A DNA stretch of 47,369 bases from a virus (lineage: Duplodnaviria; Caudoviricetes). A program made the translations under genes and the position numbers. This document shows positions 1 through 47,369 of the stretch, in pieces (position 1 is the stretch's first letter; the number at the start of each line of letters is the position of its first letter). The DNA is taken from IMG/VR virus record IMGVR_UViG_3300030330_005822, positions 1 to 47,369 of that record; one strand, given 5' to 3'. Under the pieces are notes generated by a model. The model worked only from the letters and a program-made list of their open reading frames with translations. It ran no database searches and was not told the origin of the DNA.

Positions 1-2
1 CT

Positions 3-101
3 CTAAAAAACTCAATCACCCCGATTCCAGAACAGATCATCCGATCCATTGAGCTGCAGTTTGACGTATTTAAACCCCTTAGATTTTTAGGAGTAAAATA
101 A
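3..101 (+). CDS. 3' end of a truncated hypothetical gene
   Basis: Open frame LKNSITPIPEQIIRSIELQFDVFKPLRFLGVK* from the window edge; its TAA overlaps the next ATG (TAATG). Confidence 0.4.
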   Translation, partial: LKNSITPIPEQIIRSIELQFDVFKPLRFLGVK

Positions 102-340
102 TGGGTATTGAATTTAACACAGATAACTTAACTGAAGAGCAACGAGACTTACTTGATGATGTGCATGATGCCGGTGGTCTAGCAAGTTTCATCATCTCAG
201 GTACAGATGAAGTTGACAGTGCTGTTGATTGCCCGGATTTTGACTTAGTTGTTGAAGGCCATTGGCTCGGCGATTACCTGATCAGCTTCAATGCATACAA
301 AGAGGGCGTATGGGCTGTGGAGTATCAACTCTTAGATTAA
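101..340 (+). CDS. Acidic hypothetical protein
   Basis: 79-aa ORF with AGGAG RBS upstream and TAATG coupling. Confidence 0.7.
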   Translation: MGIEFNTDNLTEEQRDLLDDVHDAGGLASFIISGTDEVDSAVDCPDFDLVVEGHWLGDYLISFNAYKEGVWAVEYQLLD

Positions 341-380
341 TTACCTTACTGACTTTTCAACAACTCCCCTCCATCCATTC

Positions 381-389
381 TGATATAAT
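381..389 (+). promoter_or_regulatory. Extended -10 promoter element (TGnTATAAT)
   Basis: TGATATAAT upstream of the ATG at 421; a motif copy (351-365) overlaps the expected -35 region. Confidence 0.55.
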
Positions 390-420
390 AGACTCTGTTC
401 ACAAAACGGAGTCTTTTTTT

Positions 421-768
421 ATGGAATCAATCACATCGATACTAACTGAAATACTACCTGCCCTCCTAGCCGGCGGTGGATTGCTTTGGAACTTCTCAAA
501 AGAGATCACCCGGATCCAGGCGCAGCTCCAAGCCTTGCGACATCAAATAGAGGATTGCAAAGGACACATTGAATCGAATAGACAAGGCAGGATTGAAGTC
601 TTTGGAGTCATCAACAGCTCCTTGAAGCCTCAAATCCAAAACGCATCCGAGCGTATTGCCAGATTAGAGGAAAGAGTTCATGGGGGGGTGGATTCAAAAG
701 AGATCTATTCCAGGTTGGCGAGGTTGGAAGCCGAGCTTAATTGCCTTGAAGAGAAAGCAACGAAATAA
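421..768 (+). CDS. Small membrane protein: N-terminal hydrophobic helix plus coiled coil
   Basis: Likely start MESITSILTEILPALLAGGGLLW with GGAG RBS; heptad-like IARLEERV / LARLEAEL; stop abuts the cyclase ATG. Confidence 0.7.
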   Translation: MESITSILTEILPALLAGGGLLWNFSKEITRIQAQLQALRHQIEDCKGHIESNRQGRIEVFGVINSSLKPQIQNASERIARLEERVHGGVDSKEIYSRLARLEAELNCLEEKATK

Positions 769-1611
769 ATGAATCCCATTGAGCCAACCTTTGCGATCAT
801 CGTTGTGATCGACTTAGCCAACTCCACCCGCTTCATTGAGAAAGTAGGAGACAGGAGAGCTGCAGAGGTATTTAGGCTCTATGACCGGATCTTTCGAGGT
901 CTGTTGATCAAGTATGATGGGATTGAAATAGACAAGACTGATGGAGCCCTCCTCATCTTTGAGTCCATCAGGGACGCTGTAAGATATTCATTGGAGTATC
1001 ACAAACTAGTTGAGACCCACCTGCAGCTACAAAGCAGGGTAGGCATTCATGCCGGGATTGTGATGATGAGCTCCAATTCCCAAATATGGGTATCCAGGGG
1101 AGCTAAACCAATCGAGGTGGAGGGCGTTCACAAGTCAATCTGTGCAAGGGTTTGCTCATTAGCTGATCCGGGTCAAACACTAATGACTGAAAGAGCAGCC
1201 CAGGTAGCTATGGCGCACGCCTCCTCAATTGGAGGTCTCCTCTTTGGGAATATGGGGAAGTACATCCTGAAGGGTGTCAAGAATCCGATGGCAATATATG
1301 GGGTGGCATTAAAAGCTCAAAGAGATCGGCTCCACCTCCCTTCTCCTAAAGAGAAAGTCAAGTTGCACTCCCGACCCCCCATATCGACCAAGGAAAAATG
1401 GAAAAGGAGGTTCCGAAGATATGTTATCCCATACCTCCTGCTGCATAGCGTCCGAGCGTATCTCCTGTTGATGTCGATATGGGAGTTTCCATCCGGAATA
1501 ATCAACAAGTCAATCGATCAACTGGATGCGATCATCCACACAATACATTCACTCCCAAATCCGTATTTTTGGATTCAGGTGTGGAGGTCAATATCTGAAT
1601 GGATGATCTAA
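769..1611 (+). CDS. Class III (adenylate/guanylate-type) nucleotidyl cyclase domain with hydrophobic C-terminus
   Basis: IDLANST, IDKTDG, RVGIHAG, ARVCSLADPGQTLM and LKGVKNP match the class III cyclase motif order; basic stretch followed by a hydrophobic helix at the C-terminus. Confidence 0.85.
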   Translation: MNPIEPTFAIIVVIDLANSTRFIEKVGDRRAAEVFRLYDRIFRGLLIKYDGIEIDKTDGALLIFESIRDAVRYSLEYHKLVETHLQLQSRVGIHAGIVMMSSNSQIWVSRGAKPIEVEGVHKSICARVCSLADPGQTLMTERAAQVAMAHASSIGGLLFGNMGKYILKGVKNPMAIYGVALKAQRDRLHLPSPKEKVKLHSRPPISTKEKWKRRFRRYVIPYLLLHSVRAYLLLMSIWEFPSGIINKSIDQLDAIIHTIHSLPNPYFWIQVWRSISEWMI

Positions 1612-2438
1612 GTTAAAAAAAAGAATTTAGATTACCTTCAGTAATATTCCATTAGCGAAACTTTAGTTTTTTATTTTTTTTAATATTAACTTTTTCTTTG
1701 TTTTGAATCCTAAGCGCACTTTGGGTCATCATGGCTACCCATATATATGTTATTAATTTAAACGCCATTACAGGGCCTTCTAGGGGCCTCCATGAAAACC
1801 ACGCCTAGGTGGATCTAATTTTTAAAAAAAGACAATTTTTAACCCTTCGATTTACCCCCTTTTATTTTTTTTATACTTCCTTATGGGATTTTTGATACTT
1901 GGGTATTGATAATACTGGGTTTGGGGATTTGGCCTATTTTGACCCCGGAAGCTCCAATATGGTAGTAAAAGGGTGCATACCCCCCATAGAAATCGGCTAC
2001 CAGGGCGCAAGCTGCGCCTAAATCGACCATAAAATAAAGGGATCCCATAAATGCGTTTTAAGCCACTTTAAATCCAATACCCTACCCATGGGTATGGATA
2101 ATCCAAAAAAGCTCCTTAGAAGCCAAATACAGGCCCTTAAAACATGACGTTTAAGGCCCTTAAAAAGTAATCGGGATCGTTCGATATAGCTGAGAGTAAA
2201 CAAACAGTAAAAGACTAGAGAAAGAAGATTATGATTATGATCAGGTCTTTTGTTTTACTTGGTACATCTTGTTTATTAGTTATATGCTGTTACTTTTGTA
2301 TATTTATGTGTATTATGTCTTATGATTTTTATTTTGTCAAATTGCCGCAAAATTTGGTGGTTTCTTACCGTAGTTAATCTAGGGCCGAAAATGTGGAGGT
2401 CTGGATCAACGACTTGTTTATTTTGATAGGGAGTAGAC
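1612..2438. other. Long AT-rich non-coding region
   Basis: About 830 bp with no credible ORF; homopolymer tracts; short palindromes (TACCCATGGGTA; GGCGCA-agc-TGCGCC). Confidence 0.7.
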
Positions 2439-3026
2439 ATGACTATGCGTATATGTGTAGAGGGTATTATGGGTGCGGGTAAAAGTAGTTTAGTTAATGG
2501 TCTTCGATGCGCCGAAAATTTCAATATTTTTGACGAGGCCGTTATGTTTGATGGTGAAGTGGATAATGGGTTCTTTACTCAGATAAAGTTTTTAAAGTCT
2601 AGACATGATCAATGGAAGTCCTATGCGCCGGATTTTTTCAATGTGTATGACCGATCTGTTTGGTCAGATAGTGTCTTTGCCCGGATTGGTTTATCCTATG
2701 GGGATATCTCTTGTTCTGAGTTTGATCTTTACTTAGCAGCACGCCGAATCTTTCTTGAATCTTCTCCTTTGCCTGATGTGATCTTCTTTCTTGATATCGA
2801 AGCTGAACAAGCTATGAATCGAGTTAAAGCCCGTGGGAATATTGATCAAGATGTTAACTATGGTTTCCTGTTGCGCCAAAAAGTAGCCTATGAACTTTTT
2901 CTTGAAGAGATGGAGGCTAAGGGAGTTGAAGTTGTCTGCATTGATGGCTGCGATTCAAAAGAAAGCATCCTTGAATGCGTAATTACTATGACTAAGGACT
3001 TTTCAACAACTTATGGAGAAAAATAA
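2439..3026 (+). CDS. Deoxynucleoside / dNMP kinase
   Basis: P-loop EGIMGAGKSS, DRSVWSD motif, lid RVKARG. Confidence 0.85.
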   Translation: MTMRICVEGIMGAGKSSLVNGLRCAENFNIFDEAVMFDGEVDNGFFTQIKFLKSRHDQWKSYAPDFFNVYDRSVWSDSVFARIGLSYGDISCSEFDLYLAARRIFLESSPLPDVIFFLDIEAEQAMNRVKARGNIDQDVNYGFLLRQKVAYELFLEEMEAKGVEVVCIDGCDSKESILECVITMTKDFSTTYGEK

Positions 3027-3027
3027 T

Positions 3028-3264
3028 ATGGCAAATTGGGCAACCCCTACAGTATGTGATTCTTACCAAAGAGAAAGATCTTTGGATAAGGCAATCGAGA
3101 GGGCTAATGGTGTGAGAAAAGGACGCAAGGCTCCAGGTACACTAACTGAGCAAGTATGCTTTCCATGGACACAACAAGTTTACTCGTTAGTTTCTGCCTA
3201 CAATAAAGAAAACAGCAAAGAAGATATTTACGAATATGTGAAAAGGAGACTAAATGTTAATTAA
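3028..3264 (+). CDS. Small protein made of one WxTP...L.EQV module (C5-MTase variable-region-like)
   Basis: MANWATPTVCD...GTLTEQVC resembles the WGTP/WATP units of the 4895-6181 ORF; GGAG RBS before ATG 3028. Confidence 0.65.
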   Translation: MANWATPTVCDSYQRERSLDKAIERANGVRKGRKAPGTLTEQVCFPWTQQVYSLVSAYNKENSKEDIYEYVKRRLNVN

Positions 3265-4396
3265 TGGTGACTGCTTAGAAGAACTAAAGAAACTTGAGGC
3301 CAACTCAGTACACTCAGTAGTATCTGATCCACCTTACGGACTATCGATAATAAAGTCTTTTCAACAAACCATCCTTACCTGGTTGACTGAAGATGATTCG
3401 TTTATTCCAAAAGGAAAAGGATTTATGGATAAATCATGGGATTCCTTCGTGCCTCCACCTGCCGTATGGAAAGAAGTATATCGAGTCCTTAAACCAGGAG
3501 GACACGCTTTGATTTTCTCAGGTTCAAGAACACAAGACATAATGGGTATCAGCTTAAGACTTGCCGGATTTGAAGTAAGAGATGTTATTCAATGGATATA
3601 TTCAAGCGGTTTTCCAAAATCCCATAACTTAGGCATTGCTGTGGACAAGGTATTGGGAAACGAAAGAACTAATCTAGGGCGCAATCCAAACAGCCGAGAA
3701 AACATTAAGCAAGAGGATTCACTGTACAGACTTGGTACAGCAGGAAAGACAGGTTTTATCACAAAAGGAAGCTCAGATTGGGAGGGGTGGGGTACTGCAC
3801 TTAAACCTGCGTACGAACCTGTGCTTTTAGTTCGGAAACCAATCGAGAGTTCAACTGTAGCTAAGAACTGTATTGAACATGGCGCAGGAGGTCTTAACAT
3901 TGACGCTACTAGGATTGAGTATGATCCGGATGAGAAACTAAGTTGGGGTGTTCAAAGACAGCAACAAAAAGGAGACAATGGGTGGAGTGGTCATGTCGCT
4001 AAGGTAGGCACTGAAATAGAAAGATATAAAGCTAATGGTCGGTTTCCATCGAACGTCATGTTAACCGGAGTTGATGAGGAGTGGAGTAGATACTTTTACT
4101 GTAAAAAAGCAAGTAAGAAAGAAAAGGGTGAAGGCAACATTCATCCTACAGTCAAACCCATTGACCTGATGAAATATCTTTGCAGACTAATTACTCCAAA
4201 AGGAGGCACAATTCTTGACCCATTCATGGGCAGTGGAACCACCGGAATAGCTGCTAACTTAGAAGGTTTCGAGTTCATTGGAATAGAACGTGAAGAGCAG
4301 TATTTCCATATTGCTAAAACAAGGATATCAGAGTATAGTTCAACTGAAGATGAACTCATTGATGGTGAGTACATTCAACTAGACTTATTCGGATGA
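3254..4396 (+). CDS. DNA N6-adenine/N4-cytosine methyltransferase (beta class)
   Basis: Catalytic DPPY near the N-terminus; HPTVKP and SAM-binding DPFMGSGTTG near the C-terminus. Confidence 0.93.
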   Translation: MLINGDCLEELKKLEANSVHSVVSDPPYGLSIIKSFQQTILTWLTEDDSFIPKGKGFMDKSWDSFVPPPAVWKEVYRVLKPGGHALIFSGSRTQDIMGISLRLAGFEVRDVIQWIYSSGFPKSHNLGIAVDKVLGNERTNLGRNPNSRENIKQEDSLYRLGTAGKTGFITKGSSDWEGWGTALKPAYEPVLLVRKPIESSTVAKNCIEHGAGGLNIDATRIEYDPDEKLSWGVQRQQQKGDNGWSGHVAKVGTEIERYKANGRFPSNVMLTGVDEEWSRYFYCKKASKKEKGEGNIHPTVKPIDLMKYLCRLITPKGGTILDPFMGSGTTGIAANLEGFEFIGIEREEQYFHIAKTRISEYSSTEDELIDGEYIQLDLFG

Positions 4397-4400
4397 CATA

Positions 4401-4880
4401 ATGAAAGACAAAATTGAAGCCCTATATCCAAAGATGAAGTACCAGGTCATGGCAATTTTCACTCCCTACTATGATCGATTTACTTCTGAAGAATTTACAC
4501 AAGATGTGTTTGTATTAGCTTTATCAAATGTTCATAAATTTAATGGCCAATGCAAACTGAATAATTGGATATACAAAATAGCCAAAAACCTATGCAATGA
4601 AAAACTAAGAAGAGACGTTTATAGAGACAAGCAAATCAGCCGCTTTTTTGAATTAGAGTTGGTTGATTACTCAACACCAGAAAAAAAACTTATTGACAAG
4701 ACAGAACTAAACAATGTTATAGATAATTTTAATAAACTTAATGATTTTGATAAAGATGTAATTATTAATGCTGTAAAAGGCATTAAGGCTGAAAAGGCAT
4801 CAAAAGAAATCGGAGTTTCCGAATCGGCGTACAAAGTGCGCTTATATAGAGCAAGAAAACGCTTAAGACAAACTACATGA
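4401..4880 (+). CDS. ECF-type RNA polymerase sigma factor
   Basis: Region 2 QDVFVLA...WIYKIAKNLC; region 4 ASKEIGVSESAYKVRLYRARKRLR. Confidence 0.88.
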   Translation: MKDKIEALYPKMKYQVMAIFTPYYDRFTSEEFTQDVFVLALSNVHKFNGQCKLNNWIYKIAKNLCNEKLRRDVYRDKQISRFFELELVDYSTPEKKLIDKTELNNVIDNFNKLNDFDKDVIINAVKGIKAEKASKEIGVSESAYKVRLYRARKRLRQTT

Positions 4881-4890
4881 AAGGAATACA

Positions 4891-6027
4891 ATGAATGTGG
4901 ATATTACCAAAAAACCTTCCGAACTCACCCATATCTCCCTCTGTTCCGGATACGGAGGAATTGACCTCGGATTTAAACGAGCTGGCTTGCCTATCCGAAC
5001 AGTCACTTATGTGGAGATCGAAACCTTCGTCTGCCAAAACTTGGTTGCGAAGATGGAAAAAGGGTGGATTGATGTCGCTCCTATCTGGACGAATCTTAAA
5101 ACCTTCAATTGGGGACTCTTTAATGGAAAAGTGGATATCCTCAGTGGAGGCTTCCCTTGTCAGCCATTTAGTCAAGCAGGAAGAAGGGATGGAAGTGAAG
5201 ACCCAAGACACCTGTGGCCGTACATCGTTGAAGGAATCAAACAGTTGGGAAGACCTCCCGTTGTTTTCTTTGAAAACGTTGAAGGAATCATCAGCTCAAA
5301 GCTCAAAGGAGACACATGGCTTGACCCAGAAGGAACAAGTGTTCTGCACCATGTCCTCAAAGAGTTGGAAAGATTGGGTTACGAAGCAACGGCAGGCGTA
5401 TTCTCAGCGAGTGAAGTCGGTGCGCCCCATCAACGAAAACGAGTCTTTATACTTGGTGTCAATTCAAGACTCAACAAGCAAGGAAGAGACTTTATTACTT
5501 CAAAACTCTCTAGAGGATTCAGACCTATCTTGGGGGACTCCGAGATCAACGATGAGCACCTACGGCGAGACAGAGGTGTTGACGAAGGAGGGGAAGTTCA
5601 AGAAGGAGTGGCAATTCAGACTAGAGAACCAAGTGTGCGAAATGAAAGATGGATTGCTTACCCCGCAGCAAGAGGAGTTGGTCAATACTCGTGGGAACCT
5701 CCAAGAACAGTCATGGGCCACACCGGCAAGTCGGGATTGGAAGGGGAAGTACCCCAAACACTCTCAAGAAAAGAAACTCCGAAGCTTCCTGCCGGATCAG
5801 GCTCACATCGGTTCGTATGTGGGGAGACTGAATCCTCGTTGGGTAGAGACCTTGATGGGTGTACCAGTGGGGTGGACATCTCCGAATTGTACACACGTAC
5901 TGACAATAGAACAGATGAACTTAGAATGCTTGGAAACGGAGTTGTACCTGCAACATGCACAAGAGCAATCAGAGTCTTGTGGAGCCAATTGGGGCACTCC
6001 TACAACGAGCCAACTTCAGTTAAATGA
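4891..6027 (+). CDS. dcm: C5-cytosine DNA methyltransferase, catalytic (alpha) chain lacking motif IX
   Basis: Motif I LCSGYGG, IV GGFPCQPFS, VI FFENVEG, VIII PHQRKRVFILG, X LRMLGNGVVP; no motif IX in this frame. Confidence 0.92.
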   Translation: MNVDITKKPSELTHISLCSGYGGIDLGFKRAGLPIRTVTYVEIETFVCQNLVAKMEKGWIDVAPIWTNLKTFNWGLFNGKVDILSGGFPCQPFSQAGRRDGSEDPRHLWPYIVEGIKQLGRPPVVFFENVEGIISSKLKGDTWLDPEGTSVLHHVLKELERLGYEATAGVFSASEVGAPHQRKRVFILGVNSRLNKQGRDFITSKLSRGFRPILGDSEINDEHLRRDRGVDEGGEVQEGVAIQTREPSVRNERWIAYPAARGVGQYSWEPPRTVMGHTGKSGLEGEVPQTLSRKETPKLPAGSGSHRFVCGETESSLGRDLDGCTSGVDISELYTRTDNRTDELRMLGNGVVPATCTRAIRVLWSQLGHSYNEPTSVK

Positions 6028-6181
6028 ATCTTTGGGTGCGTACTTGCGAAGATCTAAAAAGAGAATTGATACCGGCAAATCTGTTTTTCCTACTCAGTTG
6101 ACTTTTGAAGTTGAGGCTGAGGAATCCGGAGTAGATATTAAGAAAGAACTAGAAGAACACAAGAAAGTAGTGAACAAATAA
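4895..6181 (+). CDS. Overlapping +1-frame C5-MTase beta chain carrying motif IX and three WxTP modules
   Basis: 428 codons open across the whole MTase gene; RLNPRWVETLMGVPVGWT is motif-IX-like; WGTP (5531), WATP (5714), WGTP (5990). Confidence 0.8.
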   Translation: MWILPKNLPNSPISPSVPDTEELTSDLNELACLSEQSLMWRSKPSSAKTWLRRWKKGGLMSLLSGRILKPSIGDSLMEKWISSVEASLVSHLVKQEEGMEVKTQDTCGRTSLKESNSWEDLPLFSLKTLKESSAQSSKETHGLTQKEQVFCTMSSKSWKDWVTKQRQAYSQRVKSVRPINENESLYLVSIQDSTSKEETLLLQNSLEDSDLSWGTPRSTMSTYGETEVLTKEGKFKKEWQFRLENQVCEMKDGLLTPQQEELVNTRGNLQEQSWATPASRDWKGKYPKHSQEKKLRSFLPDQAHIGSYVGRLNPRWVETLMGVPVGWTSPNCTHVLTIEQMNLECLETELYLQHAQEQSESCGANWGTPTTSQLQLNESLGAYLRRSKKRIDTGKSVFPTQLTFEVEAEESGVDIKKELEEHKKVVNK

Positions 6182-6182
6182 A

Positions 6183-6509
6183 ATGAACAAATTACCTACC
6201 CCCATGTCTTTTCAACAACTCATAAACGATGATGACCCTCCACATATCAAAGACCTAATTGAATTGCTTCATGCATTTGCGATGGATTCAGCCCCTATGG
6301 AATTTTTGATGTTTCCAAAAAGATTCAATACCTGCCTGGTAGGTCATACACATCAGGGCAATCCGGTATATGACTATTCTTGCATGATCTCTATTTACTG
6401 TGCAGAGGATAAGATGACTGTTGAAGAGGCTGTTGAGTTTATGGATTACAACGTACTTGGCGTGCGGTATGGAGCTGGTGTCATTCACCCTATCGTGTTA
6501 TTTGTTTAA
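6183..6509 (+). CDS. Conserved phage hypothetical protein
   Basis: VYDY...MTVEEAVEFMDYNVLG pattern, which I recall from aquatic phage hypotheticals. Confidence 0.7.
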   Translation: MNKLPTPMSFQQLINDDDPPHIKDLIELLHAFAMDSAPMEFLMFPKRFNTCLVGHTHQGNPVYDYSCMISIYCAEDKMTVEEAVEFMDYNVLGVRYGAGVIHPIVLFV

Positions 6510-6694
6510 TCCCGTGGTATGACATAGTGTTTAGCTACCTCCTCGAAAGATACACATGAATGAGGAATTAAATAGTAGTTGTCATAAAACAAACACTGAA
6601 CCCCATATGTGCTTTCAAAGACTCCTATCAAGATAGCTGGAAAAGATCTACCATCCATCCTAACTTCAACTATTTCGCCGATGCGTTTATCCAT
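6506..6694 (-). CDS. Hypothetical protein (small beta-rich, SH3-like)
   Basis: 62-aa ORF coupled to the PhoH stop; last gene of the - strand block. Confidence 0.55.
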   Translation of the reverse strand: MDKRIGEIVEVRMDGRSFPAILIGVFESTYGVQCLFYDNYYLIPHSCVSFEEVAKHYVIPRD

Positions 6695-7577
6695 AATCTA
6701 ATGTATCCGAATCTATTGATCTGTCTTCGAGCTCTTGAAGCTCTTTTAGTACGTTTGCAGCAAGTGTAGCCATAGGGCCCCGATATTGACCTGTTAGCTT
6801 AACACCAATTGCAAATTCACTATCAAAAAAAGAATCACTACATACCAAAGCAAACAATCCAGTCTCTTTCCACCTAGAACCGGAATCGATTTGAGATGGA
6901 TCCCCTAACACAATACAAGTCGAGTTCTCCCCCACACGAGAAATGATTGACATCAATTCATGGGGTGAGCAGTTTTGCGCTTCATCGACAATGAGTACAG
7001 TGTTTTCAAAGTGCATACCCCGAATTAATTCCAAGGGCTGAAACTGTAGTTTGCCCTCTTCCTCCATCTGATACAAATGATGTTCAGCCGAGTCTCCGAG
7101 TATTTTTCTAATGCTAACCAAATAGGAATCAATGTACCCAGCAAGTTTTTCCCGATGATCACCTGGAATGGCTCCAATGGCATTACTCTTTTGACCAACA
7201 AAAATTGTAGGCTTACACAAGACAATGTTCATGTCTTTTCTAAATAATTGATGCAAAGCATATGCTAGTGATAAAGATGTCTTGCCTGTACCTGCTGCGC
7301 CTAAGCCTACTACAAGCTCGAAGTTCTTTAGTGCATGAAAAAAACAGGATTGAGTGATATCCCGTGGCTTCATACTAGAAAATTGAACCCCCTTCACATT
7401 TACTCTAGTCAATGAATCCCCATTAGCACATGCGATACCTGAGGAGCCATCTTCTCCTTTGAAGAGAAAGTAATTAGAGTCTGGATCTAGAACATAGTCT
7501 TCAATGTTTAGAGACCCTGTTCTGTGGAGTTCGTCTACAGTTTTTTTACTGCACTCTATTGTCTGTAATTCAAGCAT
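6687..7577 (-). CDS. phoH: PhoH-family ATPase
   Basis: GAAGTGKT, IPGDHREK, RGMHF, DEAQN, GDPSQID. Confidence 0.93.
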   Translation of the reverse strand: MLELQTIECSKKTVDELHRTGSLNIEDYVLDPDSNYFLFKGEDGSSGIACANGDSLTRVNVKGVQFSSMKPRDITQSCFFHALKNFELVVGLGAAGTGKTSLSLAYALHQLFRKDMNIVLCKPTIFVGQKSNAIGAIPGDHREKLAGYIDSYLVSIRKILGDSAEHHLYQMEEEGKLQFQPLELIRGMHFENTVLIVDEAQNCSPHELMSIISRVGENSTCIVLGDPSQIDSGSRWKETGLFALVCSDSFFDSEFAIGVKLTGQYRGPMATLAANVLKELQELEDRSIDSDTLDYG

Positions 7578-7628
7578 ACATCCTCCATTGTTTGTATGTA
7601 CACTTGATGTTATCAGAACTCAGTTTAA

Positions 7629-7841
7629 CTATGACTTTGGATTGAAGTCTTTTGCTTGGACTTCTTCTTTTTTTACTAATCGATTGAAGGCATCTGCTAG
7701 TTTTTGGGCTACTTCCACACTCGGTCTTCGTTTGCCTGCCAAAATTTGAACAGTGTAAGTATAAGAAACACCTGCTACCTCTGCCAGGTCCTTAAACTTC
7801 ACATCCATATTTTTGGCTTTGAGCTTAATTCTTGTCATCAT
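7629..7841 (-). CDS. XRE-family helix-turn-helix regulator
   Basis: DLAEVAGVSYTYTVQILAGKRRPSVEVAQKLA; ATG at 7841 overlaps the thyX stop (ATGA). Confidence 0.85.
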   Translation of the reverse strand: MMTRIKLKAKNMDVKFKDLAEVAGVSYTYTVQILAGKRRPSVEVAQKLADAFNRLVKKEEVQAKDFNPKS

Positions 7842-8524
7842 AAATCTATACCTTTTTGACTTTTCAACATCTCTTGCATTGTTAATGGAAAAACATTTGC
7901 CAAACACATATAAACACCTTTGGCTACTGATCTAGTTTCATGTTGGGTGTGTTCATCTAGTCTTAGCTTTAGAAACTTAACCCAGTTGAGCAGATTGCCG
8001 GTCATCCAAAACGTTGTGTACATTGACTGCGGTAATATCATTCTAGCTTGTTCTCGACTCACCCCTCCTTCAATCAGCTTATTGAAGTTTGCTAGACAGT
8101 AGTTAGTGTTCTGCACATACAGATCATAAAGACCAAAGTCTTCGATCTCTTCATTAGTTGAACACTGCAAGTTCTTCTTTGCTTGTTTTCTCAATTTTGA
8201 TGGAATATAAAACTGAAGATCCTCTGCTGTATATCGCCGGCTGACTTCATTAAAGGAGAATGTTCTATGACGCATGATTTGAGCCCTACAGAACAAAGGA
8301 CACACTATACGCATCGTTGCAGTCGAATGCTCAAATGGGGAAGTGTGATGCTCCCTGATGAGGAATTGCATCAACTTCAAGTCTCTTTCATTCATATCAC
8401 GATCTAGTGTCTCAGTATCTCTAGCTAATGATACCCTAGCACTTGCCACTGCACGTTGATCGTCTCCCATAAAGTCAATTAGTTCAACGCAACCAATGTT
8501 GTCATCATAAATATCTACTCTCAT
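7838..8524 (-). CDS. thyX: Flavin-dependent thymidylate synthase
   Basis: HTSPFEH, RHRTFSFNEVSRRY (RHRx7S), REQARMILP. Confidence 0.96.
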   Translation of the reverse strand: MRVDIYDDNIGCVELIDFMGDDQRAVASARVSLARDTETLDRDMNERDLKLMQFLIREHHTSPFEHSTATMRIVCPLFCRAQIMRHRTFSFNEVSRRYTAEDLQFYIPSKLRKQAKKNLQCSTNEEIEDFGLYDLYVQNTNYCLANFNKLIEGGVSREQARMILPQSMYTTFWMTGNLLNWVKFLKLRLDEHTQHETRSVAKGVYMCLANVFPLTMQEMLKSQKGIDL

Positions 8525-9957
8525 TATGTCTCTTTTCCTTGAATCAGTTCTAAAGCACAGACCCCGTTGTCTGGCTCTACTTTAAATATTGCTAGTTGAT
8601 TTCGATTGAGATTATATCCCATCAGCTTATGCCACCGATCCGTACCAGATAAGGCAGGCATTACCCACACTCGGCATCCATTATACTCATGTACCTTCAA
8701 AGTCAAACAATGAAAGTGCCCGGTAAACCATTCCCAATTGCCTTGGCATTCACCCCAATCTTTAGGTCTTTCTCCTGCCATGATGTTTGGTAGCTTCTCG
8801 TGTTTGATTGTGTCCCCATGATTGAATCCCAAAAGTGTTTTCCCATATCGAATATATGAACTACCCTTTGATCCATCAATGATTGACACTGAATCCTCAC
8901 TTGTATACCTGGCTGATAGCATCATGCCCAATACTGAAGAAAGAAGTCGATCATGGTTCCCTGAAATAGCTACAACTTTTACCGGAGCTGTTTGCTTCAA
9001 TTGTTCAACAATTGTTTCCATTGTTGCGTATGCAATCGCAAGCATAGACACTGGATCAGTGTCTGTGTCCATCGGAGTACCTCTTTCAGTTGTGCCCTTA
9101 TAATTATCAACATGCAACATATCACTGCCACAAGTAATTACCCACTGATCTGGTACTCCCCACATACTAAGGGCTTTTTCCTTGGCTGTCGCAGTTGTCT
9201 TCAATGCTCTGTTTGATGCAACTTGGCTATTGAACCCATCAATGCCCCTCTTGCCTATATGGAGGTCCGTTAACCCAATCACGGCAGTGTATGTACCTTT
9301 TTTGTATTTAATAGCCTTAGAACTCAATTTTGGAAGCGATACGGTACTTAATCGATCCGCCACTTCATTGATAAACTCTTTGACTAAGTAAACATCGTCT
9401 AGTTTTCTTTGAGAAAGTGTTAGTCTTTTTTGTTGAGCTTTAACCAACACTCGCTGCTCTTTAGCTTTGAGTAAATCAGCAACCAAATCATCTTCAGAAT
9501 ATTCGTTTAGTATTTCATTAGTGAATGGAGAAGAATCATGTGTCTTTCCCATGTATGCCAAAATCCGCTGCACTGATGGACGACTTAGTTTGTATTTGCC
9601 TGCAATCTGATTAACTGTTAGCCCGCCGGTTTCGTTTGAGTAGTCTTTTATTAGAGACTCAATCTTTTCTCTACTGACTCGAACTACTGGAGGTTGGTCC
9701 GGTAAATTAAAAAACAAGTATTGCTCTGAACCTGGGTCATAATGATATCCGTTTGCATCCTCATCAAAGAAAAAAGACTCCGCTGGTTCATCGACTTCTT
9801 CTTCAATCCGATCCTCTGTATGAATCCGATATTCAAACACACCGTTCTTTTTTCTTCTTTTGATCTCTTCTTTTACTTCAGATCGATATCTCAACTGAGG
9901 GCCTGTTAAACCCAAGGCTTTCATTGCCTCTTTTTTCTTAAGCCATTTTTTAGCCAT
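8524..9957 (-). CDS. Calcineurin-like metallophosphoesterase with N-terminal HTH region
   Basis: DLHIG, GSDMLHVD, GNHD, HGD, GHFH; TVNQIAGKYKLSRPSVQRIL is HTH-like. Confidence 0.85.
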   Translation of the reverse strand: MAKKWLKKKEAMKALGLTGPQLRYRSEVKEEIKRRKKNGVFEYRIHTEDRIEEEVDEPAESFFFDEDANGYHYDPGSEQYLFFNLPDQPPVVRVSREKIESLIKDYSNETGGLTVNQIAGKYKLSRPSVQRILAYMGKTHDSSPFTNEILNEYSEDDLVADLLKAKEQRVLVKAQQKRLTLSQRKLDDVYLVKEFINEVADRLSTVSLPKLSSKAIKYKKGTYTAVIGLTDLHIGKRGIDGFNSQVASNRALKTTATAKEKALSMWGVPDQWVITCGSDMLHVDNYKGTTERGTPMDTDTDPVSMLAIAYATMETIVEQLKQTAPVKVVAISGNHDRLLSSVLGMMLSARYTSEDSVSIIDGSKGSSYIRYGKTLLGFNHGDTIKHEKLPNIMAGERPKDWGECQGNWEWFTGHFHCLTLKVHEYNGCRVWVMPALSGTDRWHKLMGYNLNRNQLAIFKVEPDNGVCALELIQGKET

Positions 9958-10000
9958 TTTTGTATCTCACACGCATTGTTTGGAAACGTGTTTGATTTTA

Positions 10001-11926
10001 TCACAACTCGCAAGCTCCACCCGTACAAGCAATTTCAAAACTACCTTCACCCATATCGTATTCTTCAAAATCACTGAGCTTAGTGTAATCAATATTTGGA
10101 AAAGTTTTGATTTCCTCTTCATATTGTTCTTGTGTGATTTCCTCATATGGAGCCAACTCATACTTACCTCCATCGTATGGAAGGAAAGATAAGCCAATGA
10201 TGTCATCAAAATTATCCCATACCCATTGGCCTACTTTATCCCAATCATCATTCTTGACATAGATTGTAGCAGACTGATTATGGCCTCGTTTCTTACACCA
10301 GGTATTCATAATTTTTAAGTATCTTTCCATCTGATCGAAAGATGTCTCGTCATCTCTAGTCATGGATCCATCGGGCGATTTTACCGGGAATCTAGCGACC
10401 CAAGTCTTTACTTGATCTTCAGGCAAGTCTTGCTGTCCAACTTCTTTGAACATAGGCACACCTTGACTTTTCAACAAGTCAGATAAAGGATCGTCTGCAC
10501 TTACACGTACGTGTCTAAAGTAATATTTGCTGTATCTAGGATGGAAACCACTTGCACAATCTAACATTTGAGACGTATTACCGCTCGGTTTCCCGCAGGT
10601 GATCGCTGCAGGCATATTGATACCTAATCTACTTGAGGCAACCCTAGCTGTTCTAACTGCAATCTTATTTAACAAAGTAAGGAACTCTGCATTGCCCATC
10701 AGTAATGGATTATCACATTGACCGGTCAAATCCACACCGATCAATCGATCCTCTTGACACAATTCAGTCCAAGTAGGACGCAGGTATGGGAATTTTGTGA
10801 ATGTGGCCTGTAGGCACCCTAACCAGGTTGCTAGGATAACCTTTTTCTTGATATCCTTTGCTGTATCATCGGATCGAACTACAACAGCCGAAAGATTACA
10901 GAATTGCCCGCCTCCACCTTCACCTGTCCATGGATCCACTGCCTCTCTATATCTCAGTCCGATTTCATGGCAAGGATTAGATCTAACTTCACCTTGCGGT
11001 CTAGGAGCTTTTTTCCACCAATTATCTATTGATAGCCCTCGTTCTCCTGCACCCGACTCTGCAAGTTGTGTCCACTCCCGATCAAACACCTCTTTACTTG
11101 GTTTCTCTGCAAAGTATGCGGAGTTGTTTGCCATGTATCTACGCAATGGGAACGCCGCTTTTTTCCAATCCTTGGCGTGTCTCATTTCTACATCGTTTGG
11201 ATCTGAGAAAGAGATCATTGCAGAGCGTCTCACTCCGCCAACAACTACAACCTCTGCTAGTGAGCAGCAGATATCATGGCACTCAATCGGTTTTAGTTTT
11301 CTGCCTGATGCATTTCGGATTGTCTCACGAATAAAATCAATTGCTGCAATTAAGGGTTCGGGTCCACTAGCTCGTCCTCCTTTAGTTTTGAGGATTGACC
11401 CCCTAGGACGAATCAAAGAGTAATCGATTTGAAATGTGTGTCCTTTAAATGCAGAAGTGACAGCAAAGTATACCGCATCTGCCCATCCATCTGATGAGTC
11501 TTGAACTTGATAAATTGTCAAATCCTCTTCAACAGGAAGGGATACGAAAGGTAAGTTTTTTACAAACTTTTCCTCTACAGAAAACCCAACACCGGTTCCT
11601 TGCATGAGGATATAAATCAACTCTGAGAATGCCTTCAGATTATCAATGGGCATAAAAGAGCAATTATAGATAGCTGTGTTGTCTGTTGATGCAAACTCAC
11701 CCGATGCCCACAATGCTCTCATCGAGGGCATGACCTGTTGATTAAGGATGGCTTCTTTTAAATCAATCTTTAATTCTTCATCAATATCTTTAGATTCAAT
11801 TAAAAACTTAGATACCCGGTCAACGGTCTCACTCCAAGTTTCTCTTCTTTTGCTCTCTGGCAACCAACGTGCATAAGAGCGTAGGTATACTAATTCACCG
11901 AGTTGATTTGGGAAATCACTCATCAT
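10001..11926 (-). CDS. nrdJ: Class II (B12-dependent) ribonucleotide reductase
   Basis: YNCSF, GTGVGF, NPCHEI, KPSGNTS and C-terminal CTGGACEL; no beta-subunit gene nearby. Confidence 0.92.
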   Translation of the reverse strand: MMSDFPNQLGELVYLRSYARWLPESKRRETWSETVDRVSKFLIESKDIDEELKIDLKEAILNQQVMPSMRALWASGEFASTDNTAIYNCSFMPIDNLKAFSELIYILMQGTGVGFSVEEKFVKNLPFVSLPVEEDLTIYQVQDSSDGWADAVYFAVTSAFKGHTFQIDYSLIRPRGSILKTKGGRASGPEPLIAAIDFIRETIRNASGRKLKPIECHDICCSLAEVVVVGGVRRSAMISFSDPNDVEMRHAKDWKKAAFPLRRYMANNSAYFAEKPSKEVFDREWTQLAESGAGERGLSIDNWWKKAPRPQGEVRSNPCHEIGLRYREAVDPWTGEGGGGQFCNLSAVVVRSDDTAKDIKKKVILATWLGCLQATFTKFPYLRPTWTELCQEDRLIGVDLTGQCDNPLLMGNAEFLTLLNKIAVRTARVASSRLGINMPAAITCGKPSGNTSQMLDCASGFHPRYSKYYFRHVRVSADDPLSDLLKSQGVPMFKEVGQQDLPEDQVKTWVARFPVKSPDGSMTRDDETSFDQMERYLKIMNTWCKKRGHNQSATIYVKNDDWDKVGQWVWDNFDDIIGLSFLPYDGGKYELAPYEEITQEQYEEEIKTFPNIDYTKLSDFEEYDMGEGSFEIACTGGACEL

Positions 11927-13304
11927 CTTTCTCCATGGGACTAACGTCAATTATTTTCTCTGATTGTGAGGGTCGGGATCCACCGCCTCCACTTCTTCCA
12001 TAACCACCGAAAAGCCTAGAAATTACACCAGAACCCTTTGCTTTTATCGTTATCTCGTCATCACTTGAGGGTGCAAGAATCTCCTTCGCATCCTTCATCA
12101 CTTGCATTAAAGTCTGAACTTCAGTTGACACCTCAGGATTGATGCCGTTGTTCTGAATCTTTTCTGCGTAAGATGCAAAGAGAACTCGTTCTCCCTGGAT
12201 TTGAATGACCTTGTTTACTAGAGATTGTAGATCCTGTGGTGTATTTACTTTTGGATCTGACGATAAGTTGCATTGGGAATCTGGTTCATAAACCGGACAG
12301 TTCGGACTAAGGAAGCACGAATTACAAGACCTCAATGATGCACCAAAACCATTTCCATTTGCAAGAGCAGTTGTTTGAAAAACTTGATCAAGAGCTTTAG
12401 ATTCAGCTTTAATAATTGATTTATTTTCTGATGGCAATTCCCTTTTAGTCCAATAGCCTCCAACGTACTCTGAGTCCATTGAATATCGTTTCCACTGATG
12501 GCAATTCCAAAGATCAATTTGATGTTGATCATCGTTTAAAAAACCATCTCGATCTACCCCATACTTAAGACACTCGGTAGCAAACTGCTCTCTAACTTCC
12601 TTACCTCTGCCTCGTTTGGATGAGTGGGTAACCATCTTCATGTTTCCTACATAGTGATATGTATTTCCATATCGACCACCGCCTGCCCAGGTTGAGGAGT
12701 CAACAGAAAAGAAGATACCTGATGTAATGTCCTTTTTTGAAGATCGACCCCACCCATGGATCTTTACGCCGGATTCTTTGTACTTCTTAATATTTGAAAA
12801 TACCTCTCCTTGTAGCTCCTCTAGCTCAAGGTCTTTAGAATACCCAACGTATGCATACTTTGCTAAGTATGGTTTGATCTGATCAATAGATGTGATCGTA
12901 GGCATTGCTTTATCCAGTACCCCATATTCCTTCCAAAGATCGTCGTATCCGACATCAACCGGGATTGACGGATATGCAATAACGTCAACAGGTAATTCTG
13001 ATATCCAATCCAAGTATGCCCTTAGTTCTTTTCTTGCACGCTCCATAAAGCCCAATTGCAGCTCTTCAATGGATTTGTTTTTTATTTGCTTTTGTCTTTT
13101 GGCACTTGACTCATCCCAAAGATACTTATATCTACTCCAAAGTTTATTTAGAGAGTAATTAATGATCACAAAATCAAAAGTACCTATTAACTCAGGATTG
13201 CGATGTAGATCACAACCATAATCTAATACTACTGACTTTACTTGAGCTTCTTTGATTACGTCTAAGTGTGCTTTTCTAGTGAATCCACTAAAACACAATT
13301 TCAT
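11916..13304 (-). CDS. TGT/DpdA-like fold protein fused to a Cys-rich C-terminal domain
   Basis: KIHGWG...FFSVDSSTWAGGGRYG resembles the HxxG...DSSxW tail of phage TGT-like proteins; CNSCFLSPNCPVYEPDSQC cluster; no N-terminal DSG motif seen. Confidence 0.65.
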   Translation of the reverse strand: MKLCFSGFTRKAHLDVIKEAQVKSVVLDYGCDLHRNPELIGTFDFVIINYSLNKLWSRYKYLWDESSAKRQKQIKNKSIEELQLGFMERARKELRAYLDWISELPVDVIAYPSIPVDVGYDDLWKEYGVLDKAMPTITSIDQIKPYLAKYAYVGYSKDLELEELQGEVFSNIKKYKESGVKIHGWGRSSKKDITSGIFFSVDSSTWAGGGRYGNTYHYVGNMKMVTHSSKRGRGKEVREQFATECLKYGVDRDGFLNDDQHQIDLWNCHQWKRYSMDSEYVGGYWTKRELPSENKSIIKAESKALDQVFQTTALANGNGFGASLRSCNSCFLSPNCPVYEPDSQCNLSSDPKVNTPQDLQSLVNKVIQIQGERVLFASYAEKIQNNGINPEVSTEVQTLMQVMKDAKEILAPSSDDEITIKAKGSGVISRLFGGYGRSGGGGSRPSQSEKIIDVSPMEKDDE

Positions 13305-13336
13305 GTCTTATCCTTTTTGTTGAAAAGTCATATTAC

Positions 13337-13714
13337 CTATTTCTTTTTAGCCTGTTCATCGGCTCTTTTCATCTTTCGATCAACTGACTCTGCCCATCGT
13401 TTACCTGCATCTCCCCCCCAAAGATCCCACGCAATTTTACCTGCACCTGGAGTGCCATCTGGTTTTCGAGAATCTTTGTTTCGCTCGTGCCGGGCAAAGA
13501 AAGACTTCATCCGTTTAATCGTTTGAGGAGAAACTTTACTTCCATTCTTAAGATTTACTGCACGCTGCACACCAGAGCCAATCCCTTGTTCTGATGCTTG
13601 TTTATTAGATAAACCGCCTCGTCCGTACTTTCTTCTGTTTTTGAGTCCACGCTCTGCAGCAGTTCGGACCCCTTTGGGTGGAACAAACCATGAGTCATCA
13701 TATTTTTTGGGCAT
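13337..13714 (-). CDS. Conserved basic phage protein (AWDLWGGDAG family)
   Basis: PPKGVR..AERGL, RMKSFFARHE, IAWDLWGGDAGKRWA; GGAGG RBS before ATG 13714. Confidence 0.8.
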   Translation of the reverse strand: MPKKYDDSWFVPPKGVRTAAERGLKNRRKYGRGGLSNKQASEQGIGSGVQRAVNLKNGSKVSPQTIKRMKSFFARHERNKDSRKPDGTPGAGKIAWDLWGGDAGKRWAESVDRKMKRADEQAKKK

Positions 13715-13759
13715 ACAAACCTCCTTTGTGAAAACGTATACCCTCAATATAACATATTA

Positions 13760-14155
13760 CTAATGGATATTCTCTTTCATCTTATTAGACAGTAATTGAG
13801 CAACCGCTTTTAGGTTTTCTTGAGTAAGATGTTGGAAAATTTGAGCTAATTCTCCAACTACTCGGATTGAAGATACTTGATCTTGCACATCAGCACACAT
13901 ACGCAATACATCGTGTGCTGTAGCTTTACGCTCCATCTTTAGATTATCCAAGTCGGAAACAGGTAAAACTGCTCCACTCTTCTTGAGGATTAAAAGTACC
14001 GCAGTTTCAACTTCATCGTCCAATTCGTTTGCACTAGACAAATCCGCACCCAAGGCAGGCCCTTCATTTAGTTGTTCAACTTCTTCTTGCACTTCTTCTT
14101 CTTGCAATTCTTCTTCTGTATCAAATGCGTCAATATTTTCTTTGTATTCAGACAT
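13760..14155 (-). CDS. Hypothetical protein with acidic N-terminus
   Basis: 131-aa ORF in the operon, overlapping the upstream stop. Confidence 0.7.
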   Translation of the reverse strand: MSEYKENIDAFDTEEELQEEEVQEEVEQLNEGPALGADLSSANELDDEVETAVLLILKKSGAVLPVSDLDNLKMERKATAHDVLRMCADVQDQVSSIRVVGELAQIFQHLTQENLKAVAQLLSNKMKENIH

Positions 14156-14471
14156 CGAGTTTACTCCATGTGTCTTCTGTTGGTTTAAATGAAATCTTGA
14201 GTCCTGATGTCTCTAAAAACACTTCAGAACATTGGACCCTAGGATGTTGTTTAGAATTAACTAAATAATCTGTAATTGTAGCCCACGCACCGAGGCAAGC
14301 CTCTTCCGGAGTCTCTTTCGGGCTATCTGACTCCCACCAGGTGGTTAATACTTGTTTGAGTTGTTTGGCATTGACTCCACATCCGTTTTCATCGAGTTCT
14401 GTGATCATCAATTCAACTTCAAATATAAGTATACCTGATGGCATCTGTATCTTATACACTATCGTAAACAT
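14148..14471 (-). CDS. Degenerate QueD/PTPS-like (T-fold) protein
   Basis: EVELMITELDENGCGVNAKQLKQVL, ETPEEA and SEVFLET follow the QueD motif order, but the His/Cys Zn-catalytic segment is missing. Confidence 0.5.
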   Translation of the reverse strand: MFTIVYKIQMPSGILIFEVELMITELDENGCGVNAKQLKQVLTTWWESDSPKETPEEACLGAWATITDYLVNSKQHPRVQCSEVFLETSGLKISFKPTEDTWSKLDV

Positions 14472-14478
14472 GGCAACC

Positions 14479-14751
14479 CTACCTTGTATGTAAGAAGACC
14501 TTCAGTGCAGTTTTTTCTTCACCGTTAATTACTTCTGTAGCAAATCCGGTTGTAAAGTAAATATCCAAACCGCTGCTAGCACCCATAGATCGGGCAATAG
14601 TAATCGATTTGATCATTTGATTGACTGCACCTGCGCCAATAGCTGTTAAGCTAACTGACTTACCTTCTTCAATGTTTTTTACGCATGATCCGGCAACAGA
14701 GTCAACTCGACTCCGACCGGCTACACGTAAGTTTATTTTTTCTTTAGTCAT
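14479..14751 (-). CDS. spoVS: SpoVS-family (Alba-like) protein
   Basis: LRV...SVAG, AIGAGAVNQMIKSITIAR, GF....INGEEKTALK. Confidence 0.9.
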   Translation of the reverse strand: MTKEKINLRVAGRSRVDSVAGSCVKNIEEGKSVSLTAIGAGAVNQMIKSITIARSMGASSGLDIYFTTGFATEVINGEEKTALKVFLHTR

Positions 14752-15199
14752 CTCTAAGATTCCTCTCTTGTTGTCTTCTACTGATTTCCCGACTTACAGC
14801 CGAGTTCTTCAGATCATACCCTAAAGAGACCGCTTTTAACACCTTTAAGTCCGCTTCCATCTGTGCGATCTCACGTCTAAGCTCCAATACTGTCTTAGAA
14901 CTACCCACAGCAGACTTAGCCATTGTCGCAGTCATATCACCTCTTTTGAGCTTTGCATACAATCTCAAGTCAGTCTCTTCTTCTAATGATTGTTTTTTGA
15001 TTACTAGTTGTCCTTCAATTAGACTGATTTGGAAAATAACATATGAGCAAACACTAGCCCAGTAAGATAAGTGCCTACCTAGCTCATCCATGTGAACTAA
15101 AGACAAGTCTTCAGGGAAGGATAAGTGATGCTCTCTATTCTTCGGCAGATTTAAGTCCATTGAATTGATTGTTTTAACTAATCTAGAAAGAGGATCCAT
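14744..15199 (-). CDS. Coiled-coil protein, possible UvsY-like recombination mediator
   Basis: Helical protein ending SAVSREISRR, within the exonuclease/RecA cluster. Confidence 0.5.
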   Translation of the reverse strand: MDPLSRLVKTINSMDLNLPKNREHHLSFPEDLSLVHMDELGRHLSYWASVCSYVIFQISLIEGQLVIKKQSLEEETDLRLYAKLKRGDMTATMAKSAVGSSKTVLELRREIAQMEADLKVLKAVSLGYDLKNSAVSREISRRQQERNLRDD

Positions 15200-16059
15200 T
15201 AGACTTTACCCCCAAAACAAAAATCACAGGCTACACACTCTTTGGCAATTTTACTTCTCGGAGTCTTGCAGTCTTCTAATCGATCCGGGAGAGACTTTGT
15301 GTTTGCAGCTTCTATTGCCACCTGAATGTCAGACAGTATCGGATATATGATGGACATGTCTTTCTTTACAAAGAAATCCATCTCTTCTCCTGTCTCCTTG
15401 TTCACATATAGAATGATTGCGCCTTCAATTTCACCGCATTCTTCTAGATCATTAGGAGCAAAGCAGTAAAGCATGGCTTGCTTAACATGATAGTCTCTAG
15501 GAAACTTAGATACCGACTTGATGTACTTGAATGAATTAGAATTGCTGCTCTTAATCTCTAATACGTACCACTTCCCATCAATGAAGACAATTCCATCAAC
15601 GTACCCACTCATCCTCTTTTCCGGCCACTTCATTCTGGGTTCTTTATACTCCCATCTTTCGCCTGGATAAAATCCTTCAACAACCATATTTTGGTTGTCC
15701 TTATTTATCCATTTACCATAAAGACATCCTGCTTTTGCTAGTATGTCATTTTGATACATATCGTGAATCATATGACCATGATCGAATACCCGCAGCAGTG
15801 AAGTCTTATGTGGGTCTGCCAACCTAAGCTTGGCTCCAAAATCATCTCGGTTCATAATGATTGAATACTTGCGAGGGCAAACAGGATTGTATCCGACCGA
15901 TGATGGATGGAAACGAGTCATCTTTTCCATAATGACATCGTAATTCCGATCATTTGCTTTTTTCAGATAAAACTGTTCTATCTTAGGAAGTATGGAGGGA
16001 CTGTTAGTCTCCTCTTGATTGTGAATCATTTTAAACAAGTTATTAAGACTCATTTTCAT
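15199..16059 (-). CDS. Cas4-like PD-(D/E)XK exonuclease
   Basis: FHPSS..CPRK, GHMIH, GYVDG, LEIKS, QAMLY, C-terminal C...CVACDFC. Confidence 0.85.
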   Translation of the reverse strand: MKMSLNNLFKMIHNQEETNSPSILPKIEQFYLKKANDRNYDVIMEKMTRFHPSSVGYNPVCPRKYSIIMNRDDFGAKLRLADPHKTSLLRVFDHGHMIHDMYQNDILAKAGCLYGKWINKDNQNMVVEGFYPGERWEYKEPRMKWPEKRMSGYVDGIVFIDGKWYVLEIKSSNSNSFKYIKSVSKFPRDYHVKQAMLYCFAPNDLEECGEIEGAIILYVNKETGEEMDFFVKKDMSIIYPILSDIQVAIEAANTKSLPDRLEDCKTPRSKIAKECVACDFCFGGKV

Positions 16060-16927
16060 ATCCTCCCCACAGATTTAAACAGTCCGGCCCAGTTAATCGT
16101 TCAAGTGCCGTATTGAGTAAGTTAAGATCCTTGTTTGACATACCTGTAAAGTCAATTGACTTCATTGCAATCTTAAACTTGTAGTATCCTGTCTCGTTCT
16201 TAAATAGCGATCCTAAATTAGTAAACATATTATTAATTGAGTTAGCCAATACTTCGTTGTCTACTTCGTCTTCATCGATAAACAGACGCTCCACATCATC
16301 ATCGTCATCAATCTCAATAATGTCGTCATCATCTTCAGGTATATACTCTAGTAGCTCATCCACTTTTTCTCTTAATGCTTTCGCAGTTGTACCCACTTTA
16401 GCCAATTCAATTAGCTCTGGGTGATACTCCTCTGGAGCTTGGTTAATTGCTCTAGCTTGATTAACTGAGATTAAATCATATTTAAGAGAGTGGATGATCT
16501 CATCTGTCATCTCTAGTAAAGCCAATCGTTGACTAACTAATGTTTTAGACCAACCGAGCTCTTTTCTGAATTCGTTTACATCTCGTCCCAGGTTTTGGAT
16601 GCGTTGGATTGCCAACGCCTCTTCCATCGGGTTAAGGTTTTTTCTACTCACATTTTCTTGAAGATTCATAATGAGTAATTCAGATTCATCTAAATCATTC
16701 ATTATCCGACAATCAATTTCCGCCCATTGCAACCGAGTAGCTGCGGTGAACCTCCTAAATCCGTAAACAAGGCCATATCGCCCCGACTCAGTTTCACAAA
16801 CACCGATTGGATTATTTAGACCTGATGTAGCCATACTTTCGCTTAAATCTTCAACATCAATATTAACTCGTGAGTTGGTAATTAGATTTAAATCAATTTG
16901 ATCGAGTCTTATCTTTTTCACTTTCAT
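16043..16927 (-). CDS. parB: ParB/Spo0J-family protein
   Basis: GLNNPIGV, LVYGFRRFTAA, ENVSRKNLNPMEEA, HTH LGWSKTLVSQRLALL; AAGGA RBS before ATG 16927. Confidence 0.88.
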   Translation of the reverse strand: MKVKKIRLDQIDLNLITNSRVNIDVEDLSESMATSGLNNPIGVCETESGRYGLVYGFRRFTAATRLQWAEIDCRIMNDLDESELLIMNLQENVSRKNLNPMEEALAIQRIQNLGRDVNEFRKELGWSKTLVSQRLALLEMTDEIIHSLKYDLISVNQARAINQAPEEYHPELIELAKVGTTAKALREKVDELLEYIPEDDDDIIEIDDDDDVERLFIDEDEVDNEVLANSINNMFTNLGSLFKNETGYYKFKIAMKSIDFTGMSNKDLNLLNTALERLTGPDCLNLWGGYENES

Positions 16928-16972
16928 ATCATATCCTTTGTCTTGAAGTTGTTGAAAAGACAATAAGTATTG

Positions 16973-17368
16973 TCATGTATCTCTATACTTGTCAATTAGT
17001 TCTGCAAATATATCAGCAGGTATACAAACCCAATCTTTTTCAACATTATCCGGCAGACCCTCTAGTGTTAAACACATACCAGCCCATTTACCAGTCAAGG
17101 AAGCTTGCCTCTTTAGTTCAACGATCACATCTGAAGTAATCGTAAACCGATCTTTATCTGTTAGTTTAGCTTGCCACACGAATAACTCATCTCGAAGATC
17201 TCCTTTTTTAGAAAGATCTGGTAAAGCCCCACTATTCGGGGTTGTCTTTGATCTTAAGACACCTTGCAGTCGATTCTCATGTCTTGCAGAGCGAGACTTG
17301 TTGTCCTTCTTTACTTCTTCAAAGAAAGCAGGCTTGGGTTTCTTACTTCCTAAAGAAGTCTTTCTCAT
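16973..17368 (-). CDS. Holliday-junction resolvase-like PD-(D/E)XK nuclease
   Basis: RHENRL, TPNSGA, KGDL, WQAK; directly downstream of recA. Confidence 0.72.
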   Translation of the reverse strand: MRKTSLGSKKPKPAFFEEVKKDNKSRSARHENRLQGVLRSKTTPNSGALPDLSKKGDLRDELFVWQAKLTDKDRFTITSDVIVELKRQASLTGKWAGMCLTLEGLPDNVEKDWVCIPADIFAELIDKYRDT

Positions 17369-18483
17369 TTACCACCCCCGGATAGCCATCCGATTTCTTT
17401 TTCAATGATCTTATCTCTGAGTTGGCAAAGTAGTGTGTAGTCATTCAATAATGCCTCACCCGCTTTCTTTGCCCCCTGGAATCGGTTTTCCTCATCAATC
17501 ACATACCAACTCCCCTTTCTTTCAACGAGGCCCCAATATTCGGCAAATAAGATCACTTGCTCTGCAATGTTAGATGCACCGGTCAAATAATCATCGGTAT
17601 CCTTGAAGAATAGACTGAAGATTGCAGATCTGTTTGGAGGTGCAGTCTTGTTTTTTTGAAAGATAACTTCAATATCTTGACCCAAGGGCACGCCACCTTT
17701 GGTCTCTTCGATATATCCCTTCTTCTTTACTTTGCAGATAATAGAGGAAGCAAAGTCAATACCTTTTCCTCCAGGTGAAGTTTCCGGGTTTCCATAAAAC
17801 ACCCCGACCTTCATTCGGATTTGATTGATCAAAAGAATGGTAGGCGCAACCTTCTTCTCAAGACCAACGGCATTTTGAGCCGACACCCACTTTCTCATTG
17901 CCTTATTCATCAATCGAGCCATTGTGCCGACTTGCCACTTTTCAGAGGATTGCTCAATCTCAACACTAGGAGTTAAGTGTGCAATTGAATCAACTACTAG
18001 CAAGTCGCATTCACCGGATCTGATAGCCATGTCTGCAATGTCTATCCCTTGCTCTGCAAACTCTGTTCTGATCACATATGTGTTATCAGGGAACATACCC
18101 AATTTTGTAGCCCAATCGTTTTGATATGAACCCTCTGCATCAAACCAAACCACCCGCATTTTTTCTGGGTTCTTACAGCAAGTCACATGAGCCCCATCTT
18201 GGATATTCTCCTGCCAATCAATCATGGGATTGCCACAGTTTCTACAGTGCCTTTGGAAGGCTGCACCGATCCGATGAGCTAATGCCGACTTGCCACTTGA
18301 ATACTCACCCTTCAGAGTCATTATTGTACCCAAAGGAACTCCTCCACCTGATGCAATATCAAATGAAAGAATACCGGTTTGAATTCGGTTTCTCTTCTCA
18401 AGTCGATCTGATTGAGACGCTTGAACTAAACAATCTTCACCATATCTTTTATTGATGTCTTTGAGAAGTTGTTGAAAACTCAT
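17365..18483 (-). CDS. recA: RecA-like recombinase with Cys-rich insertion
   Basis: GEYSSGKS, WFDAEG, VVDSIAHL, INQIRMKVG, ETSPGGKG, KNKTAPP. Confidence 0.95.
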   Translation of the reverse strand: MSFQQLLKDINKRYGEDCLVQASQSDRLEKRNRIQTGILSFDIASGGGVPLGTIMTLKGEYSSGKSALAHRIGAAFQRHCRNCGNPMIDWQENIQDGAHVTCCKNPEKMRVVWFDAEGSYQNDWATKLGMFPDNTYVIRTEFAEQGIDIADMAIRSGECDLLVVDSIAHLTPSVEIEQSSEKWQVGTMARLMNKAMRKWVSAQNAVGLEKKVAPTILLINQIRMKVGVFYGNPETSPGGKGIDFASSIICKVKKKGYIEETKGGVPLGQDIEVIFQKNKTAPPNRSAIFSLFFKDTDDYLTGASNIAEQVILFAEYWGLVERKGSWYVIDEENRFQGAKKAGEALLNDYTLLCQLRDKIIEKEIGWLSGGGK

Positions 18484-18695
18484 TTAACCCGACCCTTTTT
18501 GATTTCAGATACCTTTAATTCAAGTTGTCGATAAACCTCTTTCCAAGCATCATCAAATCCTTGGGATACACTCGTTTGAGATGCAACTACAGGAAGCTCA
18601 ATTCCCGCCTCAATCTTTGCGCTTTCATAATTACCTAGATTGACAGTCATACTAGCCAATGCTTTGACAATTGCAGTTTTGTTTTGTTCACTCAT
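18480..18695 (-). CDS. Conserved phage hypothetical (NLGNYES family)
   Basis: TVNLGNYESAKIEAG; coupled to recA. Confidence 0.75.
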   Translation of the reverse strand: MSEQNKTAIVKALASMTVNLGNYESAKIEAGIELPVVASQTSVSQGFDDAWKEVYRQLELKVSEIKKGRVK

Positions 18696-18696
18696 T

Positions 18697-19257
18697 TTAT
18701 TTGTCCTCTTCTAACTTTTCGGGATCAACCCCAAATTCTAGCTCATTAAACTTTTCATTTATCAAAGAAGCCAACTTAGATGTCATTCTAAGTTTTCGTT
18801 TATTTCTAATGCAGATGGCCATCTCAGCATCGATTACATTCTTCAACGCCAATACCTGGTCATCTGTATATAAACGCCAATTGACATGATTTCGATAAAG
18901 AGATTCGGGCAATTTACCAGAGTTAATCCAATTGATAATTGATGCCTTCTTGACTTTCACAATATCACAGACTTGACCTAACGTGTACATATGAACAACA
19001 GCAGTCTTGCCTGTGGGAGTTTTAACCTTCATCTTCTTGCCGGACTCTACAACGAATTCTTCTCCGCTTTCAATGGACTTTTTCTTGAGCTTAAGTCTTT
19101 CTAGTTCTTTGAATCGTCTTCTCGTCTCAGATCGGTTTCTAGCTAGCTTACCTCGATATGATGGATCGTTGTCATATCTTACTTTTCTGCTCTTCAGGAT
19201 ACGATCTTTATTTTGCTCATAATATTCTTTCATGTAATCAGTTCTATTAACTGTCAT
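18697..19257 (-). CDS. MerR-like HTH DNA-binding protein
   Basis: YTLGQVCDIVKVKKASIINWINSGKLP...NWRLYTDDQV. Confidence 0.78.
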   Translation of the reverse strand: MTVNRTDYMKEYYEQNKDRILKSRKVRYDNDPSYRGKLARNRSETRRRFKELERLKLKKKSIESGEEFVVESGKKMKVKTPTGKTAVVHMYTLGQVCDIVKVKKASIINWINSGKLPESLYRNHVNWRLYTDDQVLALKNVIDAEMAICIRNKRKLRMTSKLASLINEKFNELEFGVDPEKLEEDK

Positions 19258-19612
19258 TGTTTGACTCCTTAATCAGTAACGCCTCAGTTGTTTTGATTTG
19301 AGCGTATTTGGCAATTTCATTTGGATCAATTCGCCCCTCTGCAATTAAACTCTCTACTTTAGACATATCGAGTTCAGTTTTCTCAAAATCCTTTGAGTCA
19401 ATACCTTTAGCAGCAATGTGAGCTTGGATCCCCTCTTTGTCATACTTGACTGTTTGTCTAATAGACATAGTAGCTTTAACGCCATCTTGTTCAGAAGACA
19501 TTACGCCCTTTTCTTTCAAGCTTTGTAAAACAATTTTCTTTAATCGATCTTTCTCAGAATTTAGTTCTTTGATTTTTTGTACTATTGAATAATACTTCTT
19601 GTACGAATTCAT
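19247..19612 (-). CDS. Hypothetical coiled-coil phage protein
   Basis: 121-aa ORF with GGGGG RBS and its own promoter. Confidence 0.75.
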   Translation of the reverse strand: MNSYKKYYSIVQKIKELNSEKDRLKKIVLQSLKEKGVMSSEQDGVKATMSIRQTVKYDKEGIQAHIAAKGIDSKDFEKTELDMSKVESLIAEGRIDPNEIAKYAQIKTTEALLIKESNNDS

Positions 19613-19639
19613 AAACCCCCCTTATGTTGTACAACAAAT

Positions 19640-19668
19640 AATATACCTGTTTTCTTCAACATCGTAAA
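19640..19668 (-). promoter_or_regulatory. Sigma70-like promoter
   Basis: TTTACG-17 bp-TATATT on the - strand, followed by the 12-bp palindrome TGTTGTACAACA (19625-19636). Confidence 0.55.
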
Positions 19669-19689
19669 GAGATTTATTATTCCTTTTAG

Positions 19690-20949
19690 CTAATTAAATA
19701 GTATATTGTACCCTAGTTTTGTGTAAGTCTTTTTTCTAGCACCCCAATATGCGTTTAGAATACCTATCTTTGGATCAACGACATCCAATACTACCGGGTC
19801 TTTTTTATCAGGTGCATCACGTAAGATGCGTCCTACCGACTGAGTTATTGAAGTTTTTGGTGTAGCTAGTATCAAAGTGTCTAAAGCGGGTATATCTAAA
19901 CCCTCTTGAGCCATTGCATACGTACCTACAATAACATCTGCCTTAGCCGACTCTTCCCTGGCCCCTTGACTCATTCCTCCGATATACAGATCAACTGAAA
20001 AGTCAGATTCCTCAAAGTCTTTAGACAAGATAGTCTTCATCTCTTTTACATGAGCTACACGCTCACTTAGAATAAGAACCTTACGCCCTTTGAGGAGAGC
20101 TCTCTTTGTCATGCGTATGATAAGATCGGTGCGATCCTCTATTTTAGATAAATCTGTAATCATCTTTGAAGTGTTAACGTCCCCATTCCAAAGTTTAGGG
20201 ATCTTCATGCTGCACTCTGTGTTTATTCTCCAGATAGTCGGTATTCTCTTGTGTCCTTCCATCTCATACACAATCGGACCAATGTGGAGAAACAGGGCTT
20301 TTTGCATCCCATCTTTGCGCTCTGGTGTAGCAGTCAATCCTACTCGATATGCAGAGTCAAATCGACCAAAAGCATTTTGCCACATCGGTGCAGCGTACCG
20401 GTGCGTTTCATCTGCAATAACAGTCCCAAACAAGTCATACGTTTCTGCCGGGTACTCTCGTTTGCAGATTGATTGCACCATCGCAATCACGATATCTTCT
20501 GTGCCATCAGGGACCGTATCTCTTTGCCATATTCCAATCTTAGCTTGAGGTAAGAATGTGTTTGCACGTTCGATCCATTGATCAACCAGAAACTCTTTAT
20601 GCACAAGCACAAGTGTCTTTCTTCCTAATTTCCTAGCAATCTCTAAACCCATTACTGTCTTACCCCTACCACAAGGAGCAAACAGGATTGCCCCCTTCGG
20701 TGGCTCATCCAGGTATTCGATTACCGCTTTGACTGCCGGCACTTGATAATCTCTAAGAGAGATCGGCTCAATCATTGGGTTCATCATCTCACCGAGCATA
20801 CTTGTTGAAAAGTCAACATATTTGAATTGCTCGAAGCCACGAGGCACATAGTATTTGCCTTGGCACTTTGCAAACAACTCCATACCGTTTAAAGTCAATA
20901 CACCCTTAGTTTCTTTGTTAAAATTAGGATGTAAAGCCCAACCCTTCAT
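19690..20949 (-). CDS. Superfamily 2 DExH helicase
   Basis: LRDYQ, APCGRGKT, DETH, GLTATPER, EGLDIP, QSVGRILR. Confidence 0.93.
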   Translation of the reverse strand: MKGWALHPNFNKETKGVLTLNGMELFAKCQGKYYVPRGFEQFKYVDFSTSMLGEMMNPMIEPISLRDYQVPAVKAVIEYLDEPPKGAILFAPCGRGKTVMGLEIARKLGRKTLVLVHKEFLVDQWIERANTFLPQAKIGIWQRDTVPDGTEDIVIAMVQSICKREYPAETYDLFGTVIADETHRYAAPMWQNAFGRFDSAYRVGLTATPERKDGMQKALFLHIGPIVYEMEGHKRIPTIWRINTECSMKIPKLWNGDVNTSKMITDLSKIEDRTDLIIRMTKRALLKGRKVLILSERVAHVKEMKTILSKDFEESDFSVDLYIGGMSQGAREESAKADVIVGTYAMAQEGLDIPALDTLILATPKTSITQSVGRILRDAPDKKDPVVLDVVDPKIGILNAYWGARKKTYTKLGYNILFN

Positions 20950-22772
20950 TTTGCCTCACCCCATGACTTCCCTATGGCGGGCTCTGCAATCAAAGGAACG
21001 ATAAGCTTGACACAATTTTCCATCTCAAACTTTAGAATATCTGATACCTGTTCACTAATTTCCTCTTTAGCCTCTACAACTACTTCATCGTGAACCTGGC
21101 AAACAATTCTTACATCATCTCGTGTGTACCCTTCTTCTCTTACTCTTCTGATAAAGTTTCTCATGCCGATCTTGATGATGTCTGCTGCACTTCCTTGGAC
21201 TTGCGTATTGATTGCCTGCCGCTCTGCTTTTGATCGGTTGAATGAATCCCCTAAGTTTATTTGTGTGAGCTTTCTAATGCGTCCTGTGATAGTCCAAACA
21301 TAACCCTTATCTCTTACCTTCTTGATTAGCTTTTGATGAAAACTCACAACGCCGGCATAGTTTGCAAAGTATTTATCAGAATACGACTGAGCCTCAGATA
21401 CTGACACACCCAACATTTTACTAAGTGTCTTAGCACCCATTTTGTAGATCAACCCGAAGTTAATGCCCTTTGCGTGGAATCGAGAACATCCACATGCATC
21501 TGCTGTCATTTGATGAATATCTCCATTCTCTTGATAAACAGTACACATAACAGGATCCTTCGATAAGTGTGCCATGACTCTCAATTCAACTTGAGAGTAG
21601 TCAGCTACAATCAATTCATACCCATCCTCTGCAATGAAGGACCTTCTCAGTAAATCGCCCTCTTTTGTTCTACTAGATGGAATGTTTTGTAAGTTTGGTT
21701 TAGATGAGGACATACGACCTGTGTCTGTACCGAACTGATTGAATGACCCATGAATGCGGTCTTGTGAATCCGTGTATATAGGCAACTTTTCACAGTATGT
21801 GGAAAGCATTTTAGATAACTGTCGGTATTCCAGAACTAGTTTAGCCAGTGATCTCCCGATTATGGATGTACCAGGTATTGCACCTTCTGCCCACTTCTCT
21901 AAATGCTCATTAGCTGTCGAATAAAATCCACTCTTGCCACGAGGCACACCCTTTGTCCCCCAATAGTTATCACATAACTTTTTGCTCAACCATTGAGACG
22001 AGCCAATCTGTGCGTCATCACCTAAGATTGCACAAAATTTATCTGTAATAGACTTGAGGCGTTCTCTCATGACAATACTTGCCTCTTTTACTTGTGCAAC
22101 ATCAAACTTAAACCCATAGTGCTCCATCTCTTCTAAGATGTACATCACCGGCATCTCTAGTTCATTCAAGACCTTTAGTTGGGATTCGTTTAGTTGGGGT
22201 AGCAACTCTGTTTGCAGTTTATATAGATACACTGCATCATCAATTGCATACTTACCCATCGTTGAAACAGGCACATATTCATTGCCGCCAAAACCTTTTG
22301 TGACTTGATCAAATGTGGTCATGTCATAACCAAAATATTCTCTTACTAAGGTCTTTAGACCATGACCACCGTTCTTACCTGGATCAATCAACCAAGAGAC
22401 ACATAGTGTATCAATCACCGTAGCTTTGATGTCTTGAGGATCGATTCCTTCATTGCGTAAGGTCTTGATGTCAAACTTAGCATTGTGAATATATATTGTC
22501 TTACTAGCGTCAAAAAACAGACTTTTCAACAACTCTAAGACAACATCTGATGGACAGTTTTTTGGTGGGATTGCGAATAGATCAAACCCTGCCTCGTGCC
22601 GGGTAGGAAAGTAGAATCCTTCCAATTTGCCTTTATGCTCTATAGCCAAAGAACAGCCGATCATCTTGCGATCAAACATCAGCCCATTTGTCTCAGTATC
22701 AAAAGCAATTTTGTCTGCAGCTAATATCTTTTCTTTTATTAAATCTAAATCTTCTTTTGTATCAATTATCAT
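20946..22772 (-). CDS. polA: Family A DNA polymerase with 3'-5' exonuclease
   Basis: DTET, HNAKFD, YAIDDA; TGRMSSSKPNLQNIP, ADYSQVELR, KGINFGLIY, QVHDE. Confidence 0.96.
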   Translation of the reverse strand: MIIDTKEDLDLIKEKILAADKIAFDTETNGLMFDRKMIGCSLAIEHKGKLEGFYFPTRHEAGFDLFAIPPKNCPSDVVLELLKSLFFDASKTIYIHNAKFDIKTLRNEGIDPQDIKATVIDTLCVSWLIDPGKNGGHGLKTLVREYFGYDMTTFDQVTKGFGGNEYVPVSTMGKYAIDDAVYLYKLQTELLPQLNESQLKVLNELEMPVMYILEEMEHYGFKFDVAQVKEASIVMRERLKSITDKFCAILGDDAQIGSSQWLSKKLCDNYWGTKGVPRGKSGFYSTANEHLEKWAEGAIPGTSIIGRSLAKLVLEYRQLSKMLSTYCEKLPIYTDSQDRIHGSFNQFGTDTGRMSSSKPNLQNIPSSRTKEGDLLRRSFIAEDGYELIVADYSQVELRVMAHLSKDPVMCTVYQENGDIHQMTADACGCSRFHAKGINFGLIYKMGAKTLSKMLGVSVSEAQSYSDKYFANYAGVVSFHQKLIKKVRDKGYVWTITGRIRKLTQINLGDSFNRSKAERQAINTQVQGSAADIIKIGMRNFIRRVREEGYTRDDVRIVCQVHDEVVVEAKEEISEQVSDILKFEMENCVKLIVPLIAEPAIGKSWGEAK

Positions 22773-22793
22773 GTCAATCCTATGTCTGTTTTA

Positions 22794-23483
22794 TTAAAAA
22801 GGAATTGAACTTCCACCGGTACTCCCCCAACCTCCACTTGATTGAGAAGAAGGAGAAGGAGAAGTCCAACTATCGTTGTCTTGAGAAAAAGTGTCTGTTT
22901 GAACCGGGTTCAAAATGGAGTCCATCTCTTGCTTTGTTTTAGGTTTCAAGATCTCCAAGTAGTTGAACGGTTGAATGTCTTGAGGCAGTTCTGAGCGTCC
23001 TTCAAACTCCAGGAAACTCCCTACCGCAGGAGACTTATCACCCATCCGAGACACATTGAACTTCATGCCACGAAGATTACCATTATTACGACTTAGTTGA
23101 CGCTCAATTAATCCCCACGTTTGAGAAGATCGCTTAACGACATAAAGGCTCAATTCATCTCGATGAGTATTACCTTTTTTGTCAGTCCACTCAGAGTGAT
23201 CAATCACTGTGAAGATAGCAACCTTGGAAGCTCTGTGGCCCATTTGTTTTAGAACATCATCCTCTGGGTTAATCGGTCGGGTAAACCAATTCTTCCAATT
23301 ATTGTTTAATTGGATTTGGTATTCCTCAATCTTGAAAGGAGTTTGAACTTGGATTCCGCCACAATCAATTACCGGCCCATCAACAAAAGTGATTTGTTTT
23401 TCGGTATTGTTGGGCATCCAAAATCGTCTTGTATATTTCTTAGATTCGCTTGGAAAAGCATTGTCATTATTGTACCAACTCAT
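22794..23483 (-). CDS. Probable single-stranded DNA-binding protein
   Basis: Lies between primase and polymerase; low-complexity S/G tail ending IPF, as in SSB C-termini. Confidence 0.65.
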   Translation of the reverse strand: MSWYNNDNAFPSESKKYTRRFWMPNNTEKQITFVDGPVIDCGGIQVQTPFKIEEYQIQLNNNWKNWFTRPINPEDDVLKQMGHRASKVAIFTVIDHSEWTDKKGNTHRDELSLYVVKRSSQTWGLIERQLSRNNGNLRGMKFNVSRMGDKSPAVGSFLEFEGRSELPQDIQPFNYLEILKPKTKQEMDSILNPVQTDTFSQDNDSWTSPSPSSQSSGGWGSTGGSSIPF

Positions 23484-23519
23484 TTGTGTCTCCTTGACTG
23501 TTTTTTTGGTTTATTTTGT

Positions 23520-23720
23520 TTATGTGGTCCATGAAAACCACAAATTGATCAAATATTGAATATAAATTTCGTATTGTCTAACCAAATTTTTTTCAAAATT
23601 GCATTCAATGTTGTATTCAAAAGCATTCTTGTAATCATACTTATCGTTGATTTGATAATTGTAAATATCATTTTTATAAAAACTAAATAAAGCATCACTA
23701 CGGAAGTTATAAATATGCAT
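23520..23720 (-). CDS. Small AT-rich hypothetical protein
   Basis: 66 aa, Y/N/F-rich; GGAGA RBS before ATG 23720. Confidence 0.4.
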   Translation of the reverse strand: MHIYNFRSDALFSFYKNDIYNYQINDKYDYKNAFEYNIECNFEKNLVRQYEIYIQYLINLWFSWTT

Positions 23721-23757
23721 TATTTTCTCCGAGAGGCTGTTGGGTTGACTTGTAGTA

Positions 23758-24720
23758 TTACACCATAAGAACAGAATTGTCAATTACACTACGTATCTCT
23801 TCATCTGAGCAGTCTCCAAAGTCTTTTTTTCCGACCCTATTTATATACCCTACTTTTGTTTGAATTCTACTCGAAAGAAGACTGACTGCTTTTTTCGTTC
23901 CGATACGCCCCGCCTCATCATTGTCTAGAGTAATGATTACCTGGTTAGACCAAGCAACTATCTTGTCTGCCTGCTCTTTAGTCATACTAGCCCCCATGAT
24001 GGATACAGCCCGGTACTTATCGTAAAGGCCATTGCGATACAAGAATTGATCAACAATCATGCAATCCAAAGCACCCTCAACTACAATCAGAGATAGGCCC
24101 GACTCTATAAGATGACCACCCATCAGGTGTTGTCCTTTAGACATCTCCCAATAATTCAAATACTTTGGTTTCTCATTCTTTATCGTTCTCCCCACTGCAC
24201 CCCATAGTCTTTTCATGGGGTCTCTAACGGGGAAAACAACTCTTGCTGCATCCTCATCAAAACCAACATCAAACCTCTTCCCGGTCTCTAATTCAATTCC
24301 TCTGGAAAACAAATAAGGAGAAAACTTGCGGGAATAGGGTGTGAATAAATCCTCATTGAAGGGTTGTAGAACCTTGGGTTGACTTGCTTTGTGATAGCTC
24401 AATTGCCCCAATGCCTCACCTAAGTATTTGTTCTCCAAGTCAAGGCAATCGTCTAGGGCAGGTTGCCATTTTGGGTCGCAATATGCGAGTCTTTTAAACA
24501 AGTAGTTTAGTTGACCCGATTTAAATTGACACGTAAAGCAATTGACTAGAACAGAATCATCGTTGACTTTGATTCCCATAGATGGTCGAGAGTCATAGTT
24601 ATTTCTATGAAGAGGAGTGTAGGGAGCCAATGGACATCGGATAGCAATATTACCCGCCCCAATCTTGCCCCCCATATTGTATTTATGCAGCAGACTCAAA
24701 ACAGATTGTTCTTTACTCAT
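23758..24720 (-). CDS. DNA primase (Zn-finger + TOPRIM)
   Basis: CPL...H..D.RPS...CFTC; VVEGALD, LDNDEAG, KDFGD. Confidence 0.9.
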   Translation of the reverse strand: MSKEQSVLSLLHKYNMGGKIGAGNIAIRCPLAPYTPLHRNNYDSRPSMGIKVNDDSVLVNCFTCQFKSGQLNYLFKRLAYCDPKWQPALDDCLDLENKYLGEALGQLSYHKASQPKVLQPFNEDLFTPYSRKFSPYLFSRGIELETGKRFDVGFDEDAARVVFPVRDPMKRLWGAVGRTIKNEKPKYLNYWEMSKGQHLMGGHLIESGLSLIVVEGALDCMIVDQFLYRNGLYDKYRAVSIMGASMTKEQADKIVAWSNQVIITLDNDEAGRIGTKKAVSLLSSRIQTKVGYINRVGKKDFGDCSDEEIRSVIDNSVLMV

Positions 24721-25949
24721 TAGAATGACACTCCTGTAAAGGCATCATCCTCAGCTTCTCCAAAGGTCATTGTACCCATATCCCAATCCAATTCAATTTC
24801 GGGTCGATCACCTTCTCTTTGCTTCAATACACGCAGTGTAGCCCGCTTGGATAGTCTTTGATCCTCATCTTGAAATAAACCGAGTATGACATCTGCATCT
24901 TTAGCAATATCACTTCCCGCAATATTCTCCGGCCCACCCTTGGAGTTGTCTGCATTACGATTGAATTGAACGGTTGCAACGATGGCTGTCTTAGATCGTT
25001 TAGCTAGCTTTTTGAGGTCTCTACTGATATTGCCGATTCTTTGATATTGCTCTCTTGCCTTTCGATCATCGTCCATCAGGTACATACCATCAATATATAC
25101 GATGTCGGGCTTGTACTTCTCAATCTTTGCTGCTACATGGCTGACACCTCCGGATTCTTCACCGACAATATTTATCTTGCCAGGTTCATCCACTTGTCTT
25201 TCAATTGCAGTTTTCCAATTAGCCTCTAGCATTGAGTTAAGACCACCTTTACGGAGATCTTGATATGGTAGCTTAAACTTGAGTGCATCGAAGCGTCTTG
25301 CAATCTGTGTACTTGGCATCTCTTTTGTTAAATAAAGTACACTCAACCCTTTTGAGTAGTTTGTGTACCCAAGTAGATTAGTAAGCCATGTTTTACCAAC
25401 TCCTTGCCGGGCAACGATTAAGATAAACTCCCCATCATGGAAACCTCTTGTAGCCTCATCTAGGGTAGGAAAAGGTGTCGTGTACCCATCAATACCACCC
25501 ATATTTTGGATGTTCTTGTAATCCTCATAGCGGTCCATCATTGTTTGACCCCAATTGAGATCCGCCTCACTTGTTGTTGTATCCTCAATCTCCTGTAGAG
25601 CTTGCCTAAGTTTCTCTACAGCCTCTTGTACCTTCCGACTGTTGAGATCAGAGTATGCCCCTTTTACACATTGAAGAGTAACATTGTAGGCGTGCTTTTC
25701 TTTTAGCTTGTCTAAGTAAAAACTTAGGGGTTCGGTTGGGAGTGTTGGCGAGAATTCCGGAAACTCCATTGATAGTGCATCTGCACTTGGGCCAACTCCA
25801 TGCAGTTTTATAAATCGCTCTACAAACTCCCAAATCTGCTTACTTGAGCCCTCGAAGATTTCTGATGTGATACCAGAGTCCATTGCCTCCGGGTAAAACA
25901 CTGAAGGGTCAATAGCGCAAATTGATATAATACTTTTTTCAATATCCAT
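24720..25949 (-). CDS. dnaB: DnaB-like replicative helicase
   Basis: ARQGVGKT, TKEM, YIDG, QFNR, DADV, KQREG. Confidence 0.93.
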   Translation of the reverse strand: MDIEKSIISICAIDPSVFYPEAMDSGITSEIFEGSSKQIWEFVERFIKLHGVGPSADALSMEFPEFSPTLPTEPLSFYLDKLKEKHAYNVTLQCVKGAYSDLNSRKVQEAVEKLRQALQEIEDTTTSEADLNWGQTMMDRYEDYKNIQNMGGIDGYTTPFPTLDEATRGFHDGEFILIVARQGVGKTWLTNLLGYTNYSKGLSVLYLTKEMPSTQIARRFDALKFKLPYQDLRKGGLNSMLEANWKTAIERQVDEPGKINIVGEESGGVSHVAAKIEKYKPDIVYIDGMYLMDDDRKAREQYQRIGNISRDLKKLAKRSKTAIVATVQFNRNADNSKGGPENIAGSDIAKDADVILGLFQDEDQRLSKRATLRVLKQREGDRPEIELDWDMGTMTFGEAEDDAFTGVSF

Positions 25950-25952
25950 GTC

Positions 25953-26303
25953 TTATCCATATCGTTTGATGTCATAGTCAAATAAAACCACGCCATCTGT
26001 TAAGTGTATTGGGTTGTCCACAACTAGGTGAACCGCCCTTTTGCTTTGTCTTAAATTGTGTATGCAAGAACGCATTGTGTCGAATCGTTTGTATTCATAC
26101 CCGCTAAGCAGCGGATTTGGTTCTTCATCAATGTAGATGATCACAGGCTTAAGAAAATATGTCATAGACCATAGCCAATCTTGTCTTTTCAACAAGTATT
26201 TTTTAGGCCCAATGAGCAGTTTTCTGCCCTGATACTCAAGAAGGACTTCAGAGTGAATCCAAAGAGTCATAGGGAGTGTATTTGCTAGATCTCCCTTGAT
26301 CAT
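25953..26303 (-). CDS. Hypothetical protein
   Basis: 116-aa ORF coupled (ATGA) to the loader gene. Confidence 0.7.
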   Translation of the reverse strand: MIKGDLANTLPMTLWIHSEVLLEYQGRKLLIGPKKYLLKRQDWLWSMTYFLKPVIIYIDEEPNPLLSGYEYKRFDTMRSCIHNLRQSKRAVHLVVDNPIHLTDGVVLFDYDIKRYG

Positions 26304-26923
26304 CTGTAAGCCTCCGTATACTTCTTTGCTTTACCCACTCTTCGATCATCGCCATCTAAAAAGACAGCTAACATACATTCTTTAGCTAAAGATACAGCCG
26401 ACTGCTTATATCTTTCTTCAAATGCCTGTGGCGTTAGGTTTGTTGTGATAATTGTAGGCAAACACTCTCTACTTCGTTTTCTTAAAAGATTCTCAAAACA
26501 GAGCTCTGCAAACCCACTTCCTTTACCTGAGTATTCCTTGCCTAGATCTTCTAGTAAAAGGAAGTCAACCTTCTCTACTCGACTTACAATTGAATTGTCT
26601 TGATCAAACCTGGAACCATCAATGTAAGCCACTTTTAGAACATCAGCTAGGATACAATAGGTAGAATACCCTCTTCTTTGTATCTCTTTCAGAAGGGCAC
26701 AGCAGGCATGTGTTTTTCCTACTCCATTATTTCCAAAAATGTACAGACCCCACCCGCCTTGATAATTAGAGTCCAGGTTTTGGTAATATGTTCTAAACGT
26801 ATCTTTAAGAGGACCTTCTTGTAGATCGGTTAGTTGAGCATTCCAATATCGCTTACCGATGTTCATTCGGTTAAGCAACTCCTCATTTAGTGTCTTTATC
26901 GGTTTTAGTTTCTTCGATGTCAT
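26300..26923 (-). CDS. DnaC/IstB-like AAA+ helicase loader
   Basis: GNNGVGKT, LLLEDLGKE, PTIITTNL. Confidence 0.88.
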   Translation of the reverse strand: MTSKKLKPIKTLNEELLNRMNIGKRYWNAQLTDLQEGPLKDTFRTYYQNLDSNYQGGWGLYIFGNNGVGKTHACCALLKEIQRRGYSTYCILADVLKVAYIDGSRFDQDNSIVSRVEKVDFLLLEDLGKEYSGKGSGFAELCFENLLRKRSRECLPTIITTNLTPQAFEERYKQSAVSLAKECMLAVFLDGDDRRVGKAKKYTEAYR

Positions 26924-27182
26924 TATTGATTGTCACATTCTGTCTTACGATTTTATATTTTTCTGCAATTCGGCTAGCAAACCGAATCAACTCTTTTTCT
27001 GAACAAGTATTTTTGTAGATGACTACTTCTTTCTTATACGCCTCACCTCCAATAATTTTGATTAACAACTTATTATCATCAACACGTTGAATAATCATTT
27101 TATTGAGACGAGCTAAAAATTTAGGGGTATCCTTACTAGACTTTCTAGCAATTAGATCTTTTTCTTTGTCAAAAATACGCAT
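26883..27182 (-). CDS. Basic hypothetical protein
   Basis: 99-aa ORF between initiator and loader; overlaps the loader 5' end. Confidence 0.55.
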   Translation of the reverse strand: MRIFDKEKDLIARKSSKDTPKFLARLNKMIIQRVDDNKLLIKIIGGEAYKKEVVIYKNTCSEKELIRFASRIAEKYKIVRQNVTINNDIEETKTDKDTK

Positions 27183-27183
27183 A

Positions 27184-28026
27184 CTACCATCCTACATGGT
27201 CTTGAGGTTTATCCTCTTTTTTAAAGTGTGATCCCCATCTAGGAGAATCATGTAGACCCCCATCTATAACCAGGGGAAAGAATGAATTTCTAAATCCAAA
27301 GAATATCGGCATAGAAGGATATCCTTTGATGTTAAATTGAGTCTTTATAGTATCCCAATTCTCAATAATTTGCTTCATTACATTTGCAGTGTTTTCACTT
27401 CCGTATTGTTCAATCAATTGCTTAGCGTGTCCTAAATCACGTTTAGTAAATCTAGGTGGAGGTGTTTTCCATCCCTTAGCCTTCCAAGCTGCACCTAACA
27501 CGAACTCCATATCTTTTGAATTATACTCGGTTGGTGACTTTTCAACAAATGCCTGTAGTTTTTTCCAATGTGCCGGTTTGGTTTGAACAGGAACACGACC
27601 TTTAGATCGATCTCTAGCCAAATCCATCCCGGCATCAATAAGTGCTTTTAGCTCGTTTTGAGACTTAGGTGGCTCTGATTCCTGAAGGTCTCTTTGATCA
27701 TCAGGGATCTTTGCTACATGCTTAATTGCATTCATAAGTGGAGTCCAATCATATGTGTTGCCACGCTTCTTGTCTTGCACTTGAACGAGGTAGTCTTTAG
27801 CGCATAGGCTTCGTAGATACATTCGGATTGTTTGATCTGATTTACCCGTTTTATCACTCAACCACTTCGTACCTGGAAAAGGATTTTGACCAAGCCATGC
27901 ATAGTCTAGGATATGCATAACCAGGAGAGCTTCCTCCATCGTGATATTTAGATCTCGGTAATGTCCAAGCAAAGCACGAGATACACCCGCAAACCCTTTT
28001 TCTTCAACTCCGTTCCAATTAATCAT
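27184..28026 (-). CDS. Replication-initiator-like protein (DnaD-type N-terminal winged helix)
   Basis: LLGHYRDLNITMEE..LVMHIL, FPGTKWLSDKTGKSDQTIRMYLRSL; upstream of the DnaC/DnaB/primase genes. Confidence 0.72.
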   Translation of the reverse strand: MINWNGVEEKGFAGVSRALLGHYRDLNITMEEALLVMHILDYAWLGQNPFPGTKWLSDKTGKSDQTIRMYLRSLCAKDYLVQVQDKKRGNTYDWTPLMNAIKHVAKIPDDQRDLQESEPPKSQNELKALIDAGMDLARDRSKGRVPVQTKPAHWKKLQAFVEKSPTEYNSKDMEFVLGAAWKAKGWKTPPPRFTKRDLGHAKQLIEQYGSENTANVMKQIIENWDTIKTQFNIKGYPSMPIFFGFRNSFFPLVIDGGLHDSPRWGSHFKKEDKPQDHVGW

Positions 28027-28244
28027 TGCAACCCCTCCACATCAGTGTAGTCCATCAAATCCACATCAGCCATCGGCTCCTGCCCATGAACCATACGATT
28101 CATTTGCATGATGATCGCTCGATCTTGAGGTTCTTGTGCAGCATATGTCCAAATAGACTGAAGAACCATCTCTGCAAGGCTTCTTCCGGCCTTGTAATTT
28201 AAATTGATAATAAGTGTTTTATCTTCCGGATTAAGTTTAACCAT
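28023..28244 (-). CDS. Hypothetical protein
   Basis: AGGAG RBS; first gene after a consensus promoter. Confidence 0.75.
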   Translation of the reverse strand: MVKLNPEDKTLIINLNYKAGRSLAEMVLQSIWTYAAQEPQDRAIIMQMNRMVHGQEPMADVDLMDYTDVEGLQ

Positions 28245-28273
28245 GTCATCTCCTTTTTGTTAAAAGTAAGGAG

Positions 28274-28302
28274 AGTATGTGTTTGGTGTTAAATATTGTC
28301 AA
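28274..28302 (-). promoter_or_regulatory. Sigma70-like promoter for the replication operon
   Basis: TTGACA-17 bp-CATACT on the - strand with AT-rich upstream DNA. Confidence 0.7.
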
Positions 28303-28339
28303 TAATTTTTATACATAAAATATATAACAGTGATGATTT

Positions 28340-28600
28340 TTATATATAAAATTTTGGGTTCTTTTTGTAAAAACCTAGTCCATCGTACTCTAATACGAGA
28401 ATCCACTCCCCAATTCGATATGGCCTAGGACCGCTGAGAACTTTTAAAACAACCCACTCTTTTTGGGGATCTAAATTGTTCAACATCAAAGAATTCTCAA
28501 CACATACATAAAGAACATCTGGATCTAAATAGCTGACATCGTTTGTCTTTCTAAAGTTAATTACTCTAGACTTCACTTTTTCTAAATCACTTTTACTCAT
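28340..28600 (-). CDS. Hypothetical protein
   Basis: 86-aa ORF with AGGA RBS. Confidence 0.65.
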   Translation of the reverse strand: MSKSDLEKVKSRVINFRKTNDVSYLDPDVLYVCVENSLMLNNLDPQKEWVVLKVLSGPRPYRIGEWILVLEYDGLGFYKKNPKFYI

Positions 28601-28672
28601 TTTGTCCTACACTTATCTACATGAATATAAAAAACAGACTTTTCAACAACTTTTCTGAAAAAACCTGGAGAT

Positions 28673-28786
28673 CTCTCACGTACGTGCGTGCGAGCGTGTT
28701 TGTTTTATTATCCTAGATAAATAAATATATATATATAAATAAAAACAACACGCTCACGTGTACGTGCGCATACGTACGTAAGAGAG
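28673..28786. repeat. Long imperfect inverted repeat around an AT-rich core; candidate replication origin
   Basis: CTCTC-ACGTACGT...GAGCGTGTTTGTTTTATT / AATAAAAACAACACGCTC...ACGTACGT-aa-GAGAG flanking a (TA)n tract. Confidence 0.7.
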
Positions 28787-28790
28787 TTGT

Positions 28791-29150
28791 TCAGATTCTA
28801 TACTTGAACCAAGAGTAGTGTTTTCTTTTCTCAGAATACTCCAGGTCAGAGTCGTGAGAATAAGCTTCTTGCTCAAATCGAATCATTCTATATGCCTTCT
28901 TTCCATCCCGGTATTTTATATACCCAACAACATAGTCTACTAGATATATGATTAGGAACGGAATGATTAGACACTCTAAATACTGCTGTAAATGGATTCT
29001 CTCGTGATTTTTGACCCTATCTCCTAGCTTACCCCTAGAGAAGACAAAAAAGACGATTGTGATGGCATTTATGTTGATTGGAGAAAAGTAAGAAAGAAAT
29101 ACTGGAACTTTACTGTTCTCAAAATAGATGGGCTTCAGTTTTTTTAACAT
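28791..29150 (-). CDS. HExxH zincin-like membrane-associated protein
   Basis: NAITI, NHERIHLQQ, hydrophobic segment, FEQEAY. Confidence 0.75.
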   Translation of the reverse strand: MLKKLKPIYFENSKVPVFLSYFSPININAITIVFFVFSRGKLGDRVKNHERIHLQQYLECLIIPFLIIYLVDYVVGYIKYRDGKKAYRMIRFEQEAYSHDSDLEYSEKRKHYSWFKYRI

Positions 29151-29174
29151 CGATTTGCTCCGAATAAATTTTAC

Positions 29175-29213
29175 AAAAAAAAATGGCCTCAATTGAAATT
29201 TCAACCAAGACCA
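29175..29213 (-). terminator. Rho-independent terminator
   Basis: - strand stem UGGUCUUGGUUGA / UCAAUUGAGGCCA pairs fully using G-U and is followed by U9; ends the structural block. Confidence 0.75.
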
Positions 29214-29264
29214 TTTTTTCTTTCCTGTCGGAAAGGAGTACCTATAACCTGTAATAACTATACT

Positions 29265-29309
29265 TTATTTTTTAGGCTTTGTCTTCTTTTTCTTCTTAGT
29301 ATATCCCAT
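29265..29309 (-). CDS. Lysine-rich micro-peptide MGYTKKKKKTKPKK
   Basis: AAGGA RBS, ATG at 29309, TAA at 29265; between the fibre gene and the terminator. Confidence 0.5.
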   Translation of the reverse strand: MGYTKKKKKTKPKK

Positions 29310-29318
29310 TATTTATCC

Positions 29319-30689
29319 TTATGCAGTTAATGATGCATAAATGATATCAACGACATCACTAGTTTCTAAATCATATGAACCACTAGCAGCGGGATTCCAA
29401 TACAAAACATCTCCTGCAACGATAGCATTCAAAGCACGAGCACTTGAACCACTATCAGCAGAGAAAAAGCATTGAGAAGAAGTTGCTGCACCCAGGTTAG
29501 CTTTGATTCCGTTTACAAATACAGATACTGCACCACCTGTAGGCACAGTAATACCAGATGGGATCGCAAGTCCTGTGGTTCCTGTTGAACTAGATACCGC
29601 CGAAGGGCTTTGTCCTAATCGATCAGTACGTAAAACAGGAGCTACCAACCCCGTTGAAGTCACACTAACTGAGTTTTCACTGTTAAGCTGTACAGAAAGT
29701 CCGTTGGAGTCTGAAGTCAAAGAGTTTCCATCTTTTTTAATTCGGAATTCACCGCTATTTAACTCAAGGCCACCGGTTGAATTCAATCTAACAGAGTAAA
29801 CTCCCGCTGATCCAAGAAACCCATTAGCGGTAGGTAGGCTTTTATTCAAAATGGTTCCAATACTGAATTGAACATTGTTTGTTCCATCAAAACCAAAGTA
29901 TCTGGGCGTAGTTGCAGAAGAGATTGACCCTGCTGCTAAAGTGGTGTGATCTAGCTTAATTCCACTTGCAGACACAGAAAGTCCAGAGTGAGATGAAACC
30001 GGTGCTACAGATAGTGTGTCGCCTGATTTAGATAAACCGTTTCCGGCAGTGATTGAACCCGCTCCGGAGAATTGTTGAAAAGTCAAATCACTAGAGTCAA
30101 GAGTAATCGTTTCGTTTGTAGTTAATACCCATCCTGTATCTTTATAATTTGTACCTTCTTCAACAAAGAAAAAGTTATTTGCAGAGATGTCGGCTGTAGC
30201 ATCAAAATCTCCTGCACGAGTTAAGACAAAAGAAGTTAAATTTCCATCACCTGTTGCAGTTAAAGTATAAACTCCGTTTTCGGTTTGTGTTGATTGACTT
30301 TGAACCAAAACTCGATTACCTACAACAACAGCAACCCCATCAATAGTCACGTTAAGTGTTGATGTTGGTGAAGTTAATGTTAATGAAGAACTAGAGTATG
30401 TCCAATTGTCAAAATAAGAATCAACATCTATAGCTCGAACTGATTGTTTAACTTCGAGTCCAGAGCCGGCAACACTGTCAACATAAGCTTTGTTAGCTAC
30501 ATCAGTATTGTTTGATGGAGTGCCTGCTTGTAGTGTAGCTGAAGAAAAGTCGTATGTTTGACTTGTAAGATCCATCTTAGATGGAATAATAGCCTCTGCA
30601 GCAATTTTAGCTGTCGTAATCGATAAATCAGCAATTTTCGCTGAACTGATCGCACTATCGGCGAGTTGTTTTCCTTTAATTAAAGCCAT
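29319..30689 (-). CDS. Tail fibre / virion structural protein
   Basis: ANKAYVD..GL.VK.SVRA, IDGV...GNRVLV..Q....ENGVY, FFVEEGT, AGNGLSKSG; S/T/G-rich. Confidence 0.8.
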   Translation of the reverse strand: MALIKGKQLADSAISSAKIADLSITTAKIAAEAIIPSKMDLTSQTYDFSSATLQAGTPSNNTDVANKAYVDSVAGSGLEVKQSVRAIDVDSYFDNWTYSSSSLTLTSPTSTLNVTIDGVAVVVGNRVLVQSQSTQTENGVYTLTATGDGNLTSFVLTRAGDFDATADISANNFFFVEEGTNYKDTGWVLTTNETITLDSSDLTFQQFSGAGSITAGNGLSKSGDTLSVAPVSSHSGLSVSASGIKLDHTTLAAGSISSATTPRYFGFDGTNNVQFSIGTILNKSLPTANGFLGSAGVYSVRLNSTGGLELNSGEFRIKKDGNSLTSDSNGLSVQLNSENSVSVTSTGLVAPVLRTDRLGQSPSAVSSSTGTTGLAIPSGITVPTGGAVSVFVNGIKANLGAATSSQCFFSADSGSSARALNAIVAGDVLYWNPAASGSYDLETSDVVDIIYASLTA

Positions 30690-30701
30690 ACTGGATCTCC
30701 T

Positions 30702-30724
30702 TATTGCAATGTATGGTTAAGAAA
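30702..30724 (-). repeat. 23-bp direct repeat, copy 1 (- strand TTTCTTAACCATACATTGCAATA)
   Basis: Identical to 32908-32930; both copies lie just upstream of fibre-like genes. Confidence 0.85.
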
Positions 30725-30728
30725 AAAA

Positions 30729-31085
30729 TTATCTAATAACTATTTGAACTAAATCACCCGGATTTCGAGGATTTGAATTATCAATAAATTGAGGGCAAAT
30801 GATACCTTGACCATTAGTATTATTGTCTACGTAAACGCCACCATTTTCTACTTGTAGCTCTCCTCCCGAAACAGGAATTGAACGAGATGCTTTTGCTAAG
30901 ACAGGGCCTGCAAAAACGGCATCAACTTCATATCCATCCCCTCTGACTTGTGCATCTGTGCGAGCAACACAAACCGGATGGGCAATAGTATTAGCACGCT
31001 CCCAGAGTTGAGTGGTTGAATTATAATAAAGAACATCGCCAGCAACGATATCAGAGGGGCAGTAGACTTTTAAAAACATGACCAA
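30729..31085 (-). CDS. Small virion protein (cement/fibre-tip-like)
   Basis: IVAGDVLYY, VCVARTDA, AGPVLAKAS beta-rich pattern. Confidence 0.6.
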   Translation of the reverse strand: MVMFLKVYCPSDIVAGDVLYYNSTTQLWERANTIAHPVCVARTDAQVRGDGYEVDAVFAGPVLAKASRSIPVSGGELQVENGGVYVDNNTNGQGIICPQFIDNSNPRNPGDLVQIVIR

Positions 31086-31088
31086 TCC

Positions 31089-31724
31089 TTAAAGTTTGTA
31101 AATGTTAATTGAAACAGCACGCATTTCTTGCGGCCTTCCAACAGCTGAAGGTGTTGTGAGAGCTTGTAATTTTAAACTGACTTGTTGATTTGTTGAAGTG
31201 CTTGTAAATGGTTGAACTAATACAGGCATTTTGTCAGTAGAGCTACTCATTCTAAATTTGGGACCAAAAAATGTTGTATTTGTCTCATCATAAAATTGCC
31301 AAATTGCTTCACCTGATCCATAGTGTTGTAAGCTCATAAATATTAAATAATTTCCTATAGTAGGAAATTGCCAACCATTTTTCCAAGTATTATTACTAAA
31401 ACCGATTGTAATGTGATTTACCCCGTTCTGTTCGATATCTCCATTTTTTACCCTAAACATAAACCTTTGGTGACCACTGAAAGAATAATTTCCCGTGCCG
31501 CCACTATATGCGACTGAAAATGGCGCTATAAAACTATATGCAATTTCTTTCTGTGCTTGCGGTCCTCGATGTGCTGGGATCCAGGATCCTGAACTATATT
31601 GTAAAACTTGACTTTCACTTGGCGACTCAACAGAAACATCAGAAAGATTATTTAAGGGGACGTTAATTTCTCCAGATGTATTCGGAGACTGCCCTCCTAC
31701 TTTAATTTTATTGTGTGACATCAC
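31089..31724 (-). CDS. Fibre accessory protein, MSHNKIKV paralog 2
   Basis: N-terminal ~50 aa closely match 31725-32408; LNNLSDV repeat; divergent C-terminus. Confidence 0.75.
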   Translation of the reverse strand: MMSHNKIKVGGQSPNTSGEINVPLNNLSDVSVESPSESQVLQYSSGSWIPAHRGPQAQKEIAYSFIAPFSVAYSGGTGNYSFSGHQRFMFRVKNGDIEQNGVNHITIGFSNNTWKNGWQFPTIGNYLIFMSLQHYGSGEAIWQFYDETNTTFFGPKFRMSSSTDKMPVLVQPFTSTSTNQQVSLKLQALTTPSAVGRPQEMRAVSINIYKL

Positions 31725-32408
31725 TTAACTCAACTTTTCAATGAAGAGATAAGAGAATTGACTAATTATATCCCCTTGCGGATAAGTAACATTCCCTTGA
31801 CTATCCGTGACGGACACAGGATCTACGTTTTGAACGCCCTCAATACACAAGCCAATTTCAGTTGATGTAGATAGATTAAGATACCCCTGAAGGGTTTGAG
31901 AAACCCCCTGTGCATAACTATCGGCATTTTCTCCAATGACGGAATAAGGAGTTAGATCGCTTTTTGTTCCCGTGGGATCTTCAACAACTCTATACACAAG
32001 GTAACCGCTTGCACTAAATTTAACTCTTACTTGTGAGATTACTTGATATTCCCCTGCAGGCAAAGTTATATATTTAATCCAATCCGTTGACCCTTCTTTT
32101 GTAATTGTTGCGCCGGTTATAGTGTTTGTTGGACTTGTATCATACAAGCGTAATTCATCACCCTGCCCTATTGTGGTCAAACCACTATTAAAATAGTTAT
32201 CACTTGCACCTTCTCCAATATAGATAAATTGAACGGTTGTAGATAAAGAAGAAATCGTAGAGTTAACCCATGAGCCTGAGCTATATTTTAAAACGTCATC
32301 ATTTGACGGAGACGCTGCGGAAACATCAGAAAGATTATTTAGAGAAACTGAGACTTCTCCAGAAGTATTTGGAGACTGTCCTGCAACTTTAATTTTATTG
32401 TGACTCAT
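31725..32408 (-). CDS. Fibre accessory protein, MSHNKIKV paralog 1
   Basis: MSHNKIKVAGQSPNTSGEVSVSLNNLSDVS; TAATG-coupled to the upstream gene. Confidence 0.75.
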   Translation of the reverse strand: MSHNKIKVAGQSPNTSGEVSVSLNNLSDVSAASPSNDDVLKYSSGSWVNSTISSLSTTVQFIYIGEGASDNYFNSGLTTIGQGDELRLYDTSPTNTITGATITKEGSTDWIKYITLPAGEYQVISQVRVKFSASGYLVYRVVEDPTGTKSDLTPYSVIGENADSYAQGVSQTLQGYLNLSTSTEIGLCIEGVQNVDPVSVTDSQGNVTYPQGDIISQFSYLFIEKLS

Positions 32409-32887
32409 TATATGATCTCCCAATTGGTTCCAGATGATGCAACACAGGTGACCGCTTCTTTAGCAATAGACATAACATAAGTTGAGTTGCCTGCTCCTTC
32501 AATTGTGTCGGATCCATTTGCAGTAATCGTTAAGTTGTTGCCTGCTGTGTTTAACTTAATTCGTAATTCCTCTCCACCCGTTAGACCGCTTAAAGCGGGG
32601 AGGTTGAATACAATTGCACCTCCACTTGTATTTGCACCGTAGTGATGATTAATTTCAGCAGTAACAGGGCTAGATGAGTTAGTAATAGACTCATAATTTC
32701 CTGTATACGAGGAGCCACCACCACTACTTAGCGCTTGGAAAACCACATTTGTGCCATCAGAGGCAAGGACATAACCAGACGTGCCAATTGATGCAGGAAA
32801 AGTAAAAGAAGTTTCTAAGGTAGAGTCGTTCGACCCTACGATAAGTTTTCCATTTGTAATGTTTAGTTGCTTTGGCTTTATTTTCAT
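32408..32887 (-). CDS. Short tail-fibre adaptor, MKIKPKQL paralog
   Basis: N-terminus and NWEI C-terminal domain shared with 34646-35620. Confidence 0.75.
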   Translation of the reverse strand: MKIKPKQLNITNGKLIVGSNDSTLETSFTFPASIGTSGYVLASDGTNVVFQALSSGGGSSYTGNYESITNSSSPVTAEINHHYGANTSGGAIVFNLPALSGLTGGEELRIKLNTAGNNLTITANGSDTIEGAGNSTYVMSIAKEAVTCVASSGTNWEII

Positions 32888-32907
32888 GCGTATTAACCTC
32901 GGGGCTA

Positions 32908-32930
32908 TATTGCAATGTATGGTTAAGAAA
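32908..32930 (-). repeat. 23-bp direct repeat, copy 2
   Basis: Identical to 30702-30724. Confidence 0.85.
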
Positions 32931-32986
32931 GAATTAACTTAATTATAATTTAGTTTTAAATGAACTACTTAATTTTTATGTAAAAT

Positions 32987-33445
32987 TTAAAGGACGCTAT
33001 ACATTTTTACAATTAGATCGTAAGTATTGCCTTCTTCGTCTTCGTTAAAAGTGGGCCGTCTACCTGAGTAAGCTCTAACACGTAATTTATAAGAACGCTC
33101 TCCCGTGTAGGATGGTAGCCTAAAAGTTGCGTGCATGACATCCTGACCCTTCAGGTATATGAAAATTTCAGTCCACCTATAACCCGCACCCATCGAGCTC
33201 CAAGTGTCTCCAACCTTCTCCCATAATTCGACCCAAAAATAAATATGGTCATAAGTTGAAGTGTGTAGGTGATTCCATTGAGCGGTTATCTCGTAAACTA
33301 TATAGCTAGCATTTGTTTCACACGTATATGCGACTTCTGTACCCGTTAAATCTGCTTGAGTTGTAGTCAAATCTTGTGCGGAAAGACTGCTATTTTGTAT
33401 AACCATACTTTTACGAAGGCCCGTACCTGTTTTTAACTTATACAT
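32987..33445 (-). CDS. Fibre-associated beta-rich protein (VYE paralog 3)
   Basis: Shares TEVAY..IVYE...F.LPSYTG.R..KL pattern with its two upstream neighbours. Confidence 0.65.
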   Translation of the reverse strand: MYKLKTGTGLRKSMVIQNSSLSAQDLTTTQADLTGTEVAYTCETNASYIVYEITAQWNHLHTSTYDHIYFWVELWEKVGDTWSSMGAGYRWTEIFIYLKGQDVMHATFRLPSYTGERSYKLRVRAYSGRRPTFNEDEEGNTYDLIVKMYSVL

Positions 33446-33447
33446 AA

Positions 33448-33954
33448 TTACCTCGTAGAATAACATTTTATGTGAGGGTAGTAAAATAAGTCCGATCCGC
33501 TAAAGCTTGCCCCACTTTCCCCCCCAAATGCATTAAGGTTGTGTAACCTTATATCTCCGTTCACTCGTTTACCCGATAGCCTTAAGCTTACCTCAGAAGT
33601 ACCCCACGAATCTAATATAAACCGAACTACTACAATAGACTGCATTCGCCTGTCTCCGTGAGTGGAGCCTACTAATACCTCCGTATTATCTCCAAAATCC
33701 GCCCAGCCGTTTCCATCATTCTTTTCTAATTTAATCATAAGGTTAACAGTGGTAGACCCGCTTCCGTCTTTACCCATAAAAGCCGTGTACTCGTAAATAA
33801 CGTGTTTGTCTAGGCTGTTTGTGGGCTTAAAGGCAATTTCTGAATAGTCGATAGTAGTATATGAGCTAGTACTAAAGTTATTCTGTTTTGCGGGACTTGT
33901 CTCTATTGCGGTTTTTTCTTTAGGAGAAAACGAATTTGTGTATAAATACGTCAT
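33448..33954 (-). CDS. Fibre-associated beta-rich protein (VYE paralog 2)
   Basis: MTY start, SEIAFKP..VIYEY, FILDSWGT, LFYYPHIKCYS. Confidence 0.65.
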   Translation of the reverse strand: MTYLYTNSFSPKEKTAIETSPAKQNNFSTSSYTTIDYSEIAFKPTNSLDKHVIYEYTAFMGKDGSGSTTVNLMIKLEKNDGNGWADFGDNTEVLVGSTHGDRRMQSIVVVRFILDSWGTSEVSLRLSGKRVNGDIRLHNLNAFGGESGASFSGSDLFYYPHIKCYSTR

Positions 33955-33965
33955 ATATAAGCTCC

Positions 33966-34649
33966 TTAAATAGAGTAACAAATAATGAAGGGGTTATAAA
34001 ATAGTTCGTCATCCCCTACATCGGTGTTGTCTGACGTTCCCGTTCTTGTCGTAGTTACATGTATTATTGAATAATTATCGGTAGCTGTTGACCTGTGGTG
34101 CTCACTTTTAGTTTGTAAAGCTAGAGTCTTCTGTCCTGTCCACGCAGGAATTACGTATCTTACTTGTAAGAAATCGCTTCCAAAATAGCCAGAAATGGAC
34201 TCGTCAGTTTGTCCATACGAGTTTATGTAATTATCGGTATCTATATCCGCCAAATTATCTATATCTGAACCGTATTGAAGTTTAACAGTGAGATTGTTTT
34301 CGCTTCCGTAATAAGTATATACAGAGTTAAATTCGTAGATTACTTTAGTCGCTCCTGCGGGAGGAGTGTAATCGATATCGGTACCGCATAACAGATTAAA
34401 AGCGTTCGATGTCTTTTGTGCTACTATGATAGCCGTGCCTGTACCACTTCCTGCGGTGGTAGCGTCAGCAAGGAATATTGTATTTGCATTACTGTCTGCT
34501 GCACCCCAATTGGTCCAGGTCGTGTCTCCCGGTGAGACAACTTTATAAAAAGTTTCGGTATCGGGAGTAAAACCATCCCAAGCAAATGTCTCAAAATTCT
34601 TTACTACCTTCAACGCTTTTTGCGGGTGGTTTAAATCAATATAGGTCAT
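33966..34649 (-). CDS. Fibre-associated beta-rich protein (VYE paralog 1)
   Basis: MTY start, TDIDYTP..VIYEF, YVIPAWTG, LFYNPFIICYS. Confidence 0.65.
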   Translation of the reverse strand: MTYIDLNHPQKALKVVKNFETFAWDGFTPDTETFYKVVSPGDTTWTNWGAADSNANTIFLADATTAGSGTGTAIIVAQKTSNAFNLLCGTDIDYTPPAGATKVIYEFNSVYTYYGSENNLTVKLQYGSDIDNLADIDTDNYINSYGQTDESISGYFGSDFLQVRYVIPAWTGQKTLALQTKSEHHRSTATDNYSIIHVTTTRTGTSDNTDVGDDELFYNPFIICYSI

Positions 34650-35620
34650 CTGATTTCCCAATTCCCCGAACCATCTGTAATCACGGTCACAGCTTCATAC
34701 TGCGAAAGTGCCACAGACCCTGCGGTAGTGCCATCTAAGGTTTTACCACTAGCTGCTTGTACGGTTAGTGTAGCTGAGTTCATATTCTTAAAACTTATCT
34801 GACCCGAACCGCTAGAAGGTAAGGTTAACGTAGTAGCTGAACCAATGTTAACAGAATAGTGATGGTCTACTGCGATTGTAAAAGAAGAAGATGTTTGAGC
34901 AGAGTATGTTAAGCCACCACCGCCCCCTGCACTTACAGTTCCCCAACTAGTCTTTCCATTGCCATCGGTTTTTAAATACTGACCAGAAGAACCTTCTGTG
35001 CTAGGCAAAATAAAATCAATGTTTCCCGAAAAATCAGCATGAGGAGGGGGTTTTAAGGATACATAGTGTGCATTACTAGATTCACAGTACATGTCAATCT
35101 TAGCAACACTACCCGTACCTGTACGCATTGCAATACTGCCATCAGTAATTGTAATGCCGTTAGCACTTCCATCTCCATCAACAATAAGATTGTTAGGAAT
35201 AGTAACGTTAGCACTACCATCCATAGTTATAGCAACATTACCACTATTGTCTCTAATGCCATTACCACGAACTCTTAAGTCACCACTTATGTCTAAAGCG
35301 TGGCTTGGGGTTGATGTCCCAATACCAACCTTACCATCATCAGCAATAATCATACGTTCTGTGCCAGCGGTATCAAATCTAATTTTATTTTCATCTGAAG
35401 ATTCTTCTACTTGGATCTTTGTGTTGCTGTCTGCATCAGATATGGAAGTGCTACTTCCACTTGTTGCTTGGAAAATCACATTGGTTCCATCTGAAGTAAG
35501 GACATGACCATTTGATCCTACAGATGCAGGGATGGTATATCCTGTTTCGGTGGATGTAGAAGATCCACCGATTAATAATTTACCGTTTGTAATTTGTATT
35601 TGTTTAGCTTTAACTTTCAT
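34646..35620 (-). CDS. Tail fibre protein, MKVKAKQI paralog
   Basis: DADSNTKIQVEESSDENKIRFDTAGTERM, VGIGTSTPSHALDISG, GSSGQYLKTDGNG fibre repeats. Confidence 0.82.
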   Translation of the reverse strand: MKVKAKQIQITNGKLLIGGSSTSTETGYTIPASVGSNGHVLTSDGTNVIFQATSGSSTSISDADSNTKIQVEESSDENKIRFDTAGTERMIIADDGKVGIGTSTPSHALDISGDLRVRGNGIRDNSGNVAITMDGSANVTIPNNLIVDGDGSANGITITDGSIAMRTGTGSVAKIDMYCESSNAHYVSLKPPPHADFSGNIDFILPSTEGSSGQYLKTDGNGKTSWGTVSAGGGGGLTYSAQTSSSFTIAVDHHYSVNIGSATTLTLPSSGSGQISFKNMNSATLTVQAASGKTLDGTTAGSVALSQYEAVTVITDGSGNWEIR

Positions 35621-35623
35621 ATC

Positions 35624-36406
35624 TTATCCAGTAAACCATCCGATATTTGCATCTGCATATCGAAATGTTTTATGTGTTAAGTCAGAAGAGAGTACATAAT
35701 CTGAATCTTGACCGTTAATCTTATGTCCATTACGTGCTACCGTCACATTTTCTAAACCGAAGCGTGATATCTCGATTGTATCCCCTCTTTGGGCAGTGAC
35801 AGGTAGTGTTGCAGTTAATGATGCACTGTTTGTTTGGAACAAATATGCATTGTTTACTACAACATTTATATCTACTGTATTGATTGCTAGAGGCAATACA
35901 GCCGAAGCAGTAGAAGTAATTGTGATTGTACCAGAACCAGAAGTGATTGAGATATCATCACCGGCAGTTAGGTTAGCATTTACGAAGTTGTTTGAGTTGT
36001 TTCTAATTAAGATCTGTCCTTCAGTCGGACCCGCAATCGTCACGTCTGTAAGGTGATTTAAAGAAGATACTTCACTTGCGCCAGGTACTGATCCATAAAG
36101 CTGTTTTGGGGAATACCAAACAACGAGTTCTTCACCTGCTTCTAGGGCAATATTACTTACCCATGTAATCACCTTGCCATCTAGCGTGTAATCATCTCCG
36201 TAGTCTGCCATTACTGAGTTGAAAGTCACTGTCAGAACAAAGTCCCCATCTCGATCAACCATGGGTTCGTGATTCAACGTAAATGTATTGACCACAGGAT
36301 CAGGGACAGTGAAAACCATTTTCTCCCATGATGCGTCAACCGGGATTGAGATTGGATTCTCATATACTTCTACATTTGTTATATTTGGATATACATCGAC
36401 TTTCAT
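35624..36406 (-). CDS. Tail fibre / adaptor protein
   Basis: DDYTLDG, SSLNHLTDVTI, ATLP...GDTIE...ARNGHKING...IGW. Confidence 0.75.
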   Translation of the reverse strand: MKVDVYPNITNVEVYENPISIPVDASWEKMVFTVPDPVVNTFTLNHEPMVDRDGDFVLTVTFNSVMADYGDDYTLDGKVITWVSNIALEAGEELVVWYSPKQLYGSVPGASEVSSLNHLTDVTIAGPTEGQILIRNNSNNFVNANLTAGDDISITSGSGTITITSTASAVLPLAINTVDINVVVNNAYLFQTNSASLTATLPVTAQRGDTIEISRFGLENVTVARNGHKINGQDSDYVLSSDLTHKTFRYADANIGWFTG

Positions 36407-36753
36407 CGTGTTACTTCTCCTTCGATTCGTACTCGTCCTTTTAGCAATTTAAATACTTCCCCCTGGGGCGAAGTTACTTCTAAATCATAAACTGCTACTG
36501 ACGGAGCTAGTTGTGCAGTTTGTTGATGTCCTATTGTGATATTTATTGCACCTTGAAGTGGATAAATAACAATCTCATCAGAAGAGGTCGTTGCCTCCAA
36601 AAGTTTTACGCTTGCCCCGGTTGATGACCTGATCTGCATTTTAGCAGTATAGTTAGTCATATCAATTGGGTTGTTTGCGCTATTTTTCCAATATAGGGCA
36701 AGTTTAAATGTGCTACCTTGCTCTATGGTCATGTTGTATATACCAGAAATCAT
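36403..36753 (-). CDS. Conserved phage tail/baseplate adaptor (Ig-like)
   Basis: IEQGSTF, PIDMTNYTAKMQIR, VYDLEVTSP.G.V..LL.G...EVTR. Confidence 0.78.
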   Translation of the reverse strand: MISGIYNMTIEQGSTFKLALYWKNSANNPIDMTNYTAKMQIRSSTGASVKLLEATTSSDEIVIYPLQGAINITIGHQQTAQLAPSVAVYDLEVTSPQGEVFKLLKGRVRIEGEVTR

Positions 36754-37007
36754 TTTTCAGTTGTTCCTTGTAAGCAGTAATTAAGAGAATCCATGAGCTC
36801 CTGCTCGAACGCCATCCGTTCTTGCATCCAGCCTTTGGATACTTTAAATGATCCATCTTCAAGTTCTATGATTTCTGACTTTTCAACAACTATGACATGA
36901 TCTTTAGGATCTTTGGGATTGTTTCTGTTTGGCTTCTCGCAATAAGGCCCGCAGCCGATAATCATGGCTACCCCAAGCGACAGCAACATCTTCGTCAGAC
37001 TCGGCAT
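36750..37007 (-). CDS. Lipoprotein, o-spanin (Rz1)-like
   Basis: Signal MPSLTKMLLSLGVAMIIG-C with lipobox; starts inside the upstream TM gene in another frame (start 37028/37007/36989 uncertain). Confidence 0.62.
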   Translation of the reverse strand: MPSLTKMLLSLGVAMIIGCGPYCEKPNRNNPKDPKDHVIVVEKSEIIELEDGSFKVSKGWMQERMAFEQELMDSLNYCLQGTTEK

Positions 37008-37140
37008 CTGTGAGATTTTTGATTTCATTATCTAATCCTTCCAACTTTTTCTCATCCGGTTTGCGATCCATTTTATCACAAACTGCATTCAAAATAAGAG
37101 GAACTAGAGTAGATAGTAAACCAATAATCAATTCAATCAT
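36904..37140 (-). CDS. i-spanin (Rz)-like membrane protein
   Basis: N-terminal TM MIELIIGLLSTLVPLILNAV followed by a helical soluble part; follows the holin. Confidence 0.6.
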   Translation of the reverse strand: MIELIIGLLSTLVPLILNAVCDKMDRKPDEKKLEGLDNEIKNLTDAESDEDVAVAWGSHDYRLRALLREAKQKQSQRS

Positions 37141-37505
37141 GCGTCAAGTCTCTTTTCGCCTGTAGCTCCAACGGATTTCATTTTAGCTAATTCTTCATCG
37201 ATAAGTAAGTCTAACTCATCTGAGGCTAATTTAGGAAATGATTTCTTAACCCGTTCATGTACCCACTGAGCTTTTTCGGCACCGGCAATTGGATCACCCT
37301 TGATCTTTGCTTTACGATAAGCCCATTCCTCAGCTCCTGCGATACCTGATCGAATCACTCCTCTAACCATCCGTTGATGGTCTTCTTGAAGTTTGATCCC
37401 AAGTCGCTTAAGGACAAGATTTGAGCCGTAAGTGGCTAATGCAGTTAATAACGCACCAAATATTGGCAGTAATACTTCAGCTAGTTGTTTTAAGATCTCT
37501 TCCAT
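37137..37505 (-). CDS. Holin (LL-H-like)
   Basis: Single N-terminal TM; AGAEE, GAEK..WV, ELDLLID. Confidence 0.7.
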   Translation of the reverse strand: MEEILKQLAEVLLPIFGALLTALATYGSNLVLKRLGIKLQEDHQRMVRGVIRSGIAGAEEWAYRKAKIKGDPIAGAEKAQWVHERVKKSFPKLASDELDLLIDEELAKMKSVGATGEKRLDA

Positions 37506-37508
37506 CGT

Positions 37509-40500
37509 TTACTCCTTAGAAGACAAAATAGAATAAGTTTTAATCGGATTGCCATCAACAGTCTTGCCGTAATGATGCTCATCTGTACTTGTAGAATCTT
37601 TACGCTCAGAAGGTCGATTGACTTCAATTGTTGCAGTCAAATGACACCCGGCTACAGAAGGGATATAAGAAGTATCAACATCATCATCTGTGTCGTGAAT
37701 CTTAAGTCCGTAATGACCTGTGTAAAGAACAAACACAATTTCGTGATCACCTGGCAAGGTCAACTCGTTTGCACTTGGCATTGTATCGATAAGTGAGAAG
37801 TTTGTTCCGTTTATTGTAGCAACACCATCCAGGTTAAGGGCAGTCTTGTTTGTAAACGCTCTATTCAACTCACTCATCAATTCAATCTCAATACCGCTGT
37901 TTCTGTTTGTGTTCTCAGTTGCTCGCATCGGATTATTGGCTGCAAGTTGAGCTTGGCTCATTGCATAATCGAATGGATCTGCAGCAAAGGTATCACCCAT
38001 TGATGATGTTTGAACAGCAGGTTGAGAATAGTTGTATTGAAGAATACCACTTGAATCCGTATATGAACTCGCTGTTTGAGATCCGCCGGTCGAATCAGAC
38101 ACCATAGGGTATAAATGTCTAAAGTAAATTGATCCCGGAATCTGTGTAGAACCTGGATGCATTGCAAGCAAGTTAATATAGGGTTTCTTATTCGGCGTAC
38201 TGGGAACACCCGTAAATGGATTGTTTGTTATTGTATGTGTTGCATTCTCTGTTCGATCGTGTGCTAAAAAGACTTCAGTCAAAGACTTGGGTGCAGTAGA
38301 CAAAAAGCTCGTTTGGTTGTTAGTTCGTCCGTTCGGTCGATGATGTAGAACTCGGAAAGAGCAATTCCAAAGAAGTTTTTGTTGTAGCCCTTGTCTGCTT
38401 AAAGCAGTAAACACATCTAGAATGTGTGTGTTTGCTTGAGCCGTTTCACCCATCAATGCTTTTGAGTATTGAAATGAATCATTAATAACATCATTATTCT
38501 CCAGGTAGTTTGATACAAGACCTAGATCTTTAATGTACGACCCCATACCTAAGTTTAGTGGGTTCATAAATCCGCTTCTAAACAATCGACCACCTGTTGC
38601 TGTCCCTGTGTCTCCGGCAAATAAAGTATCTACAGGAGAATCAGGTCCAAGACCCGGTGTTTGATTACTATATCCTTGAGCTGTATGACTAGTTGCAGGC
38701 ATAGTGAATGTATATTCGCTAGACAAAGATCCACTCGATAGAGCAGTAGTAAACGATGTTCTTACTAAATCAACAATTGACGCTACAGTTGTTGTTCTGA
38801 TTGCAGCACGTAAAACAGGTACAGACCACGTTGGGTATGAATTCACTAAATCATTACCTAATTTATTTACAAAATCAGTACCACTTGGATAGTTTGTGTC
38901 GTTTGGTTTTAAGTAATGTGTCAAATACTCATCGTATGGGAATGTAGTACCATCAATTTCTGTAAGATCATTTGGGAACTTGGTATATGGGTTTTCTGAA
39001 AGATATGGTTGGTAAAAACCAATATCAAGTTGACCTGCTGATTGATTAAAGTCTTGTTTAGCAAACTGTCTGCTTGCAGGAATAAAAACAGGACCTGGTA
39101 CAGTGCTTTGATTATCTTGCGGTACATGAGGGAAAACAAAACTATTCTCTCTAATTGTAAAACTACCACCTACATAAGATACCGTTTGGGCATTTTCGCC
39201 TGCTTTTGTAAGGTCTTGATCTTCTGCTCTTGTTGAATGTGGTAAGTAAGGAAAAACTGATCGATCTAAGGTTGCTTTATGTGTATTTGAACCTGAATCA
39301 AATTTAGCAATACCCATAGTATTACCCGATTGAGCAGTCAATTCTGAGTTAGTATCATCATGCAAACTCAATCTATCATCATACAAATCTTGAATAGTAT
39401 TTGGGGTTGAAATTAAAGTATCTGTGTCCCCTATCCCTTCAAAAGGCACTAGAGCAGGGATAATCATACTTCTTCGACCAAATTTAGGATAAACAGTATA
39501 TTTTTCTCCACCAGAATATCTATGACCACTTGGATGTGGGCCTGTAATCAGATGTTGAGCAGGATGATACCAGTGAACGAATGGGTGCGCATGATAGTCA
39601 AAAGGAAGGTCTAGTGCATCAACTGTACCAACGTCTGCTTGTACAATTGTCCCTGATGTGTTAGGTAAGCCCACTGTTTGTGCAGGAGAAGTTGATTGAA
39701 CCAATGGTTGATTAGACGAATTAATCAACTTTTGGGTATCTCCAAGCCCATGAGAAACTTTTAACAACGCTTCAATACCCTCTGCCATTGAGAATGAATT
39801 CTCTAGGATTGAGTGTTGATGCTTGGGCATTGTCATCCAATGTGTAAGACTAAGTGGCTCAACTCGAACAAACAAGTTAAGTGAATCTACAAGCTCATTT
39901 GCAGGAATACCTCGTGAGTCATTACTACCAGGATAAAAGTCTCCGATATGATACCGAAGTCTCATGCTTGTACATCGGTTTGCCCAAGTATCCATTGGCA
40001 CGTTTGATGGATTACCTGCACCTGCGTTTGTCTCAATCTCGGTTGAATCGAAACGATTCCAAGGACCGTAATATGCACTCAGATCTGTGTTGCTAGAATC
40101 TCTTGTCCCGCCATGCGTAATCATAGCTGTTGGTGGTCTGTACCCATTGATTAATGCAGGTAGATTATATTCTGTGTTTGTTGTTGGGTGGTATAGCAGC
40201 GAACTCTTAAAAGAAGAAAGAGTTGCTATATCAGATCCAACCCCACTATATGAGTCTAATCCAAGTAAAGAAGTTGTTGTCACAACTCCCTTTGGATACT
40301 GAAAACCAATTGCAGAAAACTTTGATCCGGTTTGACTTGAGAAGTAATTTACATTCTCGTTTGGTGGTACCTCAGAAATCGTAAACAAGTCCATACTCTT
40401 ATGAGCAATAGTCTTGATTGCAAGTTTTCTAAAGTTAATTCCGTTTTGAAAAGCAACAGCCTGTGCAGGACCTTCATCCCATTGACGAATAGCAAGGTTT

Positions 40501-42530
40501 GTTGGTCCAGGTGTTGTTGCATCTCCTCTTAGCTCTGTATCCTCTTTTTTGAAGAAACTCCATCCGAAGTCATCATCATCCCAATTTACTTCATGTGAAG
40601 CTCGGCTACCTTTTTCACGAAGTAAATACTTTTGAGATCCAGCAATGAATCCTGTTGGACGTGCAGCAGAACTGATTGGAGAAATAGGATTAATTGACCC
40701 TAGTCCATAGCCACTTTGAGCTAGACTTGAAGTTGTATTATCAAGATAATAGTCTACACTAGATGGCAATCGACTTGACTCATCATATTGTGTTGTAATC
40801 CCTTGCACCGAACCTAACCCACTCATTCCCATTACAATTTGATCTAGGAATGCAATATGCTCACTTTGGCTCTTAAATACAAGAGGAGCTGTCGGTCCAA
40901 CGATTAGACCTCCTTTGTATCCAAAAAGAGATCTTGATTTCATTTCTTCTAAGCCAACATCAGCTTGAGAAGAAAAGATTTTTGGAGGAGACTTAAACTT
41001 ACCTGGTACAACTTCTGTATAAGAAAAAGTGAAATTCTGATCAGTAGGGAAAGAGACACTTAAGAAAGAGTGAACAATTGGTTCTGTTGTTCCCCGCACT
41101 TTGCCGGGAAAAAAGACTGGATCAAGAGTCTCGTTTGCTGGATCTCCTGTAGCTGTCTTTGATTCACTATTAAACAAAGCCAAAATCTGTACATCGTTGA
41201 AATTAGGCCCTAAAGCAGTCAATAGTTCTGCTTTTAAGTATCCCCACATCAATCGATCTAAAGTCATTTCTTCTGCATTGAAGAAGTGAAGAGGACTTAG
41301 ACCGAGGTCTTTATATGGAGATGCCTGATGCTCCATGTTAGTTAATCTAGCAGTGCCATCTTGATTGAACTCTTTCCAAAAGTGTGTTTGGAAAAAAGTA
41401 GGATCATTGGATACTGTTGCATCAACTGAGTCAAGCATTGTTTGATATTCATACTCAGAAATAGCATTGAACCGAGTAAAGATATGAGACAACTCCAGGT
41501 TGCCTACATTGACTGAGTTGTATTGATCTCCATCAACACTCATCTTTACTTTTGCAATCCGAATACACCAACGCAATTGTGTACGATGTGTCGTTTCACT
41601 ACCAAGTAAAGTTGACTGAATCGAAGAGTCTTCTTCAGAGGAGATATCTTCTTCAAATACTTGAACGTAGGGCATTAACTGAGGAAGCCCGGTCAATCCT
41701 TCGCTAAGACTTGCTGCTTTGGTTGTTGTTGCGTTGTAAAGAGTTGCATACTCTTCCATGGTATTTGCAGGCACAATGTAGTATTGATCTCCGTTAACAG
41801 GAGCTGATGGTAAATTTGCGCCATCTAAAGTAAGAGTGGTTCCGTTAACACCTGTAATATTACGACTGACATTAGCCAATGCCGCAGTGACATTACCTAC
41901 AAAGACGACTCGGCAGGCACTCTCTTCGATATTGATATGAAAAGGCACTGAAGTGGTATCTTGTAATGAATTTACTTGCGAAACCAAAGTTGAATACTCT
42001 CGTGTGACAGTATTGTTATAACTGATACCACCTAAACCCATATCGGCTACAAAGTTCTTGTTGGCATCAATCAACTTGTTAGTGGTACCACCGGTTGCAG
42101 CTCCTTTTAGGATATAGTTTGCATACAATCGATCAGTGTTGTTTGATGTCGTTGCGACTTCCATCTTGTATGTGTCAAAGATGACGCTGTTTTCTTTGTT
42201 TGGGTCGCTATCTTTTAGGTGGGTTGTATCTACAATCCCTTTTCTAGTATCTAAGCGTCCTAGAGTGAATGCCATATTGTGATTATTCCGAGTTGAAGTC
42301 GGATCTCCATCAACACTTCGGATTGCCCACTCACGGTAATCTAATTGGGGAGGCCCAAAGCCCATCTTTTCAATGAGAAGAGATTGAGTCTGTGCTTCAA
42401 TAGCTTCGGTCATGTCATTCAAGTCAATATCCAGGATTGGCTTACCTTGTTGGAATACGACTCGTTTATATTGTTTGCTCTTGTCGAACTCGTGTAGAGC
42501 ATCACTAAGATTAGGTGTATTAGATGGCAT
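37509..42530 (-). CDS. Very large baseplate/tail protein with DUF6519-like N-terminus
   Basis: YKRVVFQQGKPILDIDLND and ETTHRTQLRW resemble DUF6519; 1673 aa, downstream of baseplate genes. Confidence 0.72.
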   Translation of the reverse strand: MPSNTPNLSDALHEFDKSKQYKRVVFQQGKPILDIDLNDMTEAIEAQTQSLLIEKMGFGPPQLDYREWAIRSVDGDPTSTRNNHNMAFTLGRLDTRKGIVDTTHLKDSDPNKENSVIFDTYKMEVATTSNNTDRLYANYILKGAATGGTTNKLIDANKNFVADMGLGGISYNNTVTREYSTLVSQVNSLQDTTSVPFHINIEESACRVVFVGNVTAALANVSRNITGVNGTTLTLDGANLPSAPVNGDQYYIVPANTMEEYATLYNATTTKAASLSEGLTGLPQLMPYVQVFEEDISSEEDSSIQSTLLGSETTHRTQLRWCIRIAKVKMSVDGDQYNSVNVGNLELSHIFTRFNAISEYEYQTMLDSVDATVSNDPTFFQTHFWKEFNQDGTARLTNMEHQASPYKDLGLSPLHFFNAEEMTLDRLMWGYLKAELLTALGPNFNDVQILALFNSESKTATGDPANETLDPVFFPGKVRGTTEPIVHSFLSVSFPTDQNFTFSYTEVVPGKFKSPPKIFSSQADVGLEEMKSRSLFGYKGGLIVGPTAPLVFKSQSEHIAFLDQIVMGMSGLGSVQGITTQYDESSRLPSSVDYYLDNTTSSLAQSGYGLGSINPISPISSAARPTGFIAGSQKYLLREKGSRASHEVNWDDDDFGWSFFKKEDTELRGDATTPGPTNLAIRQWDEGPAQAVAFQNGINFRKLAIKTIAHKSMDLFTISEVPPNENVNYFSSQTGSKFSAIGFQYPKGVVTTTSLLGLDSYSGVGSDIATLSSFKSSLLYHPTTNTEYNLPALINGYRPPTAMITHGGTRDSSNTDLSAYYGPWNRFDSTEIETNAGAGNPSNVPMDTWANRCTSMRLRYHIGDFYPGSNDSRGIPANELVDSLNLFVRVEPLSLTHWMTMPKHQHSILENSFSMAEGIEALLKVSHGLGDTQKLINSSNQPLVQSTSPAQTVGLPNTSGTIVQADVGTVDALDLPFDYHAHPFVHWYHPAQHLITGPHPSGHRYSGGEKYTVYPKFGRRSMIIPALVPFEGIGDTDTLISTPNTIQDLYDDRLSLHDDTNSELTAQSGNTMGIAKFDSGSNTHKATLDRSVFPYLPHSTRAEDQDLTKAGENAQTVSYVGGSFTIRENSFVFPHVPQDNQSTVPGPVFIPASRQFAKQDFNQSAGQLDIGFYQPYLSENPYTKFPNDLTEIDGTTFPYDEYLTHYLKPNDTNYPSGTDFVNKLGNDLVNSYPTWSVPVLRAAIRTTTVASIVDLVRTSFTTALSSGSLSSEYTFTMPATSHTAQGYSNQTPGLGPDSPVDTLFAGDTGTATGGRLFRSGFMNPLNLGMGSYIKDLGLVSNYLENNDVINDSFQYSKALMGETAQANTHILDVFTALSRQGLQQKLLWNCSFRVLHHRPNGRTNNQTSFLSTAPKSLTEVFLAHDRTENATHTITNNPFTGVPSTPNKKPYINLLAMHPGSTQIPGSIYFRHLYPMVSDSTGGSQTASSYTDSSGILQYNYSQPAVQTSSMGDTFAADPFDYAMSQAQLAANNPMRATENTNRNSGIEIELMSELNRAFTNKTALNLDGVATINGTNFSLIDTMPSANELTLPGDHEIVFVLYTGHYGLKIHDTDDDVDTSYIPSVAGCHLTATIEVNRPSERKDSTSTDEHHYGKTVDGNPIKTYSILSSKE

Positions 42531-42532
42531 TC

Positions 42533-43108
42533 TTAACTCCTGTTGATTGAGAAGGCAATATCAATTGTTCTTTGAATTGTTAGTGTGTTGTCTTTTTGGA
42601 TAAGTGGATGTGTGATCCAATTAAACATGATACCTGAGTCTAGACTAGATGTCGCATTACCCCCAAAAAGGCCGAACTCTCTAAGGTCTCCGTTGGCATC
42701 CGCCGTACCTAGTGTGTAAGACACTTTGAATCGACTTGAGAGTGCTTGGGGATTTAGTGCAGCTCCGGTACTTGCGTCTAGGAAAGTAAAGTCGTTTGGA
42801 GACAATGAGAATCTAAACGTTTCTGTTTGTAGGGTTGTTTGAGTAGTTGGTTTAACTACGTTAGATGGGTCTGCATCCCAGGTTGACTGACCAGAACCAA
42901 CCGCCAAAAAAGTGATTGCTCCAAGGTTAGCCACCGGGGGTGAAGCCATGTTTGAAGAATCTGTTAGTAATCCTGTAATTAGATTCAATGAAGAGTCTTG
43001 TACTTGGTTAAAACGAAAAGGACGCACTTCTTTTCTTGTTAGCCCGATTGAGTTCTTCCAAATCAATGTATCTTGATACTTTCCTATTATATGTAATTTG
43101 CAATCCAT
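42533..43108 (-). CDS. Baseplate / tail-collar protein
   Basis: ITFLAVGSG, TTLQTETFR, ANGDLREFGLFGG, IQKD. Confidence 0.72.
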   Translation of the reverse strand: MDCKLHIIGKYQDTLIWKNSIGLTRKEVRPFRFNQVQDSSLNLITGLLTDSSNMASPPVANLGAITFLAVGSGQSTWDADPSNVVKPTTQTTLQTETFRFSLSPNDFTFLDASTGAALNPQALSSRFKVSYTLGTADANGDLREFGLFGGNATSSLDSGIMFNWITHPLIQKDNTLTIQRTIDIAFSINRS

Positions 43109-43111
43109 TTT

Positions 43112-44548
43112 TTATCCTATAGCTGCATGGGGAAGTCTTGCGATATCTGTTACTCCGCTCGTCCAAGTCCCGTTCTGTGCCAATGAAATATTCGAGTCTG
43201 GATGGGGGTATGTGTGCAGGCTTCCTACGTTCCAAGAGGTTGTAATAGTTTCAACTATATTGAGCTCTGATGAATCAGGTACTCTCAAATCATCCTGGTG
43301 TGATTCGGTAAATGATAACACAAAATTTTCTAAATTGTAGTCATCAACTTGTATGTGTGCATTGGCATAATGAATGAGAAGATAACTAATGAGTCGTCTT
43401 AACTTGTTTTTAGCTAAATCAGATATCAATGGATCTTCATCACTAATTTGTGAAATCAACTGTACTAGCACTCCATAGGGATTGCGCCAACCATGTAATT
43501 CATTTTCTGCAATAACTCGATAGTTATCTGTAGATCTTCCTTGGATACGAACTGAGCCTGGATCAGCAAGGTTTACCGTTCCGTTGAATGGCATTGCATT
43601 GACAATATCTGCCCAAACCCCATCTGTTGATTCAACCCATCCTGTTGGGGGTGTGTTTGGATCATGCACATCCTCCCCGCCGTATGTGCTCAGTACGTAG
43701 TTATGGCCTTCTACTAGCTCAGTATCCCAACCTGTTAAAGTCTGTGCAGCAAACTCTACATTAAGAGCAGTGCTCTTCTTTTTCCAAAGCGTGATTGCAT
43801 TAGCTGTTTCTTTACGCCGCCGAAGCTCCCGTAGCTCAAAATTGGTTGGCCAACCTAGCATCTGATCGATGTATGGAAGTAGGTGCGCATCAACATTGGC
43901 AATATCAAACATATTAGCTGAGAAGTGATCCAGGTGTTGTTTGAACTCATCTAGGGCTTTACCCATGATTTGATCAATCTTACTTATTGTGTCATCACCC
44001 TCGGATTCATCTAAAAGTCGAATGCCCACAGGCAAATAGTTGAATAGCCTATTGCCATAGGTGGATTCACCATTCTTTAACACAAAAGCTCGGTCATGCC
44101 CATGTATTGAGGAGTATGCCCAAACATTCGTATCATCAACAGTTCTTGTTAGCTCATAGAAGACAGTATAATACCAAACGTTCTGTTTTCCCGATGCTTC
44201 ATGGTCTACATAATCTAGATAAACATCTCGATCTCCACTTAAAGTTGTTGAAAAGACAACATCCGCAGTAGAATCAGCAGCAGAGCGTGGAAACTCTTTC
44301 TTCTTCTTTAGGAGTTTCACATTACCTGTCAAAGTAAAGCCAACCGGATTTGATGGAAAACCATATCGGACTCGATTGTGTTCTCCTGTTACTCCTGTAG
44401 TTGGTTGATTCGGATCAAGGATTGCTCCATTGTTTAAAGCACTCTGTTCTACAATTAATGGGATCTTTGCGCCCAGAGCAGGCACGTTGATTACATCGCT
44501 TCCCTTTTCTTTTACAAAAGAAAATTGCCACTGCTCATGTGTCGCCAT
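43112..44548 (-). CDS. Baseplate wedge protein, P2 gpI-like domain
   Basis: LFNYLP, LLPYIDQMLGW, RRKETANAITLWKKKST; follows baseplate J. Confidence 0.78.
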   Translation of the reverse strand: MATHEQWQFSFVKEKGSDVINVPALGAKIPLIVEQSALNNGAILDPNQPTTGVTGEHNRVRYGFPSNPVGFTLTGNVKLLKKKKEFPRSAADSTADVVFSTTLSGDRDVYLDYVDHEASGKQNVWYYTVFYELTRTVDDTNVWAYSSIHGHDRAFVLKNGESTYGNRLFNYLPVGIRLLDESEGDDTISKIDQIMGKALDEFKQHLDHFSANMFDIANVDAHLLPYIDQMLGWPTNFELRELRRRKETANAITLWKKKSTALNVEFAAQTLTGWDTELVEGHNYVLSTYGGEDVHDPNTPPTGWVESTDGVWADIVNAMPFNGTVNLADPGSVRIQGRSTDNYRVIAENELHGWRNPYGVLVQLISQISDEDPLISDLAKNKLRRLISYLLIHYANAHIQVDDYNLENFVLSFTESHQDDLRVPDSSELNIVETITTSWNVGSLHTYPHPDSNISLAQNGTWTSGVTDIARLPHAAIG

Positions 44549-46443
44549 TAGATTCCCCCTAGGAAGGTGAGGTCAATATTAGTTGCATTAAGCCTAAGAT
44601 TATTGCCAATCGGTGAAGCTAATATCTCGTGGTCTTCACAATTAATATTCCCGGCATAACTGCCCACACTGAATGTCCAAATATTGCCTCGTGCAGGGAG
44701 GTCTTGATTGAATGCAAAGTTAAGTTTGAATTGAAGTTCTTGATCTGGATTGTTTGTTGTATCTGCCGGATATATGTAGATACTGCTAGTCTCAGTTGTT
44801 GAGAAGATCTGCTCACTTCCTGTTGAAGTCAATATTGACCCGGTTTCAGAACCTTTGAGCTTAAACGTATCCACACTTAGCCAAAGCAGTTCGTACGACT
44901 GCGCAGTAATATTCCGACCAAAATCAAAGAAAGACACAACAGCAGTATCAAACGCATCTTGATTCCCATTTAACAACCTCATTTTTGGTTTTTTGTACAT
45001 TTGAATGATGTCAACATAATCAACACCCCTTGTGTTTTCAATCGCTTGATGTACAGCCGATAAAGGCAACCCTTCACCAAATCCATCGGTGATGGTGTTG
45101 AATAACCGTTGTAGCGATATATCTACTTCTTCTTGTGCAGTTGATCTGAGTACATTGGCATAAACATAAATATTAGCCTTGATGTATATCTCAATCATAG
45201 TTGGAGCCAAAACATTCAATCGAGTTGGAATCGGTTTCTTCTGATTTAACCAACGGCCTACCGCCCCGATGGTTCCATAACCATTGTTAATGTCTGCAAA
45301 CCAAAAGCCGCTCGGTACAGGATTGTCTCCTTCACTAGCTACATAAACATCAACATCAATTGCACTTAGACCACGTACTGCTCTAGCTGATCGAATACCG
45401 CCACCTGGCGTGTTGACTGCCATGGTCTCAAAGTCTTCTAATGTGACACACCGATCCATCGCTCTCAACGATAAAGGCCCATGTTTACGTGCATGATCTA
45501 GAGTCTCACGATCTGTACCGCCGCTAGGTTGGCTAATATTATACACACTAGACACGCCCGCCAATGGGGTAAACGATGTGATTGTACCCACACCCGCTCG
45601 ATTAGTCTCTTCTCCTCCGTTGATTCTATATGTGATTGAGATAACTTCACCGATTGCCGGGATTGCACCTAGCACTCCATCTCCGAAAGTAATCAGGATT
45701 CCCCCATCAACTAAGAAGTCATACACATAAACAGTGTCTATTGCCTCTGTACCGACAAAAGAGGTCTTACCTGTCCATTCAGTAGAACCTACAAATAAAC
45801 GTACAGGAGAGCTTGAATCTGTAGACATGCATGCAGGACCTTGAGAAGTAAGGTAAGCTTGATCAGCTTCACCTGTGGATACCGCAAGTTGTTCTGTAAT
45901 TGATCGACCGGCTACAAACACTAAACGATCATCTGTAATGATCGCAGGATCGCTGAAAATCCTAATTGCATTGTTCACATCGTATGAGACCGCATAACGG
46001 CCTGCATTGGCTAATAGAACGTCTTCTGTGAGTTGATACTCTAGGACCTCTTCATCGTCAGATGTTTTTACAGTGAACCCCTCTGGTAGGAGAATATTGT
46101 TTTGGGTAGTTGTAATTACCATGGAGACGGTCGCCGGTGAAGGTGGAGACATCTTGTACCCAATCAATCTAAGGATGTACGATACCGCCTGCTGCGTCTG
46201 TGCTGTTGCTAGATAAGACTCGTTGTGAACCCGATCAAGATTGTAGCTTAGGATATCACCCATGTATGCCATGGCTTCTAGCAAAGTAATGCCTATATCA
46301 GATGAAGATCTGTCAGTCCAATTCGGTGCAATTGAATCAATGTGTCTGATCAATTCGTCTCTAATTGAAGTATAATCTCTTGCTGTATAATCGATTTGTA
46401 CCGGCAATCCACCTAGGGTTCTCGGTTCGGGTCTAATAGCCAT
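44548..46443 (-). CDS. Baseplate J-like wedge protein
   Basis: IDYTARDY, WTDRSSSDIGITLLEAMAYMGDILSY, FGDGVLGAIP, RCVTLEDFE. Confidence 0.9.
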   Translation of the reverse strand: MAIRPEPRTLGGLPVQIDYTARDYTSIRDELIRHIDSIAPNWTDRSSSDIGITLLEAMAYMGDILSYNLDRVHNESYLATAQTQQAVSYILRLIGYKMSPPSPATVSMVITTTQNNILLPEGFTVKTSDDEEVLEYQLTEDVLLANAGRYAVSYDVNNAIRIFSDPAIITDDRLVFVAGRSITEQLAVSTGEADQAYLTSQGPACMSTDSSSPVRLFVGSTEWTGKTSFVGTEAIDTVYVYDFLVDGGILITFGDGVLGAIPAIGEVISITYRINGGEETNRAGVGTITSFTPLAGVSSVYNISQPSGGTDRETLDHARKHGPLSLRAMDRCVTLEDFETMAVNTPGGGIRSARAVRGLSAIDVDVYVASEGDNPVPSGFWFADINNGYGTIGAVGRWLNQKKPIPTRLNVLAPTMIEIYIKANIYVYANVLRSTAQEEVDISLQRLFNTITDGFGEGLPLSAVHQAIENTRGVDYVDIIQMYKKPKMRLLNGNQDAFDTAVVSFFDFGRNITAQSYELLWLSVDTFKLKGSETGSILTSTGSEQIFSTTETSSIYIYPADTTNNPDQELQFKLNFAFNQDLPARGNIWTFSVGSYAGNINCEDHEILASPIGNNLRLNATNIDLTFLGGI

Positions 46444-46444
46444 A

Positions 46445-46816
46445 TCAAGCCTCCACTATTACTGAAATGTCGTAATTCTCGTCATATTGATCTATTCTGA
46501 ATTTTACCACAACATTTAGACGACCCTGATCTGAGACATCAAATATGTCCACTTCAGTGATAATTACGTTCGGCTCTCCTCTTTCTAGACTCGTTGCTAT
46601 TTGTGTCTCAAGGAGATTTCTTTCTTCAAAAGTCATATTCCTAAACAAATACATATAACCGAGAGTCCCGATACCTGGACTCATAACTCGCTCGCCCATT
46701 GAAGTCAGAATCAATGCTTTTAAGTTTTGTTTTATCTTCTCTATTCCGATTGAACGAGAAAAACCGCCTCGTGTTGTAATTCTTAAGGGTAATGACAACC
46801 CACTGATCGAAGGCAT
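46445..46816 (-). CDS. gp25/W-like baseplate wedge protein
   Basis: IKQNLKALILTSMGERVMSPGIG, EP.V. Confidence 0.9.
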   Translation of the reverse strand: MPSISGLSLPLRITTRGGFSRSIGIEKIKQNLKALILTSMGERVMSPGIGTLGYMYLFRNMTFEERNLLETQIATSLERGEPNVIITEVDIFDVSDQGRLNVVVKFRIDQYDENYDISVIVEA

Positions 46817-46817
46817 A

Positions 46818-47330
46818 CTAATCCTCGCTTTCTATTCGGTTTCTATTTGTAGAGATATCTATTTGATTGAACCGCTCTATTGAACCCGCTAAAGGCTCCC
46901 TACCTGTTGTGCCTAATTGCTGCACCTGTTGTGCAAATAGATCAACAATCGCATTAAATGTATCTTCTGATGCATCAACCACTTGCAAATGAAGTGCCAT
47001 TGCACCAGAGAAAAGGGATTGCCTACCGAGCTCCAGGTTTATTTCATTGCCCGATTTATTTAGATCTACTGTCTCCAAGAATTCAACTCCAGGATAATCC
47101 GGATGAAGAGGAGCGTTGATTAGTGTTGTAGCAAAGTCTCGGTTGGTTCCCTTCCCCTTGCAAACAAACATTCCGTTCGAGTCGCCTAGGGCAAGCAGAG
47201 TTGTTATGGATGTGATGATCTCGGATAGCTCATTAGTAATCTGAGACACTTTATTTAATCTTTGTTGGACTAAATCAATTATGAGGTTGTACTTAGCTAA
47301 ATTAGACTTTTTCTGATCAACAGTACCCAT
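46818..47330 (-). CDS. Hypothetical baseplate-region protein
   Basis: 170-aa ORF abutting the gp25-like gene. Confidence 0.7.
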   Translation of the reverse strand: MGTVDQKKSNLAKYNLIIDLVQQRLNKVSQITNELSEIITSITTLLALGDSNGMFVCKGKGTNRDFATTLINAPLHPDYPGVEFLETVDLNKSGNEINLELGRQSLFSGAMALHLQVVDASEDTFNAIVDLFAQQVQQLGTTGREPLAGSIERFNQIDISTNRNRIESED

Positions 47331-47369
47331 CAGCTCGGTTATTCCGTTAAGTAGCTTTTTGAAAGCACC

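Follow-up and report, generated by a model that had tools for sequence, protein, structure and literature searches.

Features of the window

The DNA analysed here, called the window throughout (47,369 nucleotides in all), is a piece of the ~82-kb genome of an uncultured marine myovirus, for which an 81,677-bp contig is a ~95% identical relative. It carries an orphan parB gene and 17 copies of a short word, listed below by window position and strand; G and L numbers label individual records.

16043..16927, minus: orphan ParB, 294 aa, start ATG at 16927 (Pfam, P0001, alignment, model, fold search)
351..365, plus: site, upstream of a probable start at 421
2997..3011, plus: site, 3' end of deoxynucleoside kinase gene; place kept in G003, G001 and G005
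3355..3369, plus: site within N6/N4 methylase gene
6206..6220, plus: site close to 5' end of ORF 6183-6509
7858..7872, plus: site, thyX 3' end, upstream of probable XRE start; kept in G003
10465..10479, plus: site within ribonucleotide reductase gene; kept in G003, G001 and G005
13315..13329, minus: intergenic site, upstream of TGT-like gene; kept in G003 and L140
16947..16961, minus: site, candidate autoregulatory operator, 20-34 bp upstream of parB start codon
18467..18481, minus: variant site (GAG...) at recA start; absent in relatives
20800..20814, minus: site within SF2 helicase gene, where G006 has a variant of its own
22520..22534, plus: site within polA; absent in G003
26183..26197, plus: site within ORF 25953-26303
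27536..27550, plus: site within DnaD-like initiator gene; decayed in G003
28637..28651, plus: intergenic site, adjoining an AT-rich inverted-repeat region
30070..30084, minus: site within virion/tail-fibre gene; kept in G003
36877..36891, plus: site within ORF 36750-37028; place kept in 6/7 records
44243..44257, minus: site within baseplate gene; kept in G003

Sixteen of the 17 copies contain the exact 12-mer core G[AT]CTTTTCAACA, as the first-pass annotation of this DNA had claimed, and the remaining copy, at 18470, reads GAGTTTTCAACA. Our recount also reproduced its strand split (11 on the plus strand, 6 on the minus strand) and the translations SFQQL, DFST, LLKS and VEKS described at copies, whereas the window GC content is 40.3% rather than ~38%, and the gaps between sites, given as mostly 1-4 kb, range from 0.36 to 7.4 kb. 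The copies had been placed inside coding sequence, which holds for most, but those at 13315, 16947 and 28637 lie outside any ORF. The site at 351 is likewise outside an ORF if the gene there starts at 421.

Allowing up to one mismatch, we counted 18 matches against 1.15 expected and a maximum of 5 in 100 dinucleotide shuffles; under a synonymous-codon shuffle (1000 rounds), the 16 observed copies compare with a mean of 0.94 and a maximum of 4, bearing out the proposed enrichment. The word is co-oriented with the local gene at 10 of 17 sites (p = 0.63), the number estimated earlier, and at 10 of 20 in G001, so that, as had been noted, its orientation is not tied to transcription in the manner of a polar stoperator or Chi. 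Mycobacteriophage stoperators are words of similar length, present in many dispersed genome copies, that are polar and read by the immunity repressor; the phage word differs from them in being strand-indifferent. Its description as non-palindromic is only partly right, because variants in relatives reveal a dyad: the word is imperfectly symmetric, at 8 of 14 positions in the window and at 10/14 and 12/14 in relatives.

Conservation and variation among relatives

Searches for a close cultured relative returned 41 weak matches, none covering 80%. Among 185,579 species genomes there was one match, to a 24-kb contig that carries phage genes and belongs to a MAG with the label Chitinophagales; a search of that bin with one exact 14-base pattern returned nothing. 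The same 14-bp word, or a variant of it that recurs across the whole genome, is present in nine relatives with GC contents of 37-58%. Metagenome loci were read in stretches of at most 21 kb. Across the phage and these relatives the word recurs about every 3-7 kb, also within genes.

Between the window and G003, silent third positions are identical at 47 of 51 positions within sites, compared with 4948 of 8728 (57%) outside. Together with the codon-shuffle enrichment, this conservation points to selection on the DNA, and both support the earlier proposal of a genome-wide, orientation-free array that is probably bound by a protein. Alignable window sites are kept at 9/12 in G003, 3/11 in G001, 4/13 in G005 and 0/10 in G004, and each of these genomes holds 12-20 sites, indicating that individual sites turn over while density is maintained. 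Sites were spaced more evenly than expected at random in 4 of 8 genomes (p < 0.01) and not significantly so in the window (p = 0.087), G002, G006 and G007, with per-genome patterns for this test picked after the data had been seen. Concerted, genome-wide variants are found in G004 (AGTTTTCAAWAACT), G006 (ACTTGTCAACAACT) and L169 (GTTTTTCAAAAACT). The G006 variant stands in for the word at two homologous places and alters the protein, as in the change from IVVEKS to IVVDKS at the 36877 place.

A promoter element, namely an extended -35 (TTGAAA or TTGACA on the other strand) used by a host or phage sigma factor, would account for the -35-like hexamer in one half of the word and for the 8 of 17 sites that lie near gene ends against an 18% background, the remainder being internal. 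In the distant G014, all 9 related words carry a -10 box, and those of G013 score high; upstream of the gene homologous to 22794-23483, moreover, the word in G001, G004 and G005 occupies roughly the position of a TTGACA promoter in G003. Nevertheless, 0 of 17 window sites and none in G001, G002, G003 and G005 have a -10 box at the 16-18 bp spacing, the flanks of sites are not conserved, orientation is random and many sites lie deep within genes, and we regard a promoter element as highly improbable. The G007 word is strand-biased (19 versus 3) and contains a perfect -35 hexamer, and may for these reasons be a promoter consensus instead of the site considered here as a ParB candidate.

The phage ParB protein

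Pfam identifies ParB_N and HTH_ParB (the latter with E 1e-9) in the 294-aa protein, which is laid out as a CTPase N-domain, an HTH domain, an acidic linker (approximately residues 196-220) and a three-helix C-terminal domain. Foldseek of the ParB model returned ParB, Noc and KorB, in agreement with a profile search, and the closest sequence match among solved structures is Noc (E 4e-28). With the start codon at the ATG at 16927, the adjoining site lies upstream of parB and not inside it.

Homologues were collected by an alignment-based scan of viral contigs, a single-sequence scan having given none. Residues N18, R20, S31, G36, R58, R59, E91, N92 and R95 are invariant in all 37, as are K128, T129, Q133 and R134 of the recognition helix. 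The CTP-binding residues of boxes I-III (R20, S31, G36, R58, R59, N92 and R95), mapped through the Noc alignment to residues in PMC8367383, are thus all present (37/37), whereas the catalytic Glu position is Phe in 37/37. We predict that the phage ParB is a CTP-closed sliding clamp. The C-terminal three-helix domain is conserved (pLDDT 82); its best fold-search Z was 6.0, with no ParB domain among the matches listed.

A probable link between ParB and the word

Among the readers suggested by the first-pass annotation, ParB loading fits the sequence evidence best, and the 14-bp word probably serves the phage's own ParB as its loading site. Of 37 parB loci, 18 have a site between -150 and +45 of the gene, with both orientations represented; the other 19 have no upstream site by pattern, including the array-bearing G002, G006, G007, G012 and L169, and a matrix search adds two more parB loci with a site. 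The neighbourhood of parB is not the sole kept place, the one at 36877 being another.

Matrix matches per 100 kb number 19-55 in ten records with the same ParB helix, eight of which served to train the matrix, compared with 2-6 in four records with a diverged ParB and 0-3 in six records in which no parB was found, these controls being distant, GC-rich and incomplete, several with other dispersed palindromes. Reversed sequences of array genomes gave 1-8 matches and are not a clean null, because the word resembles its own mirror image. In G010 and G013-G015, where ParB is present, we found no array of any word that could be linked to it.

The motif variants agree with the ParB tree, but just as well with the genome tree. 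An apparent ParB-versus-genome discordance, seen with an exonuclease tree, disappeared once G005 and G001 were found to group together for 40 of 67 genes. No single-residue code accounts for the variants; G006 has, at two of the four known specificity positions, residues unseen in the eight ParBs with canonical sites. Two candidate rules, one for an Arg-to-G reading (R159) and one for a helix position (L130), were rejected, as they fail on L142, L146 and G006.

In a scan of all viral contigs that started from the pattern, 7 of 8 contigs with at least two sites belonged to the ParB-phage family, compared with 1 of 57 single-site contigs; the eighth multi-site contig has two sites in 92 kb. Three family fragments (G025-G027) have two sites each and no parB, and the stretches read do not span the parB region. 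The scan bears on the idea that a host nucleoid or segregation protein (Noc-, SlmA- or MatP-like, or the host ParB) reads the word and that the phage mimics host sites, word variants then mirroring different hosts. Variants do track phage phylogeny, as host shifts would predict. The near-confinement of multi-site contigs to one family (7/8) counts against a host reader, because a host site should recur in unrelated phages that infect the same host; the span of the same word over 37-58% GC and the site kept at parB also speak against it, and we consider a host reader quite unlikely.

Little probability attaches to host DnaA titration or to another phage reader (MerR-like, initiator or SpoVS). 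The word is one mismatch from a DnaA box, as had been pointed out, but true boxes (TTWTNCACA) are not enriched in the window (6 versus 5.4 expected) or in array-bearing genomes, and 0 of 132 family sites contain one, a count with some circularity, as that position is fixed in the matrix. Array-bearing records contain MerR-like and SpoVS genes, yet so do the array-less G010 and G013-G015, and the MerR-like helix differs among genomes with an identical word. The initiator is disfavoured by G002, which has the word while its initiator has no winged helix, and the XRE protein, together with a sigma factor, is found only in the window and G003 among seven relatives. The consensus core of IHF sites is ATCAA. 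It occurs in 0 of 132 family sites, again partly circular through the matrix.

Proposed role and comparison with known systems

We assign a probability of about 0.7 to the reading in which the 17 copies, an imperfect 14-bp dyad under selection, serve as ParB loading sites, with a clamp that spreads genome-wide and a KorB-like output. A ParB dimer would read the two half-sites of the dyad core (ACTTTTC-AACAACT) and, once on the site, would close on CTP and slide; spreading from each site would cover the whole ~82-kb genome, and the clamps may unload slowly, given the Phe at the catalytic Glu position. Genome-wide occupancy would then damp or time sigma-70 promoters, including that of parB itself, and this KorB-like output is the least secure step; occupancy might also organise the replicating DNA. 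Tiling and promoter control of this kind appear likelier than partition, since we found no ParA (PF13614 was absent from all 5 relatives searched, of which two are complete, and no ParA occurs among the 62 proteins of the window, itself a fragment), no ParA-binding peptide (the motif in excerpts of PMC12704722 occurs in 0/37 homologues) and no Noc-type membrane helix. A bolder version, which we consider unlikely, is a lytic phage nucleoid, in which a hydrolysis-poor ParB on evenly spaced self-marks derived from -35 boxes would coat the genome, exclude sigma-70 and shield or mark self.

Self-marking might instead be the main function, the clamp bringing a TGT-like base-modifying enzyme or methylases solely to phage DNA or shielding it from host nucleases. 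The TGT-like gene (11916-13304) occurs in ParB-bearing records that span it and in 0 parB-less ones, and excerpts of PMC13229309 describe ParB-fold partners of phage DNA-modifying enzymes. Those ParBs, as described there, are without a DNA-binding domain, unlike the phage ParB, and the TGT/ParB co-occurrence represents one lineage that also shares SpoVS and other genes; we consider self-marking very unlikely.

For the favoured reading, ParB loading with KorB-like output, the nearest precedent is KorB of plasmid RK2, which excerpts of PMC11790492 present as a ParB-family CTP clamp that has multiple OB operators, some close to promoters and some distant, and exerts long-range repression by sliding; a title cited there gives the number of sites as 12. 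The phage array is similar in its multiple dispersed sites (17 in 47 kb), at gene ends and internal, and the phage ParB matches KorB in profile and fold. KorB has, according to the same excerpts, a ParA partner (IncC), a clamp-locking co-repressor (KorA), a conjugative plasmid as its replicon and a 16-bp OB, whereas here we have a tailed phage, a 14-bp asymmetric dyad, no ParA in our searches and no identified KorA-like partner. Noc, in the accessible parts of 10.1101/2021.02.11.430593 and PMC7383237, is an orphan ParB paralogue of Bacillus with sites (NBS) scattered round the replicon. The phage ParB resembles it as an orphan with scattered candidate loading sites and as its closest solved-structure sequence match, but begins at CTPase-fold strand 1 (alignment, model), without an N-terminal amphipathic helix.

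Mobile elements frequently encode orphan ParBs, most of which have no known site or function, according to excerpts of PMC12704722. Our literature search, which covered few subscription papers and no supplements, returned no description of the word, nor of lytic phages with ParB sites throughout the genome. With a candidate site, site variants that occur naturally and a natural replacement of the catalytic Glu, the family makes the function of orphan phage ParBs open to testing with a single purified protein and a handful of oligonucleotides; if the favoured reading is true, it would represent a genome-coating strategy in phages showing no integrase or partition ATPase.

Compared with chromosomal ParB, the domain order is the same, and each of the seven residues that Caulobacter ParB needs for CTP binding (PMC8367383, in part) has an invariant counterpart, whereas the positions of Q58 and E102 hold N and F. 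The phage sites are dispersed (evenly in 4/8 genomes) and not clustered at an origin or par operon, and the C-terminal domain is without a clear structural match. The specificity positions K128, R134, E139 and N156 (K-R-E-N) differ from QKKR in Noc and from the RTAG code given in excerpts of PMC7383237, PMC8367383 and PMC12704722, offering a new candidate specificity code at four ParB/Noc positions and, if the pairing is true, new orthogonal ParB-site pairs for DNA labelling.

Enrichment and DNA-level selection of the word

The first-pass annotation had described a dispersed motif in 17 copies, 11 on + and 6 on −, and our count of the window returned the same figures, 16 copies matching G[AT]CTTTTCAACA exactly and one, at 18470, being a GAG variant. 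One-mismatch matches numbered 18 against 1.15 in dinucleotide shuffles, and over 1000 rounds of synonymous-codon shuffling within genes, which preserves the proteins, the exact count averaged 0.94 and never exceeded 4, against the 16 observed; among window k-mers, the word ranks far above every other 10- and 12-mer. The array is real, and its claimed enrichment withstood the codon-preserving shuffle. The conserved stretch of a site spans ~16 bases, and the flanks showed no conservation beyond it.

Comparison with G003, a relative with protein identities of mostly 57–97%, upheld the earlier view that selection acts on the DNA: silent third positions were identical at 47/51 inside sites (a count that takes in the site ahead of parB by way of an ORF extension) vs 4948/8728 outside. 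The sites are also non-polar, as proposed, being indifferent to strand (10/17 co-oriented with the gene in the window), and 8/17 lie near gene ends vs an 18% background, which may reflect permissive space. The 12-bp core was kept at 9/12 alignable window sites in G003, 3/11 in G001 and 4/13 in G005, and at 0/10 in G004, 0/5 in G002 and 0/7 in G007; G006 kept 2/9, as its own variant. Each genome holds 6–22 sites, i.e., one per 2.8–7.1 kb: site places turn over and density is kept. With site patterns chosen per genome, gap variation was lower than random in G001, G005, G003 and G004 (p 0.0004–0.008), and not below random in the window (p 0.087), G007, G002 and G006.

Variant words and their symmetry

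De novo k-mer scans gave the following words, to which one from the sites of G012 is added.

Words found in relatives
G001, G002, G003, G005: ACTTTTCAACAACT
G004: AGTTTTCAAWAACT
G006: ACTTGTCAACAACT
L169 (metagenome parB locus): GTTTTTCAAAAACT
G007: GTTTGTCAAKAAC
G012: ACTTTTCAACATCT, among its sites

Around its C|A centre the window word is an imperfect dyad, symmetric at 8/14 positions, and the figure rises to 10/14 in G006 and 12/14 in G004; the label "non-palindromic" thus holds only in part. The G006 variant occupies two places homologous to window sites, changing IVVEKS to IVVDKS and DFSTSM to DLSTTL in the proteins. Such concerted change of all copies would be expected of a single trans-acting reader.

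ParB as the probable reader

Of the functions first proposed for the array, ParB loading emerged as the best supported. At 18/37 parB loci, window included (3 inverted), a family site falls between −150 and +45 of the gene's start, and the position matrix of family sites adds two more; sites are also retained at some other starts (the gene at 36403, 6/7; others 6/16, 5/16 and 3/7; most genes 0–2). Matrix hits per 100 kb reached 19–55 in ten records with this ParB helix (eight of which trained the matrix, G003 and G012 lying outside training), 2–6 in four with a diverged ParB (G010, G013–G015), 2.6 in G018, which matched in the N-domain alone, and 0–3 in six in which no parB was found, these controls being distant and incomplete, some with dispersed palindromes of their own. 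When the full viral collection was searched by pattern first, 77 loci on 65 contigs emerged; family members made up 7/8 contigs with at least two sites and 1/57 single-site contigs, and the lone non-family multi-site contig has 2 sites in 92 kb.

Other window proteins are disfavoured as readers: genomes sharing the same word differ freely in the helix of their MerR-like protein, G002's initiator has no winged helix, and of seven relatives compared only G003 shares the window's XRE protein and sigma factor.

On the ParB tree, like variants group together (6 changes, against 11.2 after shuffling). A host shift may produce the same pattern, and the test does not separate it from ParB reading because kin share variant labels and 40/67 genes give the same grouping. 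The G004-lineage DNA-binding domain (62/98 and 57/98 vs 76/98) is more diverged than its N-domain (57–61 of 97), and at two of the specificity positions the G006 ParB carries residues of its own; these sequence differences are only suggestive of a tie between ParB and the variants. Counting against ParB, half of parB loci lack an upstream site and four ParB-bearing outgroups showed no array. On balance, ParB probably reads the word.

ParB features and predicted mechanism

16043–16927 (−): orphan ParB, 294 aa

We found 50 homologues at 34–100% identity and aligned 37, in which N18, R20, S31, G36, G56-F-R-R59, E91, N92 and R95 of the CTPase domain and K128, T129, Q133 and R134 of the helix are invariant. 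The profile and the structure model (pLDDT 81.5) both match Noc, Spo0J/ParB and KorB. Four positions set ParB/Noc specificity, RTAG vs QKKR (PMC7383237). By Noc alignment the phage protein has K-R-E-N, differing from both, and a new site is therefore expected. The position of Caulobacter E102 is Phe in 37/37 phage ParBs, making long-lived clamps plausible, although plasmid ParBs too can lack the catalytic Glu there. Caulobacter E102A binds CTP and closes its clamp with no hydrolysis, according to PMC8367383. The absence of a ParA peptide (0/37 homologues) and of a membrane helix in the model argues against partition and nucleoid occlusion. Towards the C-terminus, a three-helix domain with no clear structural match follows an acidic linker (16/27 residues D or E).

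By analogy with ParB, Noc and KorB biochemistry (PMC12704722, PMC8367383, PMC11790492 and 10.1101/2021.02.11.430593), a dimer would nucleate at a site, close on CTP and slide along DNA as a clamp. The array is predicted to work like KorB/OB or Noc/NBS, yet it falls outside Noc, and outside parABS, and is a tentative member of the KorB group. We favour, at roughly 70%, a ParB reader with KorB-like tiling, promoter control and genome organisation; that ParB reads the word for self-marking seems improbable. Our literature searches turned up no description of such an array for lytic phages and no phage in which the word is mentioned.

Link to promoters

On the other strand, one half of the word reads TTGAAA or TTGACA, resembling the −35 hexamer consensus. 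A −10 box accompanies 0/17 window sites, none in G001, G002, G003 and G005, 3/12 in G004 and 2/22 in G007 (with strong strand bias), and 9/9 copies of a related word in G014. In G010 the only site upstream of parB overlies a −35 box, and for one gene the word occupies roughly the position of a promoter in G003. The word may thus be an operator overlapping −35 boxes at some places and multiplied away from promoters; in G007 it may be plain promoter consensus.

28270–28305 (−), approximate: TTGACA, 17 bp, CATACT; probable sigma-70 promoter of the replication operon, its −35 region resembling the family word; conserved in G003 and G006

Genome context and other features

The window is a myovirus fragment.

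Replication and recombination: PolA, DnaB, DnaC-like loader, primase, DnaD-like initiator, RecA
Nucleotide metabolism: class II RNR, ThyX
Further genes: PhoH, SpoVS, TGT-like gene, methylases, ParB, baseplate genes

Sequencing runs containing at least half of the sampled words were marine metagenomes (3 rows, two of them possible sources). A ~95% identical contig measures 81,677 bp, the complete G004 genome 84,945 bp; the search for a close relative in culture came back empty. We infer a lytic life style, since integrase and ParA were absent from 58 G004 proteins with no window homologue (a set omitting a few ORFs that span stretch borders) and no ParA domain was found in five relatives.

769–1611 (+): ORF resembling a class III nucleotide cyclase; no Pfam match at E 0.01; homologues in G001, G004, G005 and G006
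4891–6027 (+): C5 methylase; a second long frame, 4895–6181 (+), overlaps it along its length, and both are matched in G001–G005
11916–13304 (−): TGT-like gene, possibly for base modification; with SpoVS, 14479–14751 (−), accompanies parB throughout the clade
28660–28790: AT-rich, flanked by ACGTACGT-type inverted repeats and adjoining a site; possible origin or element of a genome end

Clustered AAAATCTATCGAT repeats, candidate iterons or origin, are absent from the window and occur in G001 (17434–17535 and 32571), G004 (37273–37365) and G005 (55374–55490 and 40396); they lie in the gap separating two conserved genes and ahead of the initiator operon. Other dispersed palindromes occur in relatives in which no parB was found, G011 and G023 among them: GTGC-N8-GCAC 20 times in G019, and CACGTG-centred words in G016, G022 and G011. 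G010, with GFCR instead of GFRR in its ParB, has 81 copies of AAAAAACGG, 75 of them on + and many immediately before start codons. One 24-kb contig belonging to the phage family (L195, G012:C29) is part of a MAG labelled Chitinophagales, probably through mis-binning.

Follow-up and report, generated by a model that had tools for sequence, protein, structure and literature searches.

The window analyzed here, a stretch of 47,369 nucleotides from a virus of the Caudoviricetes (IMG/VR record IMGVR_UViG_3300030330_005822), harbors near its beginning two genes that lie on the same strand and directly abut each other (Table 1). The first encodes a small membrane protein, in the following referred to as the partner, and the second a protein carrying a class III cyclase homology domain. 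A preliminary description of this DNA had proposed such an arrangement at the same positions, i.e., a phage-encoded, membrane-anchored cyclase paired with a transmembrane coiled-coil protein; the observation as such was confirmed, and the interpretation attached to it was supported in part. The window also carries replication, nucleotide-metabolism and baseplate genes, phage-type neighbors that identify it as a real phage fragment and the pair as phage-encoded.

Table 1. Features of the partner-cyclase locus. Positions are those of the window, residues those of the respective protein.
Feature	Position	Strand	Description or basis
Dispersed motif copy GACTTTTCAACAA	351..363	+	21 nt upstream of the -10 hexamer
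Extended -10-like string TGATATAAT	381..389	+	32 nt before the partner ATG; read from sequence
10-bp hairpin (390-414), then T run	390..420	+	Terminator-like site
GGAG, Shine-Dalgarno-like string	408-411	+	Within the 3' arm of the 390-414 hairpin
Partner gene	421..768	+	115 aa; single-pass membrane protein leading into a long coiled-coil-like helix
Predicted partner membrane helix, residues ~4-22	430..486	+	Hydropathy; ends in the invariant GLLW-FS motif
Partner segment of highest conservation: E51, NRQGR (53-57), FGV-N (61-65)	571..615	+	Invariant columns in 14 sequences
Stop/start junction TAAATG, partner/cyclase	766..771	+	Read from sequence
Cyclase gene	769..1611	+	280 aa; cyclase domain and linker, then membrane helix and short tail
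Class III cyclase homology domain, residues 7-187	787..1329	+	AF2, Foldseek, TIGR04510 N-domain
EIDKTDG, residues 53-59	925..945	+	D58, second metal Asp; D55 at the canonical substrate-Lys position
RGAKPIEVEG (110-119) and KSICAR (122-127)	1096..1149	+	HMM alignment, conservation
Linker: conserved P-K-x-x-[DE]-K-V-K and polybasic KEKWKRRFRRY	1330..1416	+	
Predicted cyclase membrane helix, residues 217-241	1417..1491	+	Hydropathy 1.6; AF2 helix 207-238
C-terminal tail, ~39 aa, poorly conserved	1492..1608	+	Predicted non-cytoplasmic by the positive-inside rule

Genomic context and conservation of the gene pair

Read-through of the TAA, which would join the two in-frame ORFs, was rejected: at the junction the genes of related loci abut or overlap by 1, 4 or 11 nt, and also the frame relation varies, so that these are two coupled genes and not a single read-through gene. 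A search for longer homologues returned no fused forms of the partner, which is weak evidence. The partner gene is located directly upstream of the cyclase gene in 17 of 19 related loci, and each of the 16 close partner loci in IMG/VR is on a contig that also has the cyclase. The pairing, whose conservation had been made a touchstone of the original proposal, is kept far beyond chance. Purifying selection on the two genes is strong (dN/dS 0.02-0.09 across both, 0.02-0.07 for the partner alone). In the phage at one locus, L015, the single-pass partner is absent altogether, and hence it is not strictly required.

At two of the related loci (L003 and L017) head and packaging genes surround the pair, which is encoded on the opposite strand. 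In different phage backbones the pair forms an insert of opposite orientation that is preceded by -10-like strings. The short form of the cyclase occurs almost only in viral DNA; among the best 80 genome matches it was seen once. The DNA of this uncultured phage was detected in marine metagenome runs, and none of the sequencing runs listed with it was an RNA run. Among 50,697 phage records, the region and the cyclase remained without a match by megablast or tblastn, and with 35% identity the best match to the DNA polymerase is too distant to point to a host.

Upstream of the partner gene, the preliminary description had noticed an extended -10 promoter overlapped by a motif copy. The TGATATAAT string is present, and most relatives have -10-like strings 30-45 nt upstream of the partner ATG, but a consensus promoter scan, which needs a -35 element, made no call at 381-389, where a -35 is absent. 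The motif copy is adjacent to the string but does not overlap it. With up to one mismatch, GACTTTTCAACAA occurs 17 times in the window compared to 0.17 expected occurrences, and no fixed element follows these copies. The hairpin at 390-414 may terminate transcription of the upstream gene and/or mask the ribosome site. No Rfam family was detected within positions 1-3000, and no tRNA. A promoter-to-terminator stretch on the minus strand (2100-2305) folds no better than shuffled sequences (z 0.48).

Fold, membrane anchor and active-site signature of the cyclase

The AF2 model of the cyclase reached a pLDDT of 87.7, with strands and helices spanning residues 6-187. Its best Foldseek match among 187 PDB matches at E <= 0.001 was Rv1900c (1ybu_A; E 6.6e-15, TMt 0.92, rmsd 1.6 Å), which was also found when the cyclase profile was compared to the PDB (8e-12). 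A class III cyclase fold, on which the earlier reading depended, is clearly predicted. The resemblance to TIGR04510 that had been proposed was borne out by profile search: residues 10-196 match positions 7-201 of the 814 profile positions (E 4e-40, 138.1 bits), i.e., the N-domain only, and the cut-off of 400 bits is not reached. The two other profile checks suggested at the time came out negative. Pfam Guanylate_cyc (PF00211) scored 12.9 bits (E 0.085), below its gathering threshold of 21.9, and the PycC models gave at best E 0.0048 (14.3 bits) over just 58 residues (10-67). True TIGR04510 members hover near the PF00211 threshold themselves (19.2 and 25.0 bits).

The protein ends at residue 280 and does not possess a C-terminal TPR-containing region of ~600 aa. 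As proposed, it appears reduced to a cyclase and a membrane anchor, the profile match being confined to the N-domain and the hydrophobic residues 217-241 following the KEKWKRRFRRY stretch. A hydrophobic anchor segment (threshold 1.5) is present in 78 of 81 family members.

All active-site strings that had been quoted (VIDLANST, EIDKTDG, RGAKPIEVEG, KSICAR) were found in the protein. Both metal-binding aspartates, D15 in VIDLANST and D58, are invariant and align with Rv1900c; their counterparts there are presumably D302 and D346, in a numbering derived in part from the chain index. HMM alignment to Rv1900c and Ma1120 places E116 at the canonical Asp position and S123 at the canonical Asn position. 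The transition-state Arg, R127, and also K122 are invariant, and the Asn position varies between S, V, N and A across the family. It is reportedly occupied by H402 in Rv1900c, which is said to go back to work of Sinha and colleagues in 2005. Ma1120 is active with A164 replacing the Asn, and activity was lowered in A164N (PMC4215837).

Across 34 phage and 78 bacterial sequences, whose overall identity is only ~40%, the motifs EIDKTDG, RGAKPxExEG and K-x3-AR hardly vary. Invariant or nearly so in the same set are D15, D28, R43, R90, H94, N103 and G169, together with E53-I54-D55-K/R56-T57-D58-G59, R110-G-A-K113, E116, G119, K122 and A126-R127. The active site, called non-canonical in the preliminary description, is not a peculiarity of this phage; as judged from this conservation, the odd motifs are the signature of what appears to be a working subfamily, with no sign of decay. 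The same residues bear on the idea that the phage protein might be a non-catalytic, cyclase-like binder, acting for example as decoy or, by dimerizing with a host receptor cyclase, in a dominant-negative manner. As class III sites form across the dimer, a truncated homologue could poison the host enzyme, and the sensor part is missing entirely from the phage form. We nevertheless regard this as quite improbable: every metal- and phosphate-binding position is invariant at a dN/dS of ~0.05, the ~40% identity to the bacterial relatives is too distant for a specific heterodimer, and the lineages of these relatives (Xanthomonadales, Burkholderiales, Acidobacteriota, Gemmatimonadota and Planctomycetota) contrast with the occurrence of the phage DNA in marine metagenome runs.

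Relation to bacterial cyclases and predicted product

The bacterial relatives have a cyclase-TM-TPR architecture, with TIGR04510 scores of 681 and 679 bits for those at L047 and L094. The transmembrane segment of TIGR04510 proteins is at the same place as in the phage protein (221-258 in the Xanthomonadales proteins, 217-241 here), whereas ~600 profile residues and any RiPP context are missing from the latter. Searching the literature for TIGR04510 by id or name yielded nothing. A protein with this architecture is XC_0250 of Xanthomonas campestris, which consists of 886 aa with a cyclase and a TPR part (An et al., 2013, EMBO J; PMC3770947). According to this paper, the isolated domain (aa 1-220) converts GTP to cGMP and showed no activity on ATP, enzymatic activity was lost in D41 and D71 variants (Fig. 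2 legend), the clones D41A, D71A, L73A and L157A did not restore cGMP, and the adjacent XC_0249 combines cNMP-binding and GGDEF domains (PMC3770947). A gene with PF00027 and PF00990 is located just upstream in L074 and L059 and, by tblastn, in 61 of 152 loci (the locus sets overlap), and the XC_0250 residues D41-D71-A150-A161 fit the invariant D35-D65-A144-A155 of L074 at one offset. From architecture, neighboring gene and residue spacing, XC_0250 probably belongs to this subfamily.

Like the XC_0250 type, the phage protein has a class III cyclase domain at its N-terminus and a membrane segment after it, and it shares with bacterial proteins of this architecture the EIDKTDG, RGAKPxExEG and K-x3-AR motifs at ~40% identity over residues 1-200. 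It differs in that it stops ~39 residues after the membrane helix with no TPR part, and the pair has a different small partner, no cNMP-GGDEF neighbor and a viral instead of a cellular location. As the isolated XC_0250 domain is active (PMC3770947), a sensor-less form can work. The earlier suggestion that the product is possibly not cAMP fits this cGMP-making domain, which is inactive on ATP (PMC3770947).

The explanation that we favor, at somewhat better than even chances, is that the pair represents a self-contained two-gene operon of the phage, encoding a cyclase that is tethered to the membrane and probably forms cGMP, together with a small partner. The enzyme is most similar to a bacterial cGMP synthase, so that the phage likely produces a signal of its own at the membrane of its host, with cGMP as the predicted compound. 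Residues that recognize the base form a K/D pair in adenylyl cyclases and an E/C-type pair in known guanylyl cyclases. The D55/E116 pair of the phage cyclase is neither of the two, so that the cGMP prediction is drawn solely from homology; in addition, a one-residue deletion beside D55 means that also K56 could reach the pocket. Rather unlikely, in our view, is an active cyclase with another product, i.e., cAMP or a pyrimidine cNMP. Such a product would be in line with a base-recognition pair that fits no known specificity code and with the nearest solved structures, Rv1900c and Ma1120, being adenylyl cyclases. Also, a long branch (1.36) separates the phage clade from all bacterial sequences, and specificity could have shifted along it. 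However, the signature is common to XC_0250-type proteins and not to Rv1900c or Ma1120, and the sole characterized member of the XC_0250 architecture is GTP-specific (PMC3770947). Rv1900c (LipJ) and Ma1120 (1YBT/1YBU, 4WP9, 5D0E) are the best structural matches (TMt 0.88-0.92), minimal single-domain cyclases which likewise do not have the canonical Asn, but they are 20-26% identical, both figure as adenylyl cyclases in the PDB, and they possess neither the RGAKP insert nor EIDKTDG.

The name of TIGR04510 raises the question whether the pair might be part of a peptide (RiPP) modification system. In true TIGR04510 loci (L047, L074), NHLP-related peptide genes and a gene for a SagB-related dehydrogenase indeed lie close by. 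No such peptide or dehydrogenase genes occur in the viral neighborhoods inspected, the phage protein is devoid of the TPR part, and TIGR04509 and TIGR04511 are unmatched in the window, the blank for TIGR04509 being weak as its control matched nowhere. A role of this kind is very improbable.

The membrane partners and the role of the pair

The partner is, as initially described, a TM/coiled-coil protein: the hydrophobic residues 4-22 continue into a long helix, and the predicted structure is purely helical (helices 2-87 and 92-114). G20, L21, L22, W23, F25 and S26 are invariant. No family could be assigned above threshold in Pfam, NCBIfam or other profile searches, also when 14 members were compared to Pfam, and with respect to a cNMP-binding domain only sub-threshold coiled-coil matches were obtained. 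Among 1.84 billion representatives the partner profile had eight matches at E <= 0.001, none of them a distant relative: two belong to the partner's own family, another two are fragmentary, and the remainder consists of long, repetitive coiled-coil proteins.

The cyclase at L015 is 80% identical to that at L008, and instead of the single-pass partner it is paired with a non-homologous coiled-coil protein with two transmembrane segments (2-TM). Read from the sequences, L015 shows a recent partner swap. The 2-TM protein is 64-82% identical across 79 other loci, and its gene is located downstream of a cyclase in 74 of the 80 loci (L015 and the L195-L274 set). Cyclases next to it are only 28-39% identical to that of the window, and a branch with a support of 93 (FastTree) separates both phage cyclase clades together from the bacterial sequences. 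The 2-TM-type cyclases have the same protein layout, equally tight gene coupling and the signature with conservative changes (REIDRSDG, GAKRxELEG, KNIAAR). In contrast, the partner of the window is encoded upstream, has one transmembrane segment and is not demonstrably related to the 2-TM protein: hhalign gave a probability of 1% with a single sequence and of 15% (E 0.0018) between profiles. The two types of partner were mutually exclusive in the five records tested.

In the favored two-gene operon, both proteins would be inserted in the inner membrane, the larger part of each being cytoplasmic, as suggested by the positive-inside rule. The cyclase domain would dimerize, as is common to every class III cyclase, and convert GTP to cGMP and PPi at the cytoplasmic membrane face of the infected cell. 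The partner, with its membrane helix leading into a long helix with the invariant NRQGR..FGV-N, likely works with the cyclase, and may serve as membrane scaffold or regulator of the cyclase or as membrane output of the signal. Host receptors would be the targets of the nucleotide, because no CAP-type cNMP-binding domain (PF00027) was found in any of the five carrier phage records, all of which are fragments.

Alternatively, the pair may represent a signal and effector unit in which the partner changes membrane integrity in the service of lysis timing or of the exclusion of other phages, comparable to an abortive or superinfection-exclusion module and Pycsar-like in its logic only. The partner swap in L015, with a 2-TM protein that is well conserved beside cyclases quite different from that of the window, would be easier to explain by a diffusible signal than by a co-evolved interface, and the partner's sub-threshold resemblances (Rz-like spanin, E 0.013; hemolysin, E 0.024; XhlA in 4 of 14 members) are all to small lysis-associated membrane proteins. 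We consider such a unit possible but unlikely. These lysis-type matches remain below threshold, as is typical of coiled-coil bias, with no significant spanin, releasin or XhlA family match (E 0.013-0.11 only), and the partner is predicted to form bare helices that contain no known nucleotide-binding domain. Neither in the window nor at L003 or L017 is the pair beside lysis genes. A lead to the Mu releasin (DUF2730; protein atlas 0.92, rank 26) was discarded, since DUF2730 is absent among the Pfam matches listed for the 14 members (25 of 65 families).

The PycC models at E ~0.005 argue against the same unit, and the Pycsar-like module that had been suggested for the pair was not supported. The likeness consists in a class III-type cyclase beside a small membrane protein, but a Pycsar effector (membrane or TIR) carries a cNMP-binding domain, which the purely helical partner does not have, and in the phage module the cyclase itself is membrane-anchored and the module is phage-borne. 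The pair is neither a Pycsar nor a RiPP system. Host takeover and superinfection exclusion, the other roles that had been suggested, are speculative.

Cyclic nucleotides are central in phage-host conflict, as in CBASS, Pycsar, Thoeris and type III CRISPR, and phages are known to counter them by degrading or sponging the signal. Very few bacterial roles of cGMP are known, and in the literature on phage-encoded adenylate or guanylate cyclases we found no phage synthesizing a cyclic mononucleotide. The pair provides a compact and testable case, with an enzyme of 280 aa from a subfamily in which the single member studied forms cGMP, and a partner of 115 aa with its own control strings. Product and target, if found, would show whether phages steer the infected cell by second messengers of their own. 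More speculative, and doubtful at present, is the idea that marine phages run a cGMP circuit of their own, in which a tail-anchored cyclase would be combined with either of two unrelated, interchangeable helical membrane proteins as nucleotide-responsive output, setting lysis timing or blocking competitors. The occurrence of two non-homologous small membrane partners, together with the swap on an 80%-identical cyclase, narrows the question of the partner's role and offers a natural experiment.

The cyclase and its active site

In the best-supported reading of the gene pair at the left end of the window, a membrane tail-anchored cyclase would produce a phage-made cyclic nucleotide, probably cGMP, at the membrane, and a small membrane partner would work together with it. 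The preliminary description is confirmed as an observation, and all strings quoted in it are present in the sequence. Its suggested resemblance to TIGR04510, the 'putative peptide modification system cyclase', is right at the domain level, with residues 10-196 matching profile positions 7-201 of 814 in the NCBIfam search (E 4e-40; LipJ model, 9e-12), but the RiPP genes behind that name were not found in the window. Pfam Guanylate_cyc, proposed as a profile check, stayed under threshold (12.9 bits), and PHROGs gave no family. The best PycC model reached only E 0.005 across 58 residues, so that the idea of a Pycsar-like unit was not supported. The AF2 model (pLDDT 87.7; alignment of 34 relatives) superimposed best on the Rv1900c cyclase domain (TMt 0.92, rmsd 1.6 Å), followed by Ma1120, CyaB and Cya2. 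The domain is followed by a linker with a conserved P-K-x-x-[DE]-K-V-K and then a polybasic KEKWKRRFRRY, a hydrophobic helix (residues 217-241) and, last, a variable ~39-residue tail; 78/81 family members have a hydrophobic segment at the same place. As the basic stretch precedes the helix, the catalytic domain is probably cytoplasmic.

Active-site residues were assigned by profile alignment of the cyclase to solved cyclases (see table). A one-residue deletion lies beside D55, and therefore K56 may also reach the pocket. The departures from the canonical site are not decay: across 34 phage and 78 bacterial sequences with an overall identity of only ~40%, little or no variation is seen at D15, S19, G27-D28, R43, E53-I-D-K/R-T-D-G59, R90, H94, N103, R110-G-A-K113, E116, G119, K122, A126-R127 and G169. 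Absence of the canonical asparagine is compatible with cyclase activity. Rv1900c (N342, H402) reportedly lacks it as well (Sinha et al. 2005); Ma1120 has A164 at this position, and a change to Asn lowered activity (PMC4215837). The D55/E116 pair fits no established specificity code.

Features of the gene pair, the cyclase active site, the remaining window and the L015 module
Feature	Position	Strand	Details
Extended -10-like TGATATAAT			32 nt before partner ATG
Partner ORF	421..768	+	115 aa, left end of window
Cyclase ORF	769..1611	+	280 aa, abuts partner ORF via TAAATG
Metal aspartates of cyclase	D15, D58		profile alignment
Transition-state arginine	R127		profile alignment
C-terminal phosphate-binding motif	K168-G169		profile alignment
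Canonical substrate lysine position	D55		profile alignment
Canonical aspartate position	E116		profile alignment
Canonical asparagine position	S123		profile alignment; variable position, adjoins invariant K122
Near-consensus promoter-like site	2340-2312	-	11/12 match
Terminator-like hairpin	2124-2110		within the 1612-2438 stretch
C5 DNA methyltransferase, complete	4891..6027		378 aa, PHROGs
Overlapping ORF	4895..6181		428 aa; same strand as methyltransferase, other frame
Queuine tRNA-ribosyltransferase-like gene	11919-13304	-	PHROG 887
13-nt motif copies	351, 2997, 3355, 6206, 7858, 10465, 22520, 26183, 27536, 28637, 36877	+
13-nt motif copies	13317, 16949, 18469, 20802, 30072, 44245	-
L015 hybrid module	5001-6375		IMG/VR record of 168 kb

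Bacterial relatives and the likely product

A protein search with the cyclase returned 83 proteins, 81 of which have 235-332 aa, are 38-94% identical and carry no Pfam annotation; relatives are encoded at 18 IMG/VR loci. A search of 185,579 species genomes gave 224 matching stretches, and 79 of the best 80 are N-terminal domains of long proteins, the one short form (cyclase domain and anchor only) lying on a MAG contig, L020, where a neighbouring gene matches a PHROG family. The long architectures are cyclase-TM-TPR in Xanthomonadales, true TIGR04510 members (681 and 679 bits), cyclase-Ser/Thr kinase-TM-TPR in Acidobacteriota, Gemmatimonadota and Planctomycetota, and cyclase-STAND/AAA-TPR in Burkholderiales. 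The 34 short-form sequences form a single clade (FastTree, support 100, stem 1.36). Literature searches gave no paper on such phage cyclases, and BFVD contains a few automatically named cyclase-domain proteins (giant viruses, uncultured Caudovirales), none of them close.

According to An et al. (2013, PMC3770947), XC_0250 of Xanthomonas campestris has 886 aa with a cyclase domain and TPR repeats, its isolated domain (aa 1-220) converted GTP to cGMP and did not use ATP, enzymatic activity was lost in D41 and D71 variants, and the adjacent XC_0249 is a cNMP-binding, cGMP-activated GGDEF protein. XC_0250 can be tied to the cyclases studied here because architecture and length, the upstream gene and the residue spacing agree. 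The bacterial proteins share its architecture and length, and a PF00027+PF00990 gene lies just upstream of the cyclase-TM-TPR gene in the bacterial loci L074 and L059; this neighbour was found at 61/152 bacterial loci (tblastn), which are two overlapping locus sets rather than independent genomes. At a single offset of 6, D41, D71, A150 and A161 of XC_0250 fall on the invariant D35, D65, A144 and A155 of L074, and L157 on L151; D41 and D71 correspond to D28 and D58 of the window's cyclase, both invariant. By homology to this cGMP-producing relative, cGMP is the best guess for the product.

The RiPP genes behind the TIGR04510 name do occur in L047 and L074 (Xanthomonadales). There the cyclase-TM-TPR gene has a cNMP-binding GGDEF gene on one flank and one to three NHLP-related peptide genes on the other, joined in L047 by a SagB-related dehydrogenase, which places the cGMP pathway next to a putative RiPP system. 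Speculatively, the TPR region of such proteins, in the periplasm, might sense the peptide.

The membrane partner and its exchange

The pairing seen in the window is conserved, as the partner lies directly upstream of the cyclase in 17/19 related loci (L002-L020, tblastn); of the other two, L019 is truncated on the 5' side and L015 has no such gene. It is absent from 79/79 bacterial loci (tblastn), and each of the 16 close loci found with it in IMG/VR is on a cyclase contig. With 36 close homologues, the partner belongs to no family (coiled-coil matches only, all sub-threshold); a search for longer forms found none, and one over 1.84 billion representatives added nothing further. The protein has a hydrophobic N-terminus (residues 4-22) and two predicted helices (2-87 as one, and 92-114; pLDDT 83). 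Mean column identity is 70% in the partner versus 56% in the cyclase, dN/dS is 0.02-0.07 and 0.04-0.09, respectively, and the motifs GLLW-FS, NRQGR and FGV-N are invariant. In relatives the genes abut or share 1, 4 or 11 nt, with a frame relation that is not constant, and this fits two translationally coupled genes rather than a single read-through gene.

One distant IMG/VR match, L116, is a 99-aa ORF (2453-2752) with 29% identity over residues 1-62. It shares the membrane-helix end GGLLWNFSK, then diverges, lacks the NRQGR motif and has no cyclase beside it; both proteins may represent a broader group of small membrane proteins in phages.

In L015, the one-TM partner was not found anywhere in the 168-kb record, and a 173-aa two-TM coiled-coil gene directly follows the cyclase. 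This gene has 224 relatives in IMG/VR; among the best 80 of these loci, a cyclase is directly upstream in 74 and the one-TM partner is present in none, and the cyclases, L015's own locus excluded, are 28-39% identical to the window's. They have the layout in common with it, their signature being conservatively altered (REIDRSDG, GAKRxELEG). In a joint FastTree tree, which carries a long-branch warning, the bacterial sequences, the window's clade and the two-TM clade are each split from the rest by one branch (support 93, 99 and 99, respectively). The L015 cyclase, which shares 80% identity with the L008 enzyme, groups with those of L005 and L008 (support 97), and since both have the one-TM partner, the partner was swapped recently. 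In this hybrid module a cyclase of the window's clade is combined with the partner typical of the other phage cyclase clade, which suggests that the two kinds of module recombined. Homology of the two partners is not established at an hhalign probability of 15%. The swap argues that both do the same job, and weakly that this job can be done without an interface closely tuned to the catalytic domain by co-evolution. The partner, called obligate though missing in L015, may act as scaffold or regulator or, alternatively, as output.

Placement of the pair and surrounding sequence

In most relatives a -10-like string lies 30-45 nt upstream of the partner, followed by a Shine-Dalgarno-like string. 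The pair is a mobile, moron-like unit across different marine phages, because its placement and the carrier records (35 to 168 kb, completeness 40-63%) differ: in L003 it is on the opposite strand within head-module genes, flanked by the head protease and, past an unassigned ORF, the portal gene, and in L017 it lies between portal and large terminase. The window's record is linear (47,369 bases, ~49% complete by CheckV), and the stretch is present in marine metagenome runs. It encodes replication proteins (DnaB, primase, PolA, helicases, a UvsX-like recombinase), nucleotide metabolism (ribonucleotide reductase, thymidylate synthase, a kinase), PhoH, a sigma factor, two DNA methyltransferases, and baseplate and tail-fibre proteins.

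The window contains 17 copies of a 13-nt motif, G[A/T]CTTTTCAACAA, at no more than one mismatch (0.17 expected); they lie within and between genes on both strands and without a fixed -10 downstream. The motif may be the binding site of a phage protein; a ParB-like protein and the sigma factor are both encoded in the window. The 827 nt 3' of the cyclase gene (1612-2438) gave no convincing ORF, tRNA or Rfam match, and folding between the promoter-like site and the hairpin was no better than in shuffles. Across 4891-6181, the alternative frame is open over 1.29 kb, which is unusual at 42% GC, and has repeated W-x-T-P strings shared with a small ORF at 3013..3264. The queuine tRNA-ribosyltransferase-like gene is a hint that the phage DNA carries 7-deazaguanine modification.

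Follow-up and report, generated by a model that had tools for sequence, protein, structure and literature searches.

In M.EcoHK31I (E. coli, YGGCCR), the beta chain is encoded inside the alpha gene in another frame. Alpha contains motifs I–VIII, motif X, and the TRD (assigned to alpha in PMC3404938), and beta contains motif IX (PMC2836561, PMC3404938). Both chains are needed by the enzyme, which also works when they are supplied from separate plasmids and tolerates N-terminal deletions of beta (PMC2836561). M.AquI is a two-gene C5 methyltransferase in which the second chain comprises part of the variable region and motif IX (PMC3404938). Multispecific C5 methyltransferases of Bacillus phages carry tandem TRDs (PMC8936443). 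The two-frame layout has so far been proven for one E. coli enzyme; in the phage version described here, a long beta chain carrying WxTP units would start together with alpha.

No published account of a phage two-frame family, or of the function of PHROG 363/1008, was found in a search that covered older and subscription literature thinly. A table in PMC6070908 lists two cytosine methyltransferases, and no comment on overlap was seen with it. An out-of-frame HNH in a phage methylase, described in PMC11855218, is a different matter.

Organization of the alpha/beta locus

The window (i.e., the whole stretch of DNA analyzed, 47,369 bases) is a linear virus record, 49% complete, from marine metagenomes. 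Its gene content includes DNA polymerase, primase, helicases, ribonucleotide reductase, and baseplate genes. The locus belongs to a plus-strand gene run in the order deoxynucleoside kinase, 83-aa ORF, N6/N4 methyltransferase, sigma factor, and alpha/beta locus. The features of this region were as follows:

3013–3264, + strand: stand-alone 83-aa ORF with one WATP...LTEQV unit, 1.6 kb upstream of the locus and overlapping both flanking genes
3254–4396, + strand: N6/N4 methyltransferase (PF01555, E 3e-34), a second orphan methyltransferase two genes upstream of alpha/beta
4401–4880, + strand: sigma-70-like factor gene, directly upstream of the alpha/beta locus
4881–4885, + strand: Shine-Dalgarno-like AAGGA, abutting the stop of the sigma-factor gene and the sole such element before three candidate starts
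4891–4899, + strand: overlapping start cluster ATG-A-ATG-TG (alpha ATG 4891, beta ATG 4895, alpha GTG 4897)
4891–6027, + strand: alpha ORF, 378 aa, C5-methyltransferase catalytic chain with motifs I–VIII plus X but no IX
4895–6181, + strand: beta ORF, 428 aa, +1 frame, with a conserved N-terminal half, three WxTP units, and motif IX
5149–5172, + strand: alpha motif IV GFPCQPFS with the catalytic Pro-Cys; P89, C90, and Q91 invariant in 28 sequences
5272, + strand: alpha ENVEG, a C5-methyltransferase motif
5428, + strand: alpha HQRKRVFI, a C5-methyltransferase motif
5531–5641, + strand: beta unit 1, WGTP...LENQV
5659–5706, + strand: conserved alpha-frame element PAxxGxxQYxWEPPR, between beta units 1 and 2
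5714–5824, + strand: beta unit 2, WATP...LPDQA, abutting motif IX
5825–5875, + strand: beta motif IX RLNPRWVETLMGVPVGW, matching phrog_1008 and positioned ahead of motif X
5929–5949, + strand: alpha motif X LGNGVVP, in the C-terminal part of alpha
5990–6121, + strand: beta unit 3, WGTP...LTFEV, past motif IX and extending across the alpha stop

The motif labels I–X given to segments of alpha and beta are presumed assignments.

Elsewhere in the window, an adenylate/guanylate cyclase-like ORF was seen at 769–1611 (+; weak PF00211 match, E 0.085) and a queuine tRNA-ribosyltransferase-like gene at 11916–13304 (−; phrog_887, E 9e-28). Genes of the latter kind are possible parts of deazaguanine DNA modification. 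CGCG was absent from the window (1–47369; 0 sites vs. about 25 expected), which suggests avoidance of a host CGCG restriction site. The CpG ratio of the window was 0.69 and GGCC occurred at 0.65 of expectation, with no clear rise in deamination products.

Both frames stay open for more than 1.1 kb, as the original prediction had stated. The overlap is 1133 nt, and beta ends 154 nt past the alpha stop. Two ATGs lying 5 and 9 nt past AAGGA had also been predicted, and both are present (4891 and 4895); GTG 4897, in the alpha frame, was added as a third candidate, and it is this codon rather than ATG 4891 that is conserved in the family. Duplex energy of AAGGA was −5.6 kcal/mol for each of the three candidates. 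In the window, alpha initiation may occur at ATG 4891 or at GTG 4897. ATGTG (the beta ATG with an alpha GTG at +2) was present in 24 of 28 distinct loci and also in Synechococcus phage Ssp-JY39. An alpha ATG within 25 nt was absent from 14 of the 28 distinct loci, and in 12 of the 28 GTG at +2 was the sole alpha start ahead of motif I. The beta start codon was invariant (M1, 27/27 sequences), and the Shine-Dalgarno element was weak or missing in six loci (L003, L026, and L032–L035). The claim that both chains share one ribosome-binding site stood insofar as a single Shine-Dalgarno-like element precedes all starts; co-initiation of alpha and beta from this putative site is a prediction from sequence.

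Alpha matched PF00145 (E 9e-38, residues 13–205), TIGR00675 (above cut-off), and phrog_363 (E 7e-52). Motif positions and the PF00145 match bore out the earlier reading of this frame as carrying motifs I–VIII and X without IX, and the catalytic PC, ENV, and RxR that mark C5 methyltransferases (PF00145) were found within motifs I–VIII. The predicted structure of alpha had the C5-methyltransferase large-domain fold when compared with M.HhaI (2uyc; Z 18.5, rmsd 3.7, 214 aligned) and matched M.HaeIII in Foldseek (E 4e-12). The model was confident over residues 11–209 and 351–370; residues 210–258 and 273–347 were under pLDDT 50. According to this model, alpha is a C5-methyltransferase large domain with an unfolded variable region.

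Beta alone gave a low-confidence model (mean pLDDT 46.6) that was better at helix 155–175 and at the motif IX helix. The predicted motif IX and three WxTP units, one of them past IX, were located in the +1 frame (units starting at 5531, 5714, and 5990). Beta had also been described as larger than alpha, which holds in the window (428 vs. 378 aa) but in only 9 of 27 aligned members. A beta profile matched 1392 database proteins at E<=0.001 among 7989 scored; no family was matched by beta in Pfam, NCBIfam, or PDB, and the ESM Atlas gave unnamed viral clusters only. Phrog_1008 aligned with beta residues 310–329 at profile positions 261–280 and with alpha residues 338–365 at positions 292–319. Because this profile spans beta IX and then alpha X, some family members join both pieces in one chain and in the same order. 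The IX element is in frame ahead of motif X in Ramsey gp69, prophi91-4 gp24, and Trax gp78. In the window, motifs IX and X are likewise ordered after the variable region, with X in alpha and IX in beta. A direct comparison of beta IX with canonical motif IX of the comparison C5 methyltransferases gave no significant match.

M.EcoHK31I was compared by way of E. coli locus L048, which matches the published primers. L048 encodes an alpha of 309 aa and a +1 beta of 176 aa starting 310 nt inside alpha, with a restriction nuclease adjoining. L048 and the window are alike in placing beta IX in the +1 frame and motif X back in alpha, and the alpha profile matched the L048 alpha (E 1.7e-28). This common +1 frame and IX/X switch support the original assignment of the locus to the two-frame C5 methyltransferases of the M.EcoHK31I kind. 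The M.EcoHK31I-type beta, however, is internal, ends within alpha, and has a canonical IX and no WxTP units, whereas the window beta starts 2–4 nt from alpha, spans the whole gene, overruns its end, and carries tandem units. The window locus thus departs from the arrangement in which a small nested beta holds only IX and the TRD is assigned to alpha. The M.EcoHK31I-type enzyme is also paired with a restriction nuclease, whereas none was annotated among the neighbour genes of the window locus. The beta profile also hit the E. coli beta (E 1.5e-7), but this was not counted toward a common origin, since the matched stretch is under alpha motifs VI–VIII and may merely shadow the homology of alpha.

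M.AquI carries motif X on its second chain, whereas the window locus has X on alpha and its two genes overlap fully. A second chain holding both IX and X was seen in Roksolana and RedFox, which show an M.AquI-like division, and was absent from the window.

A two-chain C5 methyltransferase, taken as the two-chain core alone, is the highly probable reading of these sequence features. Alternatively, beta might act apart from alpha (as a regulator, a DNA-binding protein, or in counter-defence), or the pair might no longer make plain 5-methylcytosine. The conserved N-terminal half of beta has no counterpart in single-chain enzymes, and a C5-carboxymethyltransferase (8yf3) has the same fold. Such a role is nevertheless improbable given that alpha is without IX and beta has IX at the matching place, that phrog_1008 and single-chain members join the pieces in order, and that M.EcoHK31I provides a precedent.

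Conservation and selection in both frames

The open +1 frame was compared with chance. When alpha was recoded synonymously using window codon usage, a stop-free +1 frame arose in 0 of 20000 trials (mean 19 stops). The exact log10 P of an open +1 frame was −11.3, and −13.9 for the reverse test; over motifs I–VIII alone, P was 10^-6.8. In 15 other long genes of the window the longest open +1 stretch was 38–89 codons, and the third frame of the alpha/beta locus contained 30 stops.

When viral contigs were searched with only alpha as query, 37 loci were recovered, including six near-duplicates. The full two-frame layout (a +1 ORF of full length holding IX, with X in frame 0) was found in 32 of the 37, 31 classified by script and L022 by reading. 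Three loci were cut by contig ends (L012, L018, and L037). L004 contained one stop 170 nt into the first half of beta (L004:880) and L015 one frameshift in the variable region; both broken layouts may be pseudogenes or assembly errors. Stops in the +1 frame across the motif IX/WxTP region of close homologues, named in the original prediction as evidence that would count against it, were not found, the exception being the frameshifted L015. The +1 frame was open over motifs VI–VIII in 37/37 viral loci and in 72/80 genome loci, the latter being the best 80 of 590 confirmed genome matches.

Selection was measured in 27 sequences, namely the window and the 26 loci that remained once six duplicates and five loci with a broken or cut layout had been removed. 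Conservation alternated between the frames. Alpha was ahead in motifs I–VIII, in PAxxGxxQYxWEPPR (5659–5706), and in motif X; beta was ahead in the N-terminal MWILP, across WxTP, and within IX. Within the alpha element, P258 and E269 were invariant and G262, Q265, W268, P271, and R272 were present in 90% or more, with the beta frame variable beneath it. The third bases of alpha G27, R30, P64, and A173, where no +1 stop is possible, showed 0 changes on the tree; these frozen bases fix D/E, E, L, and R, respectively, in beta. Altogether, 5 of 26 such alpha-silent sites had one change or none, whereas 8 comparison sites averaged 6.25 changes (P about 3e-5 by a rough Poisson test). Stops in +1 numbered 0 against 291 expected, in 27 related sequences that were chosen as intact (L004 would add one). 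On this sequence evidence, the first half of beta matters as protein and is under its own selection beneath motifs I–VIII.

Between L001 and the window, the upstream gene showed 67 differences over 477 nt, 43 of them synonymous, and motifs I–VIII showed 7 over 572 nt. Of the 29 changes in units 1 and 2 and IX, 13 left only the beta protein unaltered and 3 only alpha; of the 15 past IX, 6 left only alpha unaltered and 2 only beta. Recent recombination could contribute in part to the low divergence from L001. Selection among homologues, suggested earlier as a check on the locus, was present in each frame, both in the 27 sequences and in the L001 comparison. It lends indirect backing to the idea that, as in M.EcoHK31I, both chains would be produced and required for activity.

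It is scarcely credible that the +1 ORF is an untranslated shadow of alpha codon usage or an assembly artefact: the probability of the open frame is about 1e-11, the frame is open over VI–VIII in all 37 viral relatives, and beta-silent changes dominate in the units and IX. Independent contig pieces matched the window with 0 differences, and the conservation pattern by itself already refutes such a shadow.

The same data bear on double frameshifting, which the original prediction had offered as an alternative. Programmed shifts, from alpha into +1 past motif VIII and then back ahead of motif X, would make one polypeptide, and the overlap would be a by-product. A single chain with its motifs in canonical order would result; single-chain relatives exist (Ramsey gp69), and motif IX is in the 0 frame in 5 of the best 80 genome loci. 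A late shift, however, needs neither selection on beta codons under I–VIII nor an invariant beta ATG, both of which were observed, and four shifts would be needed to include the alpha element that separates units 1 and 2. No X XXY YYZ heptamer was found at either needed place; the three found lie at 4909, 4972, and 5753. Selection in both frames and the alternating conserved elements therefore favour two chains, and frameshifting is disfavoured as highly improbable.

WxTP units as exchangeable cassettes

In total, 86 distinct WxTP units were found in 27 beta chains. Across all six frames of the window, the WxTP motif was seen at 7 places, of which 3 are in beta and 1 is in ORF 3013–3264. Two units precede IX in the window, and 1 to 5 do so in viral relatives with intact beta; units past IX were found in 6/35 sequences. 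Unit number and order vary, and unit classes recur at differing positions in different loci: the class of unit 2 recurs elsewhere in L005 and L007, and that of unit 3 is shared with L007_393, L007_464, and L003_490.

The 81.7-kb contig X4 is close to the window elsewhere and differs in the units. Its replacements break at 5511/5530, 5724/5816, and 5993/6189, all three at a WxTP motif. X4 has an extra 50 codons just before unit 1, the body of unit 2 is swapped from 5724, and unit 3 is swapped past the W codon, as it is in L001. The two replacements inside the overlap changed length by 150 and 18 nt and kept both frames. Since the replacements in a close relative each break at WxTP, the units are exchangeable cassettes. 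The wobble pattern at WxTP was set aside as evidence; it is partly circular, the units having been picked by a beta-frame pattern.

The ORF at 3013–3264 matched units L001_366 (E 4e-8) and L005_263 (E 9e-7) in a blastp comparison with 98 units and is also similar to units within the L010 beta. None of 5 related records contained it as an intact ORF of its own, and it is possibly a donor cassette or a separate unit. At L001:3085–3180, beta ends in a run of about 10 A with a further WATP unit past the stop, possibly a slippage switch or an assembly error.

A profile of unit plus IX had no significant match in PDB, in Pfam, or among 9 comparison methylase chains from outside this family (8 conventional and the E. 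coli alpha), so the labels "IX" and "TRD" rest on position and pattern. Tandem modules between motifs VIII and IX, a trait of multispecific phage C5 methyltransferases, are present in the window. By analogy with the tandem TRDs of the multispecific Bacillus phage enzymes, the units in this place are predicted to serve in target recognition. The SPR, phi3T, rho11, H2, and phiBssHII methyltransferases are single chains with tested TRDs, and those of M.phiBssHII lie at separated places. The window locus resembles these enzymes in layout, as an orphan with tandem units in the variable region, and its units on both sides of IX recall the separated TRDs of M.phiBssHII. The enzyme may be multispecific, as originally suggested, an idea based on position, tandem arrangement, and cassette exchange.

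The units could also be structural or accessory parts of a two-chain enzyme that is monospecific or has a relaxed specificity set by alpha. No sequence link joins the units to known TRDs, the TRD of M.EcoHK31I is placed in alpha, a conserved alpha element lies at 5659–5706, and units past IX and in a stand-alone ORF occupy unusual places for TRDs. This reading is nonetheless rather unlikely: in single-chain relatives the units are in the TRD position, and their varying number and order, the recurrence of classes in distant loci, and exchange at an anchor motif are as expected of specificity cassettes. A two-chain C5 methyltransferase whose WxTP units are specificity modules is, on balance, the modestly favoured account.

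Gene architectures in relatives and the proposed enzyme

The PHROG 363/1008 phage methyltransferases in GenBank belong to the same family as the window locus. Three-frame readings were made of ten annotated phage loci. Five had the window-like layout: Synechococcus phage Ssp-JY39, phage C75C1, Paenibacillus phage Bloom, Salmonella phage SLP-22, and Burkholderia phage BcepC6B. In Roksolana (gp91/90) and RedFox (gp42/43), two chains were found, one with motifs I–VIII and the next with units, IX, and X. Mycobacteriophage Ramsey gp69 and prophi91-4 gp24 are long ORFs with units (between VIII and IX), IX, and X in frame, and each locus has an additional unit-bearing ORF in +1. In Trax, one unit lay in +1, with both IX and X in frame. 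In GenBank, beta only is annotated in JY39 and SLP-22, alpha only in C75C1 and BcepC6B, and both, nested, in Bloom (gp56/57).

Among the best 80 of 590 genome matches, 53 loci showed the window-like IX/X layout: 40 with a +1 ORF open from before motif II (a start there is unproven) and 13 with an ORF opening further in. In five loci the +1 frame held units alone, with both IX and X in frame 0. The other open loci comprised one with IX and X in +1, six unclear, and seven truncated. The +1 frame was closed in the remaining eight, which are ordinary-looking single-chain C5 methyltransferases. In actinobacterial variants (L107, L112, L115, L121, L102, and L041), the +1 ORF contained just the units and both IX and X stayed in alpha; the position of the frame switch can thus be on either side of IX. 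In Paenibacillus phage Bloom the +1 frame opens only near motif IV. As many relatives share this late opening, the N-terminal part of beta is not universally needed.

We infer translation of both chains, their binding and activity, the recognition role of the units, and an anti-restriction purpose. The 1133-nt overlap would yield two proteins from starts a few bases apart behind one ribosome-binding site, and this common start site would keep both chains co-expressed. Alpha and beta would assemble into one DNA cytosine-C5 methyltransferase, with alpha supplying the SAM-binding and catalytic large domain (I–VIII and X) and beta supplying motif IX and the exchangeable, predicted target-recognition units. 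The tandem WxTP...L-x-x-Q-V units would occupy the place of the TRD in single-chain enzymes, and recombination at WxTP would swap units such that targets are changed or added. The enzyme would most likely shield phage DNA from host restriction.

A bolder version, tentative and as yet doubtful, is that of a programmable methyltransferase in a fully dual-coded gene, spread through a large phage and prophage family. It would combine ATGTG starts and a recombining WxTP specificity chain with free cassettes (3013–3264) acting as donors or in trans, and its targets would be reshuffled like HsdS of type I systems.

If the two-chain reading is true, the layout of one E. coli enzyme would be the rule in a very large phage methyltransferase family. 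Annotation would then record a single frame, sometimes the wrong one, and the "low-complexity variable region" would be the shadow of a hidden partner gene. In a dsDNA virus, the locus would represent a conserved same-strand overlap exceeding 1.1 kb. Most annotated overlaps are short, the median being 15.6 nt in the group that dsDNA viruses drive (PMC8903798). It would also offer a natural test of one ribosome-binding site serving two starts 2–4 nt apart. The architectures with IX and X in either frame form a natural series that may reveal how a gene splits by overprinting. Should the units be recognition cassettes, they would be a source of modular 5mC specificities and a route by which phages evade restriction.
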